In this document: positions 1-64,000 of the stretch, piece after piece
How positions within the stretch are numbered: the stretch's first letter is position 1
Layout: the number at the start of each line of letters is the position of its first letter
Notes under the pieces: generated by a model
Told to the model about the DNA's origin: nothing
The model's database searches: none
What the model saw: the letters and a program-made list of their open reading frames with translations, nothing else
From: Thermoplasmatota archaeon
GTDB lineage: Archaea > Thermoplasmatota > Penumbrarchaeia > Penumbrarchaeales > EX4484-36
Direction: 5' to 3'
Assembly (NCBI GenBank): GCA_029932465.1
Contig: JAOZQA010000003.1
Coordinates: 6,477 to 70,476 of the forward strand
DNA: 64,000 nt
Translations under genes and position numbers: made by a program

Positions 1-1
1 T

Positions 2-592
2 CTGCTGAAAATGCTGTTCAGATTGTTTCTTAAGGAGGTGGGAATAATTCTCAACATAACTACGTTGAGCGAGAAGCTCCATGTTAGCAAGGAAAATATG
101 AGGCATCACCTCTTTCTCCTGGAATTCAGTAAGGTGATAAGGATAATCAGGAACTACCGTCCGTCAGTGTTTGCTGAATCACGGAAGCTGCAGAAGGTAT
201 ATCCCTACCACCCCGCGCTGGCGTATGCATATTATGACGATATAAACGAAGACAAAGTTGTGGAGAGCCTCGTGCTCAGCAAACTGGGAATCCAGCATTA
301 TTTCAGAGAGAGAAGCAGGGAGGTGGATTTTCTGAAAGTTGATAAGAATGGCATCCTGCCCATAGAGGTTAAAAATACAAAGAAAGTGGAGGCCACAAAA
401 CTCATGTCTCTTCAATGGTTTATGAGCAAATATAATATCTCCAAAGCGTGGGTTATCTATCTTGGGGATGACAAAATCGAAAAACAAAACGGAATTACAG
501 TTCACTATAAATCTCTCTACAAATTGCTGTATTCAGGCATTGAAGGAGGGAATGACACCGGGTTAAGGACTGCCTCTTATAGAGACCTTTGA
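2..592 (+). CDS. C-terminal part of a COG1373-type AAA+ ATPase (winged-helix plus DUF4143 / PD-(D/E)xK-like tail). The 5' end is cut by the window edge.
   Basis: The reading frame is open to the window edge. The C-terminal block EVDFLKVDKNGILPIEVK resembles the nuclease-like DUF4143 tail of archaeal COG1373 ATPases. The first ~600 nt are AT-rich, unlike the rest of the window. Confidence 0.4.
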   Translation: MLKMLFRLFLKEVGIILNITTLSEKLHVSKENMRHHLFLLEFSKVIRIIRNYRPSVFAESRKLQKVYPYHPALAYAYYDDINEDKVVESLVLSKLGIQHYFRERSREVDFLKVDKNGILPIEVKNTKKVEATKLMSLQWFMSKYNISKAWVIYLGDDKIEKQNGITVHYKSLYKLLYSGIEGGNDTGLRTASYRDL

Positions 593-852
593 TTCTCTCT
601 TCAATAGTACTTTGGCTTCCACAGACTGAAGGGGAGTATATCTCCGTCCTCTATGTTCATGAGCATATCAAATAGACACATCGGTCCAAGATCTCCAAAG
701 CTTGATCCATGTCCGAAGGGTGATCTACGATCGGAGAGGAGTGGAGATGATGGAATGGTTATATAACAAAACCTGTATAATGCGATGAAAGAGGGTCCTG
801 GAGGGGGGTTATAATCAATAGGGAGCTCTTTTTGACGGGCGTTTAGAAAAAG

Positions 853-862
853 TTTAAATAAA
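853..862 (+). promoter_or_regulatory. TATA box (TTTAAATAAA) about 27 nt upstream of the ATG at 885; leaderless promoter of the beta-CASP RNase gene
   Basis: AT-rich octamer in an otherwise GC-rich spacer. The distance to the start codon fits the archaeal TATA-to-TSS spacing. Confidence 0.35.
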
Positions 863-884
863 ATGCATCTTGAAGGGGGCCACC

Positions 885-2117
885 ATGAAAGCGACGTTCC
901 TGGGGGGAGCCACAAAGGTGGGAAGCCTTGCCATGGTGATGCAGGTAGACGGCATGAGGCTTCTCTTTGAATACGGCATGACCCCTTCGAAGCCCCCGGA
1001 GTACCCCCTCCCCTTGGCCGAACCTGTGGACGCTCTGTTCCTCACCCACGCACACTTAGACCATTCGGGGATGCTCCCCTATGCTGTGGCGGAATATCAG
1101 ATCCCCTATACCGCCACCCCTCTGACGAACGACCTCATCCAGATTCTTTTGGAGGATAGCTTGAAAGTGAGCCGCTACGAGGGCTACCCGCAGAAATACA
1201 CAATAGGGGACATGAAGCTTATGAGGGAGTACTATACTCCCGTGAGAGAGGGCGAGAGCTTGATTTTGAATGACGTGGAGATCAAAGTTCTCTCCGCCGG
1301 GCACATCCCGGGGTCCCTCATGTACCTTGTTGATGGGGAGAGAAGCGTTCTCTTCACCGGGGACATAAACACCATTGACACTAACCTCGTCAGCGGAACA
1401 AGGGCTCCCCGATGCGACACCCTCATCATCGAATCCACTTATGCCGGGAGGGAACATGAGCTGAGGGAGAAGACCATCTACCGCTTCCTTGGAAAGGTGG
1501 AGGAGGTGGTAGACCGCGGAGGGGTTGCAATTGTGCCGGCCTTCGGGCTAGGGAGGACCCAGGAGCTCCTGCTCATACTTCAGAAGAGCGGCTACAGGAT
1601 ATGGGTTGACGGTATGGGAAAGAGGATATCGTCGGTATTGCTAAAGAACCCCTCTGAGGTCAAGAACACCCGCAGGCTCAGGAAGGCGCTAGCCGATGCC
1701 CACCTGATAAGGAATCCCAAACAAAGAAAGAAGGCGCTTAAAGGGGACGTGATCATAACGACAAGCGGGATGCTTGACGGTGGCCCGGTTATTGAATACG
1801 TTATCAAGCTTAAAGACAATCCAAAAAACGCAATACTCCTCACAGGGTATCAGGTGGAAAACACCAACGGGAGAAGGCTTCTTGAGAAGGGGACCATGGA
1901 GCTTGCGGGGGTTGAAGAGAAGATAAACATCGATGTTGAGTTCTTCGACTTTTCTGCCCACGCTGGACACTCCCAGCTGGTTGAGTTCATACGGGAGAGC
2001 AAGGCGGAGAAGGTGCTCCTGATGCACGGAGATAACAGGGAGGAGCTCAAAGAGGCTGTGGATGACGGCAGCAGAGAGGTCATACTGCCTGAAGAGGGCA
2101 AGAGCGTGGAGCTCTGA
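885..2117 (+). CDS. Metallo-beta-lactamase / beta-CASP ribonuclease, short aCPSF2 / RNase J-like form
   Basis: HAHLDHSG (HxHxDH) motif, beta-CASP core, and the C-terminal H in LMHGD. About 410 aa with no KH domains. Start taken at ATG 885 rather than the upstream TTG at 870. Confidence 0.8.
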   Translation: MKATFLGGATKVGSLAMVMQVDGMRLLFEYGMTPSKPPEYPLPLAEPVDALFLTHAHLDHSGMLPYAVAEYQIPYTATPLTNDLIQILLEDSLKVSRYEGYPQKYTIGDMKLMREYYTPVREGESLILNDVEIKVLSAGHIPGSLMYLVDGERSVLFTGDINTIDTNLVSGTRAPRCDTLIIESTYAGREHELREKTIYRFLGKVEEVVDRGGVAIVPAFGLGRTQELLLILQKSGYRIWVDGMGKRISSVLLKNPSEVKNTRRLRKALADAHLIRNPKQRKKALKGDVIITTSGMLDGGPVIEYVIKLKDNPKNAILLTGYQVENTNGRRLLEKGTMELAGVEEKINIDVEFFDFSAHAGHSQLVEFIRESKAEKVLLMHGDNREELKEAVDDGSREVILPEEGKSVEL

Positions 2118-2199
2118 GGGAATCACAACTCCACAAAACGTTTATATAGAGACTTCTGGTTTAACGCACTACCTCACAGTTTAAAAAGAGGTGTATCGT

Positions 2200-5100
2200 A
2201 TGCGTTTGAGATACCGTGGAAGCACCTGTTATACTGGAAGGCTCGCATTCAACCTCTTTATGGCCCTTGTCCTTCTCCTGCCCCTGATCAAATTCCCCGG
2301 GGCTGGAGGAGATCATCAGGTGGCAGAATCCCCTGCCCCCCCCTCTGTACGCGATGCTGAAGGCTGGATCACCTACATGGGGGACCTTCAGCACACGGGA
2401 GTTACCACCTCGGAGATGCCGCTTAAGCCCGAGGTGCTCTGGAGAGCCTCAGTGCCCCATCACACCCGCTCGTCCCCGCTTATATACAACGGCAGGGTGT
2501 ACATCGGTTCCGGGGACGGGAAGCTATACTGCTTTGACATTCAAGACGGCAGACTGCTCTGGACTTTCAGCACATACATAAACCAGTCCAACCCGGGGGG
2601 CGAGATCCGCTACACACCCACCCTCCAAAGAGGAGTTATATATATCACCACGGAGAGCTACGGCATCTATGCGGTGAACGCCACGACTGGGAGACTCATC
2701 TGGTATACCATCATGCCTGTGAGGTCCGTCTCTAGAACGCCGTCTCTTGCCGGGGATGTAATGGGAATCTCCGGAGCCAGGGTGGATAAGGCTTATTTTT
2801 ACGGCATAAATGCTTCAGGCGGCAGTGTCCTTTGGACCTTTGAGTTCTCCTCCCTCGTGGTGGGAATCGCTGGGGAGCCCGCCACCGATGGGGAGTTTTT
2901 CTACTTTGGAACAGATGCAGGCTACTTCTACGCCCTGGATAAGGACGGATTCGCAGACGGAAACGATGGGTATCAGGGGGAGACCAACACCACGTTGAGG
3001 GACGGCGATGTGGTGTGGGTATACAATGCCACCAGGCCGGTGGATGGCTCACCCACAGTAGCTGGAGGAGTAGTGCTCTTCGGCGACAGAGGTGGCTATC
3101 TCCACTGCCTGAACCGTCTAACAGGAGAGCCGCTCTGGGTGAAGAAGGTGGGTGATATGATATCAGCGGCTCCGGCGGTCTACCAGGGTAAGGTCTACAC
3201 CCTCACAATGAGCCTCTATTACATTGGCGGCTTCCCCTACCGCGGCACTAAACTTGCGGCCCTGAGGCTCACTGATGGATCTGAGATCTGGAACTACACA
3301 CGAACCAAGCCCCCCGAAGGGTCCGCTCCCGTCACCAACGGCAGGTACATCACCTTCGGTCTAGCGGACTCTAAGCTCTATCTGATAAATGCCACGGACA
3401 TCAGGCTTACGGAGGAGAACAGGGAGATCTGGAGGATAGATCTGGGGGCGCCCGTGCGAACGGTACCCGCAGTCTCAGACGGCAGGATAGCGGTCGCTAC
3501 TAATGGATCGGTTTACATGCTAGGGGTGCCGGAGATATACCTCTATCAGGTGACCTCCTCCAGCTATCTCCCGTATCACGGCGAGATGGCAGACTTCACA
3601 GCCCACCTCTGGAACAACGGTACTGTGGGGGCGGAAGTGAACGTCTCCTTCTGGAGGACCAATGCCAGAAACAAGCCGAAGGTACTTTTGGGTTATAAGG
3701 GAGTATATATCCCCCCAAGGTCATTCGGCGAGGTTACCATCACTGCACCTGTAGACATATCAACCCCTTACGTCTGGGCTCTTGTGGAGTCGACGTATCC
3801 AAGGGATCCCAGGCTTGAGAGAACCCCTGTGGGGGCACGGCTGAACCTCACGGTCCTCAGCCAGATTGAATGGGGATGGTACACCCCGGGGAAGAATAAC
3901 TTCGGCAACCTTTACGTCCCCCAGAGCCCTACATCAACAAAAGAATACTGGCATGTGGACCTCCCTGGTACGCCAGAGGGGGAGCCTCTCGTTATCAAAG
4001 GAGCGGTTGTGGTAGCTACCCAGCAGGGTCTTGTGAGGGCCTACTCCCGATATCTTGCGGGGGGTTCGGATGCTCCAACTATCCTCTGGGAGTGGCAGGC
4101 GCCCCAGGGTCTCTCATGTCCCCCTGTGGCTCTAGCATCAACTGTCTACTCCCCCTCAGACAAGGATATCGTCATTGTCCCTCTTCAAGGTGGGGAGGTC
4201 TGGGCCCTTGACCTCAGCGGCTTTATGGACATCTCCCAGCCCGGGGGCCCCAACGACGGCCCCTACACCTCGGAGCCGAGCCCCCAGGGAACTCACGCAG
4301 ATATCGTATGGTCGGCTTCCCTGCCGGGAGAGGTGAAGAGGGTAATGCCGGCCTTCGGAAGAATTTACGTTCTTACAGCTGAAGACACCCTCTATGCCCT
4401 TGACGATGACAACGGAACTGTCACCCTCACCCTGCCTCTTCAGGAGATCACGGATGTTCTATTCGGCGAGCGATACCTATACGTTGCCAACTCCTCGGGA
4501 GCTCTGCTCTTCATGGAACCTGCAACTGGAAAGGTGGTTTACAGCCTCAATCCCACCAATGAATCAATAACCCATCTCCGATACTCCTCGGGGTGGCTAT
4601 ACACCCTCACTGAAACCCACCTGATCGCACTGGACGGAGACCCTGATGACAACTCCGACGGGAAGATAGACATAAATGATACCGATGAGGGGATGACCGA
4701 CGCGGAGGTGGGTCCTATGGACCTCATTTTCGTCACCAACCTCACCGCCTCTCCGACGGGGTTCTTCTGTAGTGGTGAAGACCTCGTACTCATAGGCGAG
4801 GAGGACGGGATTGAGGTCTATGATGTTGAGAAGCGCTCTATGAGATACCGCGTGGAGGAGGACTTCCGCGGGTTTGTTGGAGCTTCCAAGTCTCTAATCC
4901 TCTACAGTTCCAGCGGGGTGAGCCTTCTCACTCTTCCCCCCACTCCAAGCCTCCCTGAGACGCTCTGGTCAGTCAGCATAGAGGCCTTCTCCCTCTCCTT
5001 CCTTGACGGCTATCTGTACATCTACAGGCCCGGGGGTCTCACGGTTCTTGGCTCTGAGAACAAACCCCCTTGGGTCTCTATAAACTCCCCCCGGGAAGGC

Positions 5101-6480
5101 GATGTCTTCTTTACAGAGGAGGAGATTGAGGTGGATCTGGGAGGAAGCTATGACCCGGACGGAGACGAGATAACCTTTGTGATAATCTCTGACAAGGAAG
5201 GAGTTCTCTATCGTGGCGGGGCCGACGGTGCGTCCATTGTCTTCTCGGAGGAGGGAAGGCACTTGCTTACCGTGAGGGCTGAAGACCCCTACGGCAGCTT
5301 TTCCGTGAAGAGGCTGAACGTCACTGCTCTGGAGAAAAAGATAACCCTCTTCCCCTCCCCTGCCCTGAACGTCGCTGTCCTTCTCTGCTACGGCGGCACG
5401 GGGTATGTGGAGTTCTCCGAGGCTGATGTGGCGGGAATTGAGGGAAGGGCACTCGTCCAGCCCGTGAGCATGAGGTTCGTACCTCTTTTTGAGAACGAGC
5501 CCTACCTCATAGCCTGGGCCAACATATCCTTTGACTCCTCTGGGGTCCTTCCGCCTTTTGGGATGAACCTCTCTAGGGCGGGGGTATTCAAGCTTGTGAA
5601 CGAGGAATGGGTTAGGATGAGCGGGGGCAGGGGCCCCGGGGAGAGGGAGTACTGGGCCAACACCACAGAATTCGGAAGCGCTGAGATGACAGTGGTTGCT
5701 GGGATCCTGGACAACCAGAGGCCATCTCTTTTCGGAGGGACGGCCACCCGGCTCAGAAGGGGAGTGTACGACTTCTCGATCTATTATCTGGACTACGACG
5801 ACGATGAGCCCTTAGAGGTGGTACTGGTTGTGGATAACCAGACCGAGTACAGCATGGTCCAGGAGGACCCCTTCGCCTATGAGTACGCCAAAGGCGTGAA
5901 GTTCGTAGCTCGCTCCGTGCGGGTGCCCCGGGGCGGAGGGGAGTGGCACACCTACTACTTCTATGCCAGGGACAGCTACCTTGGTGGGAAGAGCAGGTAT
6001 TATTCGCTTCACATACTGCCCAATCACCCGCCGGTTCCGGTCCCCGGGGTTTCCATGAAGGTGAAAGTGAACCAATTCGTGACCTTCAATGGGAGCCGAT
6101 CCTATGATCCCGACGGCGACCCCCTCTCTTACTACTGGGATTTTGACATAAGGGACGGTTTCCAGGTGGAGAAGGAGGGGGCGGTGGTGGTTTGGATGTT
6201 TACCGAACCTGGAAACTATACTGTGACACTTAAGGTAGACGACGGTGAGCTCAACGCCACGGCGTACATTCATGTGGAGGTGTACGAGCCGGAGAAGGCA
6301 AGCCCGCGAGGCCCCTCTGTCCTTTTAGGAGCCGCAATCCTCATGCTTGTAGTGATAATCTTCGTGGCGGTATTCCTTCTTGTAAGGAAGCACAGAGAAG
6401 AGGCTGAAATTGAACGCATGTGGGAGGCGGAAGAAGAGGAGAGTGCGACCTATCGCAGGAAAGGCAAAATCGAGGAGTGA
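2200..6480 (+). CDS. Large surface protein: N-terminal signal/TM, PQQ-like beta-propeller repeats, two PKD domains, C-terminal TM anchor with a charged tail
   Basis: Repeated G-x-(V/L)Y-x-G-S-x-DG-x-LY-a-L/D-x-x-(T/D)G and W-propeller blades in the first ~600 aa. PKD signatures GGSYDPDGDEITF and FNGSRSYDPDGDPLSYYWDF. C-terminal LLGAAILMLVVIIFVAVFLLV followed by KHREEAE. More than 20 N-x-S/T sequons. SD AAGAGGTG lies 7 nt before ATG 2200. Confidence 0.7.
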   Translation: MRLRYRGSTCYTGRLAFNLFMALVLLLPLIKFPGAGGDHQVAESPAPPSVRDAEGWITYMGDLQHTGVTTSEMPLKPEVLWRASVPHHTRSSPLIYNGRVYIGSGDGKLYCFDIQDGRLLWTFSTYINQSNPGGEIRYTPTLQRGVIYITTESYGIYAVNATTGRLIWYTIMPVRSVSRTPSLAGDVMGISGARVDKAYFYGINASGGSVLWTFEFSSLVVGIAGEPATDGEFFYFGTDAGYFYALDKDGFADGNDGYQGETNTTLRDGDVVWVYNATRPVDGSPTVAGGVVLFGDRGGYLHCLNRLTGEPLWVKKVGDMISAAPAVYQGKVYTLTMSLYYIGGFPYRGTKLAALRLTDGSEIWNYTRTKPPEGSAPVTNGRYITFGLADSKLYLINATDIRLTEENREIWRIDLGAPVRTVPAVSDGRIAVATNGSVYMLGVPEIYLYQVTSSSYLPYHGEMADFTAHLWNNGTVGAEVNVSFWRTNARNKPKVLLGYKGVYIPPRSFGEVTITAPVDISTPYVWALVESTYPRDPRLERTPVGARLNLTVLSQIEWGWYTPGKNNFGNLYVPQSPTSTKEYWHVDLPGTPEGEPLVIKGAVVVATQQGLVRAYSRYLAGGSDAPTILWEWQAPQGLSCPPVALASTVYSPSDKDIVIVPLQGGEVWALDLSGFMDISQPGGPNDGPYTSEPSPQGTHADIVWSASLPGEVKRVMPAFGRIYVLTAEDTLYALDDDNGTVTLTLPLQEITDVLFGERYLYVANSSGALLFMEPATGKVVYSLNPTNESITHLRYSSGWLYTLTETHLIALDGDPDDNSDGKIDINDTDEGMTDAEVGPMDLIFVTNLTASPTGFFCSGEDLVLIGEEDGIEVYDVEKRSMRYRVEEDFRGFVGASKSLILYSSSGVSLLTLPPTPSLPETLWSVSIEAFSLSFLDGYLYIYRPGGLTVLGSENKPPWVSINSPREGDVFFTEEEIEVDLGGSYDPDGDEITFVIISDKEGVLYRGGADGASIVFSEEGRHLLTVRAEDPYGSFSVKRLNVTALEKKITLFPSPALNVAVLLCYGGTGYVEFSEADVAGIEGRALVQPVSMRFVPLFENEPYLIAWANISFDSSGVLPPFGMNLSRAGVFKLVNEEWVRMSGGRGPGEREYWANTTEFGSAEMTVVAGILDNQRPSLFGGTATRLRRGVYDFSIYYLDYDDDEPLEVVLVVDNQTEYSMVQEDPFAYEYAKGVKFVARSVRVPRGGGEWHTYYFYARDSYLGGKSRYYSLHILPNHPPVPVPGVSMKVKVNQFVTFNGSRSYDPDGDPLSYYWDFDIRDGFQVEKEGAVVVWMFTEPGNYTVTLKVDDGELNATAYIHVEVYEPEKASPRGPSVLLGAAILMLVVIIFVAVFLLVRKHREEAEIERMWEAEEEESATYRRKGKIEE

Positions 6481-6605
6481 TCAAACAGCCTTTCAAATAA
6501 CACCTACCTTTGGAGAAGCCTTAAGTATGGGAACTAATATGGGTGGAAGTCCAATCAAGATAATCCCGGGCGCTTCTGCAAAAAGTGATGACAGGGTGAA
6601 AGCGG

Positions 6606-9600
6606 ATGGCGAGGAAGGCGAGAAGAGGCGAAAGAAAAAGAGCCAGAGCAAGACGGGAGATTGCCCTTGGGGGTATTGCAAAGAGAGCCGCTGAGCAGGT
6701 GGCCAGGAGGGAGGAGGAGATACGTGAAGAGCTGGTTAGCCTGAAGGGCTACCTTAGGAGGGAGAGAAGGACTGTTCTCGCCCTGCTTGGCATATTCCTC
6801 CTCGCTTTCTTCCTGCGCACGTACGTGTACTACACCCTATCCTTCGAAAGCTGGCCCCCTGTCACGGCCGGAAACGACCCCTATTACCACAAAAGGGTCA
6901 TAGACTATATTCAGACTTATCATACCCATATAAGACATGACAGCATGCTCAATTACCCGGTGGTGGGAGGAAACCCGAGGCCCCCCATATTCGACTGGTC
7001 TATAGCACTTCTCGGAATGCTACTTGGCCCCATGTTCGGTGGCGCTAGAGCGGTGACGTGGATCATATTTGAGTTCTACCCTGCCTTCTGGGGCGCCCTC
7101 ACAGTGATCCCAGTATACTTGCTAACCAAACAGGCATTCGATAAGAAAAGCGGACTCCTGGCATCGCTTTTCATCGCCCTCACACCGGCGCACATCGAAA
7201 GGTCCCCCTTAGGTTTCTCCGACCACGACTCTTTTGTCGTCTTCTTTGTGGTACTCTCTCTCTACTTCCTTACCCGCTCCTTCTCCCATCTGCCCGAGAA
7301 GAAGTGGGTGGCGGATTATAGGAAACCTTCTGAGGTGATCTTGGGTCTGAAGAGGTTCTTCGAGGAGAACAAGCTCGTCACCGGATATGCCCTTCTTGCG
7401 GGTCTCTCTCTCTCGGCCATAACGCTCACCTGGGAGGGGTTCCCCTACATCATGGTCATTCTGGTGGTCTACTATTTCATCCAGCTTCTCATCGACCGCT
7501 TCCGGAACACGGACTCTTTGGGGCTTTTCATCGTTATGACAATTGTTCTTGGACTCCCCATGTTCCTCTCCCTGCCCTACTACTACCTGTTCTCTATAAC
7601 CACCTGGATGGTAGCGTTTTTCCTTCTCCTTGCGGTGCTCTTCCTGGGCCTTATCATTGTTCCCACGAGGGACTACCCCTGGCTCCTGGTCCTGCCCACC
7701 CTAGGCGTCATCATCGCAGTGGTATACCTAATCCTCGCCAAGGGCTTCCCTGAGATGGCCCAGCTCATATTCACTGGCAGGGGCTATTTTGTGAAGAGCA
7801 AGCTGTACAGCACAATCGCTGAGGCACAGCCTCCAGATATAAGCAGGGTGATATTCTCCTTCGGCGTGGCGGGTTTCTTCTTAGCCCTCACAGGCATTCT
7901 CCTCTCAATAATGCAAATACCCAAGAACCTCAAACGGGACTACCTTCTCATTGTGGTTTGGACCACCGTAGCAATATATATGGCCTTAAGCGCCGTGCGT
8001 TTCGTCTTCAACGCCACCCCCGCCTTCGCAGTCCTTGCGGGATGGGTCACCTGGAGAATCGTTGAGAAGTTCGATGCTAAGATGCAGAGCCTTTCACTCT
8101 CCCTTCTCGGCGCCGGGACATTCCTTGTGAACCTTGGCATCATAAGTTATGCTTCCGACAAAGGTCTAACGGATGAGTTCTACGTCAAATATTTCCCCTA
8201 CATCGTCTTCGCTATCGCCCTGGCGATTGGATACGGCTACTATCTGCACATGAAGTACAGGGTCAAAAACCCCCGATTCAAGCTGAGGAAGGTTACCGTA
8301 GGCGTGCTTGTGGGCTTCTTTATAATGTACCCCTACGTGGTGGTGGCTTCCGACGCTGCGGTTCCTTATGAGAAGAAGCGCGACATAGACCCTACAGGGG
8401 AGTACATGGGTGCCTTCGGCCACAGCCTCCCCGGGGAGTACTGGATTGCCTCTTTTGACTGGCTTTCAAAGCAGGACGCAGACCTTCCCCCGGAGGAGAG
8501 ACCTGCCTTTATATCCTGGTGGGATTATGGGTTCTGGTGCGTCTATATGGGGCAACACCCCACAGCAGCGGACAACTTCCAGTACGGGTATCAGTTTGCA
8601 GGCTCCTTCATCGCCTCCACAGATGAGGATGAAGCCATCGCCTTGATGATAGCTAGGATATTAGAAGGAGACTTCATAGGAAATCAGGGTGAGTTCTCAA
8701 AGGAAGTAGCCGATATTATGAAGGATTACCTCAACTACACTACTGACCCCTCAGACTACATGAGGCTTGTTGACATCTACTCCCACCCGGACAAATATGT
8801 TGATGAGGTGGAGGCTCGCCCTGAAGTGTATGGCCACTACGTGGACATAACTCCCATGAATGCTAAATACGCCGCCGCTAAGGTCCTCATACTCTCTGGA
8901 GGAGAGGAGAGGATGGTGGAGCTCTACGGGAGGCTGAGGGAGGCCACTGGCAAATCCCTCCGGTATTTTGCCGTGGACTCCAGACTCTTCCCCTTCAGCG
9001 CCAGCAACACGGGGATTTTCTACGCTCCCATAAAGCTAGCGGACAGGGATCTGAACGACTACTTAGAATATTACGCCTACGCACAGAAGAATTACGGGAC
9101 TGATCAGAACCCTGACTGGAGGGACCTTCCCGACAACCCCATCTCAATGGACGAGCTTGAGAAATGGGCGAAAGATGAGCCTCACAAATACAGGGTCAAA
9201 AGATATGAACTACACTACACGGAGAACTTCTACAAATCCATGTTCTACAAGGCCTACATTGGCTATGGGCCGGAGGACATCGGTATGAGCATGGACGGGG
9301 TCTCCGTACCTGCCATGAAGGGGTCACTGCAGAACTATCCGCCCATGCAGGGCTGGAACATGAGCCACTTCCGCCTAGTCTACAGGACTATGTACTGGTC
9401 GCCCAAGGACGAGAAGAACTCCACCACGGAGGACTACATACCTATGTCTTACAAGGAGGCTGTAGAGAAGTACGAGAAGGAGGGGGGCGACATAAAGTCC
9501 GGTCTCGGGCAAGGAGTTTACTACCTCAAGTATTACGACGGGGCAGTCATAAGCGGAAGGGTCCTTACAAAGAGCGGGGTTCCGGTGCCGGGGGTGAGAA

Positions 9601-12600
9601 TCACGATACTTGACGAGTACGGGATTCCCCACGGCAGTGTCATCACAGATGAGGAGGGCAGATACTCCCTTCTAGCACCCTTTGGGGAGTGTACGCTTCT
9701 CGCCACAATGGGGGAGCTTGAGACGGCGTGGGACCGACTTTATCAGTATAAAGCAAAGCCCGACTCTAGGGAACCTGAGAACCTTCTCAACCTGACGAGG
9801 ATCACCATAACTGACGAGCAGGCCATGAGGGTCAAGGATTGGCAGATCAGAAGGAACCTTGAAGTGGATGATCTCACTGCTGAGGGCAGGATATACTTTG
9901 ACAATGACGACAGTGGAAGCTACGACGATAAGAAGGACACCCCCCTTGAGGACGTGAAGGTGACCTATACAATGCTGGGCGGAGACTATCAGGCGGTGAA
10001 TTACACCAACTTCCAGGGATATTATTCCTTCTACAGCATGCCGCCGGGGCATTACCATGTTGAGATGGAATACATGGGGTTCAAGAAAGTTCTGAGCGAG
10101 GACCTTGAGATATCCCCATCGTCTGAGAAGAAGCAGGACGGTGCCTTAAAGCCGGCCCAGATACACGGTTACGTAAGGCTACACGGGGGGGGTCAGGCGG
10201 TGGGCGCTGAGGTGAGGCTCACAGAGGCAGAAGGAGGGCGCGATTACAGCGCCGTGACCGATGAGAACGGCTACTACTCAATAGAGAATATGCTCCCCGG
10301 GGAGTATAAAGTAACCATAGACCGGGAGGGCTTTATGATAAACGAAAGCAGCGTGGGGCTTCAGGAGGGCTCGAATGTCTCCCATAACCTCACACTCCTA
10401 CCAGTGTCAACATGCACTGTGCGTGTGACTGTCCCCGGGGAACTGGCGGGGGGTGAGGAGTTCTCACCGTCAATGGCCCTTGTCCGATTCGTCATGAGGG
10501 ATACGCCTGAGTGGAGGTACTCCTTCTTCACCGGTGAAAATGGAATGGTGGAGGCGACCCTCCCGAAGGGAATCTATGCCGTGCATGTGGAGTACACCTC
10601 CGGTGAGAGGACCTTCGCCGCCATAGGCGAGGTCGACACGAGGATGGGAGGTACGTTCTTCCTTAATATTACCCTTGATGAGGCCTTCACCGTATATGGG
10701 AATGTCACGAAGCTGGAGAACATGGCTATGAAGTACCAGTGGATACGGTTCACTCCGCAGAACTCAACCGGGGTGACCTACGCCTTCACTGGCCCCAATG
10801 GCCTCTTCCAGATAGCTCTTCCCAAGGACACATACGCCGTCTACATCGAGGAGGAGATCCCCGGGTCTATAAACACACATCAGTTCTTTGGGTGGCTCTA
10901 TTCGCCCCCGGGGGAGTACGTGGAAGTGCACTACCACGCGCTCAAATCCGCCAAGGTGAGTGGGCGAGCATTCTGGGACCTGAACGACGATGGGATTTAC
11001 ACCGATGCTCAGAACAGGACGCTCAGGGAGTTCCTTACAAATCCCGCAGGTAACGTCACTGATCTAGCGATGGAGGGAGTGAGAGTCACCGTGAGCTCGG
11101 AGAACGGAACGATTACCACATATACCGACGCGAACGGGGAGTACGAAGTCAACCTCATGCCTGGGATCTACAGGCTTGAGGCATCATTTGGGGGGATGGT
11201 TTCCGAGCCCGCCTATATAAGCGTTGAGGATGAACCAATAACAATGAACGAGGGACTTAAGGACATAAACCTGAGGCTCTCCTCGGAGCCCCGGGAGGTC
11301 TCCCTTAGAGTGTTCTATACAAGGGATGGAGAGAGGGTACCCGCCTCTGGGCTCCCGGTGAAGGTGGAGTCCCTTCTTGACTACATCACATTAAACGAGA
11401 CCTTCGTAGCGGGCCTTGAGGGCGAGCTCACCGTATCCCTCACCCCCGGCTATTACCGACTGACGGTGCACACTGAATACCCCGGGGAGCCCAGGGTTTT
11501 GTACAATGGCTCTTCGAGCATCGTTGTACCCCCCGGTGAGGGGATTTACCCTATAGAGTTTGAAATAGAGAAATGGGTGGAGCAGGAGTTGACGGTCAGA
11601 TATGACGGGGTGGACCTGAACAGTGTTACGCTTCGCTTCATATCAGTCTCCCGGGAATACTCCTTCGTTACGGATCAAGAAGGGAGGGCAAGGGTATATC
11701 TTCCAGAGGGCAACTACACCGTAGCTCTAAGCCACCTCTTCGGCGTCCACCACCTGCTCTACATTCAGCAGCATTCACTCATAGAGGGCATCTGGGACCT
11801 TCCAGAGAGCGTAGAGCCCGTGGAAGGCTACGAATTCAGCGGAAGGGTTGTGGTAGAGAGCGTCTATCTTAAAGACTACGCCCTCAGCCTCAAGCTTCCC
11901 TACTACAGTGAGAGCGTTCCCCTGGACTCCACCGGCGCTTTCACAGCATATCTTCTCCCGGGGAGAGTATACAACGTCTCCTTCGACCTGAAGGCTGGTG
12001 TCAATGTGGAGATTCTCTACGTATACTCGGACACCATTGAGGCGGATGGTGACATGACTGGCGTTGAGATCCGGCCCCGGGAATATGTGAAGGTGGAGGG
12101 CACTGTATTCTACGACGAGAACGACGACCACTTTATAGATAAGGAGGAGAGGAAGGGAGGCGCCAACATCACCTTCACGGACGAGGTCTTCGGAGATGTC
12201 TACACCGTCCAGGCGGACGAGGAGGGGGACTACAGCATATATCTTCCGAGGTCCCTTTTCAGTATAGAGGTGGAGCTCGAGGGCTTCCAGAGGGAGCCCA
12301 AGGACTACGCTAGGAAAATCAATACCACCGTGGAGGTGAAGAAGGACATCCCCGTGCTCCCCTCTCCTCTGGAGGTAACTGGCCTGGCGTTCTACGACGA
12401 GAACGGCAACGGCTTCAGGGACACCGGTGAGATACTCCTCCCGGGGGCGGAGGTAAGGTTCATCGCCATAAGCTTCACAGGGGAGGACGCCACCGTTGAG
12501 GTCTCCTATGATGGAACATATACCGCATACCTCATGCCAGGGACCTACACCGTCTACGCCCTCTACGAACGGGCGGGTCAGCTAAGGTATTCCTGCATTC

Positions 12601-14093
12601 GGAATGTTACGACGGAGATAGGCTCCCCACCGGTCCAGCTCAACCTTACCATGAAAGATGCGAGGGAGTTTACGGGAACAGTCTTCTACTACGACACACT
12701 GGGAAAACTTGTAGATAACCTGACGTCCGAGCCAGGGGACGAGATTCTCTTCTCACCTGAGGGGGAGGCTGGATATCTTAGGGTGAACTACAACCGTGGG
12801 GTTTTCCGCGCCAAACTGCCTGTGGGTAACTACTCGGTGAAGATCGTTACTGTGAGGGAGGAGCTAGGTATTTCGATGACCTATCGGTACGAGGGCAAGA
12901 TTACCCTGAGGCTCAACACCACGGCGGATGAGCTTGCCTTCAGGCTTGAGAAGGTCAAAGAATACATAATAAAGATGGACACTGTGGGGGACGAGTACAA
13001 GGATATCTTCATGAAACCGTATCAGACCCTTACAATACCCCTCTACATTGAAAACCGCGGCAATCTGCCTTTTAAAGTAACCTTCTCCTCTTCGGATGTA
13101 CCTGAAGGATGGAAAGTGGAGTACTCTGTGACGGAGATGCACCTTGAGATCGGCGAGAAGAAGTACCTTCACGCCAACATCACCGCCCCCGCCAAGCCCT
13201 TGGCCCTGAACAACATGAAACTTGAGGCCCGCTCTGAGGGCGGGTACAGAAGCAACGTCCAGCTTCTGGTTCGAACGCCTCAGTACCACTCCTTCGAGAT
13301 AATAACTGATGCACCCACCTACAAAGGGGTCGCTTTCGAGCAGAGGCTGACCTACAACCTAACTGTGAAAAATACCGGTAACGGGGATGAAATAGTCCAC
13401 CTCAGAGTTATACCACCGCCGGAGGAGATAGAGGGGTGGGAGGTTCTAATAGAGGGAGATAAGTTGAGCGCAGAGGGCAAGAACCTTTCCCTGGGAGGTT
13501 TCGGAGAGAGACAGCTTCACATCGAGATCACCGTTCCCAACTCCACCCAGGCCTCCTACGGAGACAGCCTACATCTGCTTATAACAGGTGTAGATAGGCT
13601 CGGGCTAAAGAATAAGAGCGTTGAGATGACCTTCGAGATAAGACGTCCCGACCTGAAGGTGTTGGACGTGAAGTTCACAAACCTTGACCTCAAAAACAAG
13701 GTGCTCAATCGCACTGTGGTGGCCAATGTGACTGTTGCCTCCTTCGACAGAGAAGTGGCTGGCGTGAGAGTGGTTCTTAAGGTGGATGGGAAGGAAGTTG
13801 GTAACAAGACCGTGGACTATATACCTCAGGACGGCGCGGAGCATGTAGAGTTCGAATTCAACGTGACAATAGAGGGCATAGAGGAGGACTCCAAACATAC
13901 CTTTGAGGTGGTGGTGGATCCACAGAACGAGATCGAGGAAGAGAACGAAGCGGACAACCTCTACAGGGTGAAAAAACTTGTAGGGGAGGAGCCGCCTAGC
14001 CTTCTCAATCCCAGAGTGATAGCCTTTGTGATATCTATTGTGGTTATGACGGTGATTCTGATCGTCTGGTATCGGAGGAAGCATCCTTTCTGA
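6606..14093 (+). CDS. aglB: Archaeal oligosaccharyltransferase AglB/STT3. N-terminal multi-TM catalytic core, fused to about 12 CarboxypepD_reg/Cna-B-like beta-sandwich repeats, CARDB/Ig-like domains, and a second C-terminal TM anchor. 2,495 aa.
   Basis: TM1 followed by GNDPYYHKR (first-loop acidic motif). About 13 TM helices. WWDYGFW motif at aa ~640. The C-terminal 1,700 aa contain repeats of G-R-V-x-D-x-x-G-x-P-V-x-G-V-x-V and YDENDDGxxD..E motifs. Terminal VIAFVISIVVMTVILIVWYRRKHPF. The start is uncertain; the Arg-rich N-terminus is preceded by GGTGA. Confidence 0.8.
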   Translation: MARKARRGERKRARARREIALGGIAKRAAEQVARREEEIREELVSLKGYLRRERRTVLALLGIFLLAFFLRTYVYYTLSFESWPPVTAGNDPYYHKRVIDYIQTYHTHIRHDSMLNYPVVGGNPRPPIFDWSIALLGMLLGPMFGGARAVTWIIFEFYPAFWGALTVIPVYLLTKQAFDKKSGLLASLFIALTPAHIERSPLGFSDHDSFVVFFVVLSLYFLTRSFSHLPEKKWVADYRKPSEVILGLKRFFEENKLVTGYALLAGLSLSAITLTWEGFPYIMVILVVYYFIQLLIDRFRNTDSLGLFIVMTIVLGLPMFLSLPYYYLFSITTWMVAFFLLLAVLFLGLIIVPTRDYPWLLVLPTLGVIIAVVYLILAKGFPEMAQLIFTGRGYFVKSKLYSTIAEAQPPDISRVIFSFGVAGFFLALTGILLSIMQIPKNLKRDYLLIVVWTTVAIYMALSAVRFVFNATPAFAVLAGWVTWRIVEKFDAKMQSLSLSLLGAGTFLVNLGIISYASDKGLTDEFYVKYFPYIVFAIALAIGYGYYLHMKYRVKNPRFKLRKVTVGVLVGFFIMYPYVVVASDAAVPYEKKRDIDPTGEYMGAFGHSLPGEYWIASFDWLSKQDADLPPEERPAFISWWDYGFWCVYMGQHPTAADNFQYGYQFAGSFIASTDEDEAIALMIARILEGDFIGNQGEFSKEVADIMKDYLNYTTDPSDYMRLVDIYSHPDKYVDEVEARPEVYGHYVDITPMNAKYAAAKVLILSGGEERMVELYGRLREATGKSLRYFAVDSRLFPFSASNTGIFYAPIKLADRDLNDYLEYYAYAQKNYGTDQNPDWRDLPDNPISMDELEKWAKDEPHKYRVKRYELHYTENFYKSMFYKAYIGYGPEDIGMSMDGVSVPAMKGSLQNYPPMQGWNMSHFRLVYRTMYWSPKDEKNSTTEDYIPMSYKEAVEKYEKEGGDIKSGLGQGVYYLKYYDGAVISGRVLTKSGVPVPGVRITILDEYGIPHGSVITDEEGRYSLLAPFGECTLLATMGELETAWDRLYQYKAKPDSREPENLLNLTRITITDEQAMRVKDWQIRRNLEVDDLTAEGRIYFDNDDSGSYDDKKDTPLEDVKVTYTMLGGDYQAVNYTNFQGYYSFYSMPPGHYHVEMEYMGFKKVLSEDLEISPSSEKKQDGALKPAQIHGYVRLHGGGQAVGAEVRLTEAEGGRDYSAVTDENGYYSIENMLPGEYKVTIDREGFMINESSVGLQEGSNVSHNLTLLPVSTCTVRVTVPGELAGGEEFSPSMALVRFVMRDTPEWRYSFFTGENGMVEATLPKGIYAVHVEYTSGERTFAAIGEVDTRMGGTFFLNITLDEAFTVYGNVTKLENMAMKYQWIRFTPQNSTGVTYAFTGPNGLFQIALPKDTYAVYIEEEIPGSINTHQFFGWLYSPPGEYVEVHYHALKSAKVSGRAFWDLNDDGIYTDAQNRTLREFLTNPAGNVTDLAMEGVRVTVSSENGTITTYTDANGEYEVNLMPGIYRLEASFGGMVSEPAYISVEDEPITMNEGLKDINLRLSSEPREVSLRVFYTRDGERVPASGLPVKVESLLDYITLNETFVAGLEGELTVSLTPGYYRLTVHTEYPGEPRVLYNGSSSIVVPPGEGIYPIEFEIEKWVEQELTVRYDGVDLNSVTLRFISVSREYSFVTDQEGRARVYLPEGNYTVALSHLFGVHHLLYIQQHSLIEGIWDLPESVEPVEGYEFSGRVVVESVYLKDYALSLKLPYYSESVPLDSTGAFTAYLLPGRVYNVSFDLKAGVNVEILYVYSDTIEADGDMTGVEIRPREYVKVEGTVFYDENDDHFIDKEERKGGANITFTDEVFGDVYTVQADEEGDYSIYLPRSLFSIEVELEGFQREPKDYARKINTTVEVKKDIPVLPSPLEVTGLAFYDENGNGFRDTGEILLPGAEVRFIAISFTGEDATVEVSYDGTYTAYLMPGTYTVYALYERAGQLRYSCIRNVTTEIGSPPVQLNLTMKDAREFTGTVFYYDTLGKLVDNLTSEPGDEILFSPEGEAGYLRVNYNRGVFRAKLPVGNYSVKIVTVREELGISMTYRYEGKITLRLNTTADELAFRLEKVKEYIIKMDTVGDEYKDIFMKPYQTLTIPLYIENRGNLPFKVTFSSSDVPEGWKVEYSVTEMHLEIGEKKYLHANITAPAKPLALNNMKLEARSEGGYRSNVQLLVRTPQYHSFEIITDAPTYKGVAFEQRLTYNLTVKNTGNGDEIVHLRVIPPPEEIEGWEVLIEGDKLSAEGKNLSLGGFGERQLHIEITVPNSTQASYGDSLHLLITGVDRLGLKNKSVEMTFEIRRPDLKVLDVKFTNLDLKNKVLNRTVVANVTVASFDREVAGVRVVLKVDGKEVGNKTVDYIPQDGAEHVEFEFNVTIEGIEEDSKHTFEVVVDPQNEIEEENEADNLYRVKKLVGEEPPSLLNPRVIAFVISIVVMTVILIVWYRRKHPF

Positions 14094-14101
14094 GGTTTAG
14101 G

Positions 14102-15937
14102 TCATAGAACTGAGTAGAAGTCGGGCACTCCTTCCTCCCCTAAGGAGAACTCGACGCTTCTTCCCTCACCGAGGAAATAAAGGAAGAGGTGGGAGAGCTG
14201 CCCGCTTAGCAGGTCAGCACTGCTGGGAAAGCCGTGGGGCTGGGCGAGTATGAATCCTCTTCTCTTGAGCTTGTCCTTAAGCGCTCGGATGGCGGGTACT
14301 GTGGATTCGCCTTCTGTAAACCCTTTGAGGGCCAGGCCGAACTGCCTCTTCTTTATGAGTTCTTTTATTTTCTCATTGATCCCGTCAGGCACAGCCCCCT
14401 CTAGAAGCGCAAAGAGGAACGGCACCATCCCCTGGACCTCCCCTCCATATGTGAGTCCACGGCCTCCTATGCCCCCGCTGTACCTGAAGGAGTACTTGAC
14501 GGACTTCTCAAGGCTGTAAGTAGTTCCGAGTTCCTTCTTTATCCGCCGAAGGATCTCCTCCTCCCCCAGGTATCTTTTGAGAGATGCCTCATCCAGGGTT
14601 ACGGTGCTCAGGAGCTCCTCAAGTTCCTCCTTTCTGAAGCCCCTAGCACCCCACAGTCCTTTCTCCCCTCTCTCTTCCATGACAATGTTTCTCCAGCCGT
14701 GGAAGTAGAGGAGTGACGCTAAGATACCCTTCACTTGGTCCGACGACTGGCGGGGTAGATACACAAGAAGGGGCGGGAGATTCCCCTTAAGAAGACCGTC
14801 TATCGCAGCGCTCTTCCTTCTCTCGTAGGCATCAATACTCTCCTTCAGGTTCTCCTCCTGCCTCTTCAGGTTTATGATCTCCTCCACATAGTATCTCAAA
14901 CGCTCCCGCTCCTCCTCACTGGTGCCAACATCCTGTCTCTCTCTGAGGTTAGCCCTCAGGTCCTCCCAGCGCTCCCTCGACCTTTCCCAGTCTTCCACCG
15001 GGAGGTCCTTGAGCCTGATAGGCTTCGTCCTGAGAAGCTCGTTCAACCTCCTTCTCACGTTCTCAAGGTTCTTATAGAGTAGCGGTAGGGTCCTGTTGGC
15101 CTCAGAAAGAACCAGTCCCACGAATCTAACGGCCTTGACCGTTATCTCCTCAGCTACCCTGCTGAGCCTCCACGCTTCAAGGGCTTTCTCAGAGGTCACA
15201 CCAACGTACCGCTTGACATCCCCGGGGTTTGAGAAGAGCTTCCCCACCACCTCAAGTTTTTTTTCCCTCTCCCCTAGCAGAAGTGAGGCGCTGACGGAAA
15301 GTAGAAGGAGAGCCCTCTCCCTCTCACTACCCCCTACCCACCTCCTCAGAAGGCTCTTCTTCTCAGAGAGCTGCCAGAGGTTGTCAGAGAGAGCAGCAAG
15401 GTGCAGCAGAACCCTCCGATACCTGTCGTCCTTGAATGGATCGGAGAGGGCGAACTCTATCATGCTCTTCCTGCCCCCCTCGGCTATATGAAAAAGGTAG
15501 GACGAGAGAAGGGCGGTGCATGAGGGGTATGTAGCTATCCCTTTATCGGACTCCCCCTCCCCTTTCTCTCGGGGTGGGCTGACGATGAAGTGTCTCTCGT
15601 TCAGAAGCTTGGTGTTTGTGTGAGGGAGGTGGTGGTCTATCACCACGACGTTCTCCTTTTCCCATTCTGGTCTTCTTATGTCCAGAAATACGTGAAGGAG
15701 GCCGTCAGCCAGCTTCACACTGAACATTTCGGAATGGTCAAGGGGGAGGAAAGCAAGAGGCTTCCTGCCTCGCAGGCGCTCTAGGACGTCCTTGAGCAGA
15801 AGTGCGCTGTTCAACCCGTCAACGTCATTGTGGAAATGGACCTTTATCCCGTCGTAGGTCTCCAAATGGCCTCTTAGGGCTTTGAGAAAGCTCTTGGCCT
15901 CTTCTGCATCTACGTCGCACGGCACCTGCTGGGACAT
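14102..15937 (-). CDS. DHH-family phosphoesterase (RecJ/GAN-like N-terminal DHH domain, central coiled-coil insertion, DHHA1-like C-terminal region)
   Basis: HFHNDVDG (motif I/II), VIDHHLPH (DHH motif), a Gly-rich SGGIGGRGLTYGG near the C-terminus, and a ~200-aa charged heptad-like segment in the middle. Confidence 0.5.
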   Translation of the reverse strand: MSQQVPCDVDAEEAKSFLKALRGHLETYDGIKVHFHNDVDGLNSALLLKDVLERLRGRKPLAFLPLDHSEMFSVKLADGLLHVFLDIRRPEWEKENVVVIDHHLPHTNTKLLNERHFIVSPPREKGEGESDKGIATYPSCTALLSSYLFHIAEGGRKSMIEFALSDPFKDDRYRRVLLHLAALSDNLWQLSEKKSLLRRWVGGSERERALLLLSVSASLLLGEREKKLEVVGKLFSNPGDVKRYVGVTSEKALEAWRLSRVAEEITVKAVRFVGLVLSEANRTLPLLYKNLENVRRRLNELLRTKPIRLKDLPVEDWERSRERWEDLRANLRERQDVGTSEEERERLRYYVEEIINLKRQEENLKESIDAYERRKSAAIDGLLKGNLPPLLVYLPRQSSDQVKGILASLLYFHGWRNIVMEERGEKGLWGARGFRKEELEELLSTVTLDEASLKRYLGEEEILRRIKKELGTTYSLEKSVKYSFRYSGGIGGRGLTYGGEVQGMVPFLFALLEGAVPDGINEKIKELIKKRQFGLALKGFTEGESTVPAIRALKDKLKRRGFILAQPHGFPSSADLLSGQLSHLFLYFLGEGRSVEFSLGEEGVPDFYSVL

Positions 15938-15946
15938 CTCCCACCC

Positions 15947-18900
15947 TCACAGCTCATCGTCTTCATCCCAAACGACATATCTTCTGCGCCTTCTGGGGGT
16001 TCTTTCCTCCCCCGGCTTTTTGAACGAGATCTCCTCAACCTCCGGAGGGGGGACGGAAGGTGCCTCTTCCTCTTCCGGGTATTCCTCCTCCGGCGCCTCC
16101 TCGATCTCACTCAGTTTTTCCTCTTCTTCGGGTATCCCCTCACCAGCCCCCCTCATAAACTCTTTAAGGTCCTCCTCCTTGACCTCCACCGCTGCCGGCT
16201 CCACCGGGGACGGCATAGTCTCTTGGGTGGTCACCGCCGGGGGTGCGGCAGCCTCACCCTCCACCATTTTCTTCAGCGTCTCCACGTCTGGCTCCACCCC
16301 GTAGAGCTCTTTGTACAGCTTCCTCTGTTCAGCGAAGGGGTCCTCTACCATTCTCTTTTTCAACCTCATGTTGTAAATAAGTGCCCCTGCTACAGTTATT
16401 ATTACCATGGCCACGATGGTAAGCGGGAGATATTCACCGAAGACCTTCTCCCTCAGATAGGCAAGCGCTGGGTATTTGGACCTAGGCTTGACCAGGACCT
16501 CAACGCTGTATTCAGGGGAGGTGTAGCTTGTCTGTCCATCCTCACAAACAACTCTGAGGCGGAAGCTGTATACCCTCGCTTTCGTATCCTTCTCCGGAGT
16601 GAAAGCGACTCTCAAGGGGTATACTGCCCCGGGGGGCAAGGTGAGGGAGTAATCCTTGTAGTATAGTTCCAGTTTGATCCACTTCTCACCCGCCCCCTCC
16701 CCTTCAAGGTACACGGTCACGTTGTCGGACAGGTGTGCTTCATTTGTAATGGACACCTCCACCACGAGGGCATCTCCTCTCTCCAACGACCATCTTCTTG
16801 GACCAGTGAAGTTGATGCCGAAATCTATAACCTTGAAAATGTCTCTTTTTAAAGAGGAGAAGTTCCCACCGTCCCAGGCGAGGATCTCCACGTGGTATAT
16901 GCCGTAGGTGAGGGGCTCGGTGAAGTTGAGGTTAGGGCTCTTGCACCATTTCCAGGGAACTATGTCTCCTGAAGCCCAGTCCCTGCCCACTTGAACAAGA
17001 TAGCTCACTGCCTCCCCCTCCGGATCCACAGAACCTCCCCACGAGATCCCCGGGGCGGTGTAGGCGAAGAGGCTCTTGAGAAGTGGGCCGGGGGCTGGTG
17101 GGGGCAGGTCCCCGCTGGAGAGCACGGTGAGGTTGGCCTTGAGGACGTTGGAATTGGAGTGTGAATCATTGGCCACCACCTCCACGAAGTATTTGCCTAC
17201 CCTCAGGTTTACGCTTGCCGGAACGTCTATGAAGTTGTACCTTCCGGTGCTGACCCAGTCCATCACAGTGGTTCCAAAGGTGGCTTCTAGGATTCTCACC
17301 CTGTAGGTTATAGTATCGTTCTCTATGTCCTCTGCTGGATCCCACCATATATGTGGGGTTCTGCTGGCGGTGGTGGAGGGATATATCCTCCCTGTGAGAA
17401 CAGGGGGATAGTTGTCAGGGATTCTTAAGGTGTACCTCACCGGCCCGTAGACGTACCACCCAGTGTCCGCCAGGTCCTTGGCCCGGAACTTGATCATGTT
17501 GAGGTTACCCTCTGTGAGCCTGAAGTGGAACCATATGGTAACGTCACCATGCTCTTCTACAGTGTAGTTTTCCACCTTCTTCCAGGGGGTATAGGGGAGG
17601 ACTTCTGAGTGACTATAACAGTATTCAATGGAAGAGATGTTCACCCCTGACACCTCAAGATCCGGCTGATAGAGGTCCCTATCGTAGACGATAATTGAGA
17701 CGTTTATGTCAGGGAATATCTGAGTTTCGTACGGGCTGGGCTGGAGGTTTCTGAACTTCACCTTTATCGTGTCTATCCAGATGTTCACAGGAGGTGACTC
17801 GTTCAGGTTCCCCACCCTGTCAGTGAACCGCCATTTCACCCAGTTGTACTTTCCTTCGTTGGCCTTGACGTCCAGGTAGGCGTAGACGCTTCCGTTGGGA
17901 AGAACGCTGACATGAGGAAGATCTCCCACCCCAGTGTAAATGTCCGAGCCCAGCGTTTTGATGTAGGCTCTTATACTGCCGGGGGCTACTCCTGCCACCC
18001 CGATATCCTTTATCATGAGGTAGCATCTCACATAAGAGGTGTTGTACCAACGGGGGATTATGGGGCCGTAGTCCAGCACTATGGGCTTTGAGAGGTCAAG
18101 TATGGGCCCCGGGTGTACAGGGGAGATGAGGGGCTCTGTCATATCCCCTGACATCACCTCATAACGGTAGTAGATTCTGCCACTACTCCACTCCACTGTG
18201 GTGGTTGCAATCCAGAGGGAGCCCGCCGTATTGTCTCTCTCGCTCTCGGCGGGTCTCATGACGGTTGCCTCTCCTATCTGTTCTGTGCCGTTTTTGTCAG
18301 CGAAGAGCAGGAGGCGGGGATAGCCGGCTGAGGGGTCATCACCATCTATGTCCCTGTACCAGAGGGTGAAGGTGAACTCCGTCTCGTTTGTCCCAATCTC
18401 GGGGGTGAAGCCCCTGTCCTCGAAGATGGGCGGGCGGTTCTGACCGGTCAGGGTCTCGCTGTAGCGGGCGAAGTATATGTCCGAGCGTGTGAAGAGCTCG
18501 TCTCTGTGGTCAGCCCACACAACAAGGGGCCTTCCTATGGAGTTGAAGGCGAGGTGGGGATCCTCCTGCTTTGTCTCGTCGTCGGCGGTGCCAAGCGTCC
18601 GCTGGGTGTCGTCCACCCTCCTGGCGCCCGTCCATGTGGTGCCGTTGTTTATCGTGTAGGTGAAGTAGATGTCTCCTTCGTCGTGAGAACGGTCCACCCA
18701 GGTTATTCCCACCATCCCCGGGGAGAAGACGGCCACCCTGGGGTTTAGCTCAAGGCCTCCTTCAGGGCCGTTATAGGCTAGCATGTTCATGGTGAAGTTC
18801 CTACCATCCCTGGTGGTGGAGTAGTAGATGTCGTAGGAGCCGAGCCTGTTATCGGACCAGACTATGTATACCAGGCCCGTAGAGTCCACTGCCAGGTCCG

Positions 18901-19723
18901 GGTCGTTCTGGGAATAGGGTTCCAGATCGTCATTTACCCTTCTCTCAGGGAGGAAGGTGTCGCCCCTGTCGTAGGAGACGGCCATGAAGATGCTGAAATC
19001 CCCCTCCCTCTGGTCGCTCCACACTATGAAAACTTTCTCTCCGTAAACAGCGATCTTGGGTCCGTACTGGTCCACACTGAGACCCCCAGAGTTCACCCTC
19101 TTCTCCCCTATCCACGTCACACCTCCGTCCTCAGATCGGGCGAAGTAGACGTGGAACTTGCCACCCTCTCTTTTGTCAAGCCAGGTAAGGTAAAGGGTGC
19201 CGTCCTCACCCACAGCCAAGGAAGGATAGATGGCATCTCTTATTGAGGTGTCAACCCTTCTGTGGGTGGAGAAGTTCACATAGTCCTCGCTCCAGACCAC
19301 GTATACGTGGTAGTAATGGACCCCAATGTAGATCTCCTGGTCATCGCTGTAGGCTACGTAGAGAGTGCCGTTGGGTGCGAAAACGGCGGTGGGGTACATT
19401 TGGTTGGAGAAGTCGTTGCTTGAATTCAAATCCCTTCTGGAATCGTCCACTTGTATCTTTTCACTCCAGGTGTAGCCGCAGTCGGTGGAGCGCGCCATTG
19501 AAATATCCCAGTTGGTGTAGAAGTAGTCCTGATATATCACGAAGAGGTCGTCCATTCCCCTAGTGAGGATGACCGGGCGCCTCTGATGGCTGCCTGTGGA
19601 GTTCCAGTTCACAAGGATGCTGCTGGAGAAGCTGTCTCCAGCGCCTTCGGTGTAATGGGGGATAAGGTAAAGTCCAGACAGCAGAAGGGTAAATAAAACG
19701 GCGAGGCCGAGCATCTTTCGCAT
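15947..19723 (-). CDS. Secreted BNR/Asp-box (sialidase-like) beta-propeller protein with Ig-like repeats, C-terminal TM and a ~150-aa acidic cytoplasmic tail
   Basis: Signal peptide MRKMLGLAVLFTLLLSGL. Asp-boxes STDCGYTW, SEDGGVTW, SYDRGDTF, TTRDGRNF, INNGTTW. TM LPLTIVAMVIITVAGALIY. Tail rich in E/P that ends RRRRRYVVWDEDDEL. Start set at the second ATG (19723); GGAGG lies 4-7 nt upstream. Confidence 0.65.
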   Translation of the reverse strand: MRKMLGLAVLFTLLLSGLYLIPHYTEGAGDSFSSSILVNWNSTGSHQRRPVILTRGMDDLFVIYQDYFYTNWDISMARSTDCGYTWSEKIQVDDSRRDLNSSNDFSNQMYPTAVFAPNGTLYVAYSDDQEIYIGVHYYHVYVVWSEDYVNFSTHRRVDTSIRDAIYPSLAVGEDGTLYLTWLDKREGGKFHVYFARSEDGGVTWIGEKRVNSGGLSVDQYGPKIAVYGEKVFIVWSDQREGDFSIFMAVSYDRGDTFLPERRVNDDLEPYSQNDPDLAVDSTGLVYIVWSDNRLGSYDIYYSTTRDGRNFTMNMLAYNGPEGGLELNPRVAVFSPGMVGITWVDRSHDEGDIYFTYTINNGTTWTGARRVDDTQRTLGTADDETKQEDPHLAFNSIGRPLVVWADHRDELFTRSDIYFARYSETLTGQNRPPIFEDRGFTPEIGTNETEFTFTLWYRDIDGDDPSAGYPRLLLFADKNGTEQIGEATVMRPAESERDNTAGSLWIATTTVEWSSGRIYYRYEVMSGDMTEPLISPVHPGPILDLSKPIVLDYGPIIPRWYNTSYVRCYLMIKDIGVAGVAPGSIRAYIKTLGSDIYTGVGDLPHVSVLPNGSVYAYLDVKANEGKYNWVKWRFTDRVGNLNESPPVNIWIDTIKVKFRNLQPSPYETQIFPDINVSIIVYDRDLYQPDLEVSGVNISSIEYCYSHSEVLPYTPWKKVENYTVEEHGDVTIWFHFRLTEGNLNMIKFRAKDLADTGWYVYGPVRYTLRIPDNYPPVLTGRIYPSTTASRTPHIWWDPAEDIENDTITYRVRILEATFGTTVMDWVSTGRYNFIDVPASVNLRVGKYFVEVVANDSHSNSNVLKANLTVLSSGDLPPPAPGPLLKSLFAYTAPGISWGGSVDPEGEAVSYLVQVGRDWASGDIVPWKWCKSPNLNFTEPLTYGIYHVEILAWDGGNFSSLKRDIFKVIDFGINFTGPRRWSLERGDALVVEVSITNEAHLSDNVTVYLEGEGAGEKWIKLELYYKDYSLTLPPGAVYPLRVAFTPEKDTKARVYSFRLRVVCEDGQTSYTSPEYSVEVLVKPRSKYPALAYLREKVFGEYLPLTIVAMVIITVAGALIYNMRLKKRMVEDPFAEQRKLYKELYGVEPDVETLKKMVEGEAAAPPAVTTQETMPSPVEPAAVEVKEEDLKEFMRGAGEGIPEEEEKLSEIEEAPEEEYPEEEEAPSVPPPEVEEISFKKPGEERTPRRRRRYVVWDEDDEL

Positions 19724-19783
19724 CATATTACCTCCAGATGGCCAGGGGCTTATAAGCATGGGGAATATAAAATATTTGGCAGG

Positions 19784-21616
19784 CTACTTTGAGCCTGAAT
19801 CCCCTCTCCTCCCCTCTAGGTCTTCAAGATAGGTCTTAAGCCGGCTTGCCACTTCCCGGGGGAGAGCGGCCCTTATGGATATCTCCTCTACTGAGGCTTC
19901 ACCGAGCTCTGCAAGGGAAGGGAACTCCTCAAGAAGCCTCTTAGCTCTCACCTCTCCTATCCCCTTCACCTCCTGGAGGAGGCTCTTCAGCTTCCCCCGT
20001 CTTCTTCGCAGATGGGAGACAGCGAACCTGTGTGCCTCATCCCTGACGGCCTCAAGGAGGAGAAGTCCCGGTGAGGATCGGGGAAGAAGGAGCTTCTCCC
20101 CCCTCTCAGTATATATAATCTCCTCCCTCTTGGCAAGGGCGACTACGGGTGGTCCTTTGAGGCCCATTGACTCCCTGGCCCTCACGGCGGCGGTAAGCTG
20201 TCCTATCCCGCCATCCACCAGAAGCAGGTCCGGAGGTCCTTCGCCTTCCCTGACCACCCTCTCAAGCCTCCTCCTAACCACCTCCTCCACCGCTGCGGGA
20301 TCGTTTATGCTTCTGCTCTCCTTGATCAGATACCTTCGGTAGAAGCTTCTAGCAGGTCTGCCGTCCAGAAAGACTACCAGGGACCCCACAGTGTCCAGTC
20401 CGCGGATATGGGAGATGTCCACCCCCTCAATCCTTAAAGGGGGTGAGGGTAGGGAGAGCACCTCCATGAGCTCCTTCAGCCCTCTCTCGGCAACCCGCGA
20501 GGGCAGGCGCCTTTCTCTAGCCTCCAGCGCTGCCCTTAAATTTCTCATGGCAAGGGCCCTTACCTCTCTGAACCTTTTGTCAACAGACTTGATCCTTACC
20601 TCTCTTTTTAACATCGCAGAGAGGGACCTTCCCAGCTCCTCCGCACCCTCCGGCAAGTGGGAGACTAAAATAAGTGGTGGCATTCCAGAGACCCTGGAGT
20701 AGTACTCCTCCAGGAAGGTCTCAATAGCAAGGCAGCCTTCCACCCCTTCTCTATTCAGGAAGAAGGGTTCAGCGCCAGCAACCCTGCCCCCCCTCACCTT
20801 GAGGAGGTAGACCGCTTCGCCTCCCTCCGACGCCTCTACGAGGTCAAAGTCCTTAACAGGGGCTGTTATGGAGGCGCCCTCGCTTATCCTCTCAATGCCT
20901 CTTATGACGTCCCTATAGTAAGCCGCCAGCTCAAACTTCTCCTCCTCCGATGCCCTCCGCATCTTTTCCCGAAGCTCTTTGAGCACACCTGCAGTGTCTC
21001 CGGAGAGGAACCTCTCAAGGTCCTTCACGTTCTTTGAGTACTCCTCCTCGTCGGCCTTCCCCGTGCACGGGGCGGTGCATCTACCTAGATGTGCTTCCAT
21101 ACAAGGCTTGTTTCTCCTGCGCAGAACCCAGCAGTTCCTCACAGGGAAGAGGGCCCTCAGATACCTGAGTGCTACCCGGAGGTCTTTCACACCGGAGTAG
21201 GGCCCGAAGAGCTTCCCTTGCCTTCCCTTGAACCCCCTCACGAGGAAGAGTCCAGGAAACCTCTGGTGGGTGGTCAGAAGGAGATAGGGGTAGGACTTGT
21301 CATCCTTCAGCTCCACGTTGAAGGGAGGTGTCATTTCCTTTATAAGGCGCTCCTCCAGAAGGGCGGCTTCCATCTCTCCCCGGGTGAGTATGCATTCAAC
21401 GCTGCTTGCCCGGCTACATAGCCTCCTCTCTTTCATGTCTGAGGATTTGAGGTGCTGGGAAACCCTGTTGCGTATATTTCTCGCCTTACCAACGTAGAGG
21501 GGGCGCCCACCCTCGTCTCTGAAAATGTATACCCCCGTGCCTGTGGGGAGCTCCCTGGGGTCTATCATCAATCTATACAAAGAGGGGGGATATATAACGG
21601 ATTTGGAGTCCCTCAT
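19784..21616 (-). CDS. uvrC: Excinuclease ABC subunit C (UvrC)
   Basis: GIY-YIG motif GVYIFRDEGGRPLYVGKARNIRNRV, UvrC central domain, and a C-terminal (HhH)2. The ORF-track N-terminus is over-extended. Start placed at ATG 21616; 21568 is also possible. Confidence 0.8.
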   Translation of the reverse strand: MRDSKSVIYPPSLYRLMIDPRELPTGTGVYIFRDEGGRPLYVGKARNIRNRVSQHLKSSDMKERRLCSRASSVECILTRGEMEAALLEERLIKEMTPPFNVELKDDKSYPYLLLTTHQRFPGLFLVRGFKGRQGKLFGPYSGVKDLRVALRYLRALFPVRNCWVLRRRNKPCMEAHLGRCTAPCTGKADEEEYSKNVKDLERFLSGDTAGVLKELREKMRRASEEEKFELAAYYRDVIRGIERISEGASITAPVKDFDLVEASEGGEAVYLLKVRGGRVAGAEPFFLNREGVEGCLAIETFLEEYYSRVSGMPPLILVSHLPEGAEELGRSLSAMLKREVRIKSVDKRFREVRALAMRNLRAALEARERRLPSRVAERGLKELMEVLSLPSPPLRIEGVDISHIRGLDTVGSLVVFLDGRPARSFYRRYLIKESRSINDPAAVEEVVRRRLERVVREGEGPPDLLLVDGGIGQLTAAVRARESMGLKGPPVVALAKREEIIYTERGEKLLLPRSSPGLLLLEAVRDEAHRFAVSHLRRRRGKLKSLLQEVKGIGEVRAKRLLEEFPSLAELGEASVEEISIRAALPREVASRLKTYLEDLEGRRGDSGSK

Positions 21617-21900
21617 AGGATCTTCTCCAGGTGGTAGCGGGGCCTTTCTATATGAGTGGAGCCGCATTCGGGACATCGGGAAATGTAGTGCAGCCCCCGG
21701 GGGTGGGTCCTTCTGCCGCACTTATAACAGACGATCTGGGTTGTGCGTAGGTGATATCCCTTCACCTTGAGCGAGTGAAGCAGGTGCTTTAAGTCTTCGA
21801 CGATTATGGAGGGCCTAACCCCGAAGGTCTTCGCCAGCTCTGGAACGCTGTAATATCCCTCAAGGAGCAGCTCTTCTATTTTCTCCCTGCGCGTGGTCAT
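21613..21900 (-). CDS. Small transcriptional regulator: HTH domain fused to a C4 zinc ribbon (COG3357-like)
   Basis: N-terminal helix-turn-helix-like SVPELAKTFGVRPSIIVEDL and C-terminal CYKCG...CPECG. It overlaps or abuts the uvrC start. Confidence 0.45.
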   Translation of the reverse strand: MTTRREKIEELLLEGYYSVPELAKTFGVRPSIIVEDLKHLLHSLKVKGYHLRTTQIVCYKCGRRTHPRGLHYISRCPECGSTHIERPRYHLEKIL

Positions 21901-21934
21901 TGTACTTACCCCAAAGGTGCAGAATGAGAAGAAG

Positions 21935-22044
21935 TGGTCCCGGCTCCCGGATTTGAACCGGGGATCTGAGGATCTCTGCGGGGGTCGGGACTGGCCCGAA
22001 GCCTTCTACAGTCCCCCGCTCTAGCCAGACTAAGCTAAGCCGGG
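21935..22044 (-). tRNA. tRNA-Tyr (anticodon GUA) with a ~32-nt intron at the canonical 37/38 position; CCA encoded
   Basis: Manual fold: acceptor CCCGGCU/AGCCGGG, D-arm GCUU...GAGC, anticodon stem GGGGA/UCCUC, loop CUGUAGA, T-arm CCCGG-UUCAAAU-CCGGG, discriminator A + CCA. The extra 32 nt extend the anticodon helix (GGGGGACUG...CAGUCCC..CCCCC), as expected for a BHB motif. Confidence 0.6.
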
Positions 22045-22152
22045 ACGTGTTTTCCTTATTATCACCCCTTATTTATCCTTTTTTATTTCCTTTATAAATT
22101 TTTCATCGAAAACTACAAAGGGGTGGAGAAGAGGGAGAAAACTTTAACCCGT

Positions 22153-22692
22153 ATGACCCTTTCCCCCTCTGTGTACGTGCTGGACACCTCCGTAATACTC
22201 ACATACTCCGGCGCACTGGGTGCGCTCCTTAAGGAAGGCGTAGCTATTCCCCCATCGGTGCTTGATGAGGTTCAGTTTGAGCCCCAGCGAAGTCGCCTCA
22301 GGGAGCTTGTAGAGGCGGGGGCAGAGGTCATCCCCCCCGCAGAGGAGGCGATCAAAAAGGTCAGGGAGACCGCCCGAGCTGCGGGAGAGCACCAGATGAG
22401 CGAAGCAGACATCAAGGTCGTGGCACTTGCACTCCAGCTCGGCGCCACCCTCTTGACTGAGGACTACTCCGTACAGAATGTGGCCCAGCTTCTAGGAGTT
22501 CCCTGGAGATGTCTCACAACCAGAGGTATAAGGAAGGTTTATATCTGGGGGGTGAAGTGTGTGGACTGTGGTAGAGTCTTTGAAAAACCCCCTGGAGAGG
22601 TCTGCTCTATTTGCGGGGGAAGACTCAGGCGCTGGAGGCTCAAAGCTAAGGGAAAGCTTAATTTCAATAAAGAGTTACACCAGAGTGGATAA
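22153..22692 (+). CDS. nob1: Nob1-like endonuclease (PIN domain plus C-terminal Zn ribbon)
   Basis: PIN signature VYVLDTSVIL...TEDYSV, then CVDCG-x15-CSICGG. A TATA-like TTTATAAATTTTT lies at 22088-22100. The alternative GTG start at 22123 cannot be excluded. Confidence 0.5.
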   Translation: MTLSPSVYVLDTSVILTYSGALGALLKEGVAIPPSVLDEVQFEPQRSRLRELVEAGAEVIPPAEEAIKKVRETARAAGEHQMSEADIKVVALALQLGATLLTEDYSVQNVAQLLGVPWRCLTTRGIRKVYIWGVKCVDCGRVFEKPPGEVCSICGGRLRRWRLKAKGKLNFNKELHQSG

Positions 22693-22708
22693 AACTGGAA
22701 GTGATCCC

Positions 22709-23302
22709 ATGGTGAAGAAGGCATCCATGGCTGTTGCAGCTCTGATCGTTGTGGCAATCCTTGCAGTAGCCGGCTGCGGTGAAAAGGAAGTAAAAAGAAT
22801 AAGGCAGGAGGAGGAAGGGGTAGGGGAGACTCTCACTTTCGATGGGCATCTTGACAACCCCGAGTGGGGCGGGGCCCAGAGGACGCAGGACGTCTATGAA
22901 ATAGACTTCGCCCAAGAGGCCAACGTGACCGAGGGCAGGGAGGTGCAGCTAACCAGGCTCACCGTCAACCTCAGGTGGGTAGATGACCATTCGGGGACGG
23001 ACTCCCAGGACGTCACCGACCCCTTCATGGTAAATATCACTGTAGGGAACGTTACCGTTTCCTCTGGCTTCCGCGACACGGGTCAGATTACCTTGACGCT
23101 TCCCAATAATCAGGTCACTGATAAAATGCTCGCAGAGAACACCACGGTACAGATAACGGTTTACATAGGTGACTGCGGCACCTATGCAGCGCCGCCGTTC
23201 ATCTTCGGCAGGCTTGTGCGTTACTACGATACGGGGAACGATTACACAATGACCGTTGACTATTCTTACCTTGAGGTCTGGTACGAGACTAAGAACGCCT
23301 GA
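22709..23302 (+). CDS. Putative lipoprotein of unknown function
   Basis: Signal peptide MVKKASMAVAALIVVAILAVAGC with a lipobox-like VAGC. Several sequons. GGAAGTGA lies upstream of the ATG. Confidence 0.45.
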   Translation: MVKKASMAVAALIVVAILAVAGCGEKEVKRIRQEEEGVGETLTFDGHLDNPEWGGAQRTQDVYEIDFAQEANVTEGREVQLTRLTVNLRWVDDHSGTDSQDVTDPFMVNITVGNVTVSSGFRDTGQITLTLPNNQVTDKMLAENTTVQITVYIGDCGTYAAPPFIFGRLVRYYDTGNDYTMTVDYSYLEVWYETKNA

Positions 23303-23320
23303 AGGGAGCTGGGATGTCCA

Positions 23321-24691
23321 TCAGAGTAGCTCCTTGAGGGTCACCACTGGGAGTCCCCCCTCTCTGTCAATGGTGGGCACCATGACCCCCGTTGGGGGTT
23401 TCACACCGTAGAAGAGGGGTGTATTGTCAATCAGCCTGTATTTGAAGACGATGTCTGAGAAGTTGGCAACGGCCCCGGCCAAACTCAGATCCGGGCGCGC
23501 AATGGAGATGCCGAGGTAACCTCGACTTCTGATAAATACCCTGGTCCGCAGGAGGTCTTGGGGGGTGGCCGTGGTTCCCATTCGGTACTCCAGGGTGTCC
23601 AGTCCAACAAGGTCCATAAGGGGTCTTGAGTACCCCTGGGTGAGCTCTTCAAGCTCTGTTCTGTAGAGCTTCTGCGAACTCCTATCTGTCATGGGGATTA
23701 CCAGGGGATTGCCCGGGGAGGCCCTGAAGTAGTCCACGAACCTGACGTGCTCCTCTAATATACCCTCGGGGAGAAATCTGCTCAAGTCGCTGTAGATGCT
23801 CTCTGGGGTCTCCCCCCCAGGGGGCGTTATGAAGACAACACCGTCGTTCTGGATGAAGTTTAGGATAATGGGGCGCAGGATAAGCATAAGCATCTCTTCG
23901 CTGACCTCGAAGGAGGCCTCTATCATTATATACTGGCCCCTTTTGAACCCGCCGTTTAAAATATCATCGAGCTTTGGTATCCCGCTGGAGTAGCGGTTGG
24001 GAGGGTGGGGTGTTTTCTTCCACATTATCTGTTCCTCTGGCTTGAGAACAGGCATCTCAGAGAACACGCGGAAGTTTCCGCCCCGCAAACTGAAGAGATA
24101 CTTTCTCCTGCCTATTTCCACTCCCCTCATTTTAATGATCTCAAGCTCCCTTACCTTTCTCCCGTCAACTTCAGTGTGACCCAGACTAACTATACCTCCT
24201 ACAAGAGGGTCGAGGAAGGATTCTCTCGAGGTCTCCTCCACGATGATGAGGGAGAGATTCTCCCTCTGGACAACATCAAGGGTGGCCCTCACCATCCTTG
24301 AAGGGTTCTCGAACCTCTCAAGGAGGCTGTCAATAGTATCTATCATCACCACCTTCGGTTTAAAATCGCTTTTTACAAGGTCAGTGAACTCCCTCAAAAA
24401 CCAGTTGGGGTCAGTTATCTTAGAGTTCTTGTCAAAGAGCTTCGCCTGCTCCCTTAGCGGGGACCCCTCCTTCAGATGGGGGAATTGAAGGGAGAGCTGG
24501 TCCTCCTCCACCCGGGTGAAGAGCATGACGCCTCTCTCATCTTTTGTAAGTTGTCTCACTATCTCGATTGCTAGGAGGGTCTTTCCCGTTCCCGTGCCTC
24601 CCTTAAGGAGAAGGACCTCTCCTGTGTGCGTTCGGAAGAACTGCTCTATTTCCACAGGTACATTCTGCACGACCGGATAAGCTTCTTTCAT
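23321..24691 (-). CDS. KaiC/RecA-superfamily ATPase, two-domain, second domain without a P-loop
   Basis: Walker A GGTGTGKT near the N-terminus, Walker B-like VVMIDTID, and a duplicated RecA-like fold in the C-terminal half that lacks GKT. Confidence 0.55.
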   Translation of the reverse strand: MKEAYPVVQNVPVEIEQFFRTHTGEVLLLKGGTGTGKTLLAIEIVRQLTKDERGVMLFTRVEEDQLSLQFPHLKEGSPLREQAKLFDKNSKITDPNWFLREFTDLVKSDFKPKVVMIDTIDSLLERFENPSRMVRATLDVVQRENLSLIIVEETSRESFLDPLVGGIVSLGHTEVDGRKVRELEIIKMRGVEIGRRKYLFSLRGGNFRVFSEMPVLKPEEQIMWKKTPHPPNRYSSGIPKLDDILNGGFKRGQYIMIEASFEVSEEMLMLILRPIILNFIQNDGVVFITPPGGETPESIYSDLSRFLPEGILEEHVRFVDYFRASPGNPLVIPMTDRSSQKLYRTELEELTQGYSRPLMDLVGLDTLEYRMGTTATPQDLLRTRVFIRSRGYLGISIARPDLSLAGAVANFSDIVFKYRLIDNTPLFYGVKPPTGVMVPTIDREGGLPVVTLKELL

Positions 24692-24775
24692 CTTCAGACC
24701 TCTTCAATCATATGGAAAAACTTTATTAAAAAGTTTCAGAATGATTATCGCATAAAAAGAAAAAGTGGTGTGAAG

Positions 24776-24973
24776 ATGGACTATAGGGATATGGAGGAGG
24801 CACTCAAAAAGGTCAGTATTTTTGGGGAGGGGATGTTGAAAAGCAAAGCACTTGACGAGATGGTCTACCTCTCCCTGGTAGACCTCCTAGTCAGAGGTGT
24901 TATGATATATGATCCCGATGAGGACACCTTTGTTCTGAGGGGGTCAGAAGATGAGCCCTGCCACGAGGTATAG
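24776..24973 (+). CDS. Small hypothetical protein (65 aa)
   Basis: ATG preceded by AAAGTGGTG and a TATA-like TTTATTAAAAAG about 45 nt upstream. Its 3' end overlaps the convergent transporter gene. No recognisable motif. Confidence 0.2.
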   Translation: MDYRDMEEALKKVSIFGEGMLKSKALDEMVYLSLVDLLVRGVMIYDPDEDTFVLRGSEDEPCHEV

Positions 24974-27034
24974 GGCCACCAGCGTTCCCATTATCGCCTC
25001 ACCCACTATGAGTCCCGTGGCCATCATATAGGTGTCGAGAAGCTTGAGAGTCTTCATCCTCTCATCCCCGCCGTAGCGGGGCTCAAGGACATATTTCTCC
25101 CATGAACTCCTCCATAAACCACCCACAAGTAGCGGGACTTGGAGTCCCAGAGGGAGGTACATCCCCAGGCCAAAGGCGGTCCCCATACCTATAGCAAGTT
25201 CTATCAAAACCCCCACCACGATCCCCGCTGCAAATATGTTCCAGTCAACGGCCCCCACCACAAGCCCTTTTGCGAAGACTACGAAGGCGTGGGCCTGGGG
25301 GGCTGGCAGGTTGAGCTCTCCTTTTGCAAGGCCATAGGAGAGGAAGGCGGCGGAAAGACCTGAAACTATAGCCCCTGGTATGATTCCGGGGGTTAAGCCT
25401 CTCACCAGGTCGTGGGGCCTATTCCCGCAGTAGAGCCCATTCTTGAAATTGAGGATGGTGTCCCCGGACATGGAAATGGCTCCGCCGAAGACGGTGGTCC
25501 CTATGAGGGACATTATGAGGAGTTCACTCCTGCTCATCCCAAAGAGCTTGAAGGTGAGTATAAGGATAATAAGTACCAGAAAGGACGTAGCTGAGACGGG
25601 TTCGGTTCCTGTCTCTCCCATGACCTTGACCGCTATAGCGCCCAGAATGAAGGTGAGGCTGATCAGCAAAATGGCGAAGACGAGGGAGGCGAAAAAGGGG
25701 AAGCCGCCTGCCCAGAATACCATAAAGACGATGAGAAGCGTCACCACTAACATGACCTTGATGTGCTCCGCCGGCCACTCGTACCAACCCTTCCTGGGGA
25801 TATACGAGGCCCTAGCCCCCTCCCCGGAGCTCTCAACCTTTCTGAGGTCGGCAAAGACCGTTTTGAAGACGGGTATCATCTTCAGAAGTGCTGTCATCCC
25901 TCCCCCGAATATGGTACCTATAGCCATTATCCTGGCTAGCTGGTATGCCGCAAGGGCTGGGGAGGTGGGGACTCCCTCATAAGGAGTGCCCGCAAGGAGT
26001 CCTCTCTGTGCGAGTGGCCAGAACATACTCATGTCCGCAACGTCGAATACCTCCCCCGTGTTGAAGTATATGTACGGAATGTGGCTGGCCACTGCGAGGG
26101 GGACTACGAAGAACCACGTGAACATTGTACCTAGGAATATTAGAAAAGCTGTCCTCGCCTTCATGAACCAGCCTAGCCCAAATTGGATGGGTATGAGGCT
26201 TATAGAGGCGACGGTGTATTTTGCAGGCTCCGGGGTGAATATGATGTCCCCGGCAGCGTAGTGAGGACCACCGAAGAGGTGGTCCAGGATAGAGCGTCCT
26301 TTGATGATGGGAAAGTCTCTGAAGAAAGTGAAGAGAGCGGTAGCAGTAATCCAGGAGACCGTCATTTTGAAGGAGCGCTTGGCCTGTTCCCCTGCTTCGG
26401 AGGAGACCACCCTGGAGAGGTCCAGCATCTTCACGGTGGCCTCGAAGCCGGGGGTGGGCAGGGGATCCTCCACAAGCCAGATTCTGCGGAAAACGATAAA
26501 GTACATGACCCCCAGGATGCCCGAGACCATGGTGGAGAGGATGGATATGGTAAGTATTCTTGTCATAGGCAGATGGGTTATGAGGGGGGAGCCCCCCACG
26601 TATTCTGACGGGTCATAGGCGAGAATAAATATGGCGGGGAAGGTGAAGACGAAGCCAGTGCAGATCATCGCTGCGCCATTGGAGGCGGTGGCAGCCACGT
26701 TGAGGGTGGGCGGGTTCCATCTCCACGCCATCCCTAGGATGTAGATGATGTACCAGGAGCCCGCCACTACCATCCCCACTTTGAGCCCTACATACTGGTT
26801 TATCAGGGCGAAGAGTGTACCGATAGCTATGGCAATCCAAATCTTTTTCCAGTCCCATGCCGGGATGTCAAAGGCTTCTCTGCGGTTTTTCTCGTCGAGA
26901 TACTGTTCCAGGGCCCCGGTGTTAAAATTAGCGAACATCTCGGGGTCGAACCAGTTTAGGGTCCCCTCCTCGATCTTACGTATGCCAGAAGGAGTGAGCG
27001 GTTGACGGTAGATGGATCTCTTAACCCTAGCCAT
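24944..27034 (-). CDS. Polytopic membrane transporter, probably OPT-family oligopeptide transporter
   Basis: About 16 predicted TM helices, ~695 aa, with a GLKVG-type N-terminal region typical of OPT proteins. Start moved to ATG 27034 (MARVKR), which has GGTGG 5 nt upstream and a TATA-like box further up. Confidence 0.45.
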   Translation of the reverse strand: MARVKRSIYRQPLTPSGIRKIEEGTLNWFDPEMFANFNTGALEQYLDEKNRREAFDIPAWDWKKIWIAIAIGTLFALINQYVGLKVGMVVAGSWYIIYILGMAWRWNPPTLNVAATASNGAAMICTGFVFTFPAIFILAYDPSEYVGGSPLITHLPMTRILTISILSTMVSGILGVMYFIVFRRIWLVEDPLPTPGFEATVKMLDLSRVVSSEAGEQAKRSFKMTVSWITATALFTFFRDFPIIKGRSILDHLFGGPHYAAGDIIFTPEPAKYTVASISLIPIQFGLGWFMKARTAFLIFLGTMFTWFFVVPLAVASHIPYIYFNTGEVFDVADMSMFWPLAQRGLLAGTPYEGVPTSPALAAYQLARIMAIGTIFGGGMTALLKMIPVFKTVFADLRKVESSGEGARASYIPRKGWYEWPAEHIKVMLVVTLLIVFMVFWAGGFPFFASLVFAILLISLTFILGAIAVKVMGETGTEPVSATSFLVLIILILTFKLFGMSRSELLIMSLIGTTVFGGAISMSGDTILNFKNGLYCGNRPHDLVRGLTPGIIPGAIVSGLSAAFLSYGLAKGELNLPAPQAHAFVVFAKGLVVGAVDWNIFAAGIVVGVLIELAIGMGTAFGLGMYLPLGLQVPLLVGGLWRSSWEKYVLEPRYGGDERMKTLKLLDTYMMATGLIVGEAIMGTLVALYLVAGLIF

Positions 27035-27199
27035 GAGACCACCGATTAAAAAGGAGTTCAGGCTTTTGGATTGCATCTATTTACTTAAACCTTTGTGAAT
27101 CCTCTCTAAAGCGGCTTGATTCTTGCGGCGAGGTGTAGGTTAAAATTAAGTATTCTGCCCCTTTAAAGTGTAGCGAGACAAAAAATCGGGGGAAGTTCA

Positions 27200-27463
27200 A
27201 TGTACTGGGCAGATATCCGCGTTGGTTTCAAAAAGGGAGTTACGGACCCAGAAGGGGCGAACACCGCCAAGGCGCTGAGGCTGCTGGGCTTCGAAGAGGT
27301 TGAAGAAGTGAAGTTCTCCAAGTTCTACTCAGTGAAGCTGAAGGTTGAAAGTGAGGAGAGGGCAAGGGAGCTTGCTGAGAGGATGTGCGAGAAGCTCCTT
27401 TCAAACCCAGTCATCAATTTCTATGAGATCACAATACGGGAGGAGAAGGAGGAGGTTCCGTGA
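27200..27463 (+). CDS. purS: Phosphoribosylformylglycinamidine synthase subunit PurS
   Basis: ~87 aa. Typical PurS sequence (GVTDPEG...KALRLLGF...). Directly upstream of purL. Confidence 0.85.
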
Positions 27464-29811
27464 GGTTCAGGAAGCTCTACCCAGATGTTGAGGTCTACGA
27501 GATCCCCATAACGGAGATGGGGGATGAGGAGCTCAAAGAGGTTAGTGCGGAGATGAGCCTTGGCCTTTCATTGAAGGAGATGAAGAACATCGCAAGTTTC
27601 TTTCGTGAACGGGAGGGCAGAAACCCCACAGACATCGAACTGCAGGCCCTAGGGCAGGCGTGGTCCGAGCACTGCTGTTATAAGAGTTCCAAGGCGATAC
27701 TTAAGGCTACCATATTTGGGATTGAGGCTCCCCAGGCCATACTTGCAGTGAAGGAGGACGCAGGGGTGGTGGAGTTTGATGATGAGTGGGCATACGTGAC
27801 AGCCCTTGAATCCCACAACCATCCATCGGCTATAGTGCCCTACGGCGGCGCTGCCACGGGCGTGGGTGGGATTCTGAGAGATGTTCTCTGTATGGGCGCA
27901 CAGCCCATAGCTCTCACTGACCCGCTCTTTTTTGGTCCCCTTGACTATCCTTCGAATAGGCTTCCCCGGGGTGTGAAGCACCCCAAATACATAACCGCCG
28001 GGGTTGTAGCTGGAATCAGGGATTACGGAAACCGCGTTGGTATACCCACCGTGGCCGGGATGGTTGCCTTCCACCCCGGATACGTCGGCAACCCCCTGGT
28101 GAACGTGGGATGCATAGGTATGGTGAGAAAGAAGAAGATTGTCAGATCAAGGGTGGGGGGTGTGGGGGATTATTTCGTCCTGGCGGGAGGAAGGACGGGA
28201 AGGGATGGCATCCACGGGGTGACCTTTGCCTCCGCCGACTTGACGGGGGAGTCGGAGGAGAGGGATGTAGGTGCGGTACAGCTGGGTGACCCGATAGTCA
28301 AGGAGCCCCTGATGCATGCGGTGCTTGATATAAATGAGAAGGGACTGATAACCGGTATGAAGGATCTAGGCGGGGGAGGACTCTCTTGCGTCTCTGGAGA
28401 GATGGCGCTGGCTGCAGGGCTTGGGGCCGAGATAGAGCTGGACAAGGTCCTTCTCAAAGAGGAAAACATGGCCCCCTGGGAGATATGGGTCTCGGAGTCT
28501 CAAGAGAGGATGATGGTGACGACGAAGGAGGGCAACCTAGCCAAGGTTTTAGATATCTTCTCCAGCTGGGACGTGGAGGCCACTGTGATCGGGAGGGCTA
28601 CAGAAGGCAAGCGCATCCGGGTCTTCTGGAAGGGTAAGAAGATCTTGGATATGGACCTGGAGTTCCAGACCCGGGGTCCGCTCTACTGCAGACCTTATCT
28701 GGCGGTTTATAAGGAGAGGCGAGCAGAGGACCAGCTGCCCCCCATGCCAGAGGATCTCAACAATGTCTTTCTCCAGATGCTTGAGGACCCCAACCTGGCC
28801 AGTAAGGAATGGGTCGTGAGGCAGTACGACCATGAGGTTAGGGGAAGGACGATATTAAAACCCCTTCAGGGGGATGTGGTGAGGGTTACCCACGGGGACG
28901 CCTCAGTCCTGAAGCCCCTTGAGGACTCCTATAGGGGGCTGGCACTTACCACGGACGTGAACCCCTACCTCTGCGAGAGGGACCCCTACTGGGGAGCGGC
29001 CTCAGCGGTGGACGAGGCCGTTAGGAACCTTGTGTCCGTGGGCGCAAGGCCCCACTCTTTTAACGACTGTCTTAACTTCGGAAACCCTGAGAAGCCCGAA
29101 AGGCTGGGGGACCTTCGTGAGGCGGCTAGAGGTCTTGCCCACGTAGCAAGGGCCTTGGGGATACCCTTTGTCTCGGGTAATGTTTCCCTCTACAACGAAT
29201 CCGAGGTCGGGGCCGTGCCTCCCACACCTACAATCTTTGCCGTCGGCATCGTGGAGGATGTGCGACGGGCTACCACAGCGGACTTCAAGGAGGAGGGAAA
29301 CCTCATTTACTTGGTGGGCAGAACCCATCAGGAGATGGGGGGCTCCTTATATTACAGGATCCTAGGTTGGGAGGGGGGAGTGGTTCCCCAAGTGGACACG
29401 GATCTCCTGAGAAGATCAACGGAGGCCCTGCTGGAACTCAACCGCCTTGAACTCTTAAGGGCGGTCCACGACCTATCGGAAGGAGGGCTTGCCGCCGCCG
29501 CTGCTGAAATGGCCTTTGGAGGAGGCGTAGGAGTTCAGCTTGACCTCTCTGTTATTGAGGGGGGGAGGGATGATGTTATTCTCTTCTCCGAGTCCAACAC
29601 ACGCTGGCTCCTTGAGGTTCAGCCGGAGGGGACCGAGGGGCTGGAAGAACTTCTCACAAAACATGGCGTCCCGTTCATGAGGATAGGAAGCGTGGGAGGT
29701 GAGGAGCTTCTCTTTACCCGGGGTGGGAGGGAGCTTATGAGGGTTCCACTGGAAGAGGCTTGGCAGAGGTGGCACAGCTCAATATACCGACTCGTGGGGG
29801 TGGGAGAGTGA
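27460..29811 (+). CDS. purL: Phosphoribosylformylglycinamidine synthase II (PurL)
   Basis: 783 aa with PurL/AIRS-like domains. GTG start overlaps the purS stop (GTGA). Confidence 0.9.
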
Positions 29812-30635
29812 AGGCAGAGGAGGTCTACGTGGGAATACTTAGAATGGAGGGTACCAACTGCGAGCAGGAAATGTATGAAAGCTTTTTGAGGGCGGGAGCC
29901 ACCCCCGAGCTGGTTCACATAAAGCAACTTGAAGGGAAGGTATCGTGGCCCGAGGAGAGGAGGAGCCTGGAGGACTACCATATTATAATGATCCCGGGGG
30001 GCTTCTCCGCCGGAGACTACATAAGGGCGGGAGCTATCTTCGCAGCGAGGCTGAAAGCTTCACTCGGAAACGAGCTCAGGAGGTTCGTTGAGGAGGGGAG
30101 GCTTATCGGGGGGGTGTGTAATGGCTTTCAGATACTTGTGGAACTGGGCCTCCTCCCTGGGATAGGAGATATAATGACCGAGCATCCGCAGGCAGCCCTC
30201 ATCACTAACGATTCCGGGGTATTTGAATGCCGCCCCACTCTGGTCAAGCACGCTGGGGGGGGAAAGAGTGCTTTCACGCACCTGATACCCCCTGGGGAGA
30301 TTCTCCAGATACCTGTGGCCCACGCCGAGGGCAAGTTCGTTGTGGAGAGTGAGTCCATCCTTGACGAGATGCTCCAGAACGAGCAGGTGGTCTTTCGCTA
30401 TGTGAACAAGGAGGGGAGCTATGCGGGATATCCCTGGAACCCCAACGGTTCGGTGCTCAGCATTGCAGGGATAATGAACCCCACAGGGAATGTTTTTGGT
30501 ATGATGCCCCATCCGGAGAGGGTATACTTCAGGTACAATCACACAACGTGGCCCCGGGAGGGGCTTCCGACAGAGGAAGGTGACGGGGCGGCAATCTTCC
30601 GCTCCGCTGTTGAATACGTGAGGAGAAGGTTCTAA
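29808..30635 (+). CDS. purQ: Phosphoribosylformylglycinamidine synthase glutaminase subunit PurQ
   Basis: Class I GATase: GVCNGFQ with catalytic Cys, HPE near the C-terminus. GTG start overlaps the purL stop. The ORF-track start at 29760 is over-extended. Confidence 0.85.
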
Positions 30636-30707
30636 AGAAGGGTGGCAATCTCAAGAGGGGTTAGATGATGAAAAGAGGGTCAGATGAGCTGAAAGCGGTG
30701 ATTGGCC

Positions 30708-32633
30708 CTATGAGTGCTGATAACCCCCTTCTGCCCCCTTAAGTTCTATCCTGAATGTCGCACCCCCATTGGTCCCCTCTACAAGTTCGATCCTTCCTCC
30801 ATATCTCTCTACTGCCTTTTTGGCAAGATAGAGGCCGAGCCCTGTCCCACCCCTCTTCCCGTAGGAGAATCCTTCTTCAAAGATTCTTTCCTTGATCTCC
30901 GATGGAATCCCCTTGCCATCGTCGCGGACTGTTATTTTGTACATGCCATTATCGCCGGGCCTTACGATCACGTCAACCCTCCTCGCACTGCCATGGATTA
31001 TGGAGTTGTGAACAAGGTTCTGAAAGAGCGAAATTATGCCCTCGTCCGCCATCACCGTGGCATCGCCGTCAAGGGATATCTCCACGCTATACATCCCCCG
31101 AATCTCCTTCAGAACCTCTGAGATGGTAATATGTTTCAGTCCTTCTCCTTTCCCTGCCAGAGATTCAAGGCTCCTCATCTCTTCTATAAGACTCTCTATC
31201 CTTTCCATGGTGGTCTTCATCTTGTCAAGATAATTGGGATTGCCTTTGGACATATACAGGTCCAGATACCCTCTAAGAACGGTAGTCTGATTTAGAATGT
31301 CATGCCTTAGGGTCTTTGTAATAACTTTAAGCGAGCCATACGCTGCCTGCAGCTCGTTGTTCATCCTTTCGACGCTCTCCAGCAGTCTTTGATGTCTCAG
31401 AGCCATGGAAGCTGATGGAAGCAAGTCGGGTAGAATTGCTATATTCTTTTGAAGGCCTGCTGAATCCTTTTTCGAAAGGAGGAATATGGCACCTAAAAGC
31501 TTCCCCTCTGCCAAAAGTGGCGCGGCCAACATGCTTCTGTAGCCCAGACTCTTGATGATGGAAAGGAGGTTGCTGCGGCATTGAAGATTATTAATATCCT
31601 CCACCAATGCAGTCTGGCCCATCAGAAGACCTCTTAAATGGTAGCAGTCTGAAAGGCTCATGCTTATCCCGTCGACCTTCTGGGCATCTTCTTCGGGACC
31701 TGAGATGGCTACGACCTTAAGCTTCTTTTCATCTTCTCCAGATGCTGTGATGAAGACGAGGTCTCCCGTAAGGAGGGATCTGAGGTGCTGCAGCAAAGTG
31801 TTGTACATCCCTTTCGTGGATTCGGCAGATAGCAGATAGAGGGTGATTTCATTAATGGCTCTTCTTTTGAGAAGCTCCCTCTCTATGGCCTTCTCGTTCT
31901 TTCGCTGATCGGTCACATCAATACCGGTGCCGATGATATACGTTACTTTCCCCTCCTCATCGGCAATGAAAGTGTTTCTCCAGCTTATCAGTCTTCTCTC
32001 TCCGGACTTTGTCACCCAGTGATTTTCATACTCGCTTGGAAGAGAGGCTTCTTGAAGGTTGGAGAAGACCCTCCTTACGCCTTCCCTCTCATCTTCGGGT
32101 ATGAGAAGCTCGAAGAGGGATTTCCCTCTAACTTCACTCCCCTTGTATCCAGTAAGCTCTTCACACGCCCTATTGAAGAGGGTTATTCTACCCTCCCGAT
32201 CGAGAACAACAACCAAGGCGCCTACGACCTCCAGTATGCTCTTCAGAAGGTTCCTTTCACGGCTCAGCTCAATCTCTGCTACTTTCCCGTCAGTCATATC
32301 AAGAATTATATGGAGAGTGCCAGAGGGTCTTCCATCCTTTCCCGATATGGGTACGGTAATCACTTCCATGTACATGCCGTATTCTTTTTCATACATGACC
32401 TCCTGAACGGAATCTCCGCTGGATATGGATCTTACGTGGGGACACTCTGGTATGGGCTCAGAGGTTCTGTGAATGACCTCATAACACTTTCTGCCCACTA
32501 CGTTCTCTCCAAAGAGCTCCTTGAACCTCTTGTTCGCATAGAGAATCCTGAAATCCGCGCTGTGAAGGGATACAGGAAAGGGTAGATATTCCATGATATT
32601 CAATAGCAGTCCCCCGATATCGCTCTCCTGCAT
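30708..32633 (-). CDS. Sensor histidine kinase: PAS - PAS - GAF - HisKA - HATPase_c (no TM)
   Basis: Two PAS-like blocks and a GAF-like region. Phospho-acceptor region TLRHDILNQ. ATP-lid GTGLGLYLAKKAVERYGGRI. No response regulator nearby. Confidence 0.75.
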   Translation of the reverse strand: MQESDIGGLLLNIMEYLPFPVSLHSADFRILYANKRFKELFGENVVGRKCYEVIHRTSEPIPECPHVRSISSGDSVQEVMYEKEYGMYMEVITVPISGKDGRPSGTLHIILDMTDGKVAEIELSRERNLLKSILEVVGALVVVLDREGRITLFNRACEELTGYKGSEVRGKSLFELLIPEDEREGVRRVFSNLQEASLPSEYENHWVTKSGERRLISWRNTFIADEEGKVTYIIGTGIDVTDQRKNEKAIERELLKRRAINEITLYLLSAESTKGMYNTLLQHLRSLLTGDLVFITASGEDEKKLKVVAISGPEEDAQKVDGISMSLSDCYHLRGLLMGQTALVEDINNLQCRSNLLSIIKSLGYRSMLAAPLLAEGKLLGAIFLLSKKDSAGLQKNIAILPDLLPSASMALRHQRLLESVERMNNELQAAYGSLKVITKTLRHDILNQTTVLRGYLDLYMSKGNPNYLDKMKTTMERIESLIEEMRSLESLAGKGEGLKHITISEVLKEIRGMYSVEISLDGDATVMADEGIISLFQNLVHNSIIHGSARRVDVIVRPGDNGMYKITVRDDGKGIPSEIKERIFEEGFSYGKRGGTGLGLYLAKKAVERYGGRIELVEGTNGGATFRIELKGAEGGYQHS

Positions 32634-32757
32634 GCTACATCCTTCCTAAACAAAGAAAAAAGATATAGAAACCGCTATAAAAACCTTGACCCATGGGTTC
32701 CCCAGGGGATTTTAAAAACTGCAACCTTCTTAAGGGATAGAAGCATAGCATACCATC

Positions 32758-33513
32758 ATGGAAGACGATAGCAGTGTACTTCAGGAGAGGATAGGGGAGG
32801 CCGCCGAGATTATAAGAAGAAGGGGCCCTGCACTCGTCCTCACGGGCGCTGGGATCTCCATAGACTCCGGAATACCGCCTTTCAGAGGCCCCGGAGGCCT
32901 ATGGGAAAGGTATGACCCGGAGGAGTACGGCCATATAGAGGTTCTGAAGAGAGACCCAGAGAAGGCCTGGATCATGCTGAGGGACATGCTCACGACAATT
33001 CTAAAGGCTAGACCTAACGAGGCCCACTACGCCCTGGCAGAGCTGGAGAGGGCAGGATTCATCTCTTATGTGGTTACACAAAACGTTGATGGCCTCCATG
33101 AAATGGCTGGGAGCAGGAGAGTTCTTAACTTCCACGGCGGGGGAAGGTACCTCTACTGCATGAAGTGCTCCTCTCGCAGGGAGCTTGAGAGCGTGGAGGA
33201 TATAGACCCCATAAAATGTACCTGCGGCGGGTACTTCAGGCCCCCTTACGTCTTCTTCGGAGAGCCCATACCCCATGAAGTTCTCAGCCGCTCCTTTATT
33301 GAGGCCACAAGGGCCGATGTCATACTTGTGATAGGAACCTCTGCCGGTGTCTATCCTGCGGCACAGCTCCCTTATGAAGTCAAAAGGCATGGTGGAGTTG
33401 TAGTGGAGGTAAACCCCTCTCCCACACCACTGACAGGGACCATAACGGATATTTTCATACAGTCTGGTTCCAGCGACGCGCTGGTAAAGCTCAAAGAGTA
33501 CCTACTGGGATAA
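32758..33513 (+). CDS. cobB: NAD-dependent protein deacetylase, Sir2 family
   Basis: GAGISxxSGIPxFR, QNVDGLH, HG, and the Zn module CMKC...CTCGG. Confidence 0.85.
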   Translation: MEDDSSVLQERIGEAAEIIRRRGPALVLTGAGISIDSGIPPFRGPGGLWERYDPEEYGHIEVLKRDPEKAWIMLRDMLTTILKARPNEAHYALAELERAGFISYVVTQNVDGLHEMAGSRRVLNFHGGGRYLYCMKCSSRRELESVEDIDPIKCTCGGYFRPPYVFFGEPIPHEVLSRSFIEATRADVILVIGTSAGVYPAAQLPYEVKRHGGVVVEVNPSPTPLTGTITDIFIQSGSSDALVKLKEYLLG

Positions 33514-33641
33514 GTTTTCTGGGAAATGTATAAATTTCTTAATCCTATTACCCCATGCCCCCCAGGAGAGGTCCCGGCGGAGGGCTGTAAGGGGGCGAGC
33601 GTTTCTTTGTAGCAAGGAGAGGAGAGAAAAAACCCCATGAG

Positions 33642-34220
33642 ATGGAGGAGCAGAAGATGATGGAGATACGTTTTCATGGCAGAGGCGGCCAAGGTGCGGT
33701 GGTTGCCTCAAGGATTCTCGCAGCGGCAGCCTTTCTGGAGGGGAAGGACGTACAGGCCTTTCCCTTCTTCGGCGTTGAAAGACGCGGAGCCCCCGTGACA
33801 GCCTTCACCAAGATCGATGAGAAGCCTATACGGATAAAGTCGGAAATAGATGAGCCTGATTACGTCATTGTCATGGACACCGCCCTTCTCAGCGCTGTAG
33901 ATGTAACGCAGGGGCTGAAAAAGGGAGGGCTTGTCCTCATAAATACCGAGAAGAGCGCTGAGGAGATACACGAGATACTTGGCGCGGAAAAGGTCGCTGT
34001 TGTTGATGCCACTGAGATAGCAATACGCAATCAACTTGGGACGAAAGTACAGCCCATAGTAAATACGGCCCTAGTAGGGGCCTTTGCCAGAGCATCGGGA
34101 ATAGTAAAACTGGACTCCGTTGTACAGGCCATAGGGAGCGAGGTACCTAGGAACCCTGAGAGGAACCAGCAGGCGGCCCGTGATGCCTACGAATCAACAG
34201 TGGTTATGGAATTCTCATAA
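33642..34220 (+). CDS. porG: Pyruvate/2-oxoacid:ferredoxin oxidoreductase gamma subunit
   Basis: [16 protein letters not shown] motif. The start may be the internal ATG at 33657/33660, which follows GGAGGAG. Confidence 0.85.
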
Positions 34221-34233
34221 GGAGGTGCGAAGT

Positions 34234-34548
34234 TTGATACCCTATGACAAATTGCCCCATACGCCCATAGCAAGCGTAAATTCCGTTGTGGTGAAGACCG
34301 GTGCCTGGAGGACCTTCAAGCCGGTCATAAATTACGAGAAGTGCATCAGGTGTATGATCTGCTGGAAATTCTGCCCCGACGTCTCTATCAGACTCGAAGA
34401 CGGTAGCAGCTATCCAGCACAGAGCGAGAGGATCAAGGAGACCATAAAAGAGGCACCGGTTATAGATTACGACCATTGCAAGGGATGCGGAATCTGTGCA
34501 GAGGAGTGCCCTACGAAGGCCATAGAGATGGTCCCGGAGGAGAAGTGA
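34234..34548 (+). CDS. porD: Pyruvate:ferredoxin oxidoreductase delta subunit (2x[4Fe-4S] ferredoxin)
   Basis: CIRCMICWKFCPD and CKGCGICAEECP clusters. TTG start at 34234 sits 6 nt after GGAGGTG. The ORF-track ATG at 34180 overlaps porG. Confidence 0.75.
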   Translation: MIPYDKLPHTPIASVNSVVVKTGAWRTFKPVINYEKCIRCMICWKFCPDVSIRLEDGSSYPAQSERIKETIKEAPVIDYDHCKGCGICAEECPTKAIEMVPEEK

Positions 34549-34558
34549 GGTTGATACG

Positions 34559-35755
34559 ATGGTAAGGATGCTTCTTACCGGAAATAAGACGACCGCTTAT
34601 TCTGCGATGAGGTCAAGGGTTCAAGTGGTCTCCGCCTACCCGATCACCCCCCAGACCACCATAGTTGAACACATTGCTGAGTTCATCGCTGACGGACTTA
34701 TGAAAGCAGAATACATCCAGGTGGAGTCGGAACACTCCGCCATGGCCGCCGCGATAGCCGCTTCCAATACCGGCGCCAGGGCCTTCACTGCTACCTCCGC
34801 CCACGGGCTTCTCCTGATGCATGAGATGTTGCACTGGGCCACGGGTGCAAGGCTCCCCGTGGTCATGGTCAACGTGAACAGAGCCTTAGGGCCCCCATGG
34901 TCGGTTTGGGCGGATCATCTGGATTCCATCTCACAGAGGGACACCGGCTGGATGCAGTATTATGTGGAGAATAACCAGGAGATCTTCGACACGGTGATTA
35001 TGGCCTATAAGGTATCGGAGAGACCTGACATCATGCTTCCGTCCATGATATCCCAGGACGCTTTCTACCTCTCTCATACTGTAGAACCCGTTGATATTGT
35101 GGAACAAGAGGTTGTGGACAACTACCTTCCCCCCTACGACCCACCCTACAGACTTGACGTCAATAATCCGGCGGGGTTTGGTTCACTTGTGATGCCCAAC
35201 CACTACTACGAGTTCCGCTACAAGATAGCCGAGGCCATGGAGAAGGCTAAGAAGTACATAAAGGAAGCAGCTGAGGAGTGGTACGAGATTACTGGCAGGG
35301 ACTACAGAGGACTTCTCGATTGCTACAGGTGCGAGGATGCTGACGTGGTCCTCTTCGGTGCAGGGACCATGATGTCCACTGCAAAGGAAGTCGTGGACTG
35401 GATGAGAGCCGAAGGAAAGAAGGTAGGTGTAGCTAGGATCAGAGTCTTCAGGCCCTTCCCGGGGGAGGACGTCAGGAAGGTCGCTGATGGGGCGGCTGCT
35501 ATAGGCGTCATGGACAGGGCATACGGGTTCGGCCGGGGCGGGGCCTTTTTCAATGAGGTCAACTCCGCCCTCTACAACCATCGAAATCGTCCACCCACAA
35601 AGAACTATATCATCGGCTTAGGTGGCAGGGATGTGAAACCAAGACATATAAGGGCCATATTCAATGACCTCCTGAAGGTGAAAGATGAAGGATTGGATGA
35701 GGAGTTCCGGTGGTTTGGCTTAAGAAGGGAGAACATGCCAGAGGAGGAGATATAA
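34559..35755 (+). CDS. porA: Pyruvate:ferredoxin oxidoreductase alpha subunit
   Basis: AYPITPQT N-terminal signature; ~398 aa; SD GAGGT upstream. Confidence 0.9.
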   Translation: MVRMLLTGNKTTAYSAMRSRVQVVSAYPITPQTTIVEHIAEFIADGLMKAEYIQVESEHSAMAAAIAASNTGARAFTATSAHGLLLMHEMLHWATGARLPVVMVNVNRALGPPWSVWADHLDSISQRDTGWMQYYVENNQEIFDTVIMAYKVSERPDIMLPSMISQDAFYLSHTVEPVDIVEQEVVDNYLPPYDPPYRLDVNNPAGFGSLVMPNHYYEFRYKIAEAMEKAKKYIKEAAEEWYEITGRDYRGLLDCYRCEDADVVLFGAGTMMSTAKEVVDWMRAEGKKVGVARIRVFRPFPGEDVRKVADGAAAIGVMDRAYGFGRGGAFFNEVNSALYNHRNRPPTKNYIIGLGGRDVKPRHIRAIFNDLLKVKDEGLDEEFRWFGLRRENMPEEEI

Positions 35756-36667
35756 ATGGTGAAGCTGACCATTCCTGAGATCGAACTGATGTCCCCGGGG
35801 CATACGGGTTGCCAGGGTTGCGGAGCCACAATAGCCATGAGATATGCCCTCAAAGCCCTGGGAGAGAAGACCATAGTGTCAATTCCAGCATGTTGCTGGG
35901 CGGTGATGCCGGGGGTCTGGCCCAACAACTGCATGAGGGTCCCGCTCCTCTATACCGCTTTTGAGACCACAGGGGCGTCTATATCCGGTATAAAGGCGGC
36001 ACTTCGAGCCCTGGGGGAGGAGGATGTGACCGTTATGGGGTGGGCTGGAGACGGCGGCACAGCAGACATTGGAATGCAGGCCCTCTCCGCAGCAGCAGAG
36101 CGGAACGAGGATGTGATATACGTTATGTACGACAACGAGGCCTACATGAACACGGGGATCCAGCGCTCCGGGGCGACGCCTTTGGGGGCGTGGACGACGA
36201 CCACTCCGGTGGGTAAGACCAAGTTCTGGGAGAGGAGACCCAAGAAGCCGATGGTAGACATTGTGGCCGCTCATAAGGTCCCCTACGCCGCCACGCTCTC
36301 CATAGGCTACCCGGAGGACTTCGTGAAGAAGATGAAGAAGGCCAAAGAGATAAGTGGCTTCAGGTTCCTTCATATTTACTCCCCCTGCCCTACGGGATGG
36401 AAATCACCCCCGCAGTACACTCCGAAACTGGCAAAGCTAGCAGTCACCTCACGTGCCTTCCCCCTCTACGAGGTGGAAGAAGGCATCTACCGCGTAACTA
36501 TGAAGCCCAAGAAGACCCCCTTGAAGGAGTACCTCATGCTCCAGGGAAGGTTCAGGCATTTAACTGATGAGGACATGAAGGAGCTGGAGAGGGATATTGA
36601 AAGACGCTGGAAGGAGCTTCTGCTCAAAGAAGAGATGACCGCAAAACTGGAGGAATTGAATGAGTGA
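35756..36667 (+). CDS. porB: Pyruvate:ferredoxin oxidoreductase beta subunit (TPP-binding)
   Basis: TPP-binding GDGG...N motif (GWAGDGGTADIG...YDNEAYMNTG) and Cys ligands (CQGCG). The start abuts the porA stop. Confidence 0.9.
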   Translation: MVKLTIPEIELMSPGHTGCQGCGATIAMRYALKALGEKTIVSIPACCWAVMPGVWPNNCMRVPLLYTAFETTGASISGIKAALRALGEEDVTVMGWAGDGGTADIGMQALSAAAERNEDVIYVMYDNEAYMNTGIQRSGATPLGAWTTTTPVGKTKFWERRPKKPMVDIVAAHKVPYAATLSIGYPEDFVKKMKKAKEISGFRFLHIYSPCPTGWKSPPQYTPKLAKLAVTSRAFPLYEVEEGIYRVTMKPKKTPLKEYLMLQGRFRHLTDEDMKELERDIERRWKELLLKEEMTAKLEELNE

Positions 36668-38555
36668 GGATATCACCATGGACGAGCCTGGCAGGAGACT
36701 TCTCCTTCTAGGCAACGAGGCCATAGCAAGGGGGGCGATAGAAGCAGGGGTTCAGGTTGCAGCCACATACCCCGGGACGCCCTCCTCCGAGATAGGCAAC
36801 ACCCTTCACAGGGTCGCGAAGAGGGCGGGGATCTATTTTGAGTTCTCCACGAACGAGAAAGTGGCTATGGAGGTGGCTGGTGCCGCTGCTACGGCTGGGG
36901 TGAGAAGCCTTACCTTCATGAAGCATGTGGGCTTGAACGTGGCTTCGGACCCCTTCATGACAGTGGTCTACACAGGAGTGAGGGGGGGCCTGGTGGTGGT
37001 AACGGCGGACGACCCCCACGCCCACTCTTCACAGAACGAGCAGGACAACCGCTATTACGCACGCCTCTCGGGGGCCCCCATGGTGGAGCCCTCCCTCCCG
37101 CAGGAAGCTAAGGACCTTCTTCTCTACGCCTATGACATCTCAGAGAAATACGAGATACCTGTCCTCTACCGGACCACAACGAGGCTCAACCACGCCCGGG
37201 GGGACGTTGCTCTGGGTCCGATAAGGAGGGAGAGAAGAAAGCCGAAATGGGAGAGGGATATCTCAAGGTTTGTGGTCGTGCCCGCTAACGCAAGAGTACG
37301 CCATGCCGAGCTTCTGAAGAAGATGGAGGCCCTTCAGGCGGAGGCAGAGCGGTGCCCCTTCAATCGGGTGGAGGTGTTCGGAGATGGGGAGAGAAGAGTG
37401 GGAATCATAACCTCTGGGGTCTCTTACAATTACGTGAGGGAGGCCCTTCAGAAGAGCACCTTCGGCACCTGTATCTCCGTCCTCAAACTCACCTTCACCT
37501 ACCCTCTTCCCGTCAGCACGATATATGACTTCATGAAGGACAAAGACACTGTTATCGTAGTTGAGGAGCTTGAACCGGTCCTTGAGACGGACATCAAAGC
37601 CCTCGCCAAGGAAATGGAACTCACTGTCCCAATCCTAGGGAAGAGGGACGGCTACTTCCCGCGCGCACTTGAGTTTAATCCCGATATAGTATACTCAGGG
37701 ATAGCGGCGGCCCTTGGTGAGGAGGTGAGTCTGGAGAGGATAGATTGGAAGGAGATTCCCCTGCCAACACGCCCACCAGCCCTCTGCCCCGGTTGTCCTC
37801 ATAGGGGAACCTATTATGCCGTCAAGAAGGCTACTGGTGGTAAGGGTGTCTTCCCCACAGACATTGGCTGTTACACCCTTGGAATACAGCCCCCCTACCA
37901 GTTAGGGGACCTTCTATTCTGCATGGGCTCCTCCACAGGCACCCCTGGGGGCTTCTACAGGGCTCTCGGGGAGGACTCAGGCCCAATAATATCTTTCATA
38001 GGAGATTCCACATTCTTCCATACAGGGATCCCTGGGTTGATCAATGCCATTCATAATCGCCACAGGTTTGTTCTCGTCATCATGGACAATGCTACAACTG
38101 CTATGACTGGCCATCAACCCCACCCGGGTCTCCCCGTGGACGGTATGGGGGAACACGCTCCAGTGGTCTCCATTGAAAAGGTGGTGAAGGCCCTAGGAGT
38201 GGGCTTTGTCAAGGTGGTAAACCCCTTGAAGCTGGATGAGACTACAGAGGTCATCAAAGAGGCGATTGAGTACTCTAAGGAGAACGGTGTGGCAGTTGTG
38301 ATAACCCGATATCCATGTGCTCTGCTCATCTTGAGGGAATACCGCCGCACCGGCAGGAAGGTCCCCCTCTGGCAGGTCGAGCAGGAGAAGTGCACCCGCT
38401 GCGGCATCTGCACGAAGGCTTTCGCCTGCCCCGCCTTCTGGGTGGATGAGGAGAACTATCCACACATAGACCCTGCACTCTGTGCCGGCTGCGGTGCATG
38501 TGAGCAGGTCTGTCCCTTTGGAGCAATCAAACCGGTTAAGGAGGTGGAAGAATGA
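36660..38555 (+). CDS. iorA: Indolepyruvate:ferredoxin oxidoreductase alpha subunit
   Basis: LLLGNEAIARGAIEAGV...YPGTPSSEI, a TPP domain, and a C-terminal pair of 4Fe-4S motifs (CTRCGIC...CP, CAGCGACEQVCP). Overlaps the porB stop. Confidence 0.85.
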   Translation: MSEDITMDEPGRRLLLLGNEAIARGAIEAGVQVAATYPGTPSSEIGNTLHRVAKRAGIYFEFSTNEKVAMEVAGAAATAGVRSLTFMKHVGLNVASDPFMTVVYTGVRGGLVVVTADDPHAHSSQNEQDNRYYARLSGAPMVEPSLPQEAKDLLLYAYDISEKYEIPVLYRTTTRLNHARGDVALGPIRRERRKPKWERDISRFVVVPANARVRHAELLKKMEALQAEAERCPFNRVEVFGDGERRVGIITSGVSYNYVREALQKSTFGTCISVLKLTFTYPLPVSTIYDFMKDKDTVIVVEELEPVLETDIKALAKEMELTVPILGKRDGYFPRALEFNPDIVYSGIAAALGEEVSLERIDWKEIPLPTRPPALCPGCPHRGTYYAVKKATGGKGVFPTDIGCYTLGIQPPYQLGDLLFCMGSSTGTPGGFYRALGEDSGPIISFIGDSTFFHTGIPGLINAIHNRHRFVLVIMDNATTAMTGHQPHPGLPVDGMGEHAPVVSIEKVVKALGVGFVKVVNPLKLDETTEVIKEAIEYSKENGVAVVITRYPCALLILREYRRTGRKVPLWQVEQEKCTRCGICTKAFACPAFWVDEENYPHIDPALCAGCGACEQVCPFGAIKPVKEVEE

Positions 38556-39160
38556 AGGCCACTACCGTTGAGATAGTGGGCGTTGGCGGTCAGGGGGCCC
38601 TTTTCGTCGCCGGCATAATAGGTAACGCTGCCATTGAAGACGGCTTGCACGTCCTTATGTCTGAGATTCACGGAATGGCTCAGAGGGGTGGGGTGGTTTC
38701 CACCGTCATAAGGATAGGGGAGGAGGTCCACTCCCCCCTCTCTTTTTCCGACGATGTGGACGTACTTCTCGGCTTCGAACCAGTGGAGGTCTATCGTGCT
38801 CGGGGGAGGCTCTCTAAGAAGACCGTTGTGATCATGAGTACAGACAGGGTAGTGCCCTTCACGGTGACAGCGGGATTGCAGGAGTACCCCTCGGTGGAGG
38901 AGGTTGTGGAGGAGATAAAGAGCAGGATACCTAACGTAATTACGCTCTCCTCAAGGGAGCTTGCCCTCAAGGCGGGAAATGCCCTAACCCAGAACGTTGT
39001 CATGCTGGGCGCCTTAAGTGCGTGCGGGCTTCTCCCAATCAAAAGGGAGACCCTGATAGAGACCCTGAAGAAGAGAGTGAAGAGGAACTACGTCGATGTC
39101 AACCTTCGGGCATTTGAACTTGGAGAGGAAATGATGCGCGGCTGCGAGATAAAAAGGTGA
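38552..39160 (+). CDS. iorB: Indolepyruvate:ferredoxin oxidoreductase beta subunit
   Basis: VGGQGALFVAGIIGNAA N-terminus typical of IorB/POR-gamma-like subunits. ATGA overlap with iorA. Confidence 0.85.
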   Translation: MKATTVEIVGVGGQGALFVAGIIGNAAIEDGLHVLMSEIHGMAQRGGVVSTVIRIGEEVHSPLSFSDDVDVLLGFEPVEVYRARGRLSKKTVVIMSTDRVVPFTVTAGLQEYPSVEEVVEEIKSRIPNVITLSSRELALKAGNALTQNVVMLGALSACGLLPIKRETLIETLKKRVKRNYVDVNLRAFELGEEMMRGCEIKR

Positions 39161-39608
39161 ATACCCGCCAGAGCTCGAAGACTTAACATCTTTTCCAGCT
39201 CCTGACGAGAGGGTTCTGGGGGTATGTTTCATTATTTTATTCCTGAGAAGGTGTCTGTTGGCACCGCTTGCATTCCCTGGACGGAAACATCCTGGGGCTA
39301 TTTCACATTTCCGCATATGGTCCAGGGATGCCTGATTAAGGAACAATTTTAAGGGTGTAGCATCCACTGCAGTCTCCTGAAATAGGGAGGTGGTTAAGTT
39401 GACATCCTCACCCTCACAACAGAAAACTCCATATACTGTTGAAATCATACCTTCTTTAACGGTGCTTTGCAGGCACTGAGTAGGATGGTGTGTAGGGGAA
39501 GGTGGGGGGTGAGGGTTAAACGCAATTGGCATATAACTTTGCCAGATAAAGGGGTGAGTAAGGTATTGGAGGTGATGATAAGTACGTGTTAATATAAGAG
39601 GGGTAGGG

Positions 39609-40895
39609 ATGAATATGACTGAGAATAGGAATGGTATTGTGGGTAGAGAGGGTGTTAAACGTATATTTGCGATCCCCCCTCCAAGTTATATCTTCTTAAT
39701 TGTTTTACTATTAGTTATTACCCCAGTTGCGATGGGAGATATGAATCAGGATGACAGAACGGTATTCACGGATGCCTCTGGGGATGTTTTTTCCGTCATG
39801 GAGGCAACATCAGTGACTTTCGGAGACTTTATAGATATCACAAGGGTTGAGGAATGGGTGAATGCAGGTCAGATCCGCTTTGAGGTCACATTTGGCTCCA
39901 GAGCAGTGGTTGTTCTGGACCCGGACACCGAAGACAATCTCTTCCCGGAGTACAGACTCTATATAGACGTTGACGGTGATCAGATGGCAGACTTTATATG
40001 TGTGGCATACGCCCCACAATATGTCTACAACGGCTATAACACGTTTCTTATGAGGGTGAAGGATAACCACGCCTATTACTTCAACTCAACGGGGAACGGT
40101 ACTAATACTCTTCACATCGCCTTCCCCATTGAGTATCTCGGGACTCCCTCCTTCGTTGACTTCTACGCGGAGGCTAGAATATCCTTTTTATCCGACTATG
40201 CCGTTGATTACTGTCCTGACCTGGGATTTGGCTACAACTACAAGGCACTTCCGGGGGAGGAGAACCCGACGGATTCTTCTGTCCGTATAACGATAGACGA
40301 TAATGTAATTTACAGGGTGGAGGTAGAAGAGGAATTAGACGATACTGTACATCGGGGATATACTTATATAACGGGAAGTGCCGAGGGGGCAGATCACGTC
40401 AGGATATGTTTTGAAAAACACTACAGTGATGGGACGGTAAGGGTCAGCGGTTGGATTGGGGAGTTTGATGAGAACAAGTTAGACAACTGGACAAGAAGTA
40501 TGTACGGTATGGAAAAGTACCACTTCACCTTTGAAGATGGGAGGTGGGAGTACTTGGTGAAGTGGGAGCTTTCAGAGAAAGAGGCACCCCTCAGCCTGAG
40601 ATATAAAGAAGATCTGAAATTGAAGTATGTTGTTATATGGGTGAGGGCATATAGTGATGAGGGGGAGAGTAAGTGGAATCAGGCGTCAATAAGGTTGAAT
40701 ATGGTGGAGACTGGACGTGGAGGGTATGAGGGGGTGGTTGGAAATGGGGAAAGTGGTAGAAGAACTTTATACTTCTACGCCATCATCATCGAAGGGATCC
40801 TTATAGTTGTAGCAGTGATTTACGCGTTTATATATAAAATGAGAACAAAAGGAAAGAAGGAAAATTCCGGTGCAACGACAGATGAGTCCGGGTGA
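39609..40895 (+). CDS. Hypothetical type-I membrane protein (signal/anchor, Tyr/Asp-rich ectodomain, C-terminal TM + basic tail). Atypical low-GC codon usage.
   Basis: N-terminal IFAIPPPSYIFLIVLLLVITPVAMG. C-terminal LYFYAIIIEGILIVVAVIYAFIY then KMRTKGKK. Strong SD AGAGGGGTAGGG. A/T-ending codons, unlike neighbouring genes. Confidence 0.5.
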   Translation: MNMTENRNGIVGREGVKRIFAIPPPSYIFLIVLLLVITPVAMGDMNQDDRTVFTDASGDVFSVMEATSVTFGDFIDITRVEEWVNAGQIRFEVTFGSRAVVVLDPDTEDNLFPEYRLYIDVDGDQMADFICVAYAPQYVYNGYNTFLMRVKDNHAYYFNSTGNGTNTLHIAFPIEYLGTPSFVDFYAEARISFLSDYAVDYCPDLGFGYNYKALPGEENPTDSSVRITIDDNVIYRVEVEEELDDTVHRGYTYITGSAEGADHVRICFEKHYSDGTVRVSGWIGEFDENKLDNWTRSMYGMEKYHFTFEDGRWEYLVKWELSEKEAPLSLRYKEDLKLKYVVIWVRAYSDEGESKWNQASIRLNMVETGRGGYEGVVGNGESGRRTLYFYAIIIEGILIVVAVIYAFIYKMRTKGKKENSGATTDESG

Positions 40896-41373
40896 TGAAC
40901 TGATTTGAACTTCTGGAGACCAGTAAGGGATCAGGTGGAGAGGGGTTAGAGTTCAAGATTTTTGTTCTGGGTGGTCTGGTTCTTATGATGTGCATTGTGG
41001 CTGTTATTCTATATTATAGAAAGTGGGGTTTTCATAAGAGATGAAGTAGTGTAAGAAGGGCGAAAATTCTTCGTGTTAGGATAGAAAAAAAATATACCAG
41101 CGGATCCATTCATTTCAGTATGTAGGAGCGGTACGCGTGGAGGCGGGGAGGTTAGGTTGTTGCAGTTGAGATGAGGTGGGGAATTGCTGAGAGGAGGGGG
41201 ATAACGGTTTGGTGGTGTTATTCTTAACACTACAGCAGTGGCTAAATATGGGAAAAAATCAGGTTGTTGTTAATAGCCTAAGTGGGAGATCTTTTTAACA
41301 CAAAATGAGGGGATAGCGAGGGGTTACAACATCAGCCTCAAGACAGTGAGATTTTGAACGCTTAAATTAGTAC

Positions 41374-43197
41374 CTAGGAGGACGTTGTGAGATAGACTAC
41401 CTCTCCTATAAGGTTCCATGAGTTCCCTGAGTCCTGCCACGTGATGATTCCAAGCGGTCCCCGGGAGGTGATAGGACCTGCTGAGATGCAGGAAATCTCC
41501 ACCTTCCAGACCCCTCCGGTGCCCTCCCCTATGTATCTGATCTCAATCCTTCCGTCAGAGGCGGTTCTCTCCTCCACCACGTCGTTCCCCGGGGAGATGA
41601 GCCGAAGAGAAAACTCGTCTGGTTCGTTTCTCTGGTATGCCCTCACGGGCTCATCCTGCCAGAGGAGAGTGAGGTTGATGTGGAGCACACATCCTGTTAT
41701 GTTGTAAGAAAAAGTGCTCACCTCGCCCTCAGCAGTGTAGCCGCTCTCACTCAAATCCATCCGAAAAGCTTCCTCCACCGCCTGCTGGGAAGGGGCCTTC
41801 TCACCCTCGGGAGGGTAGTAGGTGGATGTGCCCATGGCATAGGAGCCGAGGAGCAGAACCGGGATGAGAAGGACTGCAAGGGTCAGTGCGGAGCGGGACT
41901 CCAGAGAGGAGGGTCTCCTAGCCCTCCTCAGGACTTCTTCCACAGCGAGATGTCTGTCTTCATAGGCTACCATCCTTCTACCCAGGGTGTTATTATACAC
42001 GATAAAGGTTATCAGGGTGAGGAGGCCTATGGAGGCGATGATGCCCCAGAAGAACTTCACCATATGCCAGCCCTCGGCAACGTACTGGAAGAGATAGGCA
42101 CCTACCATATTCCCCAGGGTTATCCCCACCATCGAAGGCAGGAAGGTTGCACCCATGTAGATGGCCATTTTTTCTTTCGGTGCAAGCTTTGATATGTAGC
42201 TCAAAAATGCCGGGGCCACGATGAACTCTCCGATGGAAAGGACGATGATCCCAATGACGAAGGCATAGAAGTCGAGTATGAAGCCGAGGACACAAATGCC
42301 TATGATGTATATTATAACCCCGGTGAGCATCGCCTTTAAAGTGTCCACCTTCTCCACGGCCTTACTTAGGAGGGGACCTGCCAGGACTATGGTCAGTGGG
42401 TTGAACACCGCTACACCTGCTGGCGGAAACCATGCGGGGAGCACACCGAACTCAAGCCCGTGGAGGACCACCACAACGTTGTTCATAGCGTACATGAACC
42501 AGAAGCCCGCTATGATGAGAAGTAAAACGGCGAACTTCAGGTCCCTAACAACCTCCCAGATATTTAGGACGGATCTCTTCACAGTGAGTGTGCGGTCGGG
42601 CTCAGTCGCATCTTTGAAGAAAAAGAAGCAGAGGACAAAGTCCGCGAATAGAAGGGATGAGGCTACGTAATAGGCGTAGACGTAGGCGGAGCGGGGGAAT
42701 GTGAAAGCGAAGATAGCCGGTGTTATGGCGGCTCCAAGGTTCACCACCCAATAGTAGAGGCTGAAGGCTAGGTTTCTCTCCTCAGTCGGCGTAGCCTTCC
42801 CGATGGTTGAGGAGATAAGGGGTTTGTAGGAGCCTATGCCGAAACCTATAGCCATATAACCAAGAACGAGAAGCTCGAAGGATGTGAGGCGGGGGATGAG
42901 GAAATAGACTGTGGAGAGGAAGCCGAAGGCGAAGAGCATCTGCCTTCTGTACCCGAACTTCTCTGCCAGGGCCCCACTGAATATGGGGAGGAGATAGAGG
43001 AAGGGCATCATCACTCCTGTTATGACCCCTACCCTTCCGGCAGGGATGCCGAGGGTGTACCTGGCGTAGTAGGGCAATATGGCCAGCATACCATAGTAGG
43101 CCGCCCTCTCCATAAGCTCAAAGGTGATGACCACCCAGAATATGGGGGGGAGCTTCTCAAAGAGCTTGATTCTCTTCAAGGAGTTCGTGGAGGGCAT
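41374..43197 (-). CDS. POT/PTR2-family proton-dependent oligopeptide transporter with two extra TMs and a ~180-aa C-terminal extracytoplasmic domain
   Basis: POT signature FELMERAAYYGM in TM1/2. 12-TM MFS core. Then TMs ASIGLLTLITFIVY and ALTLAVLLIPVLLLG, and a soluble sequon-bearing C-terminal domain. Confidence 0.7.
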   Translation of the reverse strand: MPSTNSLKRIKLFEKLPPIFWVVITFELMERAAYYGMLAILPYYARYTLGIPAGRVGVITGVMMPFLYLLPIFSGALAEKFGYRRQMLFAFGFLSTVYFLIPRLTSFELLVLGYMAIGFGIGSYKPLISSTIGKATPTEERNLAFSLYYWVVNLGAAITPAIFAFTFPRSAYVYAYYVASSLLFADFVLCFFFFKDATEPDRTLTVKRSVLNIWEVVRDLKFAVLLLIIAGFWFMYAMNNVVVVLHGLEFGVLPAWFPPAGVAVFNPLTIVLAGPLLSKAVEKVDTLKAMLTGVIIYIIGICVLGFILDFYAFVIGIIVLSIGEFIVAPAFLSYISKLAPKEKMAIYMGATFLPSMVGITLGNMVGAYLFQYVAEGWHMVKFFWGIIASIGLLTLITFIVYNNTLGRRMVAYEDRHLAVEEVLRRARRPSSLESRSALTLAVLLIPVLLLGSYAMGTSTYYPPEGEKAPSQQAVEEAFRMDLSESGYTAEGEVSTFSYNITGCVLHINLTLLWQDEPVRAYQRNEPDEFSLRLISPGNDVVEERTASDGRIEIRYIGEGTGGVWKVEISCISAGPITSRGPLGIITWQDSGNSWNLIGEVVYLTTSS

Positions 43198-43302
43198 ACG
43201 GCGCTGAAGGGGAGAATGTTATTTAAAGGATTATCCCGACCTTAAGCAAGTGAGGAGAGAACCTGAAAACGGTTAAATAGAACGCCCTCAATCACCGCAT
43301 CC

Positions 43303-44013
43303 GTGGAGGCTGAAAAGGAGGCAGGCTTCAGAAGGTTTCTCACAACGGACCTTCAGAAGAAAACGCGTGATATTATCATTTTTCAGCTTACCTTCCCCTT
43401 CCTTCTAAGCGCTCTCGGCATAATGATCCTGTATTACTACTGCTTCATCTTTTTGGACAAACACCTCTTTTTCGTTCTTGGAGGCTTTATGCTAGCATAC
43501 TTCTTTCCCCCTGCTGGAAAAGAGTCTGTCATACCCATTGCCATATCTCAGGGGATCCCTTACTACTTAATTGCCCTCTCTCTTACCTTCATAGATTCTA
43601 TGGTCTCCCTCTTCCTCATCTGGAACTACGACTATGCCAAGAAGATACCCTTCTTCGGACACCTGCTCAGGCTCGTTGAAAGAAGGGGGAGGAAGGTTAT
43701 CTCTCAGTCAAGGATCCTCTCCAAGTTTGCCTTCACGGCGCTGGTTCTCTTCGTGATGATCCCCTTTCAAGGCACTGGGGGGGCCGGTGCCACCGTGATA
43801 GGGCGGTTGATCGGAATGAACCCTTATAAGGTGTTAGCCGCCGTTGTGACAGGTGCTCTGCTCGGCACCTTTCTTATAGGCTTCCTCTCGAGCAACATTT
43901 TAAAATACGTAAAATTGGGGGCCCTTGGGGTGGTGGTGGTTATACTTGCAGCTATCGCAGCTTATAACGCTTATACCTACGTCAAGGAGAAAAGAGAGGA
44001 GGCCGGAAGATGA
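43303..44013 (+). CDS. COG2426-type small membrane protein (putative small multidrug-export-like)
   Basis: Four or five TMs and a PFQGTGGAGATVIG motif resembling the P-x-PGTG-WTG signature. GTG start lies ~27 nt after the TATA-like TTAAATAG (leaderless). Confidence 0.4.
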   Translation: MEAEKEAGFRRFLTTDLQKKTRDIIIFQLTFPFLLSALGIMILYYYCFIFLDKHLFFVLGGFMLAYFFPPAGKESVIPIAISQGIPYYLIALSLTFIDSMVSLFLIWNYDYAKKIPFFGHLLRLVERRGRKVISQSRILSKFAFTALVLFVMIPFQGTGGAGATVIGRLIGMNPYKVLAAVVTGALLGTFLIGFLSSNILKYVKLGALGVVVVILAAIAAYNAYTYVKEKREEAGR

Positions 44014-44969
44014 CAGGAAAAAGAGTTCTGGTTACCGGAGGGGCAGGCTTCATCGGAAGCCATCTGGTTGAGGAGCTCCTCAAGAGGGGAAGAGAGGTTG
44101 CTGTCGTCGATGACCTCTCCGCGGGCAAGCTAGAATACCTTGAGGGAGTGATGGACCACCCGAATATGGATTTCCATAAATTGGACATCCTCAGAACCGA
44201 GGAGCTGAAGGAGTTTATGGGGGGGGTGGAGGTGGTCTACCACCTAGCCGCCAACCCGGAGGTGAGAATCGGCGAGAGCGACACCTGGATACACATCGAG
44301 CAGAATCTTCTCGCCACAAGAAGTGTCCTTGAGGCCATGAAGGAGTCAGGAAGGGCGCGGACCATACTCTTCACCTCAACGTCCGCGGTCTACGGAGATG
44401 CGGAAGTGATACCAACCCCTGAGACCTACGCCCCGCTGTTTCCCATATCCCACTACGGCGCTTCAAAGCTTGGTGCCGAAGCTCTTCTTTCCTCCTACTC
44501 TCACTATTTTGGTTTCCACTCCCTTATATTCCGCTTCGCAAATTGCGTTGGCCCAAGGCTTACCCACGGAGTTATCTACGATTTTGTAAATAAGTTGAGG
44601 CGGAACCCTCAAGAGCTTGAAATACTGGGGGACGGCACCCAGAGGAAGTCCTATGTGCACGTGAAGGACTGCGTTGAGGCCATGCTCGTTGCGGAGAAAA
44701 GGTGCTCCAGGCAGGTGGACGTTTTCAACATAGGCTCCGACGATTGGGTGGACGTGAAGAGGATCGCAGAGATAGTTGTGGAGGCCATGGGCCTTGAGGG
44801 TGTGCGATTTAAATACAGAAAAGTGACGGAGGACGGCAGAGGCTGGAAGGGTGATGTGAAGTTCATGAGGCTGGACAACTCCAAGATAAAATCGCTGGGA
44901 TGGAGGCCCACCTTCACCTCCGAGGAGGCCGTAAGGGAGACAGCCCTCTACGTGGCATCGCTTCAGTAG
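44010..44969 (+). CDS. NAD-dependent epimerase/dehydratase (extended SDR, GalE/WbpP-like)
   Basis: VLVTGGAGFIGSHL Rossmann motif and catalytic YGASK. ATGA overlap with the upstream membrane-protein gene. Confidence 0.8.
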   Translation: MTGKRVLVTGGAGFIGSHLVEELLKRGREVAVVDDLSAGKLEYLEGVMDHPNMDFHKLDILRTEELKEFMGGVEVVYHLAANPEVRIGESDTWIHIEQNLLATRSVLEAMKESGRARTILFTSTSAVYGDAEVIPTPETYAPLFPISHYGASKLGAEALLSSYSHYFGFHSLIFRFANCVGPRLTHGVIYDFVNKLRRNPQELEILGDGTQRKSYVHVKDCVEAMLVAEKRCSRQVDVFNIGSDDWVDVKRIAEIVVEAMGLEGVRFKYRKVTEDGRGWKGDVKFMRLDNSKIKSLGWRPTFTSEEAVRETALYVASLQ

Positions 44970-44973
44970 CGCT

Positions 44974-45939
44974 TCAGCCTATCTTCCCCCCGGAGAGGTA
45001 GCTTAACCTAGCCAGGAAGGCCTCCAGCTGTATCCTCTCCGAACCCCCCTCCACGATGCGGTATTCGCACTCCGAGAGGGCTTCTATAATCTTCACCTTC
45101 ATATCGTCGGGAAAGGTCATTCTGTATATTTCACGGTGGAGTTGCTTTATCAGGTCTTCCCCCCCCATCCCATAGGTGTTGAAAATCTCGGAGAGGGTGT
45201 TCCTAGCATCCACAAACCTCCCCTCTGCCGCGTCGGTGAGGAGCTTTCTCACCTCCTCGGGCCTTGCGGTGGAGGTGCTTTTGTAGAGCACCTCGGGGTC
45301 TATTTTATTTGAGAAGCTCGCTGCTACCTGAAGGGTGTTTATGGCCTTCCTCATGTCGCCTTCGGATATGTAAAGCAGGGTATCCAAGGCATCATCTGTT
45401 ATCTCAAGACCCTCTTTCTCTGCTATTCTCAGCATCAGCTTTTTCACGTCCTCTGCCCTCAGTTTGGTGAAGCGGAAGACGGCACACCTCGACTGGATGG
45501 GGTCAATGATCTTCGAGGAGTAGTTGCAGGAGAGTATGAACCTGCAGGTGCTGGAGTACCTCTCCATGGTTCTCCTCAAGGCTGCCTGGGCATCCGCAGT
45601 TAAGGCGTCGGCCTCATCAAGGAAGAGTATCTTGAATCGCGCCTCCCCGAAAGGGGCTGTCCTGGCGAAATCCTTTATCTTAGTCCTTACGATCTGTATC
45701 CCCCGCTCATCGGAGGCGTTGAGCTCCTGGAAGTTCTGCCTCCAGAGCTCCTCACCGTACATCTCCCTTGCCAAGGCTATGGCACAGGTGGTTTTCCCCG
45801 TGCCAGCAGGTCCCACAAAGAGGAGGTGGGGCATGTTTTTTATCTTAACGTAGGACTTCAGCCTCTTGACGATCTCCTCCTGTCCTACCACCTCCTCTAG
45901 AGTCTTGGGCCTGTACTTCTCTGTCCATATCTCCTGCAT
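44974..45939 (-). CDS. rfcS: Replication factor C small subunit
   Basis: KYRPKTLEEVVGQEE, GPAGTGKTT, DEAD-type Walker B LDEADALT, SRC-like motif; 321 aa. Confidence 0.9.
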   Translation of the reverse strand: MQEIWTEKYRPKTLEEVVGQEEIVKRLKSYVKIKNMPHLLFVGPAGTGKTTCAIALAREMYGEELWRQNFQELNASDERGIQIVRTKIKDFARTAPFGEARFKILFLDEADALTADAQAALRRTMERYSSTCRFILSCNYSSKIIDPIQSRCAVFRFTKLRAEDVKKLMLRIAEKEGLEITDDALDTLLYISEGDMRKAINTLQVAASFSNKIDPEVLYKSTSTARPEEVRKLLTDAAEGRFVDARNTLSEIFNTYGMGGEDLIKQLHREIYRMTFPDDMKVKIIEALSECEYRIVEGGSERIQLEAFLARLSYLSGGKIG

Positions 45940-45945
45940 CTATCT

Positions 45946-46404
45946 TCACCCCTTCTCCTTTCGATACTTTTCAATCTTCCCCCTTCTCCTTATCCTCTTC
46001 TCATCGTTTAAGGGCTCCGTCTGAAGCCACTCCTTCACGATGGACCAGGCGAGCTCAGGGCCGACGACCCTTCCTCCCAGACAGAGCACGTTGGCCGCGT
46101 TGTGCAGCCGACTCATCCTTGCCATATACTCGTTGGTGCAGAGGGCGGCGATCACGCCTTCCACAAGGCTGGCAGCGTTGCACATTCCTATGCCGGTCCC
46201 GCATATGAGTATCCCCCCCTCCGCCTCCCCCCGGGAGACCTTCTCCGCCGCCTTGAAGGCAATATCCGGGTAGTCTACATCCTTGAACTCCATCGTTCCC
46301 ACGTCTTCCAAGAGGTAGCCCTCATCCTCGAGTCTTTCTTTAAGGAATTCCTTCAGGTGGTATCCGCCGTGGTCTGCACCTATGACTATCCTTTTCATTA
46401 TCAC
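45946..46404 (-). CDS. rpiB: Ribose-5-phosphate isomerase B (RpiB/LacAB family)
   Basis: IGADHGG, GILICGTGIGMCNAA with catalytic Cys; ~150 aa. Confidence 0.8.
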   Translation of the reverse strand: MIMKRIVIGADHGGYHLKEFLKERLEDEGYLLEDVGTMEFKDVDYPDIAFKAAEKVSRGEAEGGILICGTGIGMCNAASLVEGVIAALCTNEYMARMSRLHNAANVLCLGGRVVGPELAWSIVKEWLQTEPLNDEKRIRRRGKIEKYRKEKG

Positions 46405-48617
46405 TCCTCCAGGGTCCTTTTAGCTCTCATAAGGCGTACCCAGTAGAAAACAGCTATGAGTAGAGCACCTATGATGAGTGCTGCAAATGAGAGTGTTAGG
46501 ATGTAGTTCATTTCGCCGTCCTCCTCGCTCTCTCCCTTCACTTCAATCTGCGACTCATATATCGTTGTTCCCCGGGGGGTGTAAAGAAACACCTCCACAT
46601 CCTCTCCCTCCTTAAGGGGTTCTGGAAATGTGAGGAGCACCTCCCCGCCCTCCCCCTTTAGGGTGAAGGACTCGTAGGGTCCACCACCTACTCCGCCTCT
46701 TCTCATTCCAGCAAAGAGCTTCAGGTCGGAGTGAAGGGGAGAGGTGGTGTTCACTTCAATGAGTATATATTTGCTACCGGGCTGGATGCCCTTTACTTTC
46801 ACCTGAATGACCTCCCGCAAGCTGAAAACGTGTGCCCTCACAGCGACCTCCTGGGAGAGGTCAGCAACGCTGATGTTGAAGATGTAGGTATGGTTCCCTA
46901 GGAGGGCAGAGGGCTCCCTCGAACCGTTGATGGAGAACGTGATCTTCACCGAATCGCTGCGAGACTCCACTGAATAATTGAGGGCCCCGGGGGCTCCGAC
47001 AACGGCCACGGAGGGGAGGAGGAATCTGTAGATAGGGGTAGTATTTACCCTGAAGGTGATATCCACCTTCACCGGGTCGTCCACGAAGAGGTCAATGTCT
47101 ACCACCTCAGGCTCAACCATAAGCTCCTCGATCTTAACTTTCTTCACCTCCACCGGGTAGGTGAAGAGGAAAGAATTCCCGGAGTGGTTGATGAACACAT
47201 AGAGGGTATAGTTCCCCTCCGGCGTCTCCGGGAGGAGCTCAATGAAAAGAGTGCATGAGAGCGGGAACTCAGGTGTGGCCGTGACCTCATCTAAAAGCCG
47301 TGTGAATATGGTTGAGTTATCACCCTTTATTATTATCCTGCCGGATATGTTCCCAGGGGTATAGATGGTGGCAGAGAGGGTGTAGCATGAGAGATATCCT
47401 GGGTAGAGTTCAAGGCGGTCAACGGGCTCTCCCTCCTCGTCTAAAATCTTAAGACTTACCATCCCCTCCGCGTAGTATATCTTGGCAATGTAGCCGGTGT
47501 AAGCGGTGACATATATCTCGTTCCCTTCAATTATGGAGTCAAAATCTCCTATCAGCACTCCGGCGAGCTCGAACTCCTTTATGTTGGGGGAGCTCCAGAC
47601 TACCCTTGTCTCTATATTCCCACTCACCTCGATCCCCAGGGCGAGGATGTTGGAGTACCCTGTCATGACGGTCACGTTCACCTCCCCGTCCACACTGAGG
47701 GGGCCAGTGGAGAGGCCCTCAAGTCCTCCTTCCCCTTCGGTATCATATATGACCTCTTCTCTGAGCACTCCTCCGGAGTAGCTCAGATGATATGCTTTTC
47801 CGGAGAGGCTCGTGACCACAAGCTCCGCTCCTTGGTCGTCGTCCAGCAGGTTGGCCTCCTTCACGTTGGTCAGGAGGAAGCGGTCCGTAAGAAGGCTCTT
47901 CTGAACGATACCCCCGCTGCTGTTCATCCATATTTCAATCAGGGTGGAATTCTGGGGATAGTCCAAGGTGGCGTAGAGTTCGCCCCCGGGGAGAGTGGGG
48001 TCGAAGTCGGTGTAGAGGAGGCTTTTCACGGGGGCAGAGGTGTTCAGGACGAGGTGCTCCCAGAGGCCCCCTTCCCTCCACAGGACGATTATGTGCGGGG
48101 TCTTCCAGTCCCCGAAATAGAGCTCCTCTCCGCTCACGTTCTTAAGAAGATCCCCCTTAGCCATGGCGAATAACTCGGCCTCCCAGGTGAATACCGTCTC
48201 GGTGCTCTCAAGAGCTAGTGAGCCGTCAAAGGTCAATATCCTCACGGCGCCCGAGTATCCATAAACCATCACCTGATTCTCCCTTGTGAAGTTCCCCCCG
48301 GGCTGCTCGATCCCCATTACAGGGTTCTCCCCCTCTTCATCGGGCTCTTCACTGAATACTATACTTGCCCCCTCCTTACCCTCCTCCTTCAGGAAGACTT
48401 TTCCGTTCCAGTCGGCGAAGACAAGCTCTCGCCTGGAGTCGGAATTCAGGTCGGTGATGGCAAGGGCCCCCGTAAGTGGCGTCTGGGACTGGTAGACGAT
48501 CTCAGATGCGAACTCCTCTGGGAAGGAACTGGCTCCGGATGCAGTCTTCAGGGATAGAAAGGCCGAGAAGAGAACAAGCAGCGTCAGGATGATACATTGG
48601 TGGAGGCGTTTGCTCAT
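46401..48617 (-). CDS. Secreted sequon-rich surface glycoprotein-like protein (beta-propeller/FG-GAP-like N-domain, Ig-like repeats, C-terminal TM anchor)
   Basis: Signal peptide MSKRLHQCIILTLLVLFSAFLSLKTASG from ATG 48617. More than 20 N-x-S/T sequons. C-terminal LTLSFAALIIGALLIAVFYWV then RLMRAKR. TATA AATTTATATA (48641-48650) lies 28 nt before the ATG. The 3' end overlaps the rpiB start. Confidence 0.6.
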   Translation of the reverse strand: MSKRLHQCIILTLLVLFSAFLSLKTASGASSFPEEFASEIVYQSQTPLTGALAITDLNSDSRRELVFADWNGKVFLKEEGKEGASIVFSEEPDEEGENPVMGIEQPGGNFTRENQVMVYGYSGAVRILTFDGSLALESTETVFTWEAELFAMAKGDLLKNVSGEELYFGDWKTPHIIVLWREGGLWEHLVLNTSAPVKSLLYTDFDPTLPGGELYATLDYPQNSTLIEIWMNSSGGIVQKSLLTDRFLLTNVKEANLLDDDQGAELVVTSLSGKAYHLSYSGGVLREEVIYDTEGEGGLEGLSTGPLSVDGEVNVTVMTGYSNILALGIEVSGNIETRVVWSSPNIKEFELAGVLIGDFDSIIEGNEIYVTAYTGYIAKIYYAEGMVSLKILDEEGEPVDRLELYPGYLSCYTLSATIYTPGNISGRIIIKGDNSTIFTRLLDEVTATPEFPLSCTLFIELLPETPEGNYTLYVFINHSGNSFLFTYPVEVKKVKIEELMVEPEVVDIDLFVDDPVKVDITFRVNTTPIYRFLLPSVAVVGAPGALNYSVESRSDSVKITFSINGSREPSALLGNHTYIFNISVADLSQEVAVRAHVFSLREVIQVKVKGIQPGSKYILIEVNTTSPLHSDLKLFAGMRRGGVGGGPYESFTLKGEGGEVLLTFPEPLKEGEDVEVFLYTPRGTTIYESQIEVKGESEEDGEMNYILTLSFAALIIGALLIAVFYWVRLMRAKRTLEE

Positions 48618-48640
48618 GTGGTATTCTCTATATGTGAGGG

Positions 48641-48650
48641 TATATAAATT
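48641..48650 (-). promoter_or_regulatory. TATA box for the leaderless surface-protein gene
   Basis: AATTTATATA (minus strand), centred ~28 nt upstream of ATG 48617. Confidence 0.35.
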
Positions 48651-48686
48651 GTGTTGAGGGGGCAGTGCAAGTTTAAACCAAAAATA

Positions 48687-48700
48687 CAATAAATAAAAAG
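48687..48700 (+). promoter_or_regulatory. TATA box (CAATAAATAAAAAG) for the leaderless pilin-like operon
   Basis: Centred ~28 nt upstream of ATG 48720. Divergent from the box above. Confidence 0.35.
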
Positions 48701-48719
48701 CTCTGTGTAAACCCCGCCC

Positions 48720-49154
48720 ATGGCGAAAAAAAAGATGGATTCTGTGCTCTCCCGCTACAGGGAGGTCTCCCCGAGAGCGGTGCTCCTCACGTCGCTGTCG
48801 GTCATAGTCATCGTGATGGCAGCCTTCAGGTATGCAGAGGAGAGAAGGGAAGAGGTGTTCCGTGAGGCTGCCGAGGGGGAGTACAGAAGGTTTCTTCAGG
48901 AAGCAGGGGTCTTCTCCGGGGGAGATGTGGGGGTTCTTGCGATAAACCTCACCAGGGCGAGGGAGTTCGCCCCCACGGGGAAGATGGGGATTGAGATTAG
49001 AATTGAGGTGTATGGGAGAGAAGAACTTCACCTGAAGAAAGGGCCCTTAAGTGGCCCTTATGAGTACCGCCGAGAGACTAGGCTTCTTCTCTACGACTCC
49101 GGGGTGTACCTCCCAGCCATCCTGGAGTTCAGGGTGAGGGGGGAGGCGCCTTGA
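48720..49154 (+). CDS. Small membrane-anchored protein with a putative class III (type IV pilin-like) signal peptide
   Basis: Charged N-terminus, then RA|VLLTSLSVIVIVMAAF. This matches the [KRDE][GA][ALIFQMVED][ILMVTAS]3 prepilin-peptidase pattern followed by an ~18-aa hydrophobic helix. 144 aa. Confidence 0.4.
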   Translation: MAKKKMDSVLSRYREVSPRAVLLTSLSVIVIVMAAFRYAEERREEVFREAAEGEYRRFLQEAGVFSGGDVGVLAINLTRAREFAPTGKMGIEIRIEVYGREELHLKKGPLSGPYEYRRETRLLLYDSGVYLPAILEFRVRGEAP

Positions 49155-49576
49155 AGATTACTATTCATCCCATGGAGGCCCTCGCAGTTGCCCTGGCCGC
49201 CACTGCCCTCATCATTACGGTCGCATCTCCACATCAGGGAAGTGAAGATGTGGGTCCGGATCCTGAACAGGTCCGGGAGGGCGTGTCAGCTCTTCTTTAC
49301 TCCACTTTGAGCTACCCGGGGGGAGCTACAGTGACTGTGGGGGAGGCGCTTCTCCTGGCACTCAAGGAGGGGACGGTACCAGAGGACCTTCGGGAGGAGG
49401 TCTCATCCCGACTGGACTTCCTCTTCTCTCCACTGAAGTATCAGGTCATATTCTTCTCTGGGGAGGACAGCCAACCCCTAACCTTCGGGGACTTTGAAGG
49501 GGGTCAGCAGCACCTCTTCCGCTACACCTTCTCAGGGGAAGAGCTCGGGGTTATTGTTTCATTGGAGGTGAGATAG
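49151..49576 (+). CDS. Small membrane-anchored pilin-like protein
   Basis: TTG start 6 nt after GGAGG and overlapping the upstream stop. N-terminus MKITIHPMEA|LAVALAATALIITVA (weaker class III match). Confidence 0.35.
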   Translation: MKITIHPMEALAVALAATALIITVASPHQGSEDVGPDPEQVREGVSALLYSTLSYPGGATVTVGEALLLALKEGTVPEDLREEVSSRLDFLFSPLKYQVIFFSGEDSQPLTFGDFEGGQQHLFRYTFSGEELGVIVSLEVR

Positions 49577-52230
49577 TGCTGAGGAGGTTCCGGAAGCAGC
49601 TCCCTTCCATAACCTTAGCGGTCATCTCCGTTATCGCTTTGGTCATCACAGCGCTGCCCGAGGGACGCAAGGAGGGTAAGCTCAGCCAGACCAATGAAGT
49701 CTCGGCGGTGGAAGGCAGAATCGAGGCGTATTTAATGGAGGAGACCGGGCGCCTCCTAGCCGACCCGGGATTCTCAGAGAACTCAACAGGTCTCACAGGA
49801 CTACTTGAAGAGCTTTCGGAAAGACTTACAGAGGGCGGAAGGAACAGAACTTTCACGACCAGAGATTTCCGTTTCCGCCTGGAGGATTTTTCCGCCGTAA
49901 TCCTGCCTATCTTTGGCAACTCCACCCCCTCTGGGGTGGGGAGATACACACTCCTTTGGGGTGAAGGGGGGGTCCCGGCGGCCCTGCCGCTCAGCGGTCC
50001 CCCCTCCCCCCGGGGGATAATATTCCACGTAACCTACACTGCCGCCTTTCAGGAGGGGAGGGGGACCGAGAGGCTCTCAGGGACGATACAATTCGACTAC
50101 TACACCCCCTACCTCACCGCCATATCAGAGTTCTTCTCCTTCGCGAGCGGTAGCAAGGTGACGCTTGAGGGATACCTGGCCAATATGCTGAACGCCCTGG
50201 TGAGGACAAGGGCTGCCCTAGGTGTGGGTACTAGGAGTGGAGACAGCATCTTCGAGCTCCTCTCCCCCCTGGACCTTGAACTCGCCCTGAACATAGCCCT
50301 TCTGCTCTATGAAGTGGAGACCTTCGGCAGCCCGGTGGAGGGTTCCGTTGGAGCCTTAGAGAGGAACTTTTTCAACGTTTCCAGAGGGTTCTCCTCGGAT
50401 GGAGAGGTCAACCCGACCGGTTTCAGAGTCTGGAGCCAGCAAGAGAAGGCGCAGTACAGAGAGTACCTCACAAGGAGGGTCACACTCCCGGATGCCACAA
50501 AGAGAAGGATGGGAGAGCTTTTAAGGAGCGCCGAGGAGAGGGGGCTCCTGTCCCCATCTGAACTTCTCCTGCTCTATCTGGTCTACGACAGGGCTCTTGA
50601 GGAGAAGGGCATCACAGTGGATCCCTTTGACGAAAAAAGCGTTCTCTCCGAGAAGGGATTGGCCAACCCAAGGGACCCCTACTCCACCTTTGACCCAGCG
50701 AACCCGGCATGGATGGCCTCTCTAGCCCCCCAGGACTTTTGGGGCAACCTGACCGGCCTGCACCCCGGCGCTCAAAGAGGTGTTCAGGGCGCTCAGGGCC
50801 CCTTCACAGTGAAGAGAGAGCAGACATACCTTGTCCTGGGAAAAGACTTTGAGGCTGAAGGCCTCTATACCCCCCGGGGCTGGTATACCAACGTCGACCT
50901 CTCAAGGAACGAATCAGAACTTATAAATTACAACAACACGCCGACCCGCGGGGGTGGTGATTGCGAGGAGGAGACCCGCTGTGGGGGAGTACCTCTGCCA
51001 CCCACACCCCCCGACCACGACTTCAGGATAAAATGGGAGATTCGGCTGAGGGGTGAGATCCGCTATACCTTTTCCCTCCCCGGGGGTCCTGCGGTGCTCA
51101 GGAAGGAGGTTGACCTCTCACCAGCCTTTACAGTCTTCTGCTGGTACCCCGAGCGCCCCACCTTCCCGGCTGAGGAGATCACTTTCAGGAACATAAACAC
51201 AGGCGGTGCTGTTCAGACTCAGAACTACTCCATGTGGCTCATAACTCCTGTGGCCAATGCTACGGAGTACTACCTGAAGTACATTTGGCAGGATCTGAGG
51301 GACTTTTTCGGTTGGGGTTACATGCTGGGATCGCTCCTTCGATCTTCCGCTGCCCGAGATATGACCTCATTGCCTGAGGCGGCCCTTGACATCTACGCAG
51401 TAGGGGTGGAGGCCACATCCGCGGGGAGACAGGAAAGGCTTTCAGGAACCTACGCCAGCGTGAAACACTTCATGGAGAGGTACATAGCTGGCAAGGGTAT
51501 TCACCTCTCCGATCTAGGCTATATTGAAGAGGACTCCTTCAACATGACCCTATCCTACCACACAGAGACAGACCTCTTCATCGTAACCGCAACCCTAAAT
51601 AGTGTACGGGTGAGGCTGGAGCTCTACCGAGCCCTGTCTTCTCCGGAGGGGGAGGTCTTCATGGAGATTGCCCCTTCTGGTGAGGCTAAGGACGAGACCG
51701 GCGTTGTGTACAGCGTGAGGCTTCCCCTGTACGGGACCACCCCAGAGACCCCCGGGTTTACACTTGAGGGGGGCTCTCTTTCTGTGAGAGGGGACTCGGA
51801 GGTCCTCACACTTACCGCGAAGGAGCAGCTCTCGGGCTGGTCTCTGTACAGTGAGATAGTTCAGGGCCCAGCAGCGTCGTTCTCATCCGGTGTTACGTCT
51901 CTAAACGGCAGTGTCCTCTGCTGGCAGAGGTCACTTGTGATGGCTGAAGAAGGCACTCCTCTATCTGGCGAGGTGGAGGGGGTTATTACCCACTTCCTTG
52001 AGGTGAATCCCCCTCACCCCTCCCTCCCCTGGTTTTTCTCTCTTCTCGCCCGGGAGGGGGGGAAGCTTTACCTGATCCTCCCCCTGTGGTACCTTATTGA
52101 CCCTGCTCTTCTGGGCGGAGTACTCACGGCCCCTGCGGGAGCTAACATCTCAGATGCCTATATCTCAGTAGAACTGAAATTCACAGGTGGTGGAGGGGGG
52201 GTAGCTTCCCGCTTCACACTGGGTATTTGA
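49576..52230 (+). CDS. Large (884 aa) N-terminally membrane-anchored extracytoplasmic protein of unknown function
   Basis: GTG start overlaps the upstream stop. N-terminal LPSITLAVISVIALVITAL anchor. No recognisable catalytic motifs. Several sequons. Gly-rich C-terminal TGGGGGV. Confidence 0.5.
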   Translation: MLRRFRKQLPSITLAVISVIALVITALPEGRKEGKLSQTNEVSAVEGRIEAYLMEETGRLLADPGFSENSTGLTGLLEELSERLTEGGRNRTFTTRDFRFRLEDFSAVILPIFGNSTPSGVGRYTLLWGEGGVPAALPLSGPPSPRGIIFHVTYTAAFQEGRGTERLSGTIQFDYYTPYLTAISEFFSFASGSKVTLEGYLANMLNALVRTRAALGVGTRSGDSIFELLSPLDLELALNIALLLYEVETFGSPVEGSVGALERNFFNVSRGFSSDGEVNPTGFRVWSQQEKAQYREYLTRRVTLPDATKRRMGELLRSAEERGLLSPSELLLLYLVYDRALEEKGITVDPFDEKSVLSEKGLANPRDPYSTFDPANPAWMASLAPQDFWGNLTGLHPGAQRGVQGAQGPFTVKREQTYLVLGKDFEAEGLYTPRGWYTNVDLSRNESELINYNNTPTRGGGDCEEETRCGGVPLPPTPPDHDFRIKWEIRLRGEIRYTFSLPGGPAVLRKEVDLSPAFTVFCWYPERPTFPAEEITFRNINTGGAVQTQNYSMWLITPVANATEYYLKYIWQDLRDFFGWGYMLGSLLRSSAARDMTSLPEAALDIYAVGVEATSAGRQERLSGTYASVKHFMERYIAGKGIHLSDLGYIEEDSFNMTLSYHTETDLFIVTATLNSVRVRLELYRALSSPEGEVFMEIAPSGEAKDETGVVYSVRLPLYGTTPETPGFTLEGGSLSVRGDSEVLTLTAKEQLSGWSLYSEIVQGPAASFSSGVTSLNGSVLCWQRSLVMAEEGTPLSGEVEGVITHFLEVNPPHPSLPWFFSLLAREGGKLYLILPLWYLIDPALLGGVLTAPAGANISDAYISVELKFTGGGGGVASRFTLGI

Positions 52231-53619
52231 TCAGATGCGCACTCCCAGGGATTTCTCAACGAGTCCTAAGACCTCATCGCACCTTCTCGCAGAGTCTCCG
52301 ATATAGTGCAGGGGGTCTAGTATCTCAGCCAGCTCCTCTCTGCCGAAGAGCTTACCCACCACCCCATCCTTCAGAGCCGCATCCAGCATGTGTTGATCTC
52401 TCTCCTGGGCTCTCATGGCTATGCGGCGCACTACCTCGTGTGCCTCCTGCCTCCCGTATCCCTTCTTTACAAGCTCTATCATGAGTGCCTCAGCCATGAC
52501 CGCTCCTTTGGTCAAGTAGAGGTTCTTCAGCATTTTTTCTCGGTCCACGCCGAGGCTTCCGATGGCACCTTTCAGTTTCACAAGGATATCGTCCGTCAAG
52601 ATGAGAGTGTGGGGGATAGTGAACCTCTCCGCTGATGAGTTAGCCAGATCCCTCTCGTTCCACTGGATGGAACTTTCAAAGGTGGGGGTGAGGTTCGCCC
52701 TTACCATTCTGGCGAGGCCTGTTATGTTCTCAAGGGTTATTGGGTTCCTTTTGTGGGCCATAGTGGATGAGCCCACTTGCGATTTCACGTCAAAGACCTC
52801 GTAGAGTTCGCCGATCTCGGTTCTCTGAAGTGTCCTTATCTCCGTGGCCACCTTCTCCACTGTGGTGGATATGTTGGCCATTAAGGAGATGAGCTCGTTG
52901 AAGCGGTCCCTCTGTACTATTTGGGTGGAACCCTCTTCCCTCCCCAGCCCTAGCTTTTCAAGGAGCCTCCTCTCGAACTCCACGGTATCCTCCACCCCAA
53001 GGGCCTTGAGGGCCGCACCGGTTCCGGTGGCTCCCGACATCTTACCTACAAGGACCCTGGCTTTAGCCTCCTCAAGCCTCTTTAGGTGCCTCAAGAACTC
53101 GGCGGTCCAGACCGAGAGTTTAAGACCTAATGTTATGGGGACTGCGTGCTGGCCATGAGTCCTCCCTATCATGGGGGTCTCTCTGTGCTCCTTCGCCTTT
53201 CGGGCGAGCTCCACTATGAGCCCTTTGAGGTCCTCTTCTATCACGTCAAGGGCGTCCTTCAGCTGTAAGGCTATGGCGGTGTCAATGATGTCATATGAGG
53301 TGACCCCCAGATGGATATACCTACCCGCGTCGCCTCGGCAGACCTCCGTGAGAGCCTTCACAACGGCCATTAAGTCGTGTCTGATCTCCCCTTCTATCTC
53401 CTCGACCCTTTTGAGTGAAACATGTTCTAAAGTGGCCTTCTCCCTCACCTCTTGCGCCGCCTCCGGGGGAACGAGACCCTCTTCTGCAAGCTCCTCCAGC
53501 AGGGCAGCCTCCACCTTGAGGATGTTCCTCACCCTCGCCGGGTGGGAGAGTATTCTCTTCATCTTATCTCTGCCGTAGCGAAAATCCAATGGACAGACAG
53601 GTTCGAAGAGGTCTTTCAT
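52231..53619 (-). CDS. purB: Adenylosuccinate lyase
   Basis: Fumarate-lyase signature GSSTMAHKRNP; 462 aa; PurB-type N-terminus. Confidence 0.85.
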   Translation of the reverse strand: MKDLFEPVCPLDFRYGRDKMKRILSHPARVRNILKVEAALLEELAEEGLVPPEAAQEVREKATLEHVSLKRVEEIEGEIRHDLMAVVKALTEVCRGDAGRYIHLGVTSYDIIDTAIALQLKDALDVIEEDLKGLIVELARKAKEHRETPMIGRTHGQHAVPITLGLKLSVWTAEFLRHLKRLEEAKARVLVGKMSGATGTGAALKALGVEDTVEFERRLLEKLGLGREEGSTQIVQRDRFNELISLMANISTTVEKVATEIRTLQRTEIGELYEVFDVKSQVGSSTMAHKRNPITLENITGLARMVRANLTPTFESSIQWNERDLANSSAERFTIPHTLILTDDILVKLKGAIGSLGVDREKMLKNLYLTKGAVMAEALMIELVKKGYGRQEAHEVVRRIAMRAQERDQHMLDAALKDGVVGKLFGREELAEILDPLHYIGDSARRCDEVLGLVEKSLGVRI

Positions 53620-53681
53620 GGTTGTTCATAATGGAAGGCGGGATTAATAACGTTATGCCTTGCCCTTCATACTATTGCGCC

Positions 53682-54107
53682 TCAGAGGTTGACCCTCTTT
53701 CCACAGGAAGGACAGGTGACGCGATCACCTGTGGATGGGTAAATGGGGATAAGGGTCTGACAATGGGGACAGGTGACGAAGTCCTTGGGATGCTCGTATA
53801 TCTCCTCCATAGCCTCCTCCTTCCATTCCTCCTCGGCCTCACCCACCTCTTCAAACTCCTCTTCCTCCTCCCCCGGCAGCTTCATCTGTTCTTCAGGGAG
53901 TTCGTAAATTTTTGTCTCATCCTGGTGATAGACAACCTCCGCTTCCTCCACCGAGACTGTCTTCCCCTCACCAAAATCAAGGACCTCCTCGGAAGGTATG
54001 AAAACAGGGCTCTTTATGCCCTCAAGCTCCGCCTCCACCTCCGCCACAGGGAATCTTTTAAAGAGAAGCTCATCCATATAGGGGCTCTTTTTCTTCTCAA
54101 GTGGCAT
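53682..54107 (-). CDS. Acidic small protein with a C-terminal C4 zinc ribbon
   Basis: Glu-rich central region; C-terminal CPHCQ...CPSCG. Start moved to the internal ATG 54107 (GGTGA upstream, TATA-like AATATTATAT ~40 nt upstream). Confidence 0.4.
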   Translation of the reverse strand: MPLEKKKSPYMDELLFKRFPVAEVEAELEGIKSPVFIPSEEVLDFGEGKTVSVEEAEVVYHQDETKIYELPEEQMKLPGEEEEEFEEVGEAEEEWKEEAMEEIYEHPKDFVTCPHCQTLIPIYPSTGDRVTCPSCGKRVNL

Positions 54108-54248
54108 ATTGTTCACCAGGAACAAAAAATGGTACATGGCATATAATATTTTCCAGAAGGAAAGAGGTGTCGTACAGCGGCTTTAGGTGAATCTGAGAAA
54201 AAATATATGGGATAAAAGGATAAGGATGCAGCAAAAGGGGTGGTTGGA

Positions 54249-55157
54249 ATGACCAAAAGGATAGAACTTGAAAAGCTCCGTTATGGAAGCGAGCTCATAA
54301 AGAGAGGCTTCGCCAAGATGCAAAAAGGCGGTGTGATAATGGACGTGGTCAGCGCCGAGCAGGCAATCATCGCTGAGGAGGCAGGCGCTGTTGCTGTCAT
54401 GGCGCTAGAGAAGGTCCCTGCAGACATACGGTCCTCTGGTGGTGTTGCGAGAATGGCAGACCCCAAGAGGATAGAAGAGATCATGAACGCTGTCACAATA
54501 CCTGTTATGGCAAAGGTCAGGATAGGGCATTTTGCAGAGGCCCAGATACTTGAGGCCCTGGGGGTGGACATGATAGATGAGAGTGAGGTCCTAACTCCCG
54601 CAGACCCATTTCACCACATAAACAAGAAGCTCTTCCGTGTGCCCTTCGTCTGTGGGGCAAGGAATTTGGGTGAGGCGCTGAGAAGGATTGACGAAGGGGC
54701 CGCCATGATAAGGACCAAGGGTGAGGCGGGAACTGGGAACGTTGTTGAGGCTGTCAGGCACATGAGGCTCATAAACAACGCCATTGCAGAGCTCAAAGGA
54801 CTGGACGATGAAGAGATGAGAAAGAAGGCCCTTGAGATGAAGGCGCCCTTTGAACTTGTGAAGGAGACAGCTGAGCTGGGACGCCTTCCTGTTGTCAACT
54901 TCGCAGCGGGCGGCATAGCCACCCCAGCTGATGCCGCGATGATGATGCAGCTTGGTGCAGACGGTGTGTTCGTGGGCTCGGGCATATTCAAGTCTGAGAA
55001 CCCAAAGAAGAGGGCTAAGGCCATTGTTGAGGCCGTAGCCCACTACGATGACCCGGAGGTTCTCCTTGAAGTCTCGAAGGATTTGGGGGAGGCTATGAAG
55101 GGCATTGAGATAGAGGCTATACCCAGCGAACAGAGGCTACAGGAGAGGGGCTGGTGA
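54249..55157 (+). CDS. pdxS: Pyridoxal 5'-phosphate synthase lyase subunit PdxS
   Basis: GGVIMDV, catalytic Lys region, (beta/alpha)8 PdxS signature throughout. ATG 54249 preceded by AAAAGGGGTGG. Confidence 0.9.
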
Positions 55158-55213
55158 ACATTTAAGCGGAAATCTTTATATAAGAACCCCTTCTGTCCAG
55201 CCCCGGTGAAGAT

Positions 55214-55879
55214 ATGATAAATATTTCAGATGAAGATCGCAGGGCGATAGAAGAGGACCTCAAGAAACACATGAAAGGAGGCATTCACATTCTCTACTAC
55301 GGGGGTGGAGGGGAGTGCCCTTACTGTGAGGATACCCTTGAGATCGTAAAGCTCCTAGCCTCTCTCACCGACAAGATCCATGTGGATATAATTGAGGACG
55401 AAGAGCACCCTCTTTATAAGAAGTACACCCCAAAGTACGCCCCGGCCATAATACTTCTCGAGGAGGACATGACCGACACGGGAATACGCTTCTACGGTAT
55501 TCCGGCGGGGTACGAGTTTGAGAGCCTCATGGACGCCGTAATCAACGTCTCAAAAGGGGTAGATGATGTTCCCGAGGAGCTTGAAGAAAGAATAAAGAGG
55601 CTTAAAAAGAAATACATCCTCTCCGTTTTCATCACACCCACGTGCCCCTACTGCCCAATATCAGTGAAGATAGCTCACAGGCTTGCCTATATCAACAGAA
55701 ACATAACTGGAGAGATGATAGAGGCAATAGAATTCCCGGAGTTGGCCCAGAAGTTTGAGGTCATGGGGGTACCGAAAACCGTTATTTTCCATGACGGTGA
55801 CCATCAGTCCTTTGTGGGTGCCTACCCTATAGAGGAGGTTGTGAACTTCCTTGAGGCCATAGAGAGGGGGCCCGATTAG
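55214..55879 (+). CDS. Protein disulfide oxidoreductase (two thioredoxin-fold units, each with CPYC)
   Basis: Two CPYC active sites ~110 aa apart in a ~220-aa protein. This is the architecture of archaeal PDO / glutaredoxin-like proteins. Confidence 0.8.
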   Translation: MINISDEDRRAIEEDLKKHMKGGIHILYYGGGGECPYCEDTLEIVKLLASLTDKIHVDIIEDEEHPLYKKYTPKYAPAIILLEEDMTDTGIRFYGIPAGYEFESLMDAVINVSKGVDDVPEELEERIKRLKKKYILSVFITPTCPYCPISVKIAHRLAYINRNITGEMIEAIEFPELAQKFEVMGVPKTVIFHDGDHQSFVGAYPIEEVVNFLEAIERGPD

Positions 55880-58800
55880 GGTTTTGAGATGGCGCTCTTC
55901 AGCTTCCTTACCTTCTCGCCGCAGCTCATCAGGTAGCCGCTGTTATAAAGGTTCACACAGGAGAGGAAGGTTTTCAGGTACGTTGATATGTCTACACCTG
56001 CTGCCCTCCTGTTGTCTAGAACCGTTGAGAATGAAATCAGGGTGGTCTTGAGGTGTTTGGCTAGATGGAGGTAGTTGTAGAGGGTTTTGGAGATGGATCT
56101 GAGGAAGTAGGTGGCCCTGAGGATGTCATCGACCCGTAGGTAATAGGAGGCCTTCTGCAGCTTTTTCTCAATAAGTGCCTTATCGGGCAGGTCCTTCGCC
56201 TCTTCTAACATTTTTCTGACCAGCACTATAAACTCCTCATAAACCTCCCTGGAGACGGGCTCTCCTTGGCCCACCGTGTCTAGCAGCCCCGGGAGAAGTA
56301 TCACCCAGCTGTACTCCTTTATATAGAACTCTTCATCCCCTATATGGCCGAATATGAACTGAGGAGAACTGTCAGGTTCCCCGGGGCTTACAGGATGTGT
56401 CTCCTCCTCTGTCACCTCAGGGGCTTCTCTCCCCTTCGGCTCAGGGACAGTCCTTATGAGGGCCCCAAGGCCCTGCGGGGAGGTTTTCTTCTTGAGCCCG
56501 TCATCCATGATCCTAGCTTTCATATAGGCTTCAGATGCCAGACGTGATATTCCTTTGAACCCCGTTCTCTTCGGAGCCTTTTCTTTCTTCTCCTTTTTCT
56601 TATCTCTTTCCGCCGCCTTTTTGAGGAGGTCGTCTCCGCTACGGAGGGACTCCTCCAGTGCTTTGAAGTTCCTGTCATACAATGCCCTTTTGATCCTCTC
56701 CGCCACCCCAAGGGACCTTTTCTCCCCTGTGGATGTGAGCTGTTGGTACAGCTCCCATGACTCCTCCACCATCTGCATCCTTCTCTTAAGTTCTGAGAGC
56801 TCTGAGTTGATGTTCTGGAGCCTGCCAACCTCTAGTGTAAGGGATTCCTCCCGTGTCTCCCTTTCAAGCTCCTCGAGCCTTTTGAGAAACTCCGCTCTGA
56901 AATCGCGCCAAGGAGGATGCTTTAAATCCCTAAGTTGCAGTGTTATGAGGTCATAGAGGGACTCTATCTTGCTGTATATGTTCTCCACAGTCTGCATGTT
57001 CTGCGTCAGATTAAGTTCGCTGAGGATCTTCTCAAGGTTCTCAGTGGCTTCCTCAACGCTCTTTACGTGCCCTTCTTTGAAGGCCTTCTCTGCCTCCTCT
57101 TTGATCCGCTCGATTTCTTCCATTCTGGAGCTTTTTATCGTCCCCTTCTTTATAAGCGATGTAGCTAGGGCTTCGGCCTCTTCATAGACCTTCAAAAACC
57201 GTCTGTTATAGAGGACCTTCAGATACAGGTCCTTAGTCTCCGCCAGGAGTTCCTTCAGGGCCTTCATCTCCTTGTTCTCTCCCTCCAGGCGTTTCCTGTA
57301 CCTCTCCAGAGAAGCTAGAAGAGCCTCTGCGTTCTCCCACCCTTCCGCAAGCTTCTCACACTTCTCTATATATTCCCTTATGTTACCCGCTACGGTAGCC
57401 TTCTCTACCATCAGCATTGAGAGGAGCTCTTTCTTCACCGCACTCCCTTTCTCTATAAAGGCTTTGATATTGTCCACCCCAGCGCCTTTCAGCGGGGTGG
57501 AAAGAGAACGGATGAATTTCAGGAATCTCTCCGGGGGATCCATTACCATGGAGAGCTCATTTACAATTCCCTCAAGCTCTTCCTTCAGTGACTTTCTATA
57601 CCTCTCAAAAGCTCCTTTTAAGGCCTTGCGGGCTCTTTCTTCAACTTCCCTATAAAGGGCTACAGACTCCAGTATTTCTCCGTTCTGATACAGGGACCAG
57701 GCCCTTGCCCCCTCCGTCTGGACATCTATCAGGACATCTGGATCGCTTGATATCTGAAGGGTCTCCTGAATGATGTTCCTTATTCTCTTCTCGGTCTCCC
57801 GAACGAATTTGTTCAGACAATCTCTGCTCTGTCTTTCGTAGAGCTTTTTAATGCTGTGAGCGTAGAACATTCTGAAGATATCTGCGTGCTCCCTCTGCGG
57901 ACTGCCCATCTCCCCGTAACCTGCCTCTTTTGCTACCCTCTCCACATCGGGGCAGATATCCTTTATTGTTCTCGCCACCTCCGAGGCGTTCTCCGTAACC
58001 TCACGGATGATTTCTGCAAGGCTCTCTTCATACGTAAGAAGCATACTTGTCATGTCTGTCAGTGCTTCCATGTAGAATGAGTAACTATCCTTCAAAAGGT
58101 TTCTAGCCTTTGCCTCGAGGGAGACAAAACGGGTGTAGATGAGATACTTCATCTCCGACCTCTTGAGCTCTCTTATGATGCTGCTCAGGACGTCCATTAC
58201 AATCTCTTTACTGCAGGAATCCTCCTCTGGTGTTATCCTATCCAGATACTCTTTTACTATCTGAGAATATATTCCTCCTACCCTGTCGTACGATTCCCGG
58301 GATATGAATTTCTCTAGGATGTCGAGCACTGATTTGAAGTAATACCTCTCCGGAGCGAAGGATTCTGCGCTCAATGAGATTATTTTCAAAATGATAGAAC
58401 TATTGAGGATGCCTATCGCTCTCCTTCTCTTCTCTTCTTTCAAAACCGCCTCGAGTTCATTGAAAAGTTCGTTGATGCGGTCAAAATATGTCTGAGGGTT
58501 GACCCCCCTCCTCATCTCTTCCATCTTTTTTAATTCATCTCTGTAATCAGATGTGTCGTATCCCAGCCTCTCAAGTGAGGTGAGCTTGACCTCAATTTCC
58601 TTCAGGAGGTAATCGCCCTCCTTCACCCAGAATGTTCTGTTGATCTCCTCTATCTCTTTCTTAATTTTAAGGGCACCTTCTATCTTCTTCTCCACTCCGG
58701 GGAGGTTCTTGACAGTTTGCAGTTCTTTTCTCAGGTAACCCACTGGAAAGTCGTTTTTCTCCATCTCGTTCAGCTCGTCTCCTATGCTTTTCAGAAACTC

Positions 58801-60213
58801 TTCGAAGCTCTCCCCGAAGTTCCTGTAAAAGTTGTCTAGAAAGTGAAAATATAGGTCAAAAAAGAGGTAGTATTTTTCCGGGGAGCTCTCCCTCCTGTCG
58901 ATCTCTTCAAAGCTGTTGAACAACTCCTCGGAAATAACCCCATGGTCGTGGAGAAGCTGGACGGTTTCGTACTTCTCCTCATATAGCTCCTCCATCTCCT
59001 CAGTGCTCTTCTCCATAAGGTATTTTATGGTCATGTTGAGGCGTTCAATGGTGTGAGCAGCGTCAAAGGTTAGACCTTTAGCGAGCTTCTTTTCAATTAG
59101 TTTGATATTCTCCTCAATATAGACGTTCACCTCTGAAGCGAGCCACTTGTCCTTTACCTTTTTTATCTCCTCTATGTTTTCTTTCACATTTTCCGTAAGC
59201 GATTCCATTTCAAGGAGTATTGTGCAGAAGTAATCCACATATTTTTCGGGAGGCGCTCTTCTGACAAGATCCTCAAGGTTTATTGACCTGTTCACTATGC
59301 TCTTAAAGAGATGCTTCAGCCTATCTTCATAGGAATCCCTGTAATAGTTCAGGTTCAAAAGACGCATTAGCCCCTCTTTGAGCTCAAGGACCACACCGCT
59401 CCATCTGATGTGTGGATCAACGGAATATCCTCTTTTGAGGGCCCTGACCGCTTCTCTATACTCTCCTCTGAATATGTGCGCCTTTGCGAGATATATGTAT
59501 GCTAGGGCGTCGTCTTTGTTCTGCTCAAGATAGCGCGAAAGCGTTTGCAAGGCCGCAGAGTATTCACCGAGGGAGATGGCTACGGAGGAGTACAGCATCT
59601 GGAAATGGGGTGAATCGGAGAACTTGCTGCGGTATCTCTGCAGAAGGAAATACGCTTCAGGAAGGTTCTCCTCTTTGAGGAGAAGTCTCACCACCTTGAC
59701 GCACTCTGTGCTGAAGTTTATATTAAGGTTTTTAAGGAGAGGAAGGAACCTCTCCGTGACCTCTTCAACCCCGTCCCCCTGGAACAGGTTGATGGTCTCA
59801 ACTAGGCAATCAACCCACCTTATATCTCCTTTCTCCAGTGCTGTGAAAAGCTCCTTTTTTGCTTCCCGCGGCATATCGCTAAAGAACTTTAGTTTCGCAA
59901 GGATGAGATGAGCTTCGGGGCTTATATGTTCGGGCTCCGCCTTCCCAAACTCCCTATCTAGGATTTTCTCAGCCTTCTTGTACTCACCCTTCTTGATGTG
60001 GATCAGTGCATGTATGAGAGAGAGGTCACTGCACTGGGGAAACTCTTTCGCAAGCCTTGTGACAGCGTTCTCATAGACATCCAGGTCTTTCTCTATCATC
60101 TCCTCTGTCGGGAAGATCGTTAGAGTGTTCTGGGAGAGGCTCCCTCGGCAGTTCGGACAGACCTCCCCTGTCGAGCCATCTTTTAATTCCATCCCACACA
60201 GCAGGCACTTCAA
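55876..60213 (-). CDS. Giant (1,445 aa) soluble protein: N-terminal C4 Zn ribbon, TPR-like repeats, and >900 aa of coiled-coil / alpha-helical repeats. Function unknown.
   Basis: TTG start 4 nt after GGAGG gives CLLCG-x13-CPNC. TPR-like helices (AYIYLAKAHIFRGEYREAVRALKRG). A long E/K/L-rich heptad-like sequence. No TM, no P-loop. GC lower than the flanking genes. Confidence 0.6.
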   Translation of the reverse strand: MKCLLCGMELKDGSTGEVCPNCRGSLSQNTLTIFPTEEMIEKDLDVYENAVTRLAKEFPQCSDLSLIHALIHIKKGEYKKAEKILDREFGKAEPEHISPEAHLILAKLKFFSDMPREAKKELFTALEKGDIRWVDCLVETINLFQGDGVEEVTERFLPLLKNLNINFSTECVKVVRLLLKEENLPEAYFLLQRYRSKFSDSPHFQMLYSSVAISLGEYSAALQTLSRYLEQNKDDALAYIYLAKAHIFRGEYREAVRALKRGYSVDPHIRWSGVVLELKEGLMRLLNLNYYRDSYEDRLKHLFKSIVNRSINLEDLVRRAPPEKYVDYFCTILLEMESLTENVKENIEEIKKVKDKWLASEVNVYIEENIKLIEKKLAKGLTFDAAHTIERLNMTIKYLMEKSTEEMEELYEEKYETVQLLHDHGVISEELFNSFEEIDRRESSPEKYYLFFDLYFHFLDNFYRNFGESFEEFLKSIGDELNEMEKNDFPVGYLRKELQTVKNLPGVEKKIEGALKIKKEIEEINRTFWVKEGDYLLKEIEVKLTSLERLGYDTSDYRDELKKMEEMRRGVNPQTYFDRINELFNELEAVLKEEKRRRAIGILNSSIILKIISLSAESFAPERYYFKSVLDILEKFISRESYDRVGGIYSQIVKEYLDRITPEEDSCSKEIVMDVLSSIIRELKRSEMKYLIYTRFVSLEAKARNLLKDSYSFYMEALTDMTSMLLTYEESLAEIIREVTENASEVARTIKDICPDVERVAKEAGYGEMGSPQREHADIFRMFYAHSIKKLYERQSRDCLNKFVRETEKRIRNIIQETLQISSDPDVLIDVQTEGARAWSLYQNGEILESVALYREVEERARKALKGAFERYRKSLKEELEGIVNELSMVMDPPERFLKFIRSLSTPLKGAGVDNIKAFIEKGSAVKKELLSMLMVEKATVAGNIREYIEKCEKLAEGWENAEALLASLERYRKRLEGENKEMKALKELLAETKDLYLKVLYNRRFLKVYEEAEALATSLIKKGTIKSSRMEEIERIKEEAEKAFKEGHVKSVEEATENLEKILSELNLTQNMQTVENIYSKIESLYDLITLQLRDLKHPPWRDFRAEFLKRLEELERETREESLTLEVGRLQNINSELSELKRRMQMVEESWELYQQLTSTGEKRSLGVAERIKRALYDRNFKALEESLRSGDDLLKKAAERDKKKEKKEKAPKRTGFKGISRLASEAYMKARIMDDGLKKKTSPQGLGALIRTVPEPKGREAPEVTEEETHPVSPGEPDSSPQFIFGHIGDEEFYIKEYSWVILLPGLLDTVGQGEPVSREVYEEFIVLVRKMLEEAKDLPDKALIEKKLQKASYYLRVDDILRATYFLRSISKTLYNYLHLAKHLKTTLISFSTVLDNRRAAGVDISTYLKTFLSCVNLYNSGYLMSCGEKVRKLKSAISKP

Positions 60214-60305
60214 TCTTCAGCCTCCGAACTTTAAGTTTTTAGACCCTTGTCCTATTTATAGATTTTCTGACCACTCCCGGGGGGTAAGAATCATCAATGT
60301 CCCCA

Positions 60306-61592
60306 TCAGCGGCGCGAAGGGGCTGTAAAGACCTCCTTCAGCTCGCTCAAAGTGAGGATCTCCTGACTCCTCCCTTTAAGGTCCCTGATTAGAACAACTC
60401 TTCTTTCCGCCTCCCGCCTCCCGATCACCACCACCTTCCCGTAACCCCTTTTCAGGGCCGTTGTCAACGCTTTCCTCAGCCCGCCCTTCACCTCCAGGAC
60501 TTCAACACTCACCCCCGCCTCCCTTATTCTGAGGCTTGCCTCAAGGGCGTAGGCTTCGATGCCCTCGTCAAGTACCGTGAGGAGAACCTTTTCCCTCTCG
60601 CTCGTCCCTTTTATCCCCCTCTCCGTGAGGCTAAGAAGAAGGCGATCGAAGCCTATGGCAAAACCTACCCCCTCCAGGGGCTCCTTCCCTAGGAATTTGA
60701 AGACATACTCCCCACCTCCGCAGATCTGTTTCTCGGCGCCCAGCCTGGGGTCTTCTATCTCAAACACCACACCGTCGTAGTAATCGAGTCCCCTAACCAC
60801 CCCCGGGGAGATGCTTGCGGATTGGGCACCTAGGGCGCGCAGGATTTCTACCATTCTCTGAAGGTTGCCGTACATCCTCAAGAGCTCTTCCCTTATCCCC
60901 CCCTCCACCCCCTGTTGCTCCAATATACTGCTTAATGCTTTCTCTGTAGGGGATGTGGCAAAATCACGGTATAGAGCGGCTGCCCGGGGGTCTGCAGTGG
61001 AGAGGGCATTTTCAAAGGCTTCTGTGTCCCCCCTGTCGAGGGCTCTCAGCATTTCCCCTTCCGTCTCACTGTCAACTTTAAGGAGGCCGAGGAGTCTTCT
61101 TATCAGTGTGATGTTGTTCACTTTCAGGGGAAGATTTTCAAGGCCTGTTGCCCTGATAGCGGTATAGGCAGCCATTATGGTGTCTAGGGTTCTTAAAGAT
61201 GTCCTTCTGCCTATCGTTTCAGCCCCCATCTGCCAAAACTCTCTGAACCTTCCTTTCTGAGGCCGTTCGTACCTAAAGCAGTTCTCAAAATAGTATATCC
61301 TAACAGGCTGCGGTCTCCTGGAGAGGCTCTCCGAGAATAGCCTCATGGTTGGGGCGGTGAGTTCAGGCCTCAAAGCGAGCCTCCTCCCCCCTTTATCCTC
61401 AAAGACGTAAAGCTGCTCGACGATGTCCTCACCCGAGCGCTCGGTGAAGAGCTCAGCGTGCTCGAAGGTGGGTGTCATAATCTCCTCAAAACCGAAGCTC
61501 TCCAGAGCCTCCCTCATGGCGAGCTCGGCCCACCTTCGCCTTTTCATCTCCTCCGGGAGGAAGTCCCTTGTGCCTCTGGGCCTGGTAAACAT
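60306..61592 (-). CDS. hisS: Histidyl-tRNA synthetase
   Basis: Class II aaRS motifs, RPRGTRDFLP N-terminus, C-terminal anticodon-binding domain. ATG 61592 lies 6 nt after AAGGTG. Confidence 0.9.
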   Translation of the reverse strand: MFTRPRGTRDFLPEEMKRRRWAELAMREALESFGFEEIMTPTFEHAELFTERSGEDIVEQLYVFEDKGGRRLALRPELTAPTMRLFSESLSRRPQPVRIYYFENCFRYERPQKGRFREFWQMGAETIGRRTSLRTLDTIMAAYTAIRATGLENLPLKVNNITLIRRLLGLLKVDSETEGEMLRALDRGDTEAFENALSTADPRAAALYRDFATSPTEKALSSILEQQGVEGGIREELLRMYGNLQRMVEILRALGAQSASISPGVVRGLDYYDGVVFEIEDPRLGAEKQICGGGEYVFKFLGKEPLEGVGFAIGFDRLLLSLTERGIKGTSEREKVLLTVLDEGIEAYALEASLRIREAGVSVEVLEVKGGLRKALTTALKRGYGKVVVIGRREAERRVVLIRDLKGRSQEILTLSELKEVFTAPSRR

Positions 61593-61680
61593 CAGAAACA
61601 CCTTGATTAGACGAAGGGGAGAATCTATTTAATAATTCATATCCCCGGAGCTATGCCTTAACACCCCTTAATAGTCAAGA

Positions 61681-61690
61681 TTTTTATACA
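61681..61690 (+). promoter_or_regulatory. Candidate TATA box (TTTTTATACA) of the 23S rRNA promoter. A second candidate, AAATTTATTAAG, lies at 61750-61761.
   Basis: AT-rich boxes in the 300-nt spacer between hisS and the rRNA. Confidence 0.25.
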
Positions 61691-61904
61691 ACTTTACATT
61701 CACTTTATTCTGCCTGGAAAGGCCTCCGCCCCGTCAAAGGGTGTGGAGAAAATTTATTAAGTGGTTGTGTATAACCACGCCTGCTCAAGTGCACTCCGTG
61801 AATTGGAGCGTTCACGGAGGAAGGAGCTGAGACCGAGGCAAGAGCCAGTGAGGTCGTTGAATGCTCACATCATACGCATGTTGGACGAGTACTGGACTGG
61901 TAGT

Positions 61905-64000
<2,096 letters not shown>

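Follow-up and report, generated by a model that had tools for sequence, protein, structure and literature searches.

The locus encodes the oligosaccharyltransferase AglB of a Thermoplasmata-type archaeon. In our preferred reading, to which we assign a probability of roughly 0.7, this enzyme is a member of a class of giant, doubly membrane-anchored AglBs widespread in Thermoplasmatota, and the nearby genes A and D encode ordinary surface glycoproteins that are loosely clustered with it. The architecture of AglB is the real oddity of the locus and went unremarked in the preliminary description; we found no paper describing this giant, doubly anchored layout. The reading frames of A, AglB and D are present as that description had stated. 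The features of the window (the whole 64,000-nt stretch of DNA analysed) that bear on this reading are listed below.

2141..2148, + strand: archaeal TATA-box-like element TTTATATA, about 50 nt upstream of gene A (motif scan)
2191..6480, + strand: gene A, predicted secreted type-I anchored protein of 1,429 aa (Pfam, hydropathy, PDB matches)
6022..6282, + strand: PKD domain of A, aa 1278-1364 (Pfam PKD/PKD_4, PKD_4 E 4e-16; ColH PKD domains)
6606..14093, + strand: aglB, giant oligosaccharyltransferase of 2,495 aa (ORF, Pfam, homologues, alignment to 3WAJ)
6771..8348, + strand: STT3 multi-span membrane domain, aa 56-581 (hydropathy, alignment to 3WAJ, residues invariant in 18 homologues)
8349..9485, + strand: predicted extracellular catalytic core domain, aa 582-960, with WWDYG at aa 638-642, nt 8517-8531 (AglB_core-like, STT3-PglB_core)
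9528..12890, + strand: about 12 tandem transthyretin-like (CarboxypepD_reg) beta-sandwich domains, aa ~975-2095 (Pfam, iterated HMM)
12891..14000, + strand: about 3 CARDB/NEW3-like domains, aa 2096-2465, the membrane-proximal tail module (Pfam)
14007..14072, + strand: second, C-terminal membrane anchor, aa ~2468-2489, followed by YRRKHPF (hydropathy)
14102..15937, - strand: gene C, predicted cytoplasmic DHH/DHHA1 phosphoesterase of 611 aa with the RecJ/Cdc45 fold (weak Pfam DHH, motifs, Foldseek, synteny)
15947..19759, - strand: gene D, Asp-box propeller surface protein of 1,270 aa (Pfam, hydropathy, model, orthologues)
~18461-19588, - strand: 7-bladed Asp-box (BNR) propeller of D, after the signal peptide (model, Pfam)
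~16475-18427, - strand: about 7 Ig-like sandwiches of D (model)
16376-16432, - strand: transmembrane helix of D, aa 1110-1128 (hydropathy)
15950-16375, - strand: acidic tail of D, 142 aa, predicted to be cytoplasmic (sequence)
19784..21721, - strand: uvrC, given as context, co-directional with D and 24 nt upstream of it (ORF)

AglB begins with a basic N-terminus (aa 1-55), predicted to be cytoplasmic, which is followed by the STT3 domain with its 11 hydrophobic segments (aa 56-581, hydropathy) and a Pfam STT3 match (E 7e-18, aa 79-482). The further Pfam matches are AglB_core-like, CarboxypepD_reg (E 4e-56) and CARDB. Residues D91 (GNDPYY), D206-H207-D208, T403-I404-A-E406 and WWDYG (638-642) align to those of A. 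fulgidus AglB-L (3WAJ) and are invariant in 18 homologues of 30-40% identity; WWDYG is found in 116/116 homologues that reach 2,000 aa or more. Judged by these motifs, AglB is catalytically intact. The Ser/Thr pocket of AglB enzymes is formed by a DK or MI motif, DXXKXXX(M/I), or a variant, E<>KXXX(M/I/P), and assignment of variant motifs requires a 3D structure (PMC3703281). Inspection of aa 670-820 by sequence alone gave no unambiguous match to the DK/MI motif; the invariant block IFYAPIKLAD (aa 804-813) is a candidate. The best NCBIfam match is TIGR04154, the archaeosortase A system-associated STT3 family, and its score (237.8 bits, aa 58-821) lies below the curated cut-off of 450 bits required for membership.

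Beyond the enzyme part (960 aa) the chain continues for about 1,500 residues in a predicted extracellular extension. An iterated HMM detects 12 significant repeats in this stalk at a spacing of ~90-100 aa, and Pfam places NPCBM_assoc (aa 2140-2200) and CARDB (aa 2368-2453) in the tail that follows. A sequence search of the stalk against the PDB returned no match. The protein ends in ...LLNPRVIAFVISIVVMTVILIVWYRRKHPF, a plain transmembrane helix, placed by hydropathy at aa 2471-2489, with a basic tail; with no PGF before the helix, it does not qualify as a PGF-CTERM substrate of archaeosortase A. An anchor at the C-terminus is general in the class: among the 116 homologues of 2,000 aa or more it passes the hydrophobicity threshold in 102, is clear and slightly under the threshold in 11, and is absent from 3, two of which are named partial.

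The same layout is present in all of the best 120 protein clusters, of which 116 reach at least 2,000 aa and the others look truncated, and colinearity in the alignment extends to the C-terminus. When species-representative genomes were scanned, 394 stretches proved to encode a relative of AglB. The 78 AglB loci kept are nearly all labelled Thermoplasmatota and include Methanomassiliicoccales, marine group III and EX4484-6. Some homologues appear to encode the last CARDB and transmembrane module as a gene of its own. Directly downstream of aglB in 25 loci lies a gene for a ~258-aa protein with a signal peptide, CARDB and a transmembrane helix; the AglBs of these loci do not match the HMM of the small protein, whilst in 14 other loci that HMM matches the C-terminus of AglB itself. 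The separate gene and the matching C-terminus never co-occur.

This exclusivity favours another interpretation, which we consider unlikely, that giant AglB is a major structural component of the coat of a wall-less cell (an S-layer surrogate or glycocalyx scaffold) or carries a built-in accessory of the oligosaccharyltransferase, with the terminal CARDB and transmembrane module a separable subunit. Conservation and colinearity of the stalk and second anchor across the phylum would suit such a role, as would the 31 sequons of the stalk. The PGF-CTERM archaeosortase signal is typical of S-layer glycoproteins, and several homologues (P0066, P0071, P0078, P0092, P0053, P0057) have an ending that resembles it, with PGF/PGY, an Ala-rich transmembrane helix and RRR. 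The CARDB tail module also terminates other surface proteins of 1,000-1,500 aa. Against this, the stalk has diverged more quickly than the enzyme part (~30% vs ~51% identity), as decorative surface domains do, and tandem beta-sandwich stalks are generic among surface proteins. The case for a subunit is further reduced by the weak similarity of the small protein to the AglB tail (23-26% identity) and by ~10 loci with short-tailed AglB that have no small CARDB gene.

Gene A was called from 2191; an ATG at 2200 gives a product of 1,426 aa. The product has an N-terminal hydrophobic signal, two BamB/PQQ-type beta-propeller regions (PQQ_2, E 1.9e-49, 4 stretches in Pfam) and a transmembrane helix (aa 1380-1398) followed by a short charged tail. 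Its PDB matches are the propellers of BamB and of tetrathionate hydrolase. We rejected a PQQ-dependent dehydrogenase, as the score against TIGR03075 is 55 bits, with the cut-off at 480, and the match is to the generic PQQ_2/BamB-like propeller fold only.

Gene D, for which the JGI call is 1,259 aa, gave a model of pLDDT 84 with a confident propeller of 7 near-identical blades. Its BNR_2 match (E 1.2e-8) and 4-5 Asp-boxes (S-x-D-x-G-x-T-W) identify a BNR/Asp-box beta-propeller and are shared with the GH33 sialidases; in structure the propeller most resembles the M. viridifaciens sialidase (1EUT) and P. aeruginosa pseudaminidase (2W38). Sialidase propellers have six blades, whereas that of D has 7 repetitive ones in the model and no FRIP/xRIP motif inside it, so D was not assigned to GH33. 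The name 'exo-alpha-sialidase' on its homologue P0128 is probably an over-annotation. The preliminary description had given both A and D a propeller, beta-sandwich repeats, dense sequons and a C-terminal transmembrane anchor; Pfam, hydropathy and shuffle counts bear this out, the anchor of D (aa 1110-1128) being followed by the 142-aa acidic tail. Orthologues of D retain both the helix and the acidic tail.

Sequon (N-x-S/T) counts were compared with shuffles of each protein's own sequence. Gene A has 24 sequons (6.0 expected, z 7.6), AglB 35 (10.2 expected, z 8.8), of which 31 lie in the stalk, and D 21 (6.5 expected, z 6.0). This is 3-4 times the composition-based expectation, and cytoplasmic neighbours have 0-1 sequons; the density noted in the preliminary description is thus far above chance. 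Orthologues of D and AglB show ~2-fold enrichment. The richness is not a property of the neighbours of aglB in particular, as two unlinked envelope ORFs at 46-52 kb are equally rich (46401-49031, 16 sequons vs 4.3 expected; 49576-52230, 12 vs 3.9). Since they are predicted to be membrane-anchored and extracellular and have this 3-4-fold excess, A and D are plausible substrates of AglB.

We propose that the catalytic core acts as in any other AglB and passes lipid-linked glycan onto N-x-S/T sites in secreted proteins. The sequon-rich stalk may itself be glycosylated and so add to the glycoprotein coat of the cell. The second transmembrane helix would bring the chain back to the membrane, leaving the AglB ectodomain tethered at both ends. 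A and D, as predicted large type-I surface glycoproteins, are probable substrates, as are the unlinked envelope proteins of the same genome, and their position beside aglB would reflect a loose clustering of envelope genes. Genes A and aglB run in the same direction with 125 nt between them, and may be co-transcribed in the source organism. No TATA-like element was found in this gap (6481-6605), and the sole such element before the two genes lies upstream of A. TATA-box-like matches number 9 in the window vs 1.5 expected. The gap between D and uvrC likewise contains no TATA-like element, and D appears to be transcribed with uvrC and the RecJ-like gene C.

Gene C, between AglB and D, was overlooked in the preliminary description. 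Its product has no transmembrane helix and 1 sequon. It shares the DHH motif residues (DxD, D, DHH, D) with archaeal RecJ, GAN and Cdc45, with H36-N-D38-x-D40-G, D86, D101-H-H103 and D185 invariant, and carries a GG-rich DHHA1-like motif (GGxGGRG). Motifs I-IV and the DHHA1-type C-terminal domain place it in the DHH phosphoesterase, RecJ-Cdc45 superfamily, and the top Foldseek matches of its model, of low confidence in the C-terminal half, are P. furiosus RecJ, M. thermautotrophicus RecJ-Cdc45 and GAN. It differs from these nucleases in its larger size and long helical insert, and is not a RecJ_archaeal equivalog (37.5 bits, E 1e-9, against a cut-off of 360). A word-indexed search found 5 relatives. 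Gene C is not a glycosylation gene; it is a conserved downstream partner of D.

A and D had been described as flanking the oligosaccharyltransferase gene. A does adjoin aglB, whereas D is separated from it by C, and both C and D are convergent to aglB. Across related genomes the two sides also behave differently. C and D lie downstream of aglB and convergent to it in 16/16 loci that have enough downstream sequence and an AglB N-terminal region ~50% or more identical, whereas A is next to aglB in 0/16 relatives with at least 5.8 kb of upstream sequence. The order aglB, RecJ-like C and D is conserved within one lineage, and the adjacency of A to aglB is specific to the source organism. In these near relatives the suggested synteny of the three genes is seen for D, together with C, and not for A; in the more distant giant-AglB loci neither was detected.

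These data bear on the proposal of the preliminary description that the locus is a dedicated module for building the envelope, in which the oligosaccharyltransferase sits beside its main substrates A and D through functional and regulatory coupling. We regard this as improbable. The arrangement of A and aglB behind a single TATA-like element and the sequon excess common to A, D and the AglB stalk are in its favour. D also remains no more than a few kb from aglB across the 16 related genomes at only ~30% identity, even with genes inserted between them, which exceeds what simple phylogenetic inertia predicts and would allow for a real functional link. The aglB neighbourhoods of relatives contain other large surface proteins (a beta-helix protein of ~1,345 aa, a DUF1616 protein and a TSP3-like protein of ~800 aa), so clustering of envelope genes around aglB may be selected. 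However, (i) A is missing from the aglB neighbourhood of every relative examined; (ii) D is convergent to aglB, separated from it, and apparently transcribed with other genes; (iii) in some relatives unrelated genes, such as one for a P-type ATPase, lie between aglB and the C-D pair; (iv) the one annotated Methanomassiliicoccales giant-AglB locus has housekeeping neighbours (RNA polymerase and NusA genes), and neither C nor D was detected in any locus of this distant group; (v) the unlinked envelope proteins match A and D in sequon richness. The placing of enzyme next to substrate is thus a loose, lineage-limited association and not a dedicated module.

Nor is the locus a self-contained glycosylation module. 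The ORFs scanned were those of the initial 24 kb and the 20 largest elsewhere in the window, and no gene for a glycosyltransferase or flippase was identified among them, in agreement with the earlier view that none adjoins the three genes and that the glycan-assembly genes lie elsewhere. Within 10 kb of aglB are a beta-CASP RNase, A, C, D, uvrC, a PIN protein and a GvpD-like ATPase, and the nearest sugar-nucleotide enzyme is 30 kb away (44010-44969). An aglB-centred N-glycosylation gene cluster, with glycosyltransferase, flippase or sugar-nucleotide genes adjacent, is therefore not what the locus contains.

That the 2,495-aa frame arose by misassembly or a frameshift, joining a normal aglB to a surface-protein gene downstream of it, as the far shorter solved AglBs (longest PDB chains matched, 875 aa) and a stalk unmatched in the PDB might suggest, is effectively refuted by 7.5 kb free of stops or frame changes and by full-length colinear homologues, which occur in >100 clusters and at the loci inspected in related genomes. 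We take the frame as real because an independent JGI assembly contains a 100% identical protein; a second assembly has a homologue of the same length and 88% identity.

The closest known systems are the archaeal AglB-L enzymes (A. fulgidus 3WAJ/5GMY; P. furiosus), likewise single polypeptides with an STT3 membrane domain and an external core (AglB_core-like), which share with giant AglB the acidic motifs of external loop 1, TIXE and WWDYG. Sequence identity to 3WAJ is low (E 1e-13). Described AglBs stop after the globular CC/IS/P1/P2 units (PMC3703281). The A. fulgidus 3WAJ chain has 875 aa, and giant AglB adds ~1,500 aa comprising 12 transthyretin-like domains, 3 CARDB-like domains and the second anchor. 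In the comparison with TIGR04154, a point of likeness is that some giant homologues have PGF-CTERM-like endings; the AglB of the source organism has its plain helix and basic tail.

In Haloferax volcanii and other archaea, aglB clusters with glycosyltransferases, a flippase and sugar-nucleotide enzymes. The present locus resembles these in placing aglB in a region related to the cell surface, and differs in that the neighbours are putative substrates and not pathway enzymes. N-glycosylation gene clusters are mentioned in PMC11407970.

The stalk itself can be compared with a eukaryotic protein, as sub-threshold Pfam matches to NOMO families occur in AglB (NOMO1-like_9th, E 4e-4; NOMO_5th, E 1.4e-3) and PF22904 is precomputed for most giant-AglB homologues. 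NOMO (nodal modulator) is a rod of transthyretin/Ig-like domains with a C-terminal transmembrane helix that sits beside the ER translocon, and it is not fused to STT3. The matches, being below gathering scores, fit generic clan-level similarity. In both proteins a row of CarboxypepD_reg-clan beta-sandwiches is followed by a single transmembrane helix, a likeness drawn from sequence profiles; NOMO is separate from STT3, whereas in giant AglB the stalk is fused to the STT3 enzyme.

We propose, with a probability of about 0.7, that this stretch, whose source is an archaeon, carries the aglB locus of a Thermoplasmata archaeon among genes for putative, ordinary large surface glycoproteins, rather than a dedicated island of enzyme plus substrates. 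The locus comprises:

2191-6480, forward strand: A, PQQ-propeller/PKD surface-protein gene (1,429 aa)
6606-14093, forward strand: aglB, giant oligosaccharyltransferase (OST) gene (2,495 aa)
14102-15937, reverse strand: C, RecJ/Cdc45-like DHH gene (611 aa)
15947-19759, reverse strand: D, BNR-propeller surface-protein gene (1,270 aa)
19784-21721, reverse strand: uvrC

The preliminary description of A, AglB and D agrees at the domain level with Pfam and hydropathy, but it omitted C; C and D both run convergently to aglB. About 50 nt upstream of A there is a canonical TTTATATA box, and no box of this type was found between A and aglB or between uvrC and D. This pattern suggests that in this organism A and aglB may share a transcript, and that uvrC, D and C may do likewise. 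The D-C pair (14102-19759, reverse strand) is co-directional, with a gap of 9 nt in the window and 24-228 nt in relatives. Beyond uvrC, Rfam places an unusually long tRNA of 107 nt (21938-22044, reverse strand), possibly intron-containing; ARAGORN did not report the same tRNA.

A and D each possess a signal-like N-terminal segment and one transmembrane (TM) anchor near the C-terminus. Pfam identifies PQQ_2 propellers in four stretches of A (E 1.9e-49) together with PKD domains; the protein matches BamB-like and tetrathionate-hydrolase propellers and ColH-type PKD domains, and scores far below the cut-offs for PQQ dehydrogenases. From its sequence, A is best described as a putative binding-type surface protein. 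D matches BNR_2 in Pfam and nothing in a PDB sequence search. Its model, built from 33 sequences (pLDDT 84), comprises seven Asp-box blades that closely resemble one another, some seven Ig-like sandwiches and a TM helix, and the nearest solved folds to the modelled propeller are bacterial sialidases. The blade number, the internal symmetry and the absence of the FRIP motif from the propeller argue against sialidase activity, and D was rejected as a true sialidase. The TM helix and an acidic cytoplasmic tail of 76-139 aa are kept in the D orthologues, the tail being always present.

C gives a weak DHH match as its only Pfam hit. The DHH catalytic residues are all invariant. Among NCBIfam models archaeal RecJ fits best (E 1e-9), at a score well short of the cut-off. 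A model of C, unreliable in its C-terminal half, retrieves RecJ, GAN and Cdc45 structures with low TM-scores. Since this evidence points to a RecJ/Cdc45 fold, a role as a glycosylation-related phosphoesterase was discarded and C is treated as a predicted nucleic-acid-type phosphoesterase, not a glycosylation gene.

The N-terminal 950 aa of AglB match Archaeoglobus fulgidus AglB-L (3WAJ; E 1e-13), and Pfam finds STT3, an AglB_core-like region, many CarboxypepD_reg repeats (E 4e-56) and CARDB. The motifs GNDPYY (D91), GFSDHD (D206/D208), TIAE (403-406) and WWDYG (638-642) align with their 3WAJ counterparts, and their residues are invariant among 18 aligned homologues that are 30-40% identical. 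Judged by these motifs, the enzyme is catalytically intact. The DK/MI motif could not be assigned in AglB by eye from sequence alone; its variant forms can be assigned only with a structure (PMC3703281). Iterated HMM searches identify 12 transthyretin-like repeats between aa ~975 and ~2095, followed by about three CARDB/NEW3-like domains. Hydropathy gives 11 segments within aa 56-581 and a last TM at aa 2471-2489, a plain C-terminal anchor that is not PGF-CTERM-like. With a strongly basic stretch at aa 1-55 and YRRKHPF at the other end, the protein would have both termini in the cytoplasm, leaving about 1,900 aa extracellular and held at both ends. A PDB sequence search with the stalk, the extracellular extension that follows the catalytic core, returned no match. 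A NOMO-like reading of the stalk was set aside, its sole basis being sub-threshold Pfam matches.

Of the 35 sequons (N-x-S/T) in AglB, 31 fall within the C-terminal extension. If the stalk had a structural or accessory role, this would elaborate the main reading of the locus and would not exclude it; we regard such a role as possible, though rather unlikely. The giant form raises the question of whether AglB contributes to building or spacing the coat of archaea without a conventional wall, and whether the stalk recruits substrates.

The alternative, advanced in the preliminary description, is a dedicated module in which the enzyme is encoded beside its substrates. It draws on the probable substrate genes near aglB and on their sequon density, for which the expectation was taken from shuffled sequences.

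Sequons observed and expected (300 shuffles of each protein's own sequence)
A: 24 observed, 6.0 expected, z 7.6
AglB: 35 observed, 10.2 expected, z 8.8
D: 21 observed, 6.5 expected, z 6.0
ORF 46401-49031 (reverse strand, 876 aa): 16 observed, 4.3 expected, z 5.8
ORF 49576-52230 (forward strand, 884 aa): 12 observed, 3.9 expected, z 4.4

The enrichment of A, AglB and D is real, with 39%-50% of all their Asn lying within sequons. C has one sequon and uvrC none, and other cytoplasmic ORFs mostly have 0-2, without enrichment. However, the two membrane-anchored ORFs 30 kb away, neither with a Pfam match, carry a comparable excess (about 3-4-fold). Sequon enrichment is thus a general property of the exported proteins of this organism and is not peculiar to the neighbours of aglB. 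These two ORFs are divergent with a small ORF between them, and a gene for an NAD-dependent sugar-nucleotide epimerase/dehydratase lies close by (44010-44969). Further along, the window encodes a cytoplasmic protein of 1,445 aa (55876-60213, reverse strand) in which Pfam recognizes only TPR repeats, at about aa 180-270, and ends within a 23S rRNA gene (61903-64000, forward strand). No 16S rRNA gene was found in the 5 kb before the 23S gene; genes for histidyl-tRNA synthetase and a TPR protein are present there instead. Unlinked rRNA genes have been reported for Thermoplasmata, and this arrangement fits.

To assess conservation of the neighbourhood, 78 related loci with flanks of up to 10 kb were searched by tblastn with the proteins of the window. 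In near-clade loci (those at about 50% identity or above in the AglB N-terminal region), C and then D follow downstream on the opposite strand in all 16 with enough downstream sequence, at identities of ~31-33% for C and ~30% for D; the closest locus, L002, reaches 56% and 66%. As a pair, D-C is kept in 15-17 related genomes at ~30% identity. Foreign genes, for example a P-type ATPase, separate aglB from C in some relatives, and uvrC adjoins D in the window and L002 only. Neither C nor D was detected in the more distant giant-AglB loci; in the only annotated one, L082, aglB follows RNA polymerase, L7Ae and NusA genes. A homologue of A was found only in the organism's own locus (L001); the sequence available upstream of aglB extends for 5.8 kb or more in 16 near-clade loci. 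What precedes aglB in 14-18 related genomes is a block encoding a beta-helix surface protein (~1,345 aa), YitT, DUF1616, DUF58 and a 177-aa protein. This block is absent from the window, with A in its place, and neither its members nor the TSP3-like protein gene that also flanks aglB in relatives were found anywhere in the window. The DUF1616 protein of the relatives is sequon-rich (median 6 against 1.7 expected). In two near-clade loci (L080, L081) the conserved upstream run lies 5-10 kb before aglB.

Set against the refuting condition named in the preliminary description, a neighbourhood not conserved in related genomes, the outcome is mixed: D is kept near aglB within one lineage, and A adjoins aglB in no relative examined. 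Probable substrates do lie near the enzyme; the arrangement is nevertheless loose and lineage-limited, and a dedicated island is improbable. The value of the present analysis for the original claim is corrective.

That the 2,495-aa ORF is a misassembly or fusion artefact is ruled out for practical purposes by an identical protein in a separate JGI assembly (P0001), a protein of equal length and 88% identity in another (P0002), and the aligned homologues. The giant layout is common to all 120 of the best protein clusters, 116 of which have at least 2,000 aa, the others being apparently truncated. Among these 116, the C-terminal anchor reaches the hydrophobicity threshold in 102 and is clear but just below it in 11 more; it is missing in three, two of which are named partial while the third stops mid-domain. 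A one-genome-per-species scan returned 394 stretches with an AglB relative, from which 78 loci were retained, nearly all with a Thermoplasmatota label (EX4484-6-type MAGs, Methanomassiliicoccales, marine group III and others). An AglB with a 1,500-residue stalk and a second anchor is conserved phylum-wide. Some giant AglBs (P0066, P0071, P0072, P0077, P0078, P0082, P0092, P0105, P0053, P0057) end in PGF/PGY, an Ala-rich TM and RRR, which resembles the PGF-CTERM sorting signal of archaeosortase A, a signal associated mainly with S-layer glycoproteins. Database names of giant AglBs are automatic (e.g. 'STT3 domain-containing', 'carboxypeptidase regulatory-like domain-containing'), and a literature search on giant AglBs, Thermoplasmatota AglB and AglB with PGF-CTERM, including a recent review, found no description of the architecture.

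The C-terminal end of the stalk varies between lineages. There are 27 Methanomassiliicoccales-type loci in which the gene immediately following aglB specifies a protein of ~258 aa with a signal peptide, CARDB and a C-terminal TM (median of 6 sequons); in most of them its start codon overlaps or abuts the aglB stop. Examples are:

L082, 16483-17253, forward strand: small CARDB gene
L031, 16465-17241: small CARDB gene
L044, 16483-17253: small CARDB gene

The last CARDB block of the window's AglB (aa 2341-2465) is missing from five aligned AglBs of such loci. Weak homology (23-26% identity, E as low as 2e-9) links the small protein to aa ~2230-2492 of the window's AglB. The HMM built for the small protein matches the extreme AglB C-terminus in 14 loci, all without the separate gene, and matches no AglB in 25 loci that have it. 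The two states never co-occur; about ten short-tail loci have neither. Searching 1.84 billion representatives with the AglB tail gave 397 matches, comprising giant AglBs, the C-termini of other proteins of 1,000-1,500 aa and small proteins of 247-293 aa. The tail has no significant similarity to A, D or other envelope proteins in the window. These comparisons suggest, as a lead only given the weak similarity, that the CARDB tail module belongs to AglB itself in some lineages and stands as a separate protein in others, making the small protein a candidate separable OST subunit.

A broader and tentative proposal would be that 'AglB-XL', in much of Thermoplasmatota, is an OST fused to a heavily glycosylated stalk of ~15 domains, re-anchored in the membrane (or lipid-anchored by archaeosortase where PGF-CTERM-like) and doubling as a coat element of mostly wall-less archaea. 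The terminal CARDB and TM would then be a separable accessory subunit, supplied by a translationally coupled small gene in Methanomassiliicoccales-type genomes. Were this true, it would be the first multi-component archaeal OST. Whether the downstream CARDB protein of other lineages acts as an OST subunit, like the questions concerning the stalk, could be approached in cultured Methanomassiliicoccales, if their AglB is of the giant type.

In the usual picture, archaeal N-glycosylation depends on an AglB that acts as a single subunit and has one compact globular domain as its external part. The giant AglB, conserved and anchored twice, is a new variant within this known enzyme family. Solved AglBs are far shorter, the 3WAJ chain having 875 aa against 2,495 aa in the window, and the external part of known AglBs is made up of CC, IS, P1 and P2 units (PMC3703281).

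Follow-up and report, generated by a model that had tools for sequence, protein, structure and literature searches.

We find that a 64,000-nucleotide stretch of DNA from a Thermoplasmatota archaeon (the window) encodes a real archaeal AglB of 2,495 residues, which is neither an assembly artefact nor a one-off. Judged from sequence comparisons, most Thermoplasmatota have this long (giant) form as their standard AglB. Its N-terminal 964 residues are predicted to constitute a complete AglB, with a GT-C fold, all catalytic motifs and putative oligosaccharyltransferase (OST) activity, and its last CARDB domain and transmembrane (TM) anchor appear to be the fused equivalent of a separately encoded, translationally coupled partner protein, which the preliminary description of this DNA had overlooked. 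As an explanation of the whole, a Thermoplasmatota long-form AglB with a glycosylated stalk and a fused partner anchor is the best we have, and probably the right one.

The gene (6606..14093; this and all features below are on the + strand) is a single open reading frame (ORF) that runs uninterrupted from ATG to the stop codon at 14091-14093 and translates into 2,495 aa. The strings first quoted from it are all found in the translation (GNDPYYHKR at aa 89-97, WWDYGFW at aa 638-644 and the tail VIAFVISIVVMTVILIVWYRRKHPF), and the claim that an AglB core continues without a stop into an array of beta-sandwich domains, here some 1,500 aa long, and ends in another TM anchor at the C terminus is borne out by the ORF, by Pfam and by AF2 models. 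A protein identical to the window AglB (P0001) is present on a JGI contig, and an independent assembly encodes one that is 88% identical. The gene contains no DNA-level repeats and its GC content is even throughout, which makes a repeat collapse or a chimeric join unlikely. That an assembly error or frameshift joined aglB to a downstream surface-protein gene, an idea favoured by nothing other than the unusual length and the metagenomic source of the assembly, is already effectively refuted by this uniform composition and by the same collinear architecture in more than 100 independent clusters and 80 species-representative genomes, which include closed chromosomes and an isolate genome.

The protein begins with a basic, predicted cytoplasmic segment (aa 1-55, MARKARRGERKRARARRE...; 6606..6770), which is helical in the model at low pLDDT and whose MARR start is kept in the family consensus. 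The GT-C TM domain that follows (aa 56-590; 6771..8375) is delimited by Pfam STT3, a hydrophobicity scan, AF2 and Foldseek. The profile search proposed for the N-terminal part returns Pfam STT3 (PF02516) at 65.7 bits against a cut-off of 24.5 (aa 79-482), and the AF2 model of the core (pLDDT 87, pTM 0.85) finds the A. fulgidus AglB structures 7e9s and 3wak as its best Foldseek matches (E ~1e-20), then STT3 and PglB, with all of the top 19 PDB matches being AglB, STT3 or PglB. A PDB sequence search of the window protein also matches A. fulgidus AglB and STT3A/B. The early estimate of about 13 TM helices agrees with the 13 canonical helices seen in the AF2 model and in the alignment to A. fulgidus AglB, to which a probable additional helical hairpin between canonical TM12 and TM13 is added (aa 492-553; 8079..8264; AF2 helices 492-519 and 530-553). 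In a phmmer alignment to 3waj nothing corresponds to this hairpin, and it is absent from the orthologue of Methanomassiliicoccus luminyensis.

The catalytic motifs were placed with an alignment of 43 orthologues (37-54% identity), in which their defining residues are invariant. These are the external-loop-1 motif GNDPYYH (aa 89-95; 6870..6890) with G89, the catalytic D91 and Y94; the DxD-type metal-binding motif D206-H207-D208 (7221..7229); TIAE (aa 403-406; 7812..7823), the TIXE motif of external loop 5, with T403, I404 and E406; and WWDYG (aa 638-642; 8517..8531), with W638-W639-D640-Y641-G642, a motif shared by almost every one of the 246 inspected members of the family. The last of these lies in an extracellular catalytic/globular domain (aa 591-964; 8376..9497), which is recognized through weak AglB_core-like and STT3-PglB_core Pfam matches (aa 628-710) and through sequence matches to PDB entries 3vgp and 3vu0, and whose mean pairwise identity of 47% equals that of the TM core. 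The helix aligned to the Ser/Thr-pocket DK/MI motif reads STDEDEAIALMIARIL (family consensus ExEAIAL), which is neither the canonical DxxK nor MxxI, in a region where the alignment register is not fixed.

With A. fulgidus AglB-L (3WAJ, 3WAK, 5GMY and 7E9S) and the other AglB/STT3/PglB enzymes (GT66), the window protein shares the GT-C fold (TM-score of 0.60 on the target for 7e9s/3wak), the external-loop-1 Asp, the DxD, TIXE and WWDYG motifs and a C-terminal globular domain outside the membrane. In sequence it is only about 16% identical to AglB-L, and in contrast to the solved chains, which comprise roughly 700-935 aa, it has about 1,530 aa more (15 beta-sandwich domains) and carries a second TM anchor as well as the probable extra hairpin. 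The best NCBIfam match is TIGR04154 (archaeo_STT3, archaeosortase A system-associated; E 2.6e-70, aa 58-821), of whose 831 profile positions 617 are matched, at a score of 237.8 bits, far under the cut-off of 450. This low score is a point in favour of a catalytically inactive AglB that merely anchors a surface protein in the membrane, with glycosylation left to a separate short AglB. We consider that very improbable: every catalytic motif is invariant in the 43 diverged orthologues, the core is the most conserved portion of the protein, and the nearest relatives listed for it, out of 1.84 billion representative proteins searched, are almost all giant forms.

More than 100 orthologue clusters (2,050-2,800 aa) are collinear with the window protein; roughly 20 clusters align with 97-100% query coverage at 36-39% identity, and more distant clades at 27-35%. 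The 120 best homologues listed are mostly 2,100-2,800 aa long with equal domain content, and most of the best 150 representatives listed at 50% clustering exceed 2,000 aa. As in these, the window protein combines an AglB core, a conserved first stalk domain, about 11 more CarboxypepD_reg domains and a C-terminal anchor, and is collinear over its full length. Related loci were found by two peptide patterns, one of them [YF]xTIAEAQ[AP]P. Among species-representative genomes 483 loci match, and the best 80 of these all belong to Thermoplasmatota (Thermoplasmata, Methanomassiliicoccales, Poseidoniia and DHVE2), their complete genes encoding 2,053-2,552 aa and ending in a TM helix and a basic tail. 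The 80 retained loci sit on 80 different contigs, an observation in keeping with a possible role as the housekeeping or sole OST. The cultured M. luminyensis B10 carries a 2,173-aa orthologue, 31% identical over 1,822 aa.

The architecture had been put forward as undescribed. We found no account of an AglB of this kind in the part of the archaeal AglB/OST literature that was searched, though the main AglB phylogeny, that of Nikolayev et al. (2020), may hold an earlier remark; it is, on the other hand, not peculiar to the window, as hundreds of copies are public under automatic names such as 'STT3 domain-containing' and 'carboxypeptidase regulatory-like domain-containing protein'.

The neighbourhoods of the 80 loci contain no conserved aglB-adjacent gene across the family besides the partner described below and no agl glycosylation cluster; the neighbours are housekeeping genes, for example those for RNA polymerase, pyrF and purD. 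A downstream thioredoxin considered as an Ost3/6 analogue was rejected, being a plain 107-aa WCGPC thioredoxin with neither signal peptide nor TM helix (OST3_OST6 26.5 bits, below the cut-off of 27), and its position is a probable case of lineage synteny.

Beyond residue 964 the chain is built of 15 domains (D1-D15). The count of about 12 CarboxypepD_reg-type repeats given earlier holds, as an iterated HMM resolves 12 domains at aa 965-2133: D1 (aa 965-1082; 9498..9851; Pfam 40.8 bits against a cut-off of 32.3) and eleven divergent CarboxypepD_reg/SdrD_B-like beta-sandwich domains, D2-D12 (aa 1083-2133; 9852..13004). Scanned as a whole, the protein scores 187.7 bits for CarboxypepD_reg, 77.4 for SdrD_B (cut-off 29.7) and 35.1 for CARDB, the last rising to 43.9 bits (cut-off 22.7) in a scan of the C-terminal 362 aa alone, where it marks D15 (aa 2331-2462; 13596..13991). 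Two Ig-like domains, D13-D14 (aa 2134-2330; 13005..13595), lie in between and are all-beta in the AF2 model with pLDDT >90. Of the 'several CARDB/Ig-like' domains first reported, one is thus a CARDB domain above the Pfam threshold; a second, D13, is NEW3/NPCBM_assoc-like with a score just below it (NPCBM_assoc 24.3 bits against 24.4), and the third is Ig-like by the model only. An AF2 model of aa 1809-2495 consists entirely of beta-sandwiches and one terminal helix (aa 2469-2492), with pLDDT 91.

Conservation is distributed unevenly along this array. Identity to orthologues is 44-48% in the core and D1 (46% in D1), 17-26% in D2-D12 and intermediate in D13-D15 and the TM helix; over 68 orthologues, alignment gaps amount to 1-12% in D1-D14 and 22% in D15. 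D1 is found at the matching position in six distant orthologues by BLASTP, with E values of 1e-20 to 1e-39, and it probably belongs to the enzyme ectodomain. Within the window protein, repeats are at best 30-44% identical to each other over 43-82 aa, and four acidic loops of the (Y/F/W)D.N.D type (aa 1097, 1456, 1836 and 1929) are kept in the family consensus. A fold search of the stalk returned generic multi-Ig matches only (ciliary central-pair proteins, alpha-2-macroglobulins and integrins; TM-scores 0.1-0.2) and a PDB sequence search of it one marginal match, with no functional lead from either.

The stalk is acidic (pI 4.66) and carries 31 sequons where shuffled sequences have 8.3 +/- 2.7, about four times the expectation. 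An equal enrichment (z 4.6-7.8; 3-4x) is seen in the remaining proteins of the window that are predicted to be at the surface and not in its cytoplasmic ones, an indirect hint at glycan transfer to the Asn of N-X-S/T. Being acidic and rich in sequons, the stalk itself is predicted to be a surface glycoprotein of the substrate type. It resembles archaeal S-layer and surface glycoproteins in being such an Ig-like array with a C-terminal TM or PGF-CTERM anchor (the S-layer glycoprotein of Haloferax volcanii carries PGF-CTERM), but the match to S-layer proteins in sequence or fold is only a weak shared-domain one, and those proteins are not fused to an enzyme.

At the C terminus, a TM anchor (aa 2471-2489; 14016..14072; hydropathy 2.86; AF2 helix 2469-2492) is followed by RRKHPF and the stop. 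Membrane anchoring at both ends, as originally proposed, agrees with the predicted topology: the basic N terminus is predicted to be cytoplasmic, the GT-C topology leaves the C-terminal domain on the outer side, and after the terminal helix comes RRKH. The tail has no PGF motif, and no sorting-signal model reaches its cut-off on it (the best, Heimdall-CTERM, scores 17.3 against 24 bits). A true PGF-CTERM archaeosortase signal is present in some orthologues of the giant family; the PGF-CTERM model TIGR04126 recognizes the tail of orthologue P0053 (26.1 against 24.5) and not that of the window protein. An N(W/P)R motif that precedes the TM helix was set aside as a candidate sorting signal, as it was seen in AglBs alone within +/-10 kb per genome and is uninformative at that scope.

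Eukaryotic NOMO, which has 12 transthyretin-like domains and a C-terminal TM helix, offers a parallel: the window protein likewise has 12 CarboxypepD_reg/transthyretin-like domains and, further on, a TM anchor at its C terminus, and both arrays lie on the exoplasmic face of an OST-bearing membrane. Its matches to the NOMO families stay under the cut-off of 27 (PF22902 at 20.6 bits, PF23194 at 19.4 bits) and thus speak for relatedness at the clan level only.

The preliminary description had also raised the possibility of a bifunctional OST/adhesin. Surfaces, polysaccharides or other cells would then be ligands of the beta-sandwich array, much as they are for repeat adhesins of the MSCRAMM/Sdr type or those stabilized by Ca2+. 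The array does resemble the SdrD-type B repeats of Gram-positive MSCRAMM adhesins, with SdrD_B well over threshold and acidic D.N.D loops, akin to Ca2+-binding sites, at four domain starts; moreover, the name CARDB refers to cell adhesion, and the mid-stalk evolves fast, as do exposed surface proteins. The idea nevertheless fits poorly, and we regard it as improbable. The number and order of domains are fixed across the phylum, unlike the variable repeat number of adhesins; the repeats are ancient and divergent from each other, with no repeats at the DNA level; both ends are tethered to the membrane; and there is neither a sortase motif nor a ligand-binding A domain. Sdr-type adhesins combine a distal ligand-binding domain with variable, near-identical repeats, and neither was found here. 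A stalk whose length is conserved and whose sequence evolves fast is not what an adhesin would lead one to expect.

The identity of the C-terminal segment emerges from the genes downstream of other AglBs. AglBs of 2,050-2,480 aa are followed, at -19 to +38 nt and often with overlapping stop and start codons, by a gene for a small protein (239-351 aa) with a signal peptide, a CARDB domain and a C-terminal TM helix; tblastn places this partner gene at 36 loci, and in M. luminyensis, where its product has 245 aa, it overlaps aglB by 4 nt. As a separate gene it is absent where AglB has at least 2,520 aa. An HMM built from 30 such downstream proteins matches the window protein at aa 2380-2492 (13743..14081; E 1e-12, 40.9 bits), a segment that takes in the CARDB core, a juxtamembrane linker, the TM helix and the basic tail. 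The match covers HMM positions 145-252 of 258, that is, the second half only, and ends 3 aa before the C terminus. It is the only match in a six-frame translation of the window, which has no separate partner gene, and among AglBs the HMM matches long forms only, at the extreme C terminus. Thus, given homology to the partner at this end and the lack of a stand-alone partner gene beside long AglBs, the window protein reads as an AglB fused to a conserved partner. The pairing is not universal, as four short or mid-length AglB loci (L013, L022, L032 and L041) have no recognizable downstream partner.

In M. luminyensis B10 and some 35 further Thermoplasmatota genomes with the split arrangement, the core and stalk are orthologous to those of the window protein and the partner is homologous to its aa 2380-2492. 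Whereas these genomes encode an AglB of 2,050-2,480 aa with its own TM or PGF-CTERM anchor and a second polypeptide, the window has a single chain. Because the partner is encoded directly downstream with coupled translation, we infer that the enzyme normally works together with it.

A mechanism can be proposed on this basis. The AglB core would move a lipid-linked glycan to the Asn of N-X-S/T sequons at the outer face of the membrane, and D1, the eleven CarboxypepD_reg/SdrD_B-like domains and the three Ig/CARDB-like domains would all be extracellular. As the terminal TM helix returns the chain to the membrane, the stalk would form a tethered arch of fixed length, a putative shape, given that the six C-terminal domains reach a pTM of only 0.59 in their AF2 model. 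The last CARDB domain and TM anchor would stand for the small type-I membrane partner, here in one polypeptide with the enzyme, and the arch would set a fixed spacing above the membrane and keep the partner module beside the enzyme. We prefer such a structural-spacer role for one reason, namely that the length of the stalk is conserved while its sequence is not; the earlier 'scaffold' reading is possible too. The arch could plausibly, if with less than even confidence, be a structural, glycosylated component of the cell envelope. More tentatively, the system might be a conserved two-component OST and not a single-subunit one, made of a stalked AglB and a CARDB membrane subunit that are fused in some clades, whose 15-domain glycosylated arch would bear load or set spacing as a major part of the envelope in a phylum where many members have no conventional wall.

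The strongest competitor to the structural role, although we think it rather unlikely, is one in substrate handling. The stalk and the partner would then be built-in accessory subunits of the OST that hold or shield polypeptides close to the active site just after their export, or that link the enzyme with the export machinery, by analogy with the function of the non-catalytic subunits of eukaryotic OST. D1 is as conserved as the catalytic domain, and a conserved, translationally coupled membrane partner that is fused in some clades is a classic signature of a physical complex; furthermore, several accessory subunits of eukaryotic OST are type-I membrane proteins whose lumenal domains are beta-sandwiches. 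Against this, Pfam finds none of the ribophorin, OST48 and Ost3/6 families in stalk or partner, a substrate-binding surface would hardly account for eleven spacer domains that evolve fast, and characterized AglBs act as single subunits.

AglB is regarded as the archetype of an OST with a single subunit, some 600-1,000 residues long, and Thermoplasmatota, an ecologically important phylum, include the marine Poseidoniia, the Methanomassiliicoccales of gut and sediment and the deep-sea DHVE2. At its length the giant AglB probably falls outside routine structure databases. The idea is directly testable, as the split version is present in M. luminyensis, which is in culture. If it is true that a whole phylum uses an AglB of 2,000-2,800 residues together with a conserved partner, current models would be incomplete both for N-glycosylation in archaea and for how OST complexity evolved, and a large, conserved and glycosylated surface structure of mostly uncultured archaea would have been overlooked under the label 'carboxypeptidase regulatory-like'. 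Should the two-component reading also be true, a prokaryotic OST would have accessory parts dedicated to it and, besides catalysis, a structural job.

The giant AglB of the window is encoded by a single open reading frame of 2,495 codons, running from ATG to stop on the forward strand (6606..14093), as the preliminary description held. Its translation contains every string quoted there: GNDPYYHKR (aa 89-97), WWDYGFW (aa 638-644) and, at its end, VIAFVISIVVMTVILIVWYRRKHPF. The STT3 and stalk families expected from that description all score above their Pfam cut-offs, with STT3 at aa 79-482 (65.7 bits against 24.5), repeated CarboxypepD_reg (187.7 against 32.3) and CARDB close to the C-terminus (35.1 against 22.7); SdrD_B also passes (77.4 against 29.7), and AglB_core-like and STT3-PglB_core match weakly at aa 628-710. 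An HMM iterated on the family resolves 12 CarboxypepD_reg-like domains over aa 965-2133, in line with the roughly 12 repeats first noticed. GC content is uniform along the gene, tandem or long direct DNA repeats are absent from it, and the most similar domain pairs within the protein share 30-44% identity over 43-82 residues, so that collapsed repeats and chimeric joining are not a concern. The lack of DNA repeats, the even GC and many collinear homologues effectively exclude an assembly artefact.

By all sequence and fold tests run the core is an AglB, and we infer that it is active. The top NCBIfam match of the protein is TIGR04154, an archaeal oligosaccharyltransferase (OST) subfamily, at 237.8 bits, under the cut-off of 450. 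In an alignment of 43 sequences (37-54% identity to the query, except for one near-identical), D91 in external loop 1, D206-H207-D208, the TIXE motif (T403-I404-x-E406) and W638-W639-D640-Y641-G642 are invariant. A PDB sequence search matched A. fulgidus AglB-L and eukaryotic STT3A/B, and a Foldseek search with residues 1-975 as modelled by AlphaFold2 (pLDDT 87.2, pTM 0.85) placed A. fulgidus AglB on top (7e9s, 3wak and 5gmy, E about 1e-20), followed by STT3 and PglB. The STT3 score, invariant motifs and AglB fold matches together bear out the original assignment. The helix aligned, in uncertain register, with the DK/MI motif of the Ser/Thr-binding pocket has the family consensus ExEAIAL, which departs from both canonical forms, DxxK and MxxI. 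Relative to A. fulgidus AglB-L, the transmembrane (TM) domain has a probable extra helix pair, or hairpin, at window 8079-8264 (aa 492-553), a region that varies within the family and is deleted in the Methanomassiliicoccus luminyensis orthologue.

Giant AglB is neither an artefact nor a one-off. With the full-length protein as query, a search recovered the identical sequence from a JGI metagenome, another at 88% identity from an assembly of independent origin and over 100 other clusters, mostly of 2,100-2,800 aa with the same domains, many at 97-100% query coverage. An exhaustive search with the core only (aa 1-960, against 1.84 billion representatives) gave 285 proteins at E <= 1e-30, and most of the best 150 exceed 2,000 aa. 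Relatives are encoded at 483 loci in one-genome-per-species collections; the best 80 all belong to Thermoplasmatota MAGs (Thermoplasmata, Methanomassiliicoccales, Poseidoniia/MG-III, DHVE2 and Ca. Saliniplasma), and the complete genes among them all encode 2,053-2,552 aa ending in a hydrophobic helix and a basic cluster. Among cultured species, M. luminyensis B10 encodes an orthologue of 2,173 aa that shares 31% identity with the window protein across 1,822 residues and that NCBI annotates as a 'carboxypeptidase regulatory-like domain-containing protein'. Giant AglB sequences are already public under automatic annotations, and we found no description of the architecture in the literature searched, which left out a key AglB phylogeny.

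Several homologues depart from this design. Among shorter close relatives, a second length class of about 1,100-1,260 aa, with only 2-3 CarboxypepD_reg domains and no C-terminal TM anchor, could be a reduced or intermediate form (P0174, P0176, P0181, P0187, P0189, P0192, P0196, P0202, P0205, P0213, P0218, P0219, P0227, P0238, P0241, P0243). P0230 (3,194 aa; cluster of 11 sequences, 9 of them full-length) and P0245 (3,146 aa) carry about 400 extra residues ahead of the STT3 domain and have their WWDYG near aa 975-993. In a clade whose members measure about 2,040-2,115 aa (P0198, P0207, P0209, P0210, P0212, P0215, P0216, P0220, P0221, P0224, P0237, P0244), the CarboxypepD_reg HMM hardly detects the stalk, P0210 having one sub-threshold Pfam domain; the C-terminal TM helix and basic tail are retained, which points to the same overall design with more diverged or different domains.

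AlphaFold2 models aa 1809-2495 (pLDDT 91, pTM 0.59) as a string of beta-sandwiches with a final single helix (aa 2469-2492), and fold searches with the stalk gave generic multi-Ig matches only. The stalk (aa 961-2465, pI 4.66) has 31 N-X-S/T sequons compared to 8.3 +/- 2.7 in composition-preserving shuffles, and the family-wide median density is 2.4 per 100 residues. Elsewhere in the window, predicted surface proteins are enriched too (z = 4.6-7.8), and cytoplasmic proteins are at or below expectation, except for adenylosuccinate lyase (z = 3.9 on four sequons). The enrichment in the stalk and in these surface proteins supports an extracellular stalk that is a substrate-type glycoprotein, and an active N-glycosylation system in the organism. 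Four domains start with acidic (Y/F/W)D.N.D loops (aa 1097, 1456, 1836 and 1929), SdrD_B-like and kept in the family consensus; acidic D.N.D-type loops of SdrD B repeats bind Ca2+.

Mean identity to the query over 68 orthologues is 44% in the TM core, 48% in the external AglB domain, 46% in the first stalk domain (D1, aa 965-1082), 17-26% in D2-D12 (aa 1083-2133) and 23-28% in D13-D15 (aa 2134-2462; 32-40% in the nearest clade), with 1-12% gapped positions in D1-D14 compared to 22% in D15. The nearest clade alone gives 60% for the terminal TM helix and 65% for the cytoplasmic tail, with the mid-stalk lower at 30-46%. Conserved like the enzyme and found at the equivalent position in six distant orthologues (E 1e-20 to 1e-39), D1 behaves as part of it. 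Judged from these alignments, the mid-stalk behaves as a spacer whose length is kept while its sequence is free, and the membrane-proximal end is under separate constraint.

The C-terminal module has a free-standing counterpart. The gene that comes after giant aglB in M. luminyensis, with stop and start codons overlapping by 4 nt, encodes a 245-aa protein comprising a signal peptide, CARDB (45 bits) and, at the C-terminus, a TM helix plus basic tail. In 36 of the loci fetched, tblastn places such a partner gene directly 3' of aglB. ORF analysis finds that AglBs of 2,050-2,480 aa are followed on the same strand, at -19 to +38 nt, by a gene for 239-351 aa that include a signal peptide and a TM helix, and that loci with an AglB of at least 2,520 aa, the window's clade, have no separate partner gene. 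An HMM built from 30 downstream partners matches long forms only, at the extreme C-terminus, stopping 1-4 residues before the last residue: aa 2380-2492 of the window protein (E 1e-12), the homologue P0036 (E 7e-18), and P0080 and P0026, where most of the model is covered. Run against all six reading frames of the window, the HMM matches the C-terminus of the giant AglB and nothing else. On these profile matches, the C-terminal module of the window AglB is a fused partner, in a Rosetta-stone relationship. A recognisable partner is absent at four loci (L013, L022, L032 and L041). Because it is conserved, co-translated and fused in several clades, the partner very likely binds the enzyme as a physical partner.

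Split-form AglBs, with a separate partner, retain their own C-terminal anchor. In one giant-AglB sub-family (P0049-P0058, P0062, P0064, P0066, P0071, P0078, P0092, P0094, P0095, P0098; loci L011, L017, L039, L045), this anchor is a PGF-CTERM signal of textbook form, such as PIPGFEAIFMFAALIGVALIMRRRR; the P0053 tail scores 26.1 bits for TIGR04126 against a cut-off of 24.5, and P0053 and P0057 also pass Loki-CTERM. The distal end of the enzyme would there be archaeosortase-cleaved and lipid-anchored. No known sorting signal is matched by the tail of the window protein.

Taken together, the core would glycosylate exported proteins, the stalk would arch outside the cell as an N-glycosylated structure of fixed length with both ends tethered, and the terminal CARDB and TM module would lie near the enzyme. 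We prefer a structural or spacing role for the stalk in the envelope because its length is conserved but its sequence is not, both ends are anchored and its composition is that of archaeal surface glycoproteins. A serious alternative is that stalk and partner are a substrate-handling accessory of the OST, as the tight linkage of D1 and the partner to the enzyme would suggest. Least compatible is the bifunctional OST/adhesin first proposed: domain number is fixed, the repeats are ancient and divergent, both ends are tethered and a distal binding domain is lacking. A dead-enzyme AglB paralogue is effectively excluded.

Convergent to aglB on the reverse strand lie genes for a 611-aa DHH-like protein (14102-15937) and a sequon-rich, 1,270-aa BNR-repeat surface protein (15947-19759), kept in eight and seven long-form-clade loci, respectively; outside the window's clade the neighbours are RNA polymerase, pyrF and purD genes. 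No agl cluster adjoins aglB, and the window ORFs scanned include no second STT3 or archaeosortase. Directly upstream, in a position not kept in other loci, is the forward-strand gene of a 1,429-aa PQQ-type beta-propeller and PKD protein (2191-6480), which has 24 sequons (z = 7.8) and ends in a TM anchor. In 11 loci a 107-aa WCGPC thioredoxin (40-56% identity; L082:17437-17760 in M. luminyensis) lies just 3' of the aglB-partner pair; its OST3_OST6 Pfam score is borderline (26.5 against 27), and having neither signal peptide nor TM helix it is disfavoured as an Ost3/6 analogue and probably reflects lineage synteny.

Farther away, an 876-aa protein (46401-49031, reverse; z = 6.2, C-terminal TM anchor) and an 884-aa protein (49576-52230, forward; z = 4.6), both sequon-enriched and lacking Pfam matches, are probably uncharacterised surface glycoproteins. 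A 1,445-aa protein (55876-60213, reverse) has a zinc-ribbon-like CxxC...CxxC N-terminal start and TPR repeats and is otherwise unannotated. A KaiC/GvpD-like P-loop ATPase (23321-24691, reverse) contains a segment that matches GvpD basic region 2, with no gas-vesicle genes nearby among the window ORFs scanned.

Giant AglB is a real form of a well-known enzyme, spread across the phylum and still uncharacterised; it has a conserved partner, and it can be tested in a cultured organism, M. luminyensis.

Follow-up and report, generated by a model that had tools for sequence, protein, structure and literature searches.

Here, we find that a divergent four-gene locus of an uncultured hydrothermal Thermoplasmata archaeon, in which P1 on the minus strand lies opposite g1, g2 and g3 on the plus strand, is best explained as a cell-envelope module specific to a lineage of uncultured Thermoplasmatota and predicted to encode a membrane-tethered, N-glycosylated complex. 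Our confidence in this reading is evenly balanced. The envelope role that we propose would differ from that of a polymerising fibre of the type IV pilus type, and the pilus of pilin-like proteins that the original prediction had placed at this locus is unsupported by prepilin motifs, Pfam models, fold searches and the conservation of the putative cleavage site.

Gene layout and the divergent promoter region

The divergent surface locus was reproduced from the sequence of the window, i.e. the whole 64-kb stretch of DNA that was analysed, with all open reading frames at the positions originally predicted (Table 1). Both predicted stop/start overlaps were also found: g1 and g2 share 4 nt (TTGA, in cctTGAag at 49151-49154), and g2 and g3 share a single nucleotide within gaTAGTGc at 49574-49578. 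These overlaps are kept in the relative L002, where g1 and g2 meet in ATGA and g2 lacks the Met of the later 'MEA' position; the start of g2 is thus the upstream TTG. By their sequence, g1, g2 and g3 are translationally coupled. Upon comparison of the four genes with a relative of 66-84% identity, codon position 3 was found to be only 50-60% identical, compared with 78-88% for positions 1 and 2. Since the third position diverges most, all four genes are real and under purifying selection.

Table 1. Features of the divergent locus, with positions given in the 64-kb window.
Feature	Position	Strand	Description
P1	46401-48617	minus	738 aa from internal ATG of an 876-aa ORF
Promoter spacer	48618-48719		102 nt, AT-rich, between divergent P1 and g1
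TATA-like box TATATAAAT	48641-48649	minus	24-32 nt ahead of the P1 ATG
TATA-like box AATAAATAAAAA	48688-48699	plus	21-32 nt ahead of the g1 ATG
g1	48720-49154	plus	144 aa, ATG start (ORF)
g2	49151-49576	plus	141 aa, TTG start (ORF)
g3	49576-52230	plus	884 aa, GTG start (ORF)

The spacer between P1 and g1 has a GC content of 0.38 versus 0.533 for the window and carries one TATA-like box for each direction, while no Shine-Dalgarno sequence (GGAGG) was found before the start of either P1 or g1. Together, the distances of the boxes and the missing GGAGG make the geometry compatible with leaderless P1 and g1 transcripts, and we predict leaderless transcription from both sides of the spacer. Of the two leaderless TATA promoters that had been proposed for a spacer of about 100 nt, the TATA-like boxes were thus recovered, and their leaderless nature corresponds to a fit of the geometry. 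Positions 48618-48709 of the spacer are 96.7% identical to L002, the coding DNA of which is merely 69-78% identical.

Predicted topology and relatives of the encoded proteins

Pfam and NCBIfam scans of the window proteins P1, g1, g2 and g3 gave no matches, and nothing meaningful came from PDB sequence searches in which P1 or the profiles of g1, g2 and g3 served as queries. P1 has an N-terminal signal-like segment, a C-terminal TM helix (706-724) and a short basic tail; it contains 16 sequons where 4.0 are expected, a number reached in 0 of 5000 shuffles, and 16 of its 28 Asn residues lie in N-x-S/T. This agrees with the original description of a sequon-rich protein of 738 aa with a signal peptide and a C-terminal TM segment. 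An AglB/STT3 oligosaccharyltransferase gene is located inside the same window. We predict P1 to be a type I surface glycoprotein with a Sec-type signal peptide, an FG-GAP-like beta-propeller (residues ~30-400) and a beta-rich stalk. Homologues of P1 are about 800 aa long and occupy the equivalent divergent position in 17 of 18 related loci. The Pfam model FG-GAP_3 (PF13517) matches seven of eight homologues, two of them above the gathering threshold (31.2 and 31.5 vs 26.9). The window protein itself does not match this model and aligns to the FG-GAP_3-matching homologues over residues 1-505 (BLASTP, best E 4e-28). With FG-GAP or integrin-alpha-type proteins P1 shares a predicted N-terminal propeller, a beta-rich stalk, one C-terminal TM segment and a short basic cytoplasmic tail, but it is archaeal, lacks a detectable beta-subunit partner and stays under the Pfam threshold. 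P1 resembles them in architecture, which does not imply orthology.

The three products of the opposite strand each have a single N-terminal hydrophobic segment with K/R ahead of it, which in g1 spans residues ~20-36. In g3, 12 sequons were counted versus 3.9 expected (0 of 5000 shuffles as high), 12 of 27 Asn residues lie in N-x-S/T, and the sequon at N561 ('ANATE') is common to 15 of 29 g3 relatives. The earlier view of g3 as an N-terminally anchored protein of 884 aa with no known domains is borne out by its one hydrophobic segment and the empty Pfam and NCBIfam scans. It founds an unannotated family with a conserved core at ~200-700 and a set of invariant charged residues. This family was found by an exhaustive phmmer search; when g3, g1 or the g3-family profile was searched by word index, only the query and one relative of 66% identity came up. 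Two g3 relatives touch DUF7286, the accession of which adjoins that of DUF7285, at an E of only 0.08. We also considered g1, g2 and the N-terminal domain of g3 as paralogues and rejected the idea, as the hhalign probabilities were 5-12% and concerned the TM region only.

For g1, an AF2 model (pLDDT 79.6) predicts an ectodomain in which a long helix leads into a six-stranded sheet, and the alignment of its family shows a conserved C-terminal P-x-x-L-E-V/F motif. DUF7285 (PF23956) matches seven of the 12 members of this alignment. Two of these exceed the gathering threshold of 27 bits (L017 with 31.3 and L019 with 30.3 bits) and cover profile positions 3-111 of 112; the other five score 18.6-23.2 bits. 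The window g1 has no match to DUF7285 in the Pfam scan and is tied to the matching relatives by hhalign (E 4.7e-5, probability 68%), by synteny and by the common C-terminal motif. Judged from these comparisons, g1 is probably a distant relative of DUF7285. The family is one of unknown function, and membership gives no mechanism. A literature search for DUF7285, DUF7286 and their sister families found no mention of them. The families DUF7283-7289 may sit in pilB/pilC loci of Halobacteria; two haloarchaeal plasmid pilin loci, found through a pilin N-terminal motif, contain no DUF728x genes, and tblastn of one g1 relative against plasmids gave no match. Proteins of 168-185 aa (a TM segment, then L-P-E-L) occupy the position of g2 in 12 loci. 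Their homology to g2 has weak sequence support (hhalign E 0.009). A Pfam scan of the most distant counterparts of the small proteins (L026, L028 and L030) gave no match.

Is the arrangement of the four genes a common feature of this lineage? A pattern-limited genome scan with the g3-family profile yielded 18 loci in Thermoplasmatota genomes; an earlier scan with the g3 sequence alone had yielded none. The order P1 on the minus strand, then g1, g2 and g3 on the plus strand followed by purB, is kept in most of the 18 loci, so that the synteny in relatives that the original prediction had proposed to examine does recur. The neighbours of the module are housekeeping genes. As the g3 homologues at these loci are only ~24-33% identical, the module has been held together for a long time. 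No g3 homologues were found in cultured Thermoplasmatales by the pattern-limited scan.

Pilin signals and rival explanations

The FlaFind-type pattern for class III prepilin signals reads [KRDE][GA][ALIFQMVED][ILMSTAV][TSA], where a short, positively charged N-terminus ends in [KR][GA] and is cut off directly ahead of the hydrophobic helix. None of the N-termini of the window proteins g1, g2 and g3 matches it, and the predictor-type half of the refuting test that accompanied the original prediction came out negative for a prepilin signal. The original prediction had seen a close match in g1 and a weaker one, at 'MEA', in g2. The likeness of g1 proved superficial: its R-A-V-L-L fails the pattern at +3, the n-region is 20 residues long, and opposite Ala20, which would be position -1, homologues carry R, S, V, L, I, P and F, so that R-A is unconserved. 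Among relatives, a FlaFind-type motif at the TM start occurs in 0 of 14 for g1, 0 of 14 for g2 and 2 of 29 for g3. Pfam models of the Pilin_N, Class_IIIsignal, archaellin and FlaG types gave no match up to an E of 1 in the window proteins and in 12 + 10 + 29 family members, and pilins were not top-ranked in fold searches. We conclude that R-A plus a hydrophobic stretch at one N-terminus is insufficient for a prepilin call; whether the site is conserved among homologues can be checked cheaply and decides the matter.

Most g1 relatives point to another kind of N-terminus. A strict lipobox, [LVI][ASTVI][GAS]C, as defined in PMC12462473, is found in nine of 14 g1 relatives and a loose form in 11 of 14; as in archaeal lipoproteins of the AliA/AliB pathway (PMC12462473), it ends a signal-like hydrophobic stretch. 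In these relatives the lipobox-like LAGC is followed by five further hydrophobic residues past the Cys, and a plain TM helix would therefore explain them equally well. The window g1, g2 and g3 have no lipobox. We considered g1 as a lipoprotein in the present organism and ruled it out, since g1 and its close relative lack any Cys; the idea is retained for the other relatives.

The gene layout, together with the C-terminally anchored neighbour, resembles the 'pilin sets' of Makarova et al. 2016 (PMC4858521), an observation that weighs against an envelope reading. The euryarchaeal clade-2 sets described there (arCOG06117-04652-07777/06552-03926-02911) consist of several small genes that overlap, the products of which have one N-terminal TM segment each, and a large gene behind them. 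They may be surrounded by housekeeping genes and distant from ATPase/TadC modules, like the A. fulgidus set, which lies by itself beside ribosomal-protein genes and has a 959-aa arCOG03926 protein among its products. The pilins of ATPase/TadC modules are often encoded in trans, and S-layer-like proteins with a C-terminal TM segment frequently accompany such systems (PMC4858521). Thus, g1-g3 could be minor pilins or an adhesin of a non-canonical type IV pilus system with its machinery elsewhere, next to an S-layer-like P1, and both the long N-terminal helix with a beta-sheet in the g1 model and the R-A immediately ahead of its hydrophobic stretch would suit this. In the locus rows considered here, the first gene of the set (arCOG06117) bears no 'yes' in a column in which the other pilin-set arCOGs do; should this column give the FlaFind status, arCOG06117 would be FlaFind-negative there, and the summary table of the same supplement marks it 'yes' (PMC4858521). 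The likeness to our locus is one of layout. Most proteins of the clade-2 sets, however, are FlaFind-positive, with class III signals and Ig-like all-beta domains. At our locus, the motif is missing from g1-g3 and nearly all relatives, the -1 residue is unconserved, the pilin and archaellin models stay silent in 51 family sequences, and the lipobox-like motif of most g1 relatives suggests a lipid or TM tether. Moreover, g1, g2 and the N-terminal domain of g3 are mutually dissimilar in profile-profile comparison, unlike paralogous pilin sets. The window ORFs with Pfam results include no T2SSE, T2SSF or prepilin-peptidase gene, and a T2SSE-type Walker-A ATPase was not found within 8 kb of any of the 18 related loci. 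We therefore consider a pilin set unlikely.

A canonical two-component S-layer, with g3 or P1 as the lattice and the others as stalks or anchors, is rated as rather improbable. In the SlaA/SlaB system of Sulfolobales, a large canopy protein and a membrane-anchored partner are encoded side by side. Indeed, our module encodes large, strongly sequon-rich proteins with membrane anchors. It is present as a single copy, lineage-wide and in a core-genome position, and it has consensus-like TATA boxes for both directions within a very strongly conserved spacer. Against this, the proteins have no similarity in sequence or fold to any solved S-layer protein, SlaA/SlaB-type proteins included, and the cultured Thermoplasmatales examined by cryo-ET have no S-layer (PMC12448462). 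More generally, no sequence or fold link was found between the module proteins and known S-layer or envelope proteins. The invariant charged residues of g3 are also compatible with an enzyme or with the binding of a ligand, a second observation that weighs against an envelope reading. g3 might be an anchored extracellular enzyme or receptor, e.g. for glycans or polymers, with g1 and g2 as accessory proteins and P1 as an independent adhesin that happens to share the promoter region; we regard this as the least probable of the explanations weighed here.

A candidate module of the cell envelope

Our preferred explanation remains that of an envelope module. We propose that P1 would be exported by a cleavable Sec signal, retained by its C-terminal TM helix, and would display an integrin-alpha-like FG-GAP beta-propeller on a beta-sandwich stalk, while g1, g2 and g3 would be inserted via uncleaved N-terminal signal anchors with the N-terminus inside. 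In most g1 relatives, the lipobox-like LAGC could provide an alternative N-terminal tether. Owing to their translational coupling, g1, g2 and g3 would be produced in fixed proportion and would most likely form a hetero-oligomeric complex at the cell surface, which may also contain P1. Such a complex might serve as a structural or adhesive element of a glycoprotein coat, i.e. of an 'exterior protein layer', or as support of an S-layer. We infer from sequence the physical association, the glycosylation in vivo and the structural role of the four proteins.

Two known systems provide a frame for this proposal. Cultured Thermoplasmatales without an S-layer are covered by an unordered glycoprotein coat of ~20 nm, resolved by cryo-ET, the composition of which is unknown (Gaines et al. 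2025, PMC12448462). This exterior protein layer is, as we propose for the module, a dense membrane-associated glycoprotein coat, and the likeness is one of description. The archaellum stators ArlF/ArlG (FlaF/FlaG), which remain at the membrane and link it to the surface layer (summarised in PMC12448462), resemble the small products of the module in their size of ~150 aa, N-terminal hydrophobic helix and beta-rich ectodomain. Unlike for these stators, however, there is neither a FlaG/FlaF Pfam match nor an archaellum operon at our locus. A more specific version of the envelope reading would join the integrin-alpha-like propeller protein P1 and three N-tethered subunits in a single hetero-oligomer, which would serve as the chief building block or the membrane anchor of a clade-wide glycoprotein coat and in which g3 would have a fold that is absent from the PDB; we advance it only tentatively and with low confidence.

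Thermoplasmatota abound in sediments, vents and oceans, yet they are mostly uncultured and their cell-surface proteins are essentially unknown. The species that carries our locus occurs in many samples. The module presents a concrete candidate for an envelope component, being conserved at ~24-33% identity, placed in the core genome behind a constrained promoter and composed only of anchored predicted glycoproteins, and g3 adds a sizeable family that has neither an annotation nor a structural relative. If the more specific version given above is true, the module would be the first entry point at the level of genes to the 'exterior protein layer' or wall of these archaea, with an envelope built differently from S-layers as well as from type IV filaments.

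The divergent locus and its relatives

Every ORF of the original prediction was found in the window (see Table): a 738-aa minus-strand protein, P1, opposite three plus-strand genes, g1, g2 and g3, with products of 144, 141 and 884 aa. The proposed stop/start overlaps were confirmed by the junction sequences, cctTGAag between g1 and g2, where the TTG start lies within the TGA stop, and gaTAGTGc between g2 and g3. The same four-gene set is carried by a relative found in two Logan assemblies (L002 and L003), whose first junction reads ATGA and whose second is an identical TAGTG. Since this relative lacks a Met at the alternative 'MEA' start of g2, that start was ruled out and the upstream TTG is the correct one. 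Protein identities between window and relative are 66% (g1), 70% (g2), about 70% (g3) and 75-84% (P1), while codon identity is 50-60% at position 3 and 78-88% at positions 1 and 2, a pattern showing that the four genes are real. In addition, g1 matches 'MAG: hypothetical protein J7K08_02595 [Thermoplasmata archaeon]' at 100% identity, and numerous metagenomes of hydrothermal-vent and Guaymas type, as well as assembly GCA_021158585.1, have contigs with the locus.

Features of the locus and of the surrounding window
Feature	Position	Strand	Remarks
P1	46401-48617	-	738 aa counted from the ATG opening MSKRLHQCIILTLLVLF; same start in public gene calls
TATA-like box for P1			TATATAAAT, 24-32 nt upstream of P1 ATG
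Spacer segment	48618-48709		89/92 positions (96.7%) identical to L002/L003
Second AT-rich box	48669-48679		AAGTTTAAACC; would leave g1 a 20-nt leader
TATA-like box for g1			AATAAATAAAAA, 21-32 nt upstream of g1 ATG
g1	48720-49154	+	ORF
g2	49151-49576	+	ORF, TTG start
g3	49576-52230	+	ORF
purB	52231-53619	-	directly after g3, opposite strand; same order in 13/18 related loci
Giant ORF	2191-6480	+	1429 aa; PQQ-like beta-propeller and PKD
AglB/STT3 ORF	6606-14093	+	2495 aa, unusually large for an archaeal OST; AglB/STT3 oligosaccharyltransferase N-terminal domain, then long CarboxypepD_reg, SdrD_B and CARDB beta-sandwich array
Giant ORF	15947-19759	-	1270 aa; BNR repeat
tRNA	21938-22044	-	107 nt by Rfam (50.8 bits), unreported by ARAGORN; probably contains an intron
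KaiC/GvpD-like P-loop ATPase	23321-24691	-	456 aa
Giant ORF	55876-60213	-	1445 aa; TPR-like
Histidyl-tRNA synthetase	60306-61601	-
23S rRNA	61903-64000	+	5' two-thirds of the archaeal gene

Is this arrangement common among related archaea? A profile-guided genome scan with the g3 family returned 18 loci, all in Thermoplasmatota, Thermoplasmata or Thermoplasmatales MAGs, whose gene content was counted by our own ORF calling, phmmer and BLAST clustering. All 18 encode a g3 homologue and 17 a divergent P1 homologue of about 800 aa; a g1-like gene was found in 10 by BLAST clustering and in four more by position and alignment, and a g2-like gene in 12, its place being filled in three distant loci by another two small N-anchored proteins. 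The g3 proteins of these loci are only about 24-33% identical, so that the synteny between the putative envelope module and the purine-biosynthesis gene purB is unusually deep. The flanks are housekeeping genes, with RpiB and the RFC small subunit on the P1 side and adenylosuccinate lyase (PurB), PdxS and a thioredoxin-fold protein on the g3 side; CinA, PdxT, a cytidylyltransferase, a radical-SAM protein and archaeal AAA ATPases are further conserved neighbours across loci.

An exhaustive phmmer search with g3 gave 42 representative clusters, the closest listed relative (P0004) being 44% identical and the others about 27-35% (930-1150 aa). Named members are all 'hypothetical protein'; the common core spans g3 residues of about 200-700, and invariant positions include R210, R212, D233, E235, N239, P280, R284, W286, E290, D373, R468 and W487. 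One subgroup (P0006-P0010, P0012-P0014, P0016-P0018 and P0021) ends at the very C-terminus, usually in (S/E/V/K)PLW, with variants ALW, ILW and LLW, and carries an N-terminal D-L-(S/T)-(K/R)-x-A-V-A motif; g3 of the window has neither. P1 homologues match FG-GAP_3 and g1 relatives match DUF7285, in both cases two above the gathering score, the latter two over nearly the full profile. The window g1 is tied to these relatives by hhalign (E 4.7e-5), synteny and a C-terminal P-x-x-L-E-V/F motif. Two g3 relatives reach DUF7286 at E 0.08, and homology of g2 with its positional equivalents has weak sequence support.

The window as a whole is archaeal and rich in large surface or repeat proteins. The 23S rRNA gene begins about 300 nt after the histidyl-tRNA synthetase gene, with no 16S gene upstream of it in the window; because the synthetase gene and not 16S precedes it, the rRNA genes appear unlinked here.

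The divergent spacer

P1 and g1 are separated by 102 nt with a GC content of 0.38 versus 0.533 for the window. Of the two leaderless TATA promoters proposed earlier, a TATA-like box was found before each start, and no GGAGG precedes either start in the spacer sequence. An archaeal TATA box usually lies about 25 nt from the transcription start, so at the observed distances both transcripts would start at or beside the start codon; judged from this spacing, leaderless transcription is plausible. The coding DNA flanking the spacer is only 69-78% identical to L002/L003 (50-60% at third codon positions), and constraint on the whole spacer is much stronger than on the genes under its control, suggesting that promoter or regulator sites are tightly packed there. 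In the more distant relatives L015-L031, a promoter-like element, TGTACCG-N(2-4)-A/T-rich TTTAAAAAG, lies about 60-120 nt upstream of g1-like genes (e.g. L021 3640-3700, L031 6340-6420) and is followed after about 40-60 nt by GGAGG(G)T right before the start. Leaders with Shine-Dalgarno sites are accordingly present on these distant g1-like genes and absent from g1 of the window.

Topology, anchoring and the proposed prepilin signal

P1 has a signal-like N-terminal segment and a C-terminal transmembrane segment (706-724) followed by RLMRAKRTLEE; g1, g2 and g3 each have a single N-terminal hydrophobic segment with basic residues ahead. Sequons (N-x-S/T) are enriched: they take up 16 of the 28 Asn in P1, against an expectation of 4.0, and 12 of the 27 in g3, against 3.9, counts reached in 0/5000 shuffles in either case. 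The sole Asn of g1 is a sequon kept in the relative, and N561 of g3 ('ANATE') is common to 15/29 family members. Based on this topology, the sequon enrichment and an AglB/STT3 gene in the window, 35 kb from the locus, the products are very probably extracellular N-glycoproteins, and the surface assignment of the original prediction holds.

Its pilin assignment found no support, as every direct prepilin test was negative. The N-terminus of g1, said to match the class III signal closely, does read SPRA|VLLTSLSVIVIV, but a FlaFind-type pattern fails at +3, and the n-region has 20 residues. In a 16-protein alignment of the g1 family, GKR, ARS, GRS, TAV, TPL, RVI, GRP and NTF stand at 'PRA', and the putative cleavage site is not conserved. 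The FlaFind-type pattern matched neither g3 nor g2, where a weaker match had been placed at the rejected 'MEA' start. Counted where the hydrophobic segment begins, it occurs in 0/14 g1, 0/14 g2 and 2/29 g3 family members, and Pfam models for archaeal pilins, class III signals and archaellins gave no match at E up to 1 among 51 sequences of the families.

Instead, 9/14 g1 relatives (11/14 with a looser pattern) carry L/I-A/S-G-C within the hydrophobic stretch, in agreement with the lipobox definition quoted in PMC12462473; such proteins occur in L014-L027 (e.g. L021 3719-4132, L017 2639-3055). In the g1 of the window and of its close relative, four residues are missing at this position and there is no Cys; the family may switch between lipid and transmembrane anchors. 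Whether it is a genuine lipobox or serves helix packing, the element points to permanent tethering and against filament extraction.

In the AF2 model of g1 (3 sequences, pLDDT 79.6), residues 18-61 form one unbroken helix, after which come six strands; a Foldseek search of the PDB returned no match under E 0.1, and pilins were not among its results. For g3 (29-sequence alignment, pLDDT 69, pTM 0.70), the model is confident for about residues 40-710 and runs from the transmembrane segment through a helix/sheet N-domain, a helical core, a beta-rich region and a long helical hairpin to further beta domains. Paralogy among g1, g2 and the g3 N-domain was not detectable.

An envelope module or a pilin set

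The simplest account, to which we give an even chance, is a conserved envelope module and not a pilus. It agrees with the missing prepilin features, the lipobox-like alternative seen in relatives, a position in the core genome and a co-conservation with P1 that runs deep. P1 would be its integrin-alpha-like, C-anchored propeller protein and g1, g2 and g3 three N-tethered ectoproteins made in a fixed ratio from the coupled operon; all four would be glycosylated and stay on the membrane surface.

The strongest rival, a divergent type IV pilus (T4P) 'pilin set', is unlikely because of the uniformly negative prepilin tests. DUF7283-7289 of Halobacteria may lie in loci of this type. The layout strikingly resembles the euryarchaeal sets described by Makarova et al. 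2016 (PMC4858521): small overlapping genes, joined in A. fulgidus by a 959-aa member, standing alone amid housekeeping genes with ATPase/TadC in trans and often near S-layer-like C-anchored proteins. There, too, arCOG06117, the first gene of the sets, lacks in the locus rows the 'yes' mark of the other pilin-set genes, which the summary table gives it. No T2SSE-type Walker-A ATPase lies within 8 kb of any of the 18 loci, and no T4P components were found among Pfam-scanned or Pfam-precomputed window ORFs. KaiC-family ATPases are described in the same source as regulators adjoining some archaeal T4P operons; the KaiC/GvpD-like ATPase of the window lies 22 kb from the locus, and no link between the two was found. 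A true S-layer is slightly less probable still, and g3 as an anchored enzyme or receptor is the most doubtful of these readings.

In summary, a set of anchored surface glycoproteins is already known in kind; new are the four-gene module, which is co-conserved across Thermoplasmatota, and the unannotated 900-aa family of g3, for which no structural relative was found. The pattern-limited genome scan retrieved no homologue from a cultured species. Cryo-ET of cultured S-layer-less Thermoplasmatales has revealed an unordered glycoprotein layer of roughly 20 nm without assigned genes (PMC12448462), and a module of this kind is the sort of component that would be expected in such a layer.

Follow-up and report, generated by a model that had tools for sequence, protein, structure and literature searches.

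The locus

The window, i.e. the whole 64 000-nucleotide stretch of DNA that was analysed, carries a giant gene between hisS, from which it is separated by a 92-nt spacer, and pdo, a thioredoxin-fold gene that converges on it (table 1). As the sequence-only reading had proposed, the gene is a single uninterrupted open reading frame. The same protein, at the same length and at least 99% identity, occurs in 16 independent assemblies, some copies being named 'tetratricopeptide repeat protein' by NCBI. No sign of a frameshift or fusion emerged: the protein aligns collinearly, and with few gaps, to an ortholog of 48% identity across residues 167–1445. A simple calculation puts the chance of an open frame of 1,445 codons at (61/64)^1445, or approximately 1e-30. 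Finally, the dN/dS values are 0.20/1.63 against the L006 ortholog and 0.16/1.02 against that of L005 (ratios of approx. 0.12–0.16). The giant gene is thus under purifying selection, real and selectively maintained; an artefact of annotation or assembly, such as a fusion, a frameshift or a non-coding frame, in favour of which nothing was found, is refuted by these results and its probability is practically nil.

Table 1. Coordinates of the giant gene and its parts in the window.
Feature	Position	Strand	Remarks
Giant ORF, including stop	55876..60213	-	uninterrupted, 1,445 codons / 1,445 aa
Stop codon	55876..55878	-	3' end of gene overlaps convergent pdo by 4 nt
C-terminal domain, residues 1285–1445 (~160 residues)	55879..56361	-	beta-hairpin + 7 helices, basic, pI 8.9
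Disordered basic K/E/P-rich linker, residues 1207–1284	56362..56595	-	pI 9.4, pLDDT <50
Conserved short helical motif GF[KR]GIS[RK][LI]ASEA[YF]xK, residues 1218–1237	56503..56562	-	four-lineage alignment
Acidic all-alpha region, residues 281–1206	56596..59373	-	pI 5.3, AF2 secondary structure
TPR / TPR-like alpha-solenoid, residues ~41–280	59374..60093	-	Pfam; canonical TPRs ~172–270
TTG start and N-terminal C4 zinc-ribbon motif, residues 1–26	60136..60213	-	C3, C6, C19, C22
Shine–Dalgarno-like GGAGG	60221..60225	-	7 nt upstream of TTG
Putative promoter: TATA-like A/T-rich box TATAAATA (60260–60253) + BRE-like AGAAAA	60253..60268	-	read from sequence

An in-frame TGA located two codons before the TTG leaves this TTG (codon 1) and an ATG (codon 8) as the sole candidates for the start. 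The GGAGG would sit 28 nt from the ATG, so that the TTG is favoured; the 1,445-aa NCBI annotations start at the same codon. Both elements of the start proposed earlier are therefore present, with a spacer of 7 nt rather than the 4 nt given. Approximately 40 nt upstream of the start, within the spacer shared with hisS, the purine-rich BRE-like AGAAAA precedes the TATA-like box TATAAATA; judged by the general TATA/BRE consensus, the two would form a putative archaeal promoter belonging to the giant gene itself.

The gene has a GC content of 48.0%, compared with 48.5% for pdo, 55.2% for hisS and 53.3% for the window on average. The earlier estimates of about 45% for the gene and about 58% for both flanking genes were thus inaccurate, values of 43–46% being limited to the central stretch of the gene (58000–59500). 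Its GC3 (0.608) falls at the low edge of the neighbouring genes (0.60–0.72) and its GC2 is 0.318, while the sequenced part of the L006 ortholog has no deficit (0.553 versus 0.529). The low GC content is mainly owing to amino-acid composition, through the second codon position; the protein is indeed, as described before, rich in E (13.2%), L (12.2%), K (9.3%) and Y (4.6%).

Domain organization of the giant protein

The TTG start creates the C4 zinc-ribbon motif anticipated from the sequence, C3-x2-C6-x12-C19-x2-C22, which contains two CxxC knuckles (CxxC-x12-CxxC). Pfam zinc-ribbon models score below their cut-offs (DZR_2: E=0.0026, 18 bits versus 27; Zn_Ribbon_1: 14.4 bits versus 25), a usual problem with motifs of 25 residues such as this one. 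All complete copies of the protein are at least 99% identical, whereas the divergent orthologs lack their 5' ends, contig ends having cut off the part before residue 167.

Tetratricopeptide repeats (TPRs), which are protein–protein interaction modules, follow. Curated Pfam models exceed their gathering scores over the whole protein (TPR_19: 54.1 bits for a cut-off of 25; TPR_14: 36.6 for 23.5; ANAPC3: 33.2 for 27.2), and scores are higher still when residues 1–280 are searched alone. TPR_19 (2e-14) and TPR_16 are among the models that match this region, and a TPR_21-like match covers residues 41–123. The TPR-like repeats noticed earlier hence belong to the TPR superfamily, and residues 167–280 share 60% identity with the AUK266 ortholog. 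The TPR part represents less than 20% of the protein; beyond it, 1,165 residues are without a family match in 1.84 billion representative proteins, Pfam, NCBIfam and the PDB.

For the acidic region that comes next, hereafter the rod, AF2 predicts about 32 helices of 8–45 residues (median 20, maximum 45) joined by short loops. Confidence in the model is low (mean pLDDT 56, pTM 0.32), except at residues ~990–1205 (pLDDT 72–85), so that it does not give the tertiary arrangement of the rod. In a crude home-made test, heptad-consistent 28-mers covered 272 of 920 rod residues, approximately eight times as many as in shuffled sequence (33 +/- 29), yet they formed eight short separate stretches along the protein, the rod holding seven, and none exceeded 51 residues. 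No internal repeats were detected by self-BLAST or by hhalign of 140-residue segments (best probability 31%), and the rod matched nothing in Pfam, the PDB or Foldseek searches. The earlier reading of a coiled-coil giant, with nearly 1,000 residues of helical sequence, therefore overstated the coiled coil: the remaining 80% of the protein is, as modelled, all-alpha, but not a long coiled coil.

The linker is the least conserved segment overall (37% identity to AUK266, 53% to L006). It nevertheless holds two motifs conserved in the alignment of four lineages, that of table 1 and PxG[LV]G[AS]L at residues 1246–1252. A helix is predicted by AF2 at residues 1224–1238, with moderate amphipathicity (muH ~0.5, the mean for the protein being 0.32, i.e. 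~1.3 s.d. lower); a membrane-targeting role for this helix was considered and dropped on account of this small excess. The C-terminal domain, modelled with a pLDDT of ~90 throughout, is among the best-conserved segments (55–74% identity between lineages), with C1419, C1431 and H1387 invariant. Against the PDB, its best Foldseek match has E=1.2 and a profile search of PDB sequences returned 0 matches. Charge is thus polarized along the protein, from an acidic rod to a basic linker and a basic C-terminal domain.

Relatives and genomic context

The sequence-only reading had suggested that such a protein would be rare, and its distribution is very narrow. Indeed, a profile HMMER search of residues 281–1445 against 1.84 billion representative proteins retrieved family members only, a profile of the C-terminal domain matched P0003 alone, and a word-indexed search with the whole protein found the gene itself and one ortholog. 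Scans of GTDB genomes and JGI metagenomes yielded one locus each, both already known. Diverged orthologs were also sought through homologs of the neighbouring pdo, by which two lineages (L005 and L006) were gained. Relatives of the giant protein are now identified in three further lineages, at 48–74% identity. Judged by these sequence comparisons, the protein is a lineage-restricted orphan, of which only the first fifth (zinc ribbon and TPRs) resembles known proteins, and no well-characterised family claims it beyond the TPR part.

The giant gene converges on pdo in all four lineages (that of the window, L001, L005 and L006). In the window lineage and L001, pdo is followed by pdxS, a gene for a small Zn-ribbon protein and purB. 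The next relatives (at most 47% identity) have rpoK–rps2 next to pdo and lack a giant gene. The occupation of the same slot across four lineages argues for vertical inheritance, within a clade of Thermoplasmatota from hydrothermal sediment, probably Ca. Penumbrarchaeia (GTDB class EX4484-6), in which one of the host MAGs is placed by its listing. The archaeon itself is uncultured and comes from a hydrothermal vent. Genes for pili and secreted giant proteins are abundant in this genome. As the offset in GC content is mainly explained by GC2, and given this shared slot and purifying selection, the foreign origin at which the low GC had seemed to hint is unsupported. The neighbours being unrelated housekeeping genes, genomic context yields no functional link.

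Searches for a function

No transmembrane segment was found (maximum KD19 1.45), nor any Walker A or B motif ([AG]xxxxGK[ST], hhhhD[DE]), and scans of Pfam, NCBIfam, PADLOC, PDB sequences and motifs detected no catalytic or NTPase feature; the absence of membrane, nucleotide-binding and enzymatic signatures noted earlier is upheld. Beyond the TPRs, searches of NCBIfam, PADLOC, PHROGs and the PDB by sequence, with single sequences and with profiles, gave nothing. Likewise, Foldseek searches of both models against the PDB, and of the rod model against BFVD, gave no match at E<=0.001, with query-normalised TM-scores of at most ~0.3. A phage tail tape-measure protein was rejected: the best BFVD matches have E of 5e-3 to 0.1 and a TM of 0.07, and there are no phage genes nearby, no PHROGs match below E=0.17 and no tblastn match to phages. 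The earlier list of candidate roles had been offered as lacking motif support, and these searches provide motif backing for no specific role.

Residues ~41–280 resemble generic TPR scaffolds (TPR_19, TPR_14, ANAPC3-type), for which a docking role is presumed, whereas the bulk of the protein is without family. The N-terminal CxxC-x12-CxxC, directly followed by TPRs, recalls prokaryotic Zn-ribbon modules (DZR / Zn_Ribbon_1) fused to TPR arrays, the best Pfam echoes being DZR_2, Prok-RING_1 and rubredoxin-like; the giant protein differs from these fusions in its single ribbon with scores below cut-off, its lack of an adjacent transmembrane segment, and its long helical extension and C-terminal domain, which are unique to it. 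With SMC and Rad50 tethers and coiled-coil-rich cytoskeletal proteins, it shares size and E/K/L-rich helical composition, but it has no ATPase head motifs, hinge or long uninterrupted coiled coil. Moreover, no SMC or AAA family matches in Pfam, and arms of hundreds of residues are not seen, helices and heptad stretches being limited to 45 and 51 residues. The SMC-like tether entertained by the sequence-only reading is thus not supported, while its overall description of a cytoplasmic zinc-ribbon, TPR and helical giant stands for the layout and the non-enzymatic appearance, though not for the long coiled coil.

Possible roles

We tentatively regard the giant protein as a cytoplasmic scaffold or tether that is confined to its clade and inherited vertically, a reading whose probability we place slightly short of even. 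This reading agrees with the TPRs and the C4 motif, the lack of catalytic, NTPase and transmembrane features, the all-alpha helices of at most 45 residues, the charge polarity, the conserved motifs set in a disordered and poorly conserved linker, the confidently modelled C-terminal domain, and the absence of any defence, phage or plasmid signal. Against it, the amphipathicity of the linker helix is no more than moderate. 'Scaffold' is also what a protein made of TPRs and helices would be called by default, and we infer the role itself, the logic of two binding ends and the nature of the partners. The zinc ribbon and TPR solenoid would provide a docking platform for at least one partner protein, and the array of helical bundles, ~920 residues long and acidic, could serve as an extended spacer or assembly surface. 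The flexible basic linker, with its two short motifs, would lead into the compact basic C-terminal domain. Linker and domain together may constitute a second binding end, possibly for an anionic partner, candidates being nucleic acid, a membrane surface or an acidic protein.

Alternatively, the protein could be a self-assembling structural or cytoskeletal element, comparable to bacterial coiled-coil-rich proteins or to spectrin-like EzrA, its helical region building polymers or a lattice to give the cell its shape or to organise division, and its TPRs and C-terminal domain serving for attachment. Such a role seems unlikely. It is suggested by the large size and E/K/L-rich, all-alpha nature of the protein, by the excess of heptad stretches over shuffled sequence and by sub-threshold EzrA echoes (Pfam PF06160, E=0.013, in a single ortholog of the four; Foldseek match of the C-terminal domain to 4uy3, E=1.2, TM 0.18). 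EzrA/spectrin-like proteins, vinculin, the talin rod and the dynein tail, which are likewise all-alpha arrays, with helices of 20–45 residues, do provide the top Foldseek and Pfam echoes, but none is significant (Foldseek E of at least 0.17; TM at most ~0.3, and at most ~0.1 for the rod model), so that the likeness is one of secondary-structure class only. Furthermore, the giant protein has neither the transmembrane anchor of EzrA nor repeat periodicity, and the shortness of its helices and heptad stretches departs from the long and mostly uninterrupted heptad rod of crescentin and other intermediate filament-like proteins.

We consider it quite unlikely that the protein is a nucleic-acid-associated regulator or organiser, using its zinc ribbon, basic linker and C-terminal domain to bind DNA, RNA or the transcription or translation machinery and its rod and TPRs to recruit factors. 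An N-terminal C4 zinc ribbon is a common feature of archaeal proteins that bind nucleic acids or RNA polymerase. The basic pI of the linker and C-terminal domain would fit this role, as would the position of the gene next to hisS and ~1.7 kb from a 23S rRNA gene, a weak form of proximity. However, zinc ribbons also mediate protein–protein contacts, no HTH, wHTH, KH, OB or other nucleic-acid-binding family was found in Pfam or NCBIfam, and Foldseek matched the C-terminal domain to no DNA- or RNA-binding fold.

It is very unlikely that the protein acts as a TPR-type chaperone or adaptor in the assembly of a surface or secretion apparatus, such as pili or giant proteins that are secreted. The window encodes several giant extracellular proteins and also, at a distance of 4 kb, an uncharacterised cluster whose proteins have hydrophobic N-termini, and TPR chaperones give echoes in NCBIfam and Pfam: SctY (E=7e-7, but 29.7 bits for a cut-off of 70), LcrH/SycD, PilW and HrpB1_HrpK. 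All of these echoes are below family cut-offs and reflect generic TPR similarity. The giant protein is also approximately 10 times the size of class II chaperones, and its gene is neither adjacent to nor co-oriented with a secretion or pilus gene, its conserved neighbours being pdo, pdxS and purB.

Lastly, the gene might belong to an antiviral or conflict system, or be mobile and of recent acquisition. This would explain its lower GC content (~5 points under the window mean) and could draw on the use of TPR arrays as sensors by some defence NTPases and on sub-threshold ABC-3C CTD8 matches in three of four orthologs (best E=0.017, 14 bits versus 27.6). This reading is disfavoured and highly improbable, and with it the defence-associated role raised earlier: PADLOC-DB, which covers systems such as ABC-3C and STAND/Avs, gave 0 matches at E<=1, PHROGs none below E=0.17 and tblastn none to plasmids or phages; the protein has no NTPase, nuclease or other effector domain; housekeeping synteny is kept across four lineages; and the GC deficit lies at codon position 2 and is absent from the L006 ortholog.

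A bolder proposal, which we hold to be improbable, is that the protein founds an undescribed archaeal structural or organising family confined to hydrothermal Ca. Penumbrarchaeia, whose C-terminal domain, a new fold, would anchor the rod to the membrane or nucleoid. Were this true, the lineage would have a cytoskeleton-like or tethering system of its own, unmatched elsewhere.

The giant gene is most likely neither a sign of foreign DNA nor a new machine, but a gene for a scaffold, and its low GC content stems from amino-acid composition and gives no grounds for inferring horizontal transfer. At present, it is chiefly of value as an orphan family with clear limits, for which the domain boundaries, the conserved motifs and four lineages have been established. 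Should the scaffold or tether role be correct, the protein would organise cell architecture in a manner specific to its clade, within a class of Thermoplasmatota that is rare and uncultured.

Integrity and base composition of the giant gene

The giant gene is real, intact and functional, and is not a product of fusion or frameshift. Indeed, the uninterrupted reading frame described by the sequence-only reading was recovered as such (see table), its length is identical in 16 independently assembled copies (identity of at least 99%), and it is collinear with its AUK266 ortholog (see below); an artefact has virtually no probability left. Two codons before the TTG (60213), the frame is closed by a TGA, which leaves only this TTG and an ATG at codon 8 as possible starts. 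The TTG proposed earlier is backed by the GGAGG and by the C4 motif that it opens (C3-x2-C6-x12-C19-x2-C22, which the ATG would halve), the gap to the GGAGG being 7 nt rather than the announced 4 nt. The 1,445-aa form is used in NCBI annotations of three near-identical copies; other gene callers give 1,438 aa. Several zinc-ribbon Pfam models match the first 44 residues alone, all below cut-off (DZR_2, E = 0.0026), and such scores are usual for motifs as short as zinc ribbons. The A/T-rich box and purine-rich stretch following hisS form a putative archaeal promoter.

The gene displays 48.0% GC versus 53.3% for the window. The approximately 45% previously ascribed to it applies to its middle part only (43–46%); it does lie below hisS (55.2%), whereas pdo, credited with 58%, is at 48.5%. 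As GC3 (0.608) falls within the range of the neighbours, at its low edge (0.60–0.72), and GC2 is 0.318, this deficit is mostly owing to a protein rich in E/K/L/I/Y/N (E 13.2%, L 12.2%, K 9.3%, Y 4.6%). The same offset is seen in the AUK266 ortholog (0.436 versus 0.480 in the rest of the contig), but not in the C-terminal third of the ortholog on the short Logan contig L006 (0.553 versus 0.529). Low GC is thus no evidence of foreign origin, which was rejected.

Features of the window and of the giant gene
Feature	Position	Strand	Remarks
Giant ORF	55876..60213	-	Uninterrupted, 1,445 codons plus stop
GGAGG	60225-60221	-	28 nt from ATG at codon 8
TATAAATA box, A/T-rich	~40 nt before giant start		In 92-nt spacer after hisS; purine-rich stretch just upstream
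Linker motif GF[KR]GIS[RK][LI]ASEA[YF]xK	56503..56562	-	Conserved in all lineages covering it
Linker motif PxG[LV]G[AS]L	56458..56478	-	Conserved in all lineages covering it
Small, very acidic protein, 141-151 aa	53682..54137	-	C-terminal CxxC...CxxC zinc ribbon; no Pfam above cut-off
ORF cluster	46401..52230	-, then +	876 aa (-), then tandem 144, 141, 884 aa (+); no Pfam match at all
Archaeal 23S rRNA gene	61903..64000	+	Rfam 2001 bits; cut by window end; divergent from hisS
tRNA (Rfam), 107 nt	21938..22044	-	Long enough to hold an intron; not detected by ARAGORN
2,495-aa ORF	6606..14093	+	STT3/AglB oligosaccharyltransferase N-terminal region plus ~1,800 residues of CarboxypepD_reg, SdrD_B, CARDB Ig-like
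Giant ORF, PQQ beta-propeller plus PKD	2191..6480
Giant ORF, BNR	15947..19759

Relatives and distribution

A word-indexed search of 5.8 billion clusters retrieved only the giant itself (P0001, 28 members) and P0002, a 48%-identical, N-terminally truncated ortholog from the MAG ‘Thermoplasmata archaeon AUK266’ (GCA_021160765.1), which aligns with residues 167–1445 collinearly and with few gaps. Likewise, a profile HMMER search with residues 281–1445 against 1.84 billion 50%-identity representatives yielded only P0002 and P0003, a 183-aa C-terminal fragment, and no further relatives emerged from GTDB species genomes and JGI metagenomes. Searching from the adjacent pdo gene led to two further lineages on short Logan contigs, which carry a 499-aa C-terminal fragment (L006, 67% identical) and about 200 aa (L005, 74% identical). 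In L005 (1..66), homology to the giant extends further upstream than the start assigned to P0003 and reaches a stop codon that lies 5 codons from the contig end, so that P0003 represents a gene call cut short and not a stand-alone C-terminal domain.

In both Logan contigs, the window and AUK266, the 3' end of the giant gene converges on pdo, followed in the window lineage and AUK266 by pdxS, a small Zn-ribbon protein and purB. Identities of pdo are 100, 82, 76 and 64%, then drop to 47% or less in more distant Thermoplasmata, where rpoK-rps2 adjoins pdo and the giant gene is absent. The family, which is vertically inherited, is thus confined to one poorly sampled clade. Table S4 of PMC12220078 includes GCA_021160765.1 among the MAGs of Ca. 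Penumbrarchaeia (GTDB class EX4484-6); according to that paper, its family 1B is restricted to the hydrothermal sediments of Guaymas and Pescadero. The giant sequences, from Guaymas MAGs and a hydrothermal-vent metagenome, match this range, and the window would probably belong to family 1B.

A defence gene, as also proposed earlier, or a mobile gene is very improbable: PADLOC, PHROGs, plasmid and phage searches were negative, and the synteny is a conserved housekeeping one.

Domain organization and selection

Above cut-offs, Pfam detected only TPR families (TPR_19, 2e-14; TPR_14; ANAPC3), with TPR-like matches at residues 41–123 and canonical repeats at approximately 172–270; NCBIfam, PADLOC, PHROGs and PDB sequences added nothing. 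As first described, the protein has no transmembrane segment (maximum 19-residue Kyte-Doolittle value 1.45), and no Walker A/B, HExxH or DEAD motif was found.

The AlphaFold2 model of residues 281–1445 is of low confidence (mean pLDDT 56, pTM 0.32; alignment of two sequences only) but shows clear secondary structure: approximately 32 helices (median 20, maximum 45 residues), disorder at 1207–1284, a beta-hairpin at 1285–1300, then seven helices. A second model (1205–1445, three sequences) reached a pLDDT of about 90 over 1285–1444, the linker staying below 50 except for a short helix (1224–1238). By a crude test, 272 of the 920 rod residues are heptad-consistent versus 33 ± 29 in shuffles, in stretches of 28–51 residues. 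Overall, the nearly 1,000 helical residues announced take the form of short helices: the protein is all-helical, but it is a coiled coil of neither the SMC-like nor the intermediate-filament-like kind.

Foldseek, as suggested earlier, gave no significant match in PDB or BFVD: the rod reached E = 0.17 at best, with TM of about 0.1 or less (dynein tails, vinculin), and tape-measure-like BFVD matches at E = 5e-3 or worse (TM 0.07); the confident C-terminal domain reached E = 1.2 with EzrA (TM 0.18), then PA28 and GPCR helices, and its profile matched no PDB sequence. FliS, ABC-3C CTD8 and EzrA echoes in the orthologs are short helical Pfam matches, well below cut-off.

The gene is under purifying selection (Nei-Gojobori dN/dS of 0.20/1.63 with L006 and 0.16/1.02 with L005). 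Identity to the AUK266 ortholog is uneven: 60% in the TPR segment, 59% at 281–600, 43% at 601–950, 39% at 951–1200, 37% in the linker and 55% in the C-terminal domain. The two conserved motifs of this disordered, fast-evolving linker are candidate linear binding motifs.

Other features of the window

The small acidic protein has a 65%-identical ortholog in the same syntenic slot of the AUK266 contig (L001 5655-6062). No 16S rRNA gene occurs in the 62 kb upstream of the 23S gene, indicating unlinked rRNA genes, which fits Thermoplasmata, where this is known. Several ORFs of the 46401..52230 cluster have hydrophobic N-terminal segments, which makes the cluster a candidate for an uncharacterised set of surface or pilus-like genes. 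The supposed rarity of proteins of the giant's size needs qualifying, as three other ORFs of the window span 1,270–2,495 aa, all with surface- or secreted-type domains. That the giant serves a surface apparatus as a TPR chaperone or adaptor appears quite improbable.

Possible role

We tentatively favour, as the reading with the best support, a clade-specific cytoplasmic scaffold or tether, a role that, like its partners, we infer. The analysis itself shows the domain layout, the absence of enzymatic, NTPase and membrane features, the purifying selection and the vertical descent. The zinc-ribbon/TPR part would act as docking head and the long acidic multi-helix part (pI 5.3) as spacer, joined by the flexible basic linker (pI 9.4) with its conserved short motifs to a compact basic C-terminal domain (pI 8.9), which would be the binding domain. 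Charge is polarised along the chain. A self-assembling structural protein is unlikely, being weakened by the short helices and by the lack of internal repeats in self-BLAST or pairwise hhalign of 140-residue segments. A nucleic-acid-associated organiser is improbable.

None of the evidence suggests a new mechanism, and databases already list the protein, under the name ‘hypothetical’ or ‘tetratricopeptide repeat protein’. It is a real orphan family joined to the known zinc-ribbon/TPR module, moderately unusual but unsurprising for an under-sampled archaeal class.
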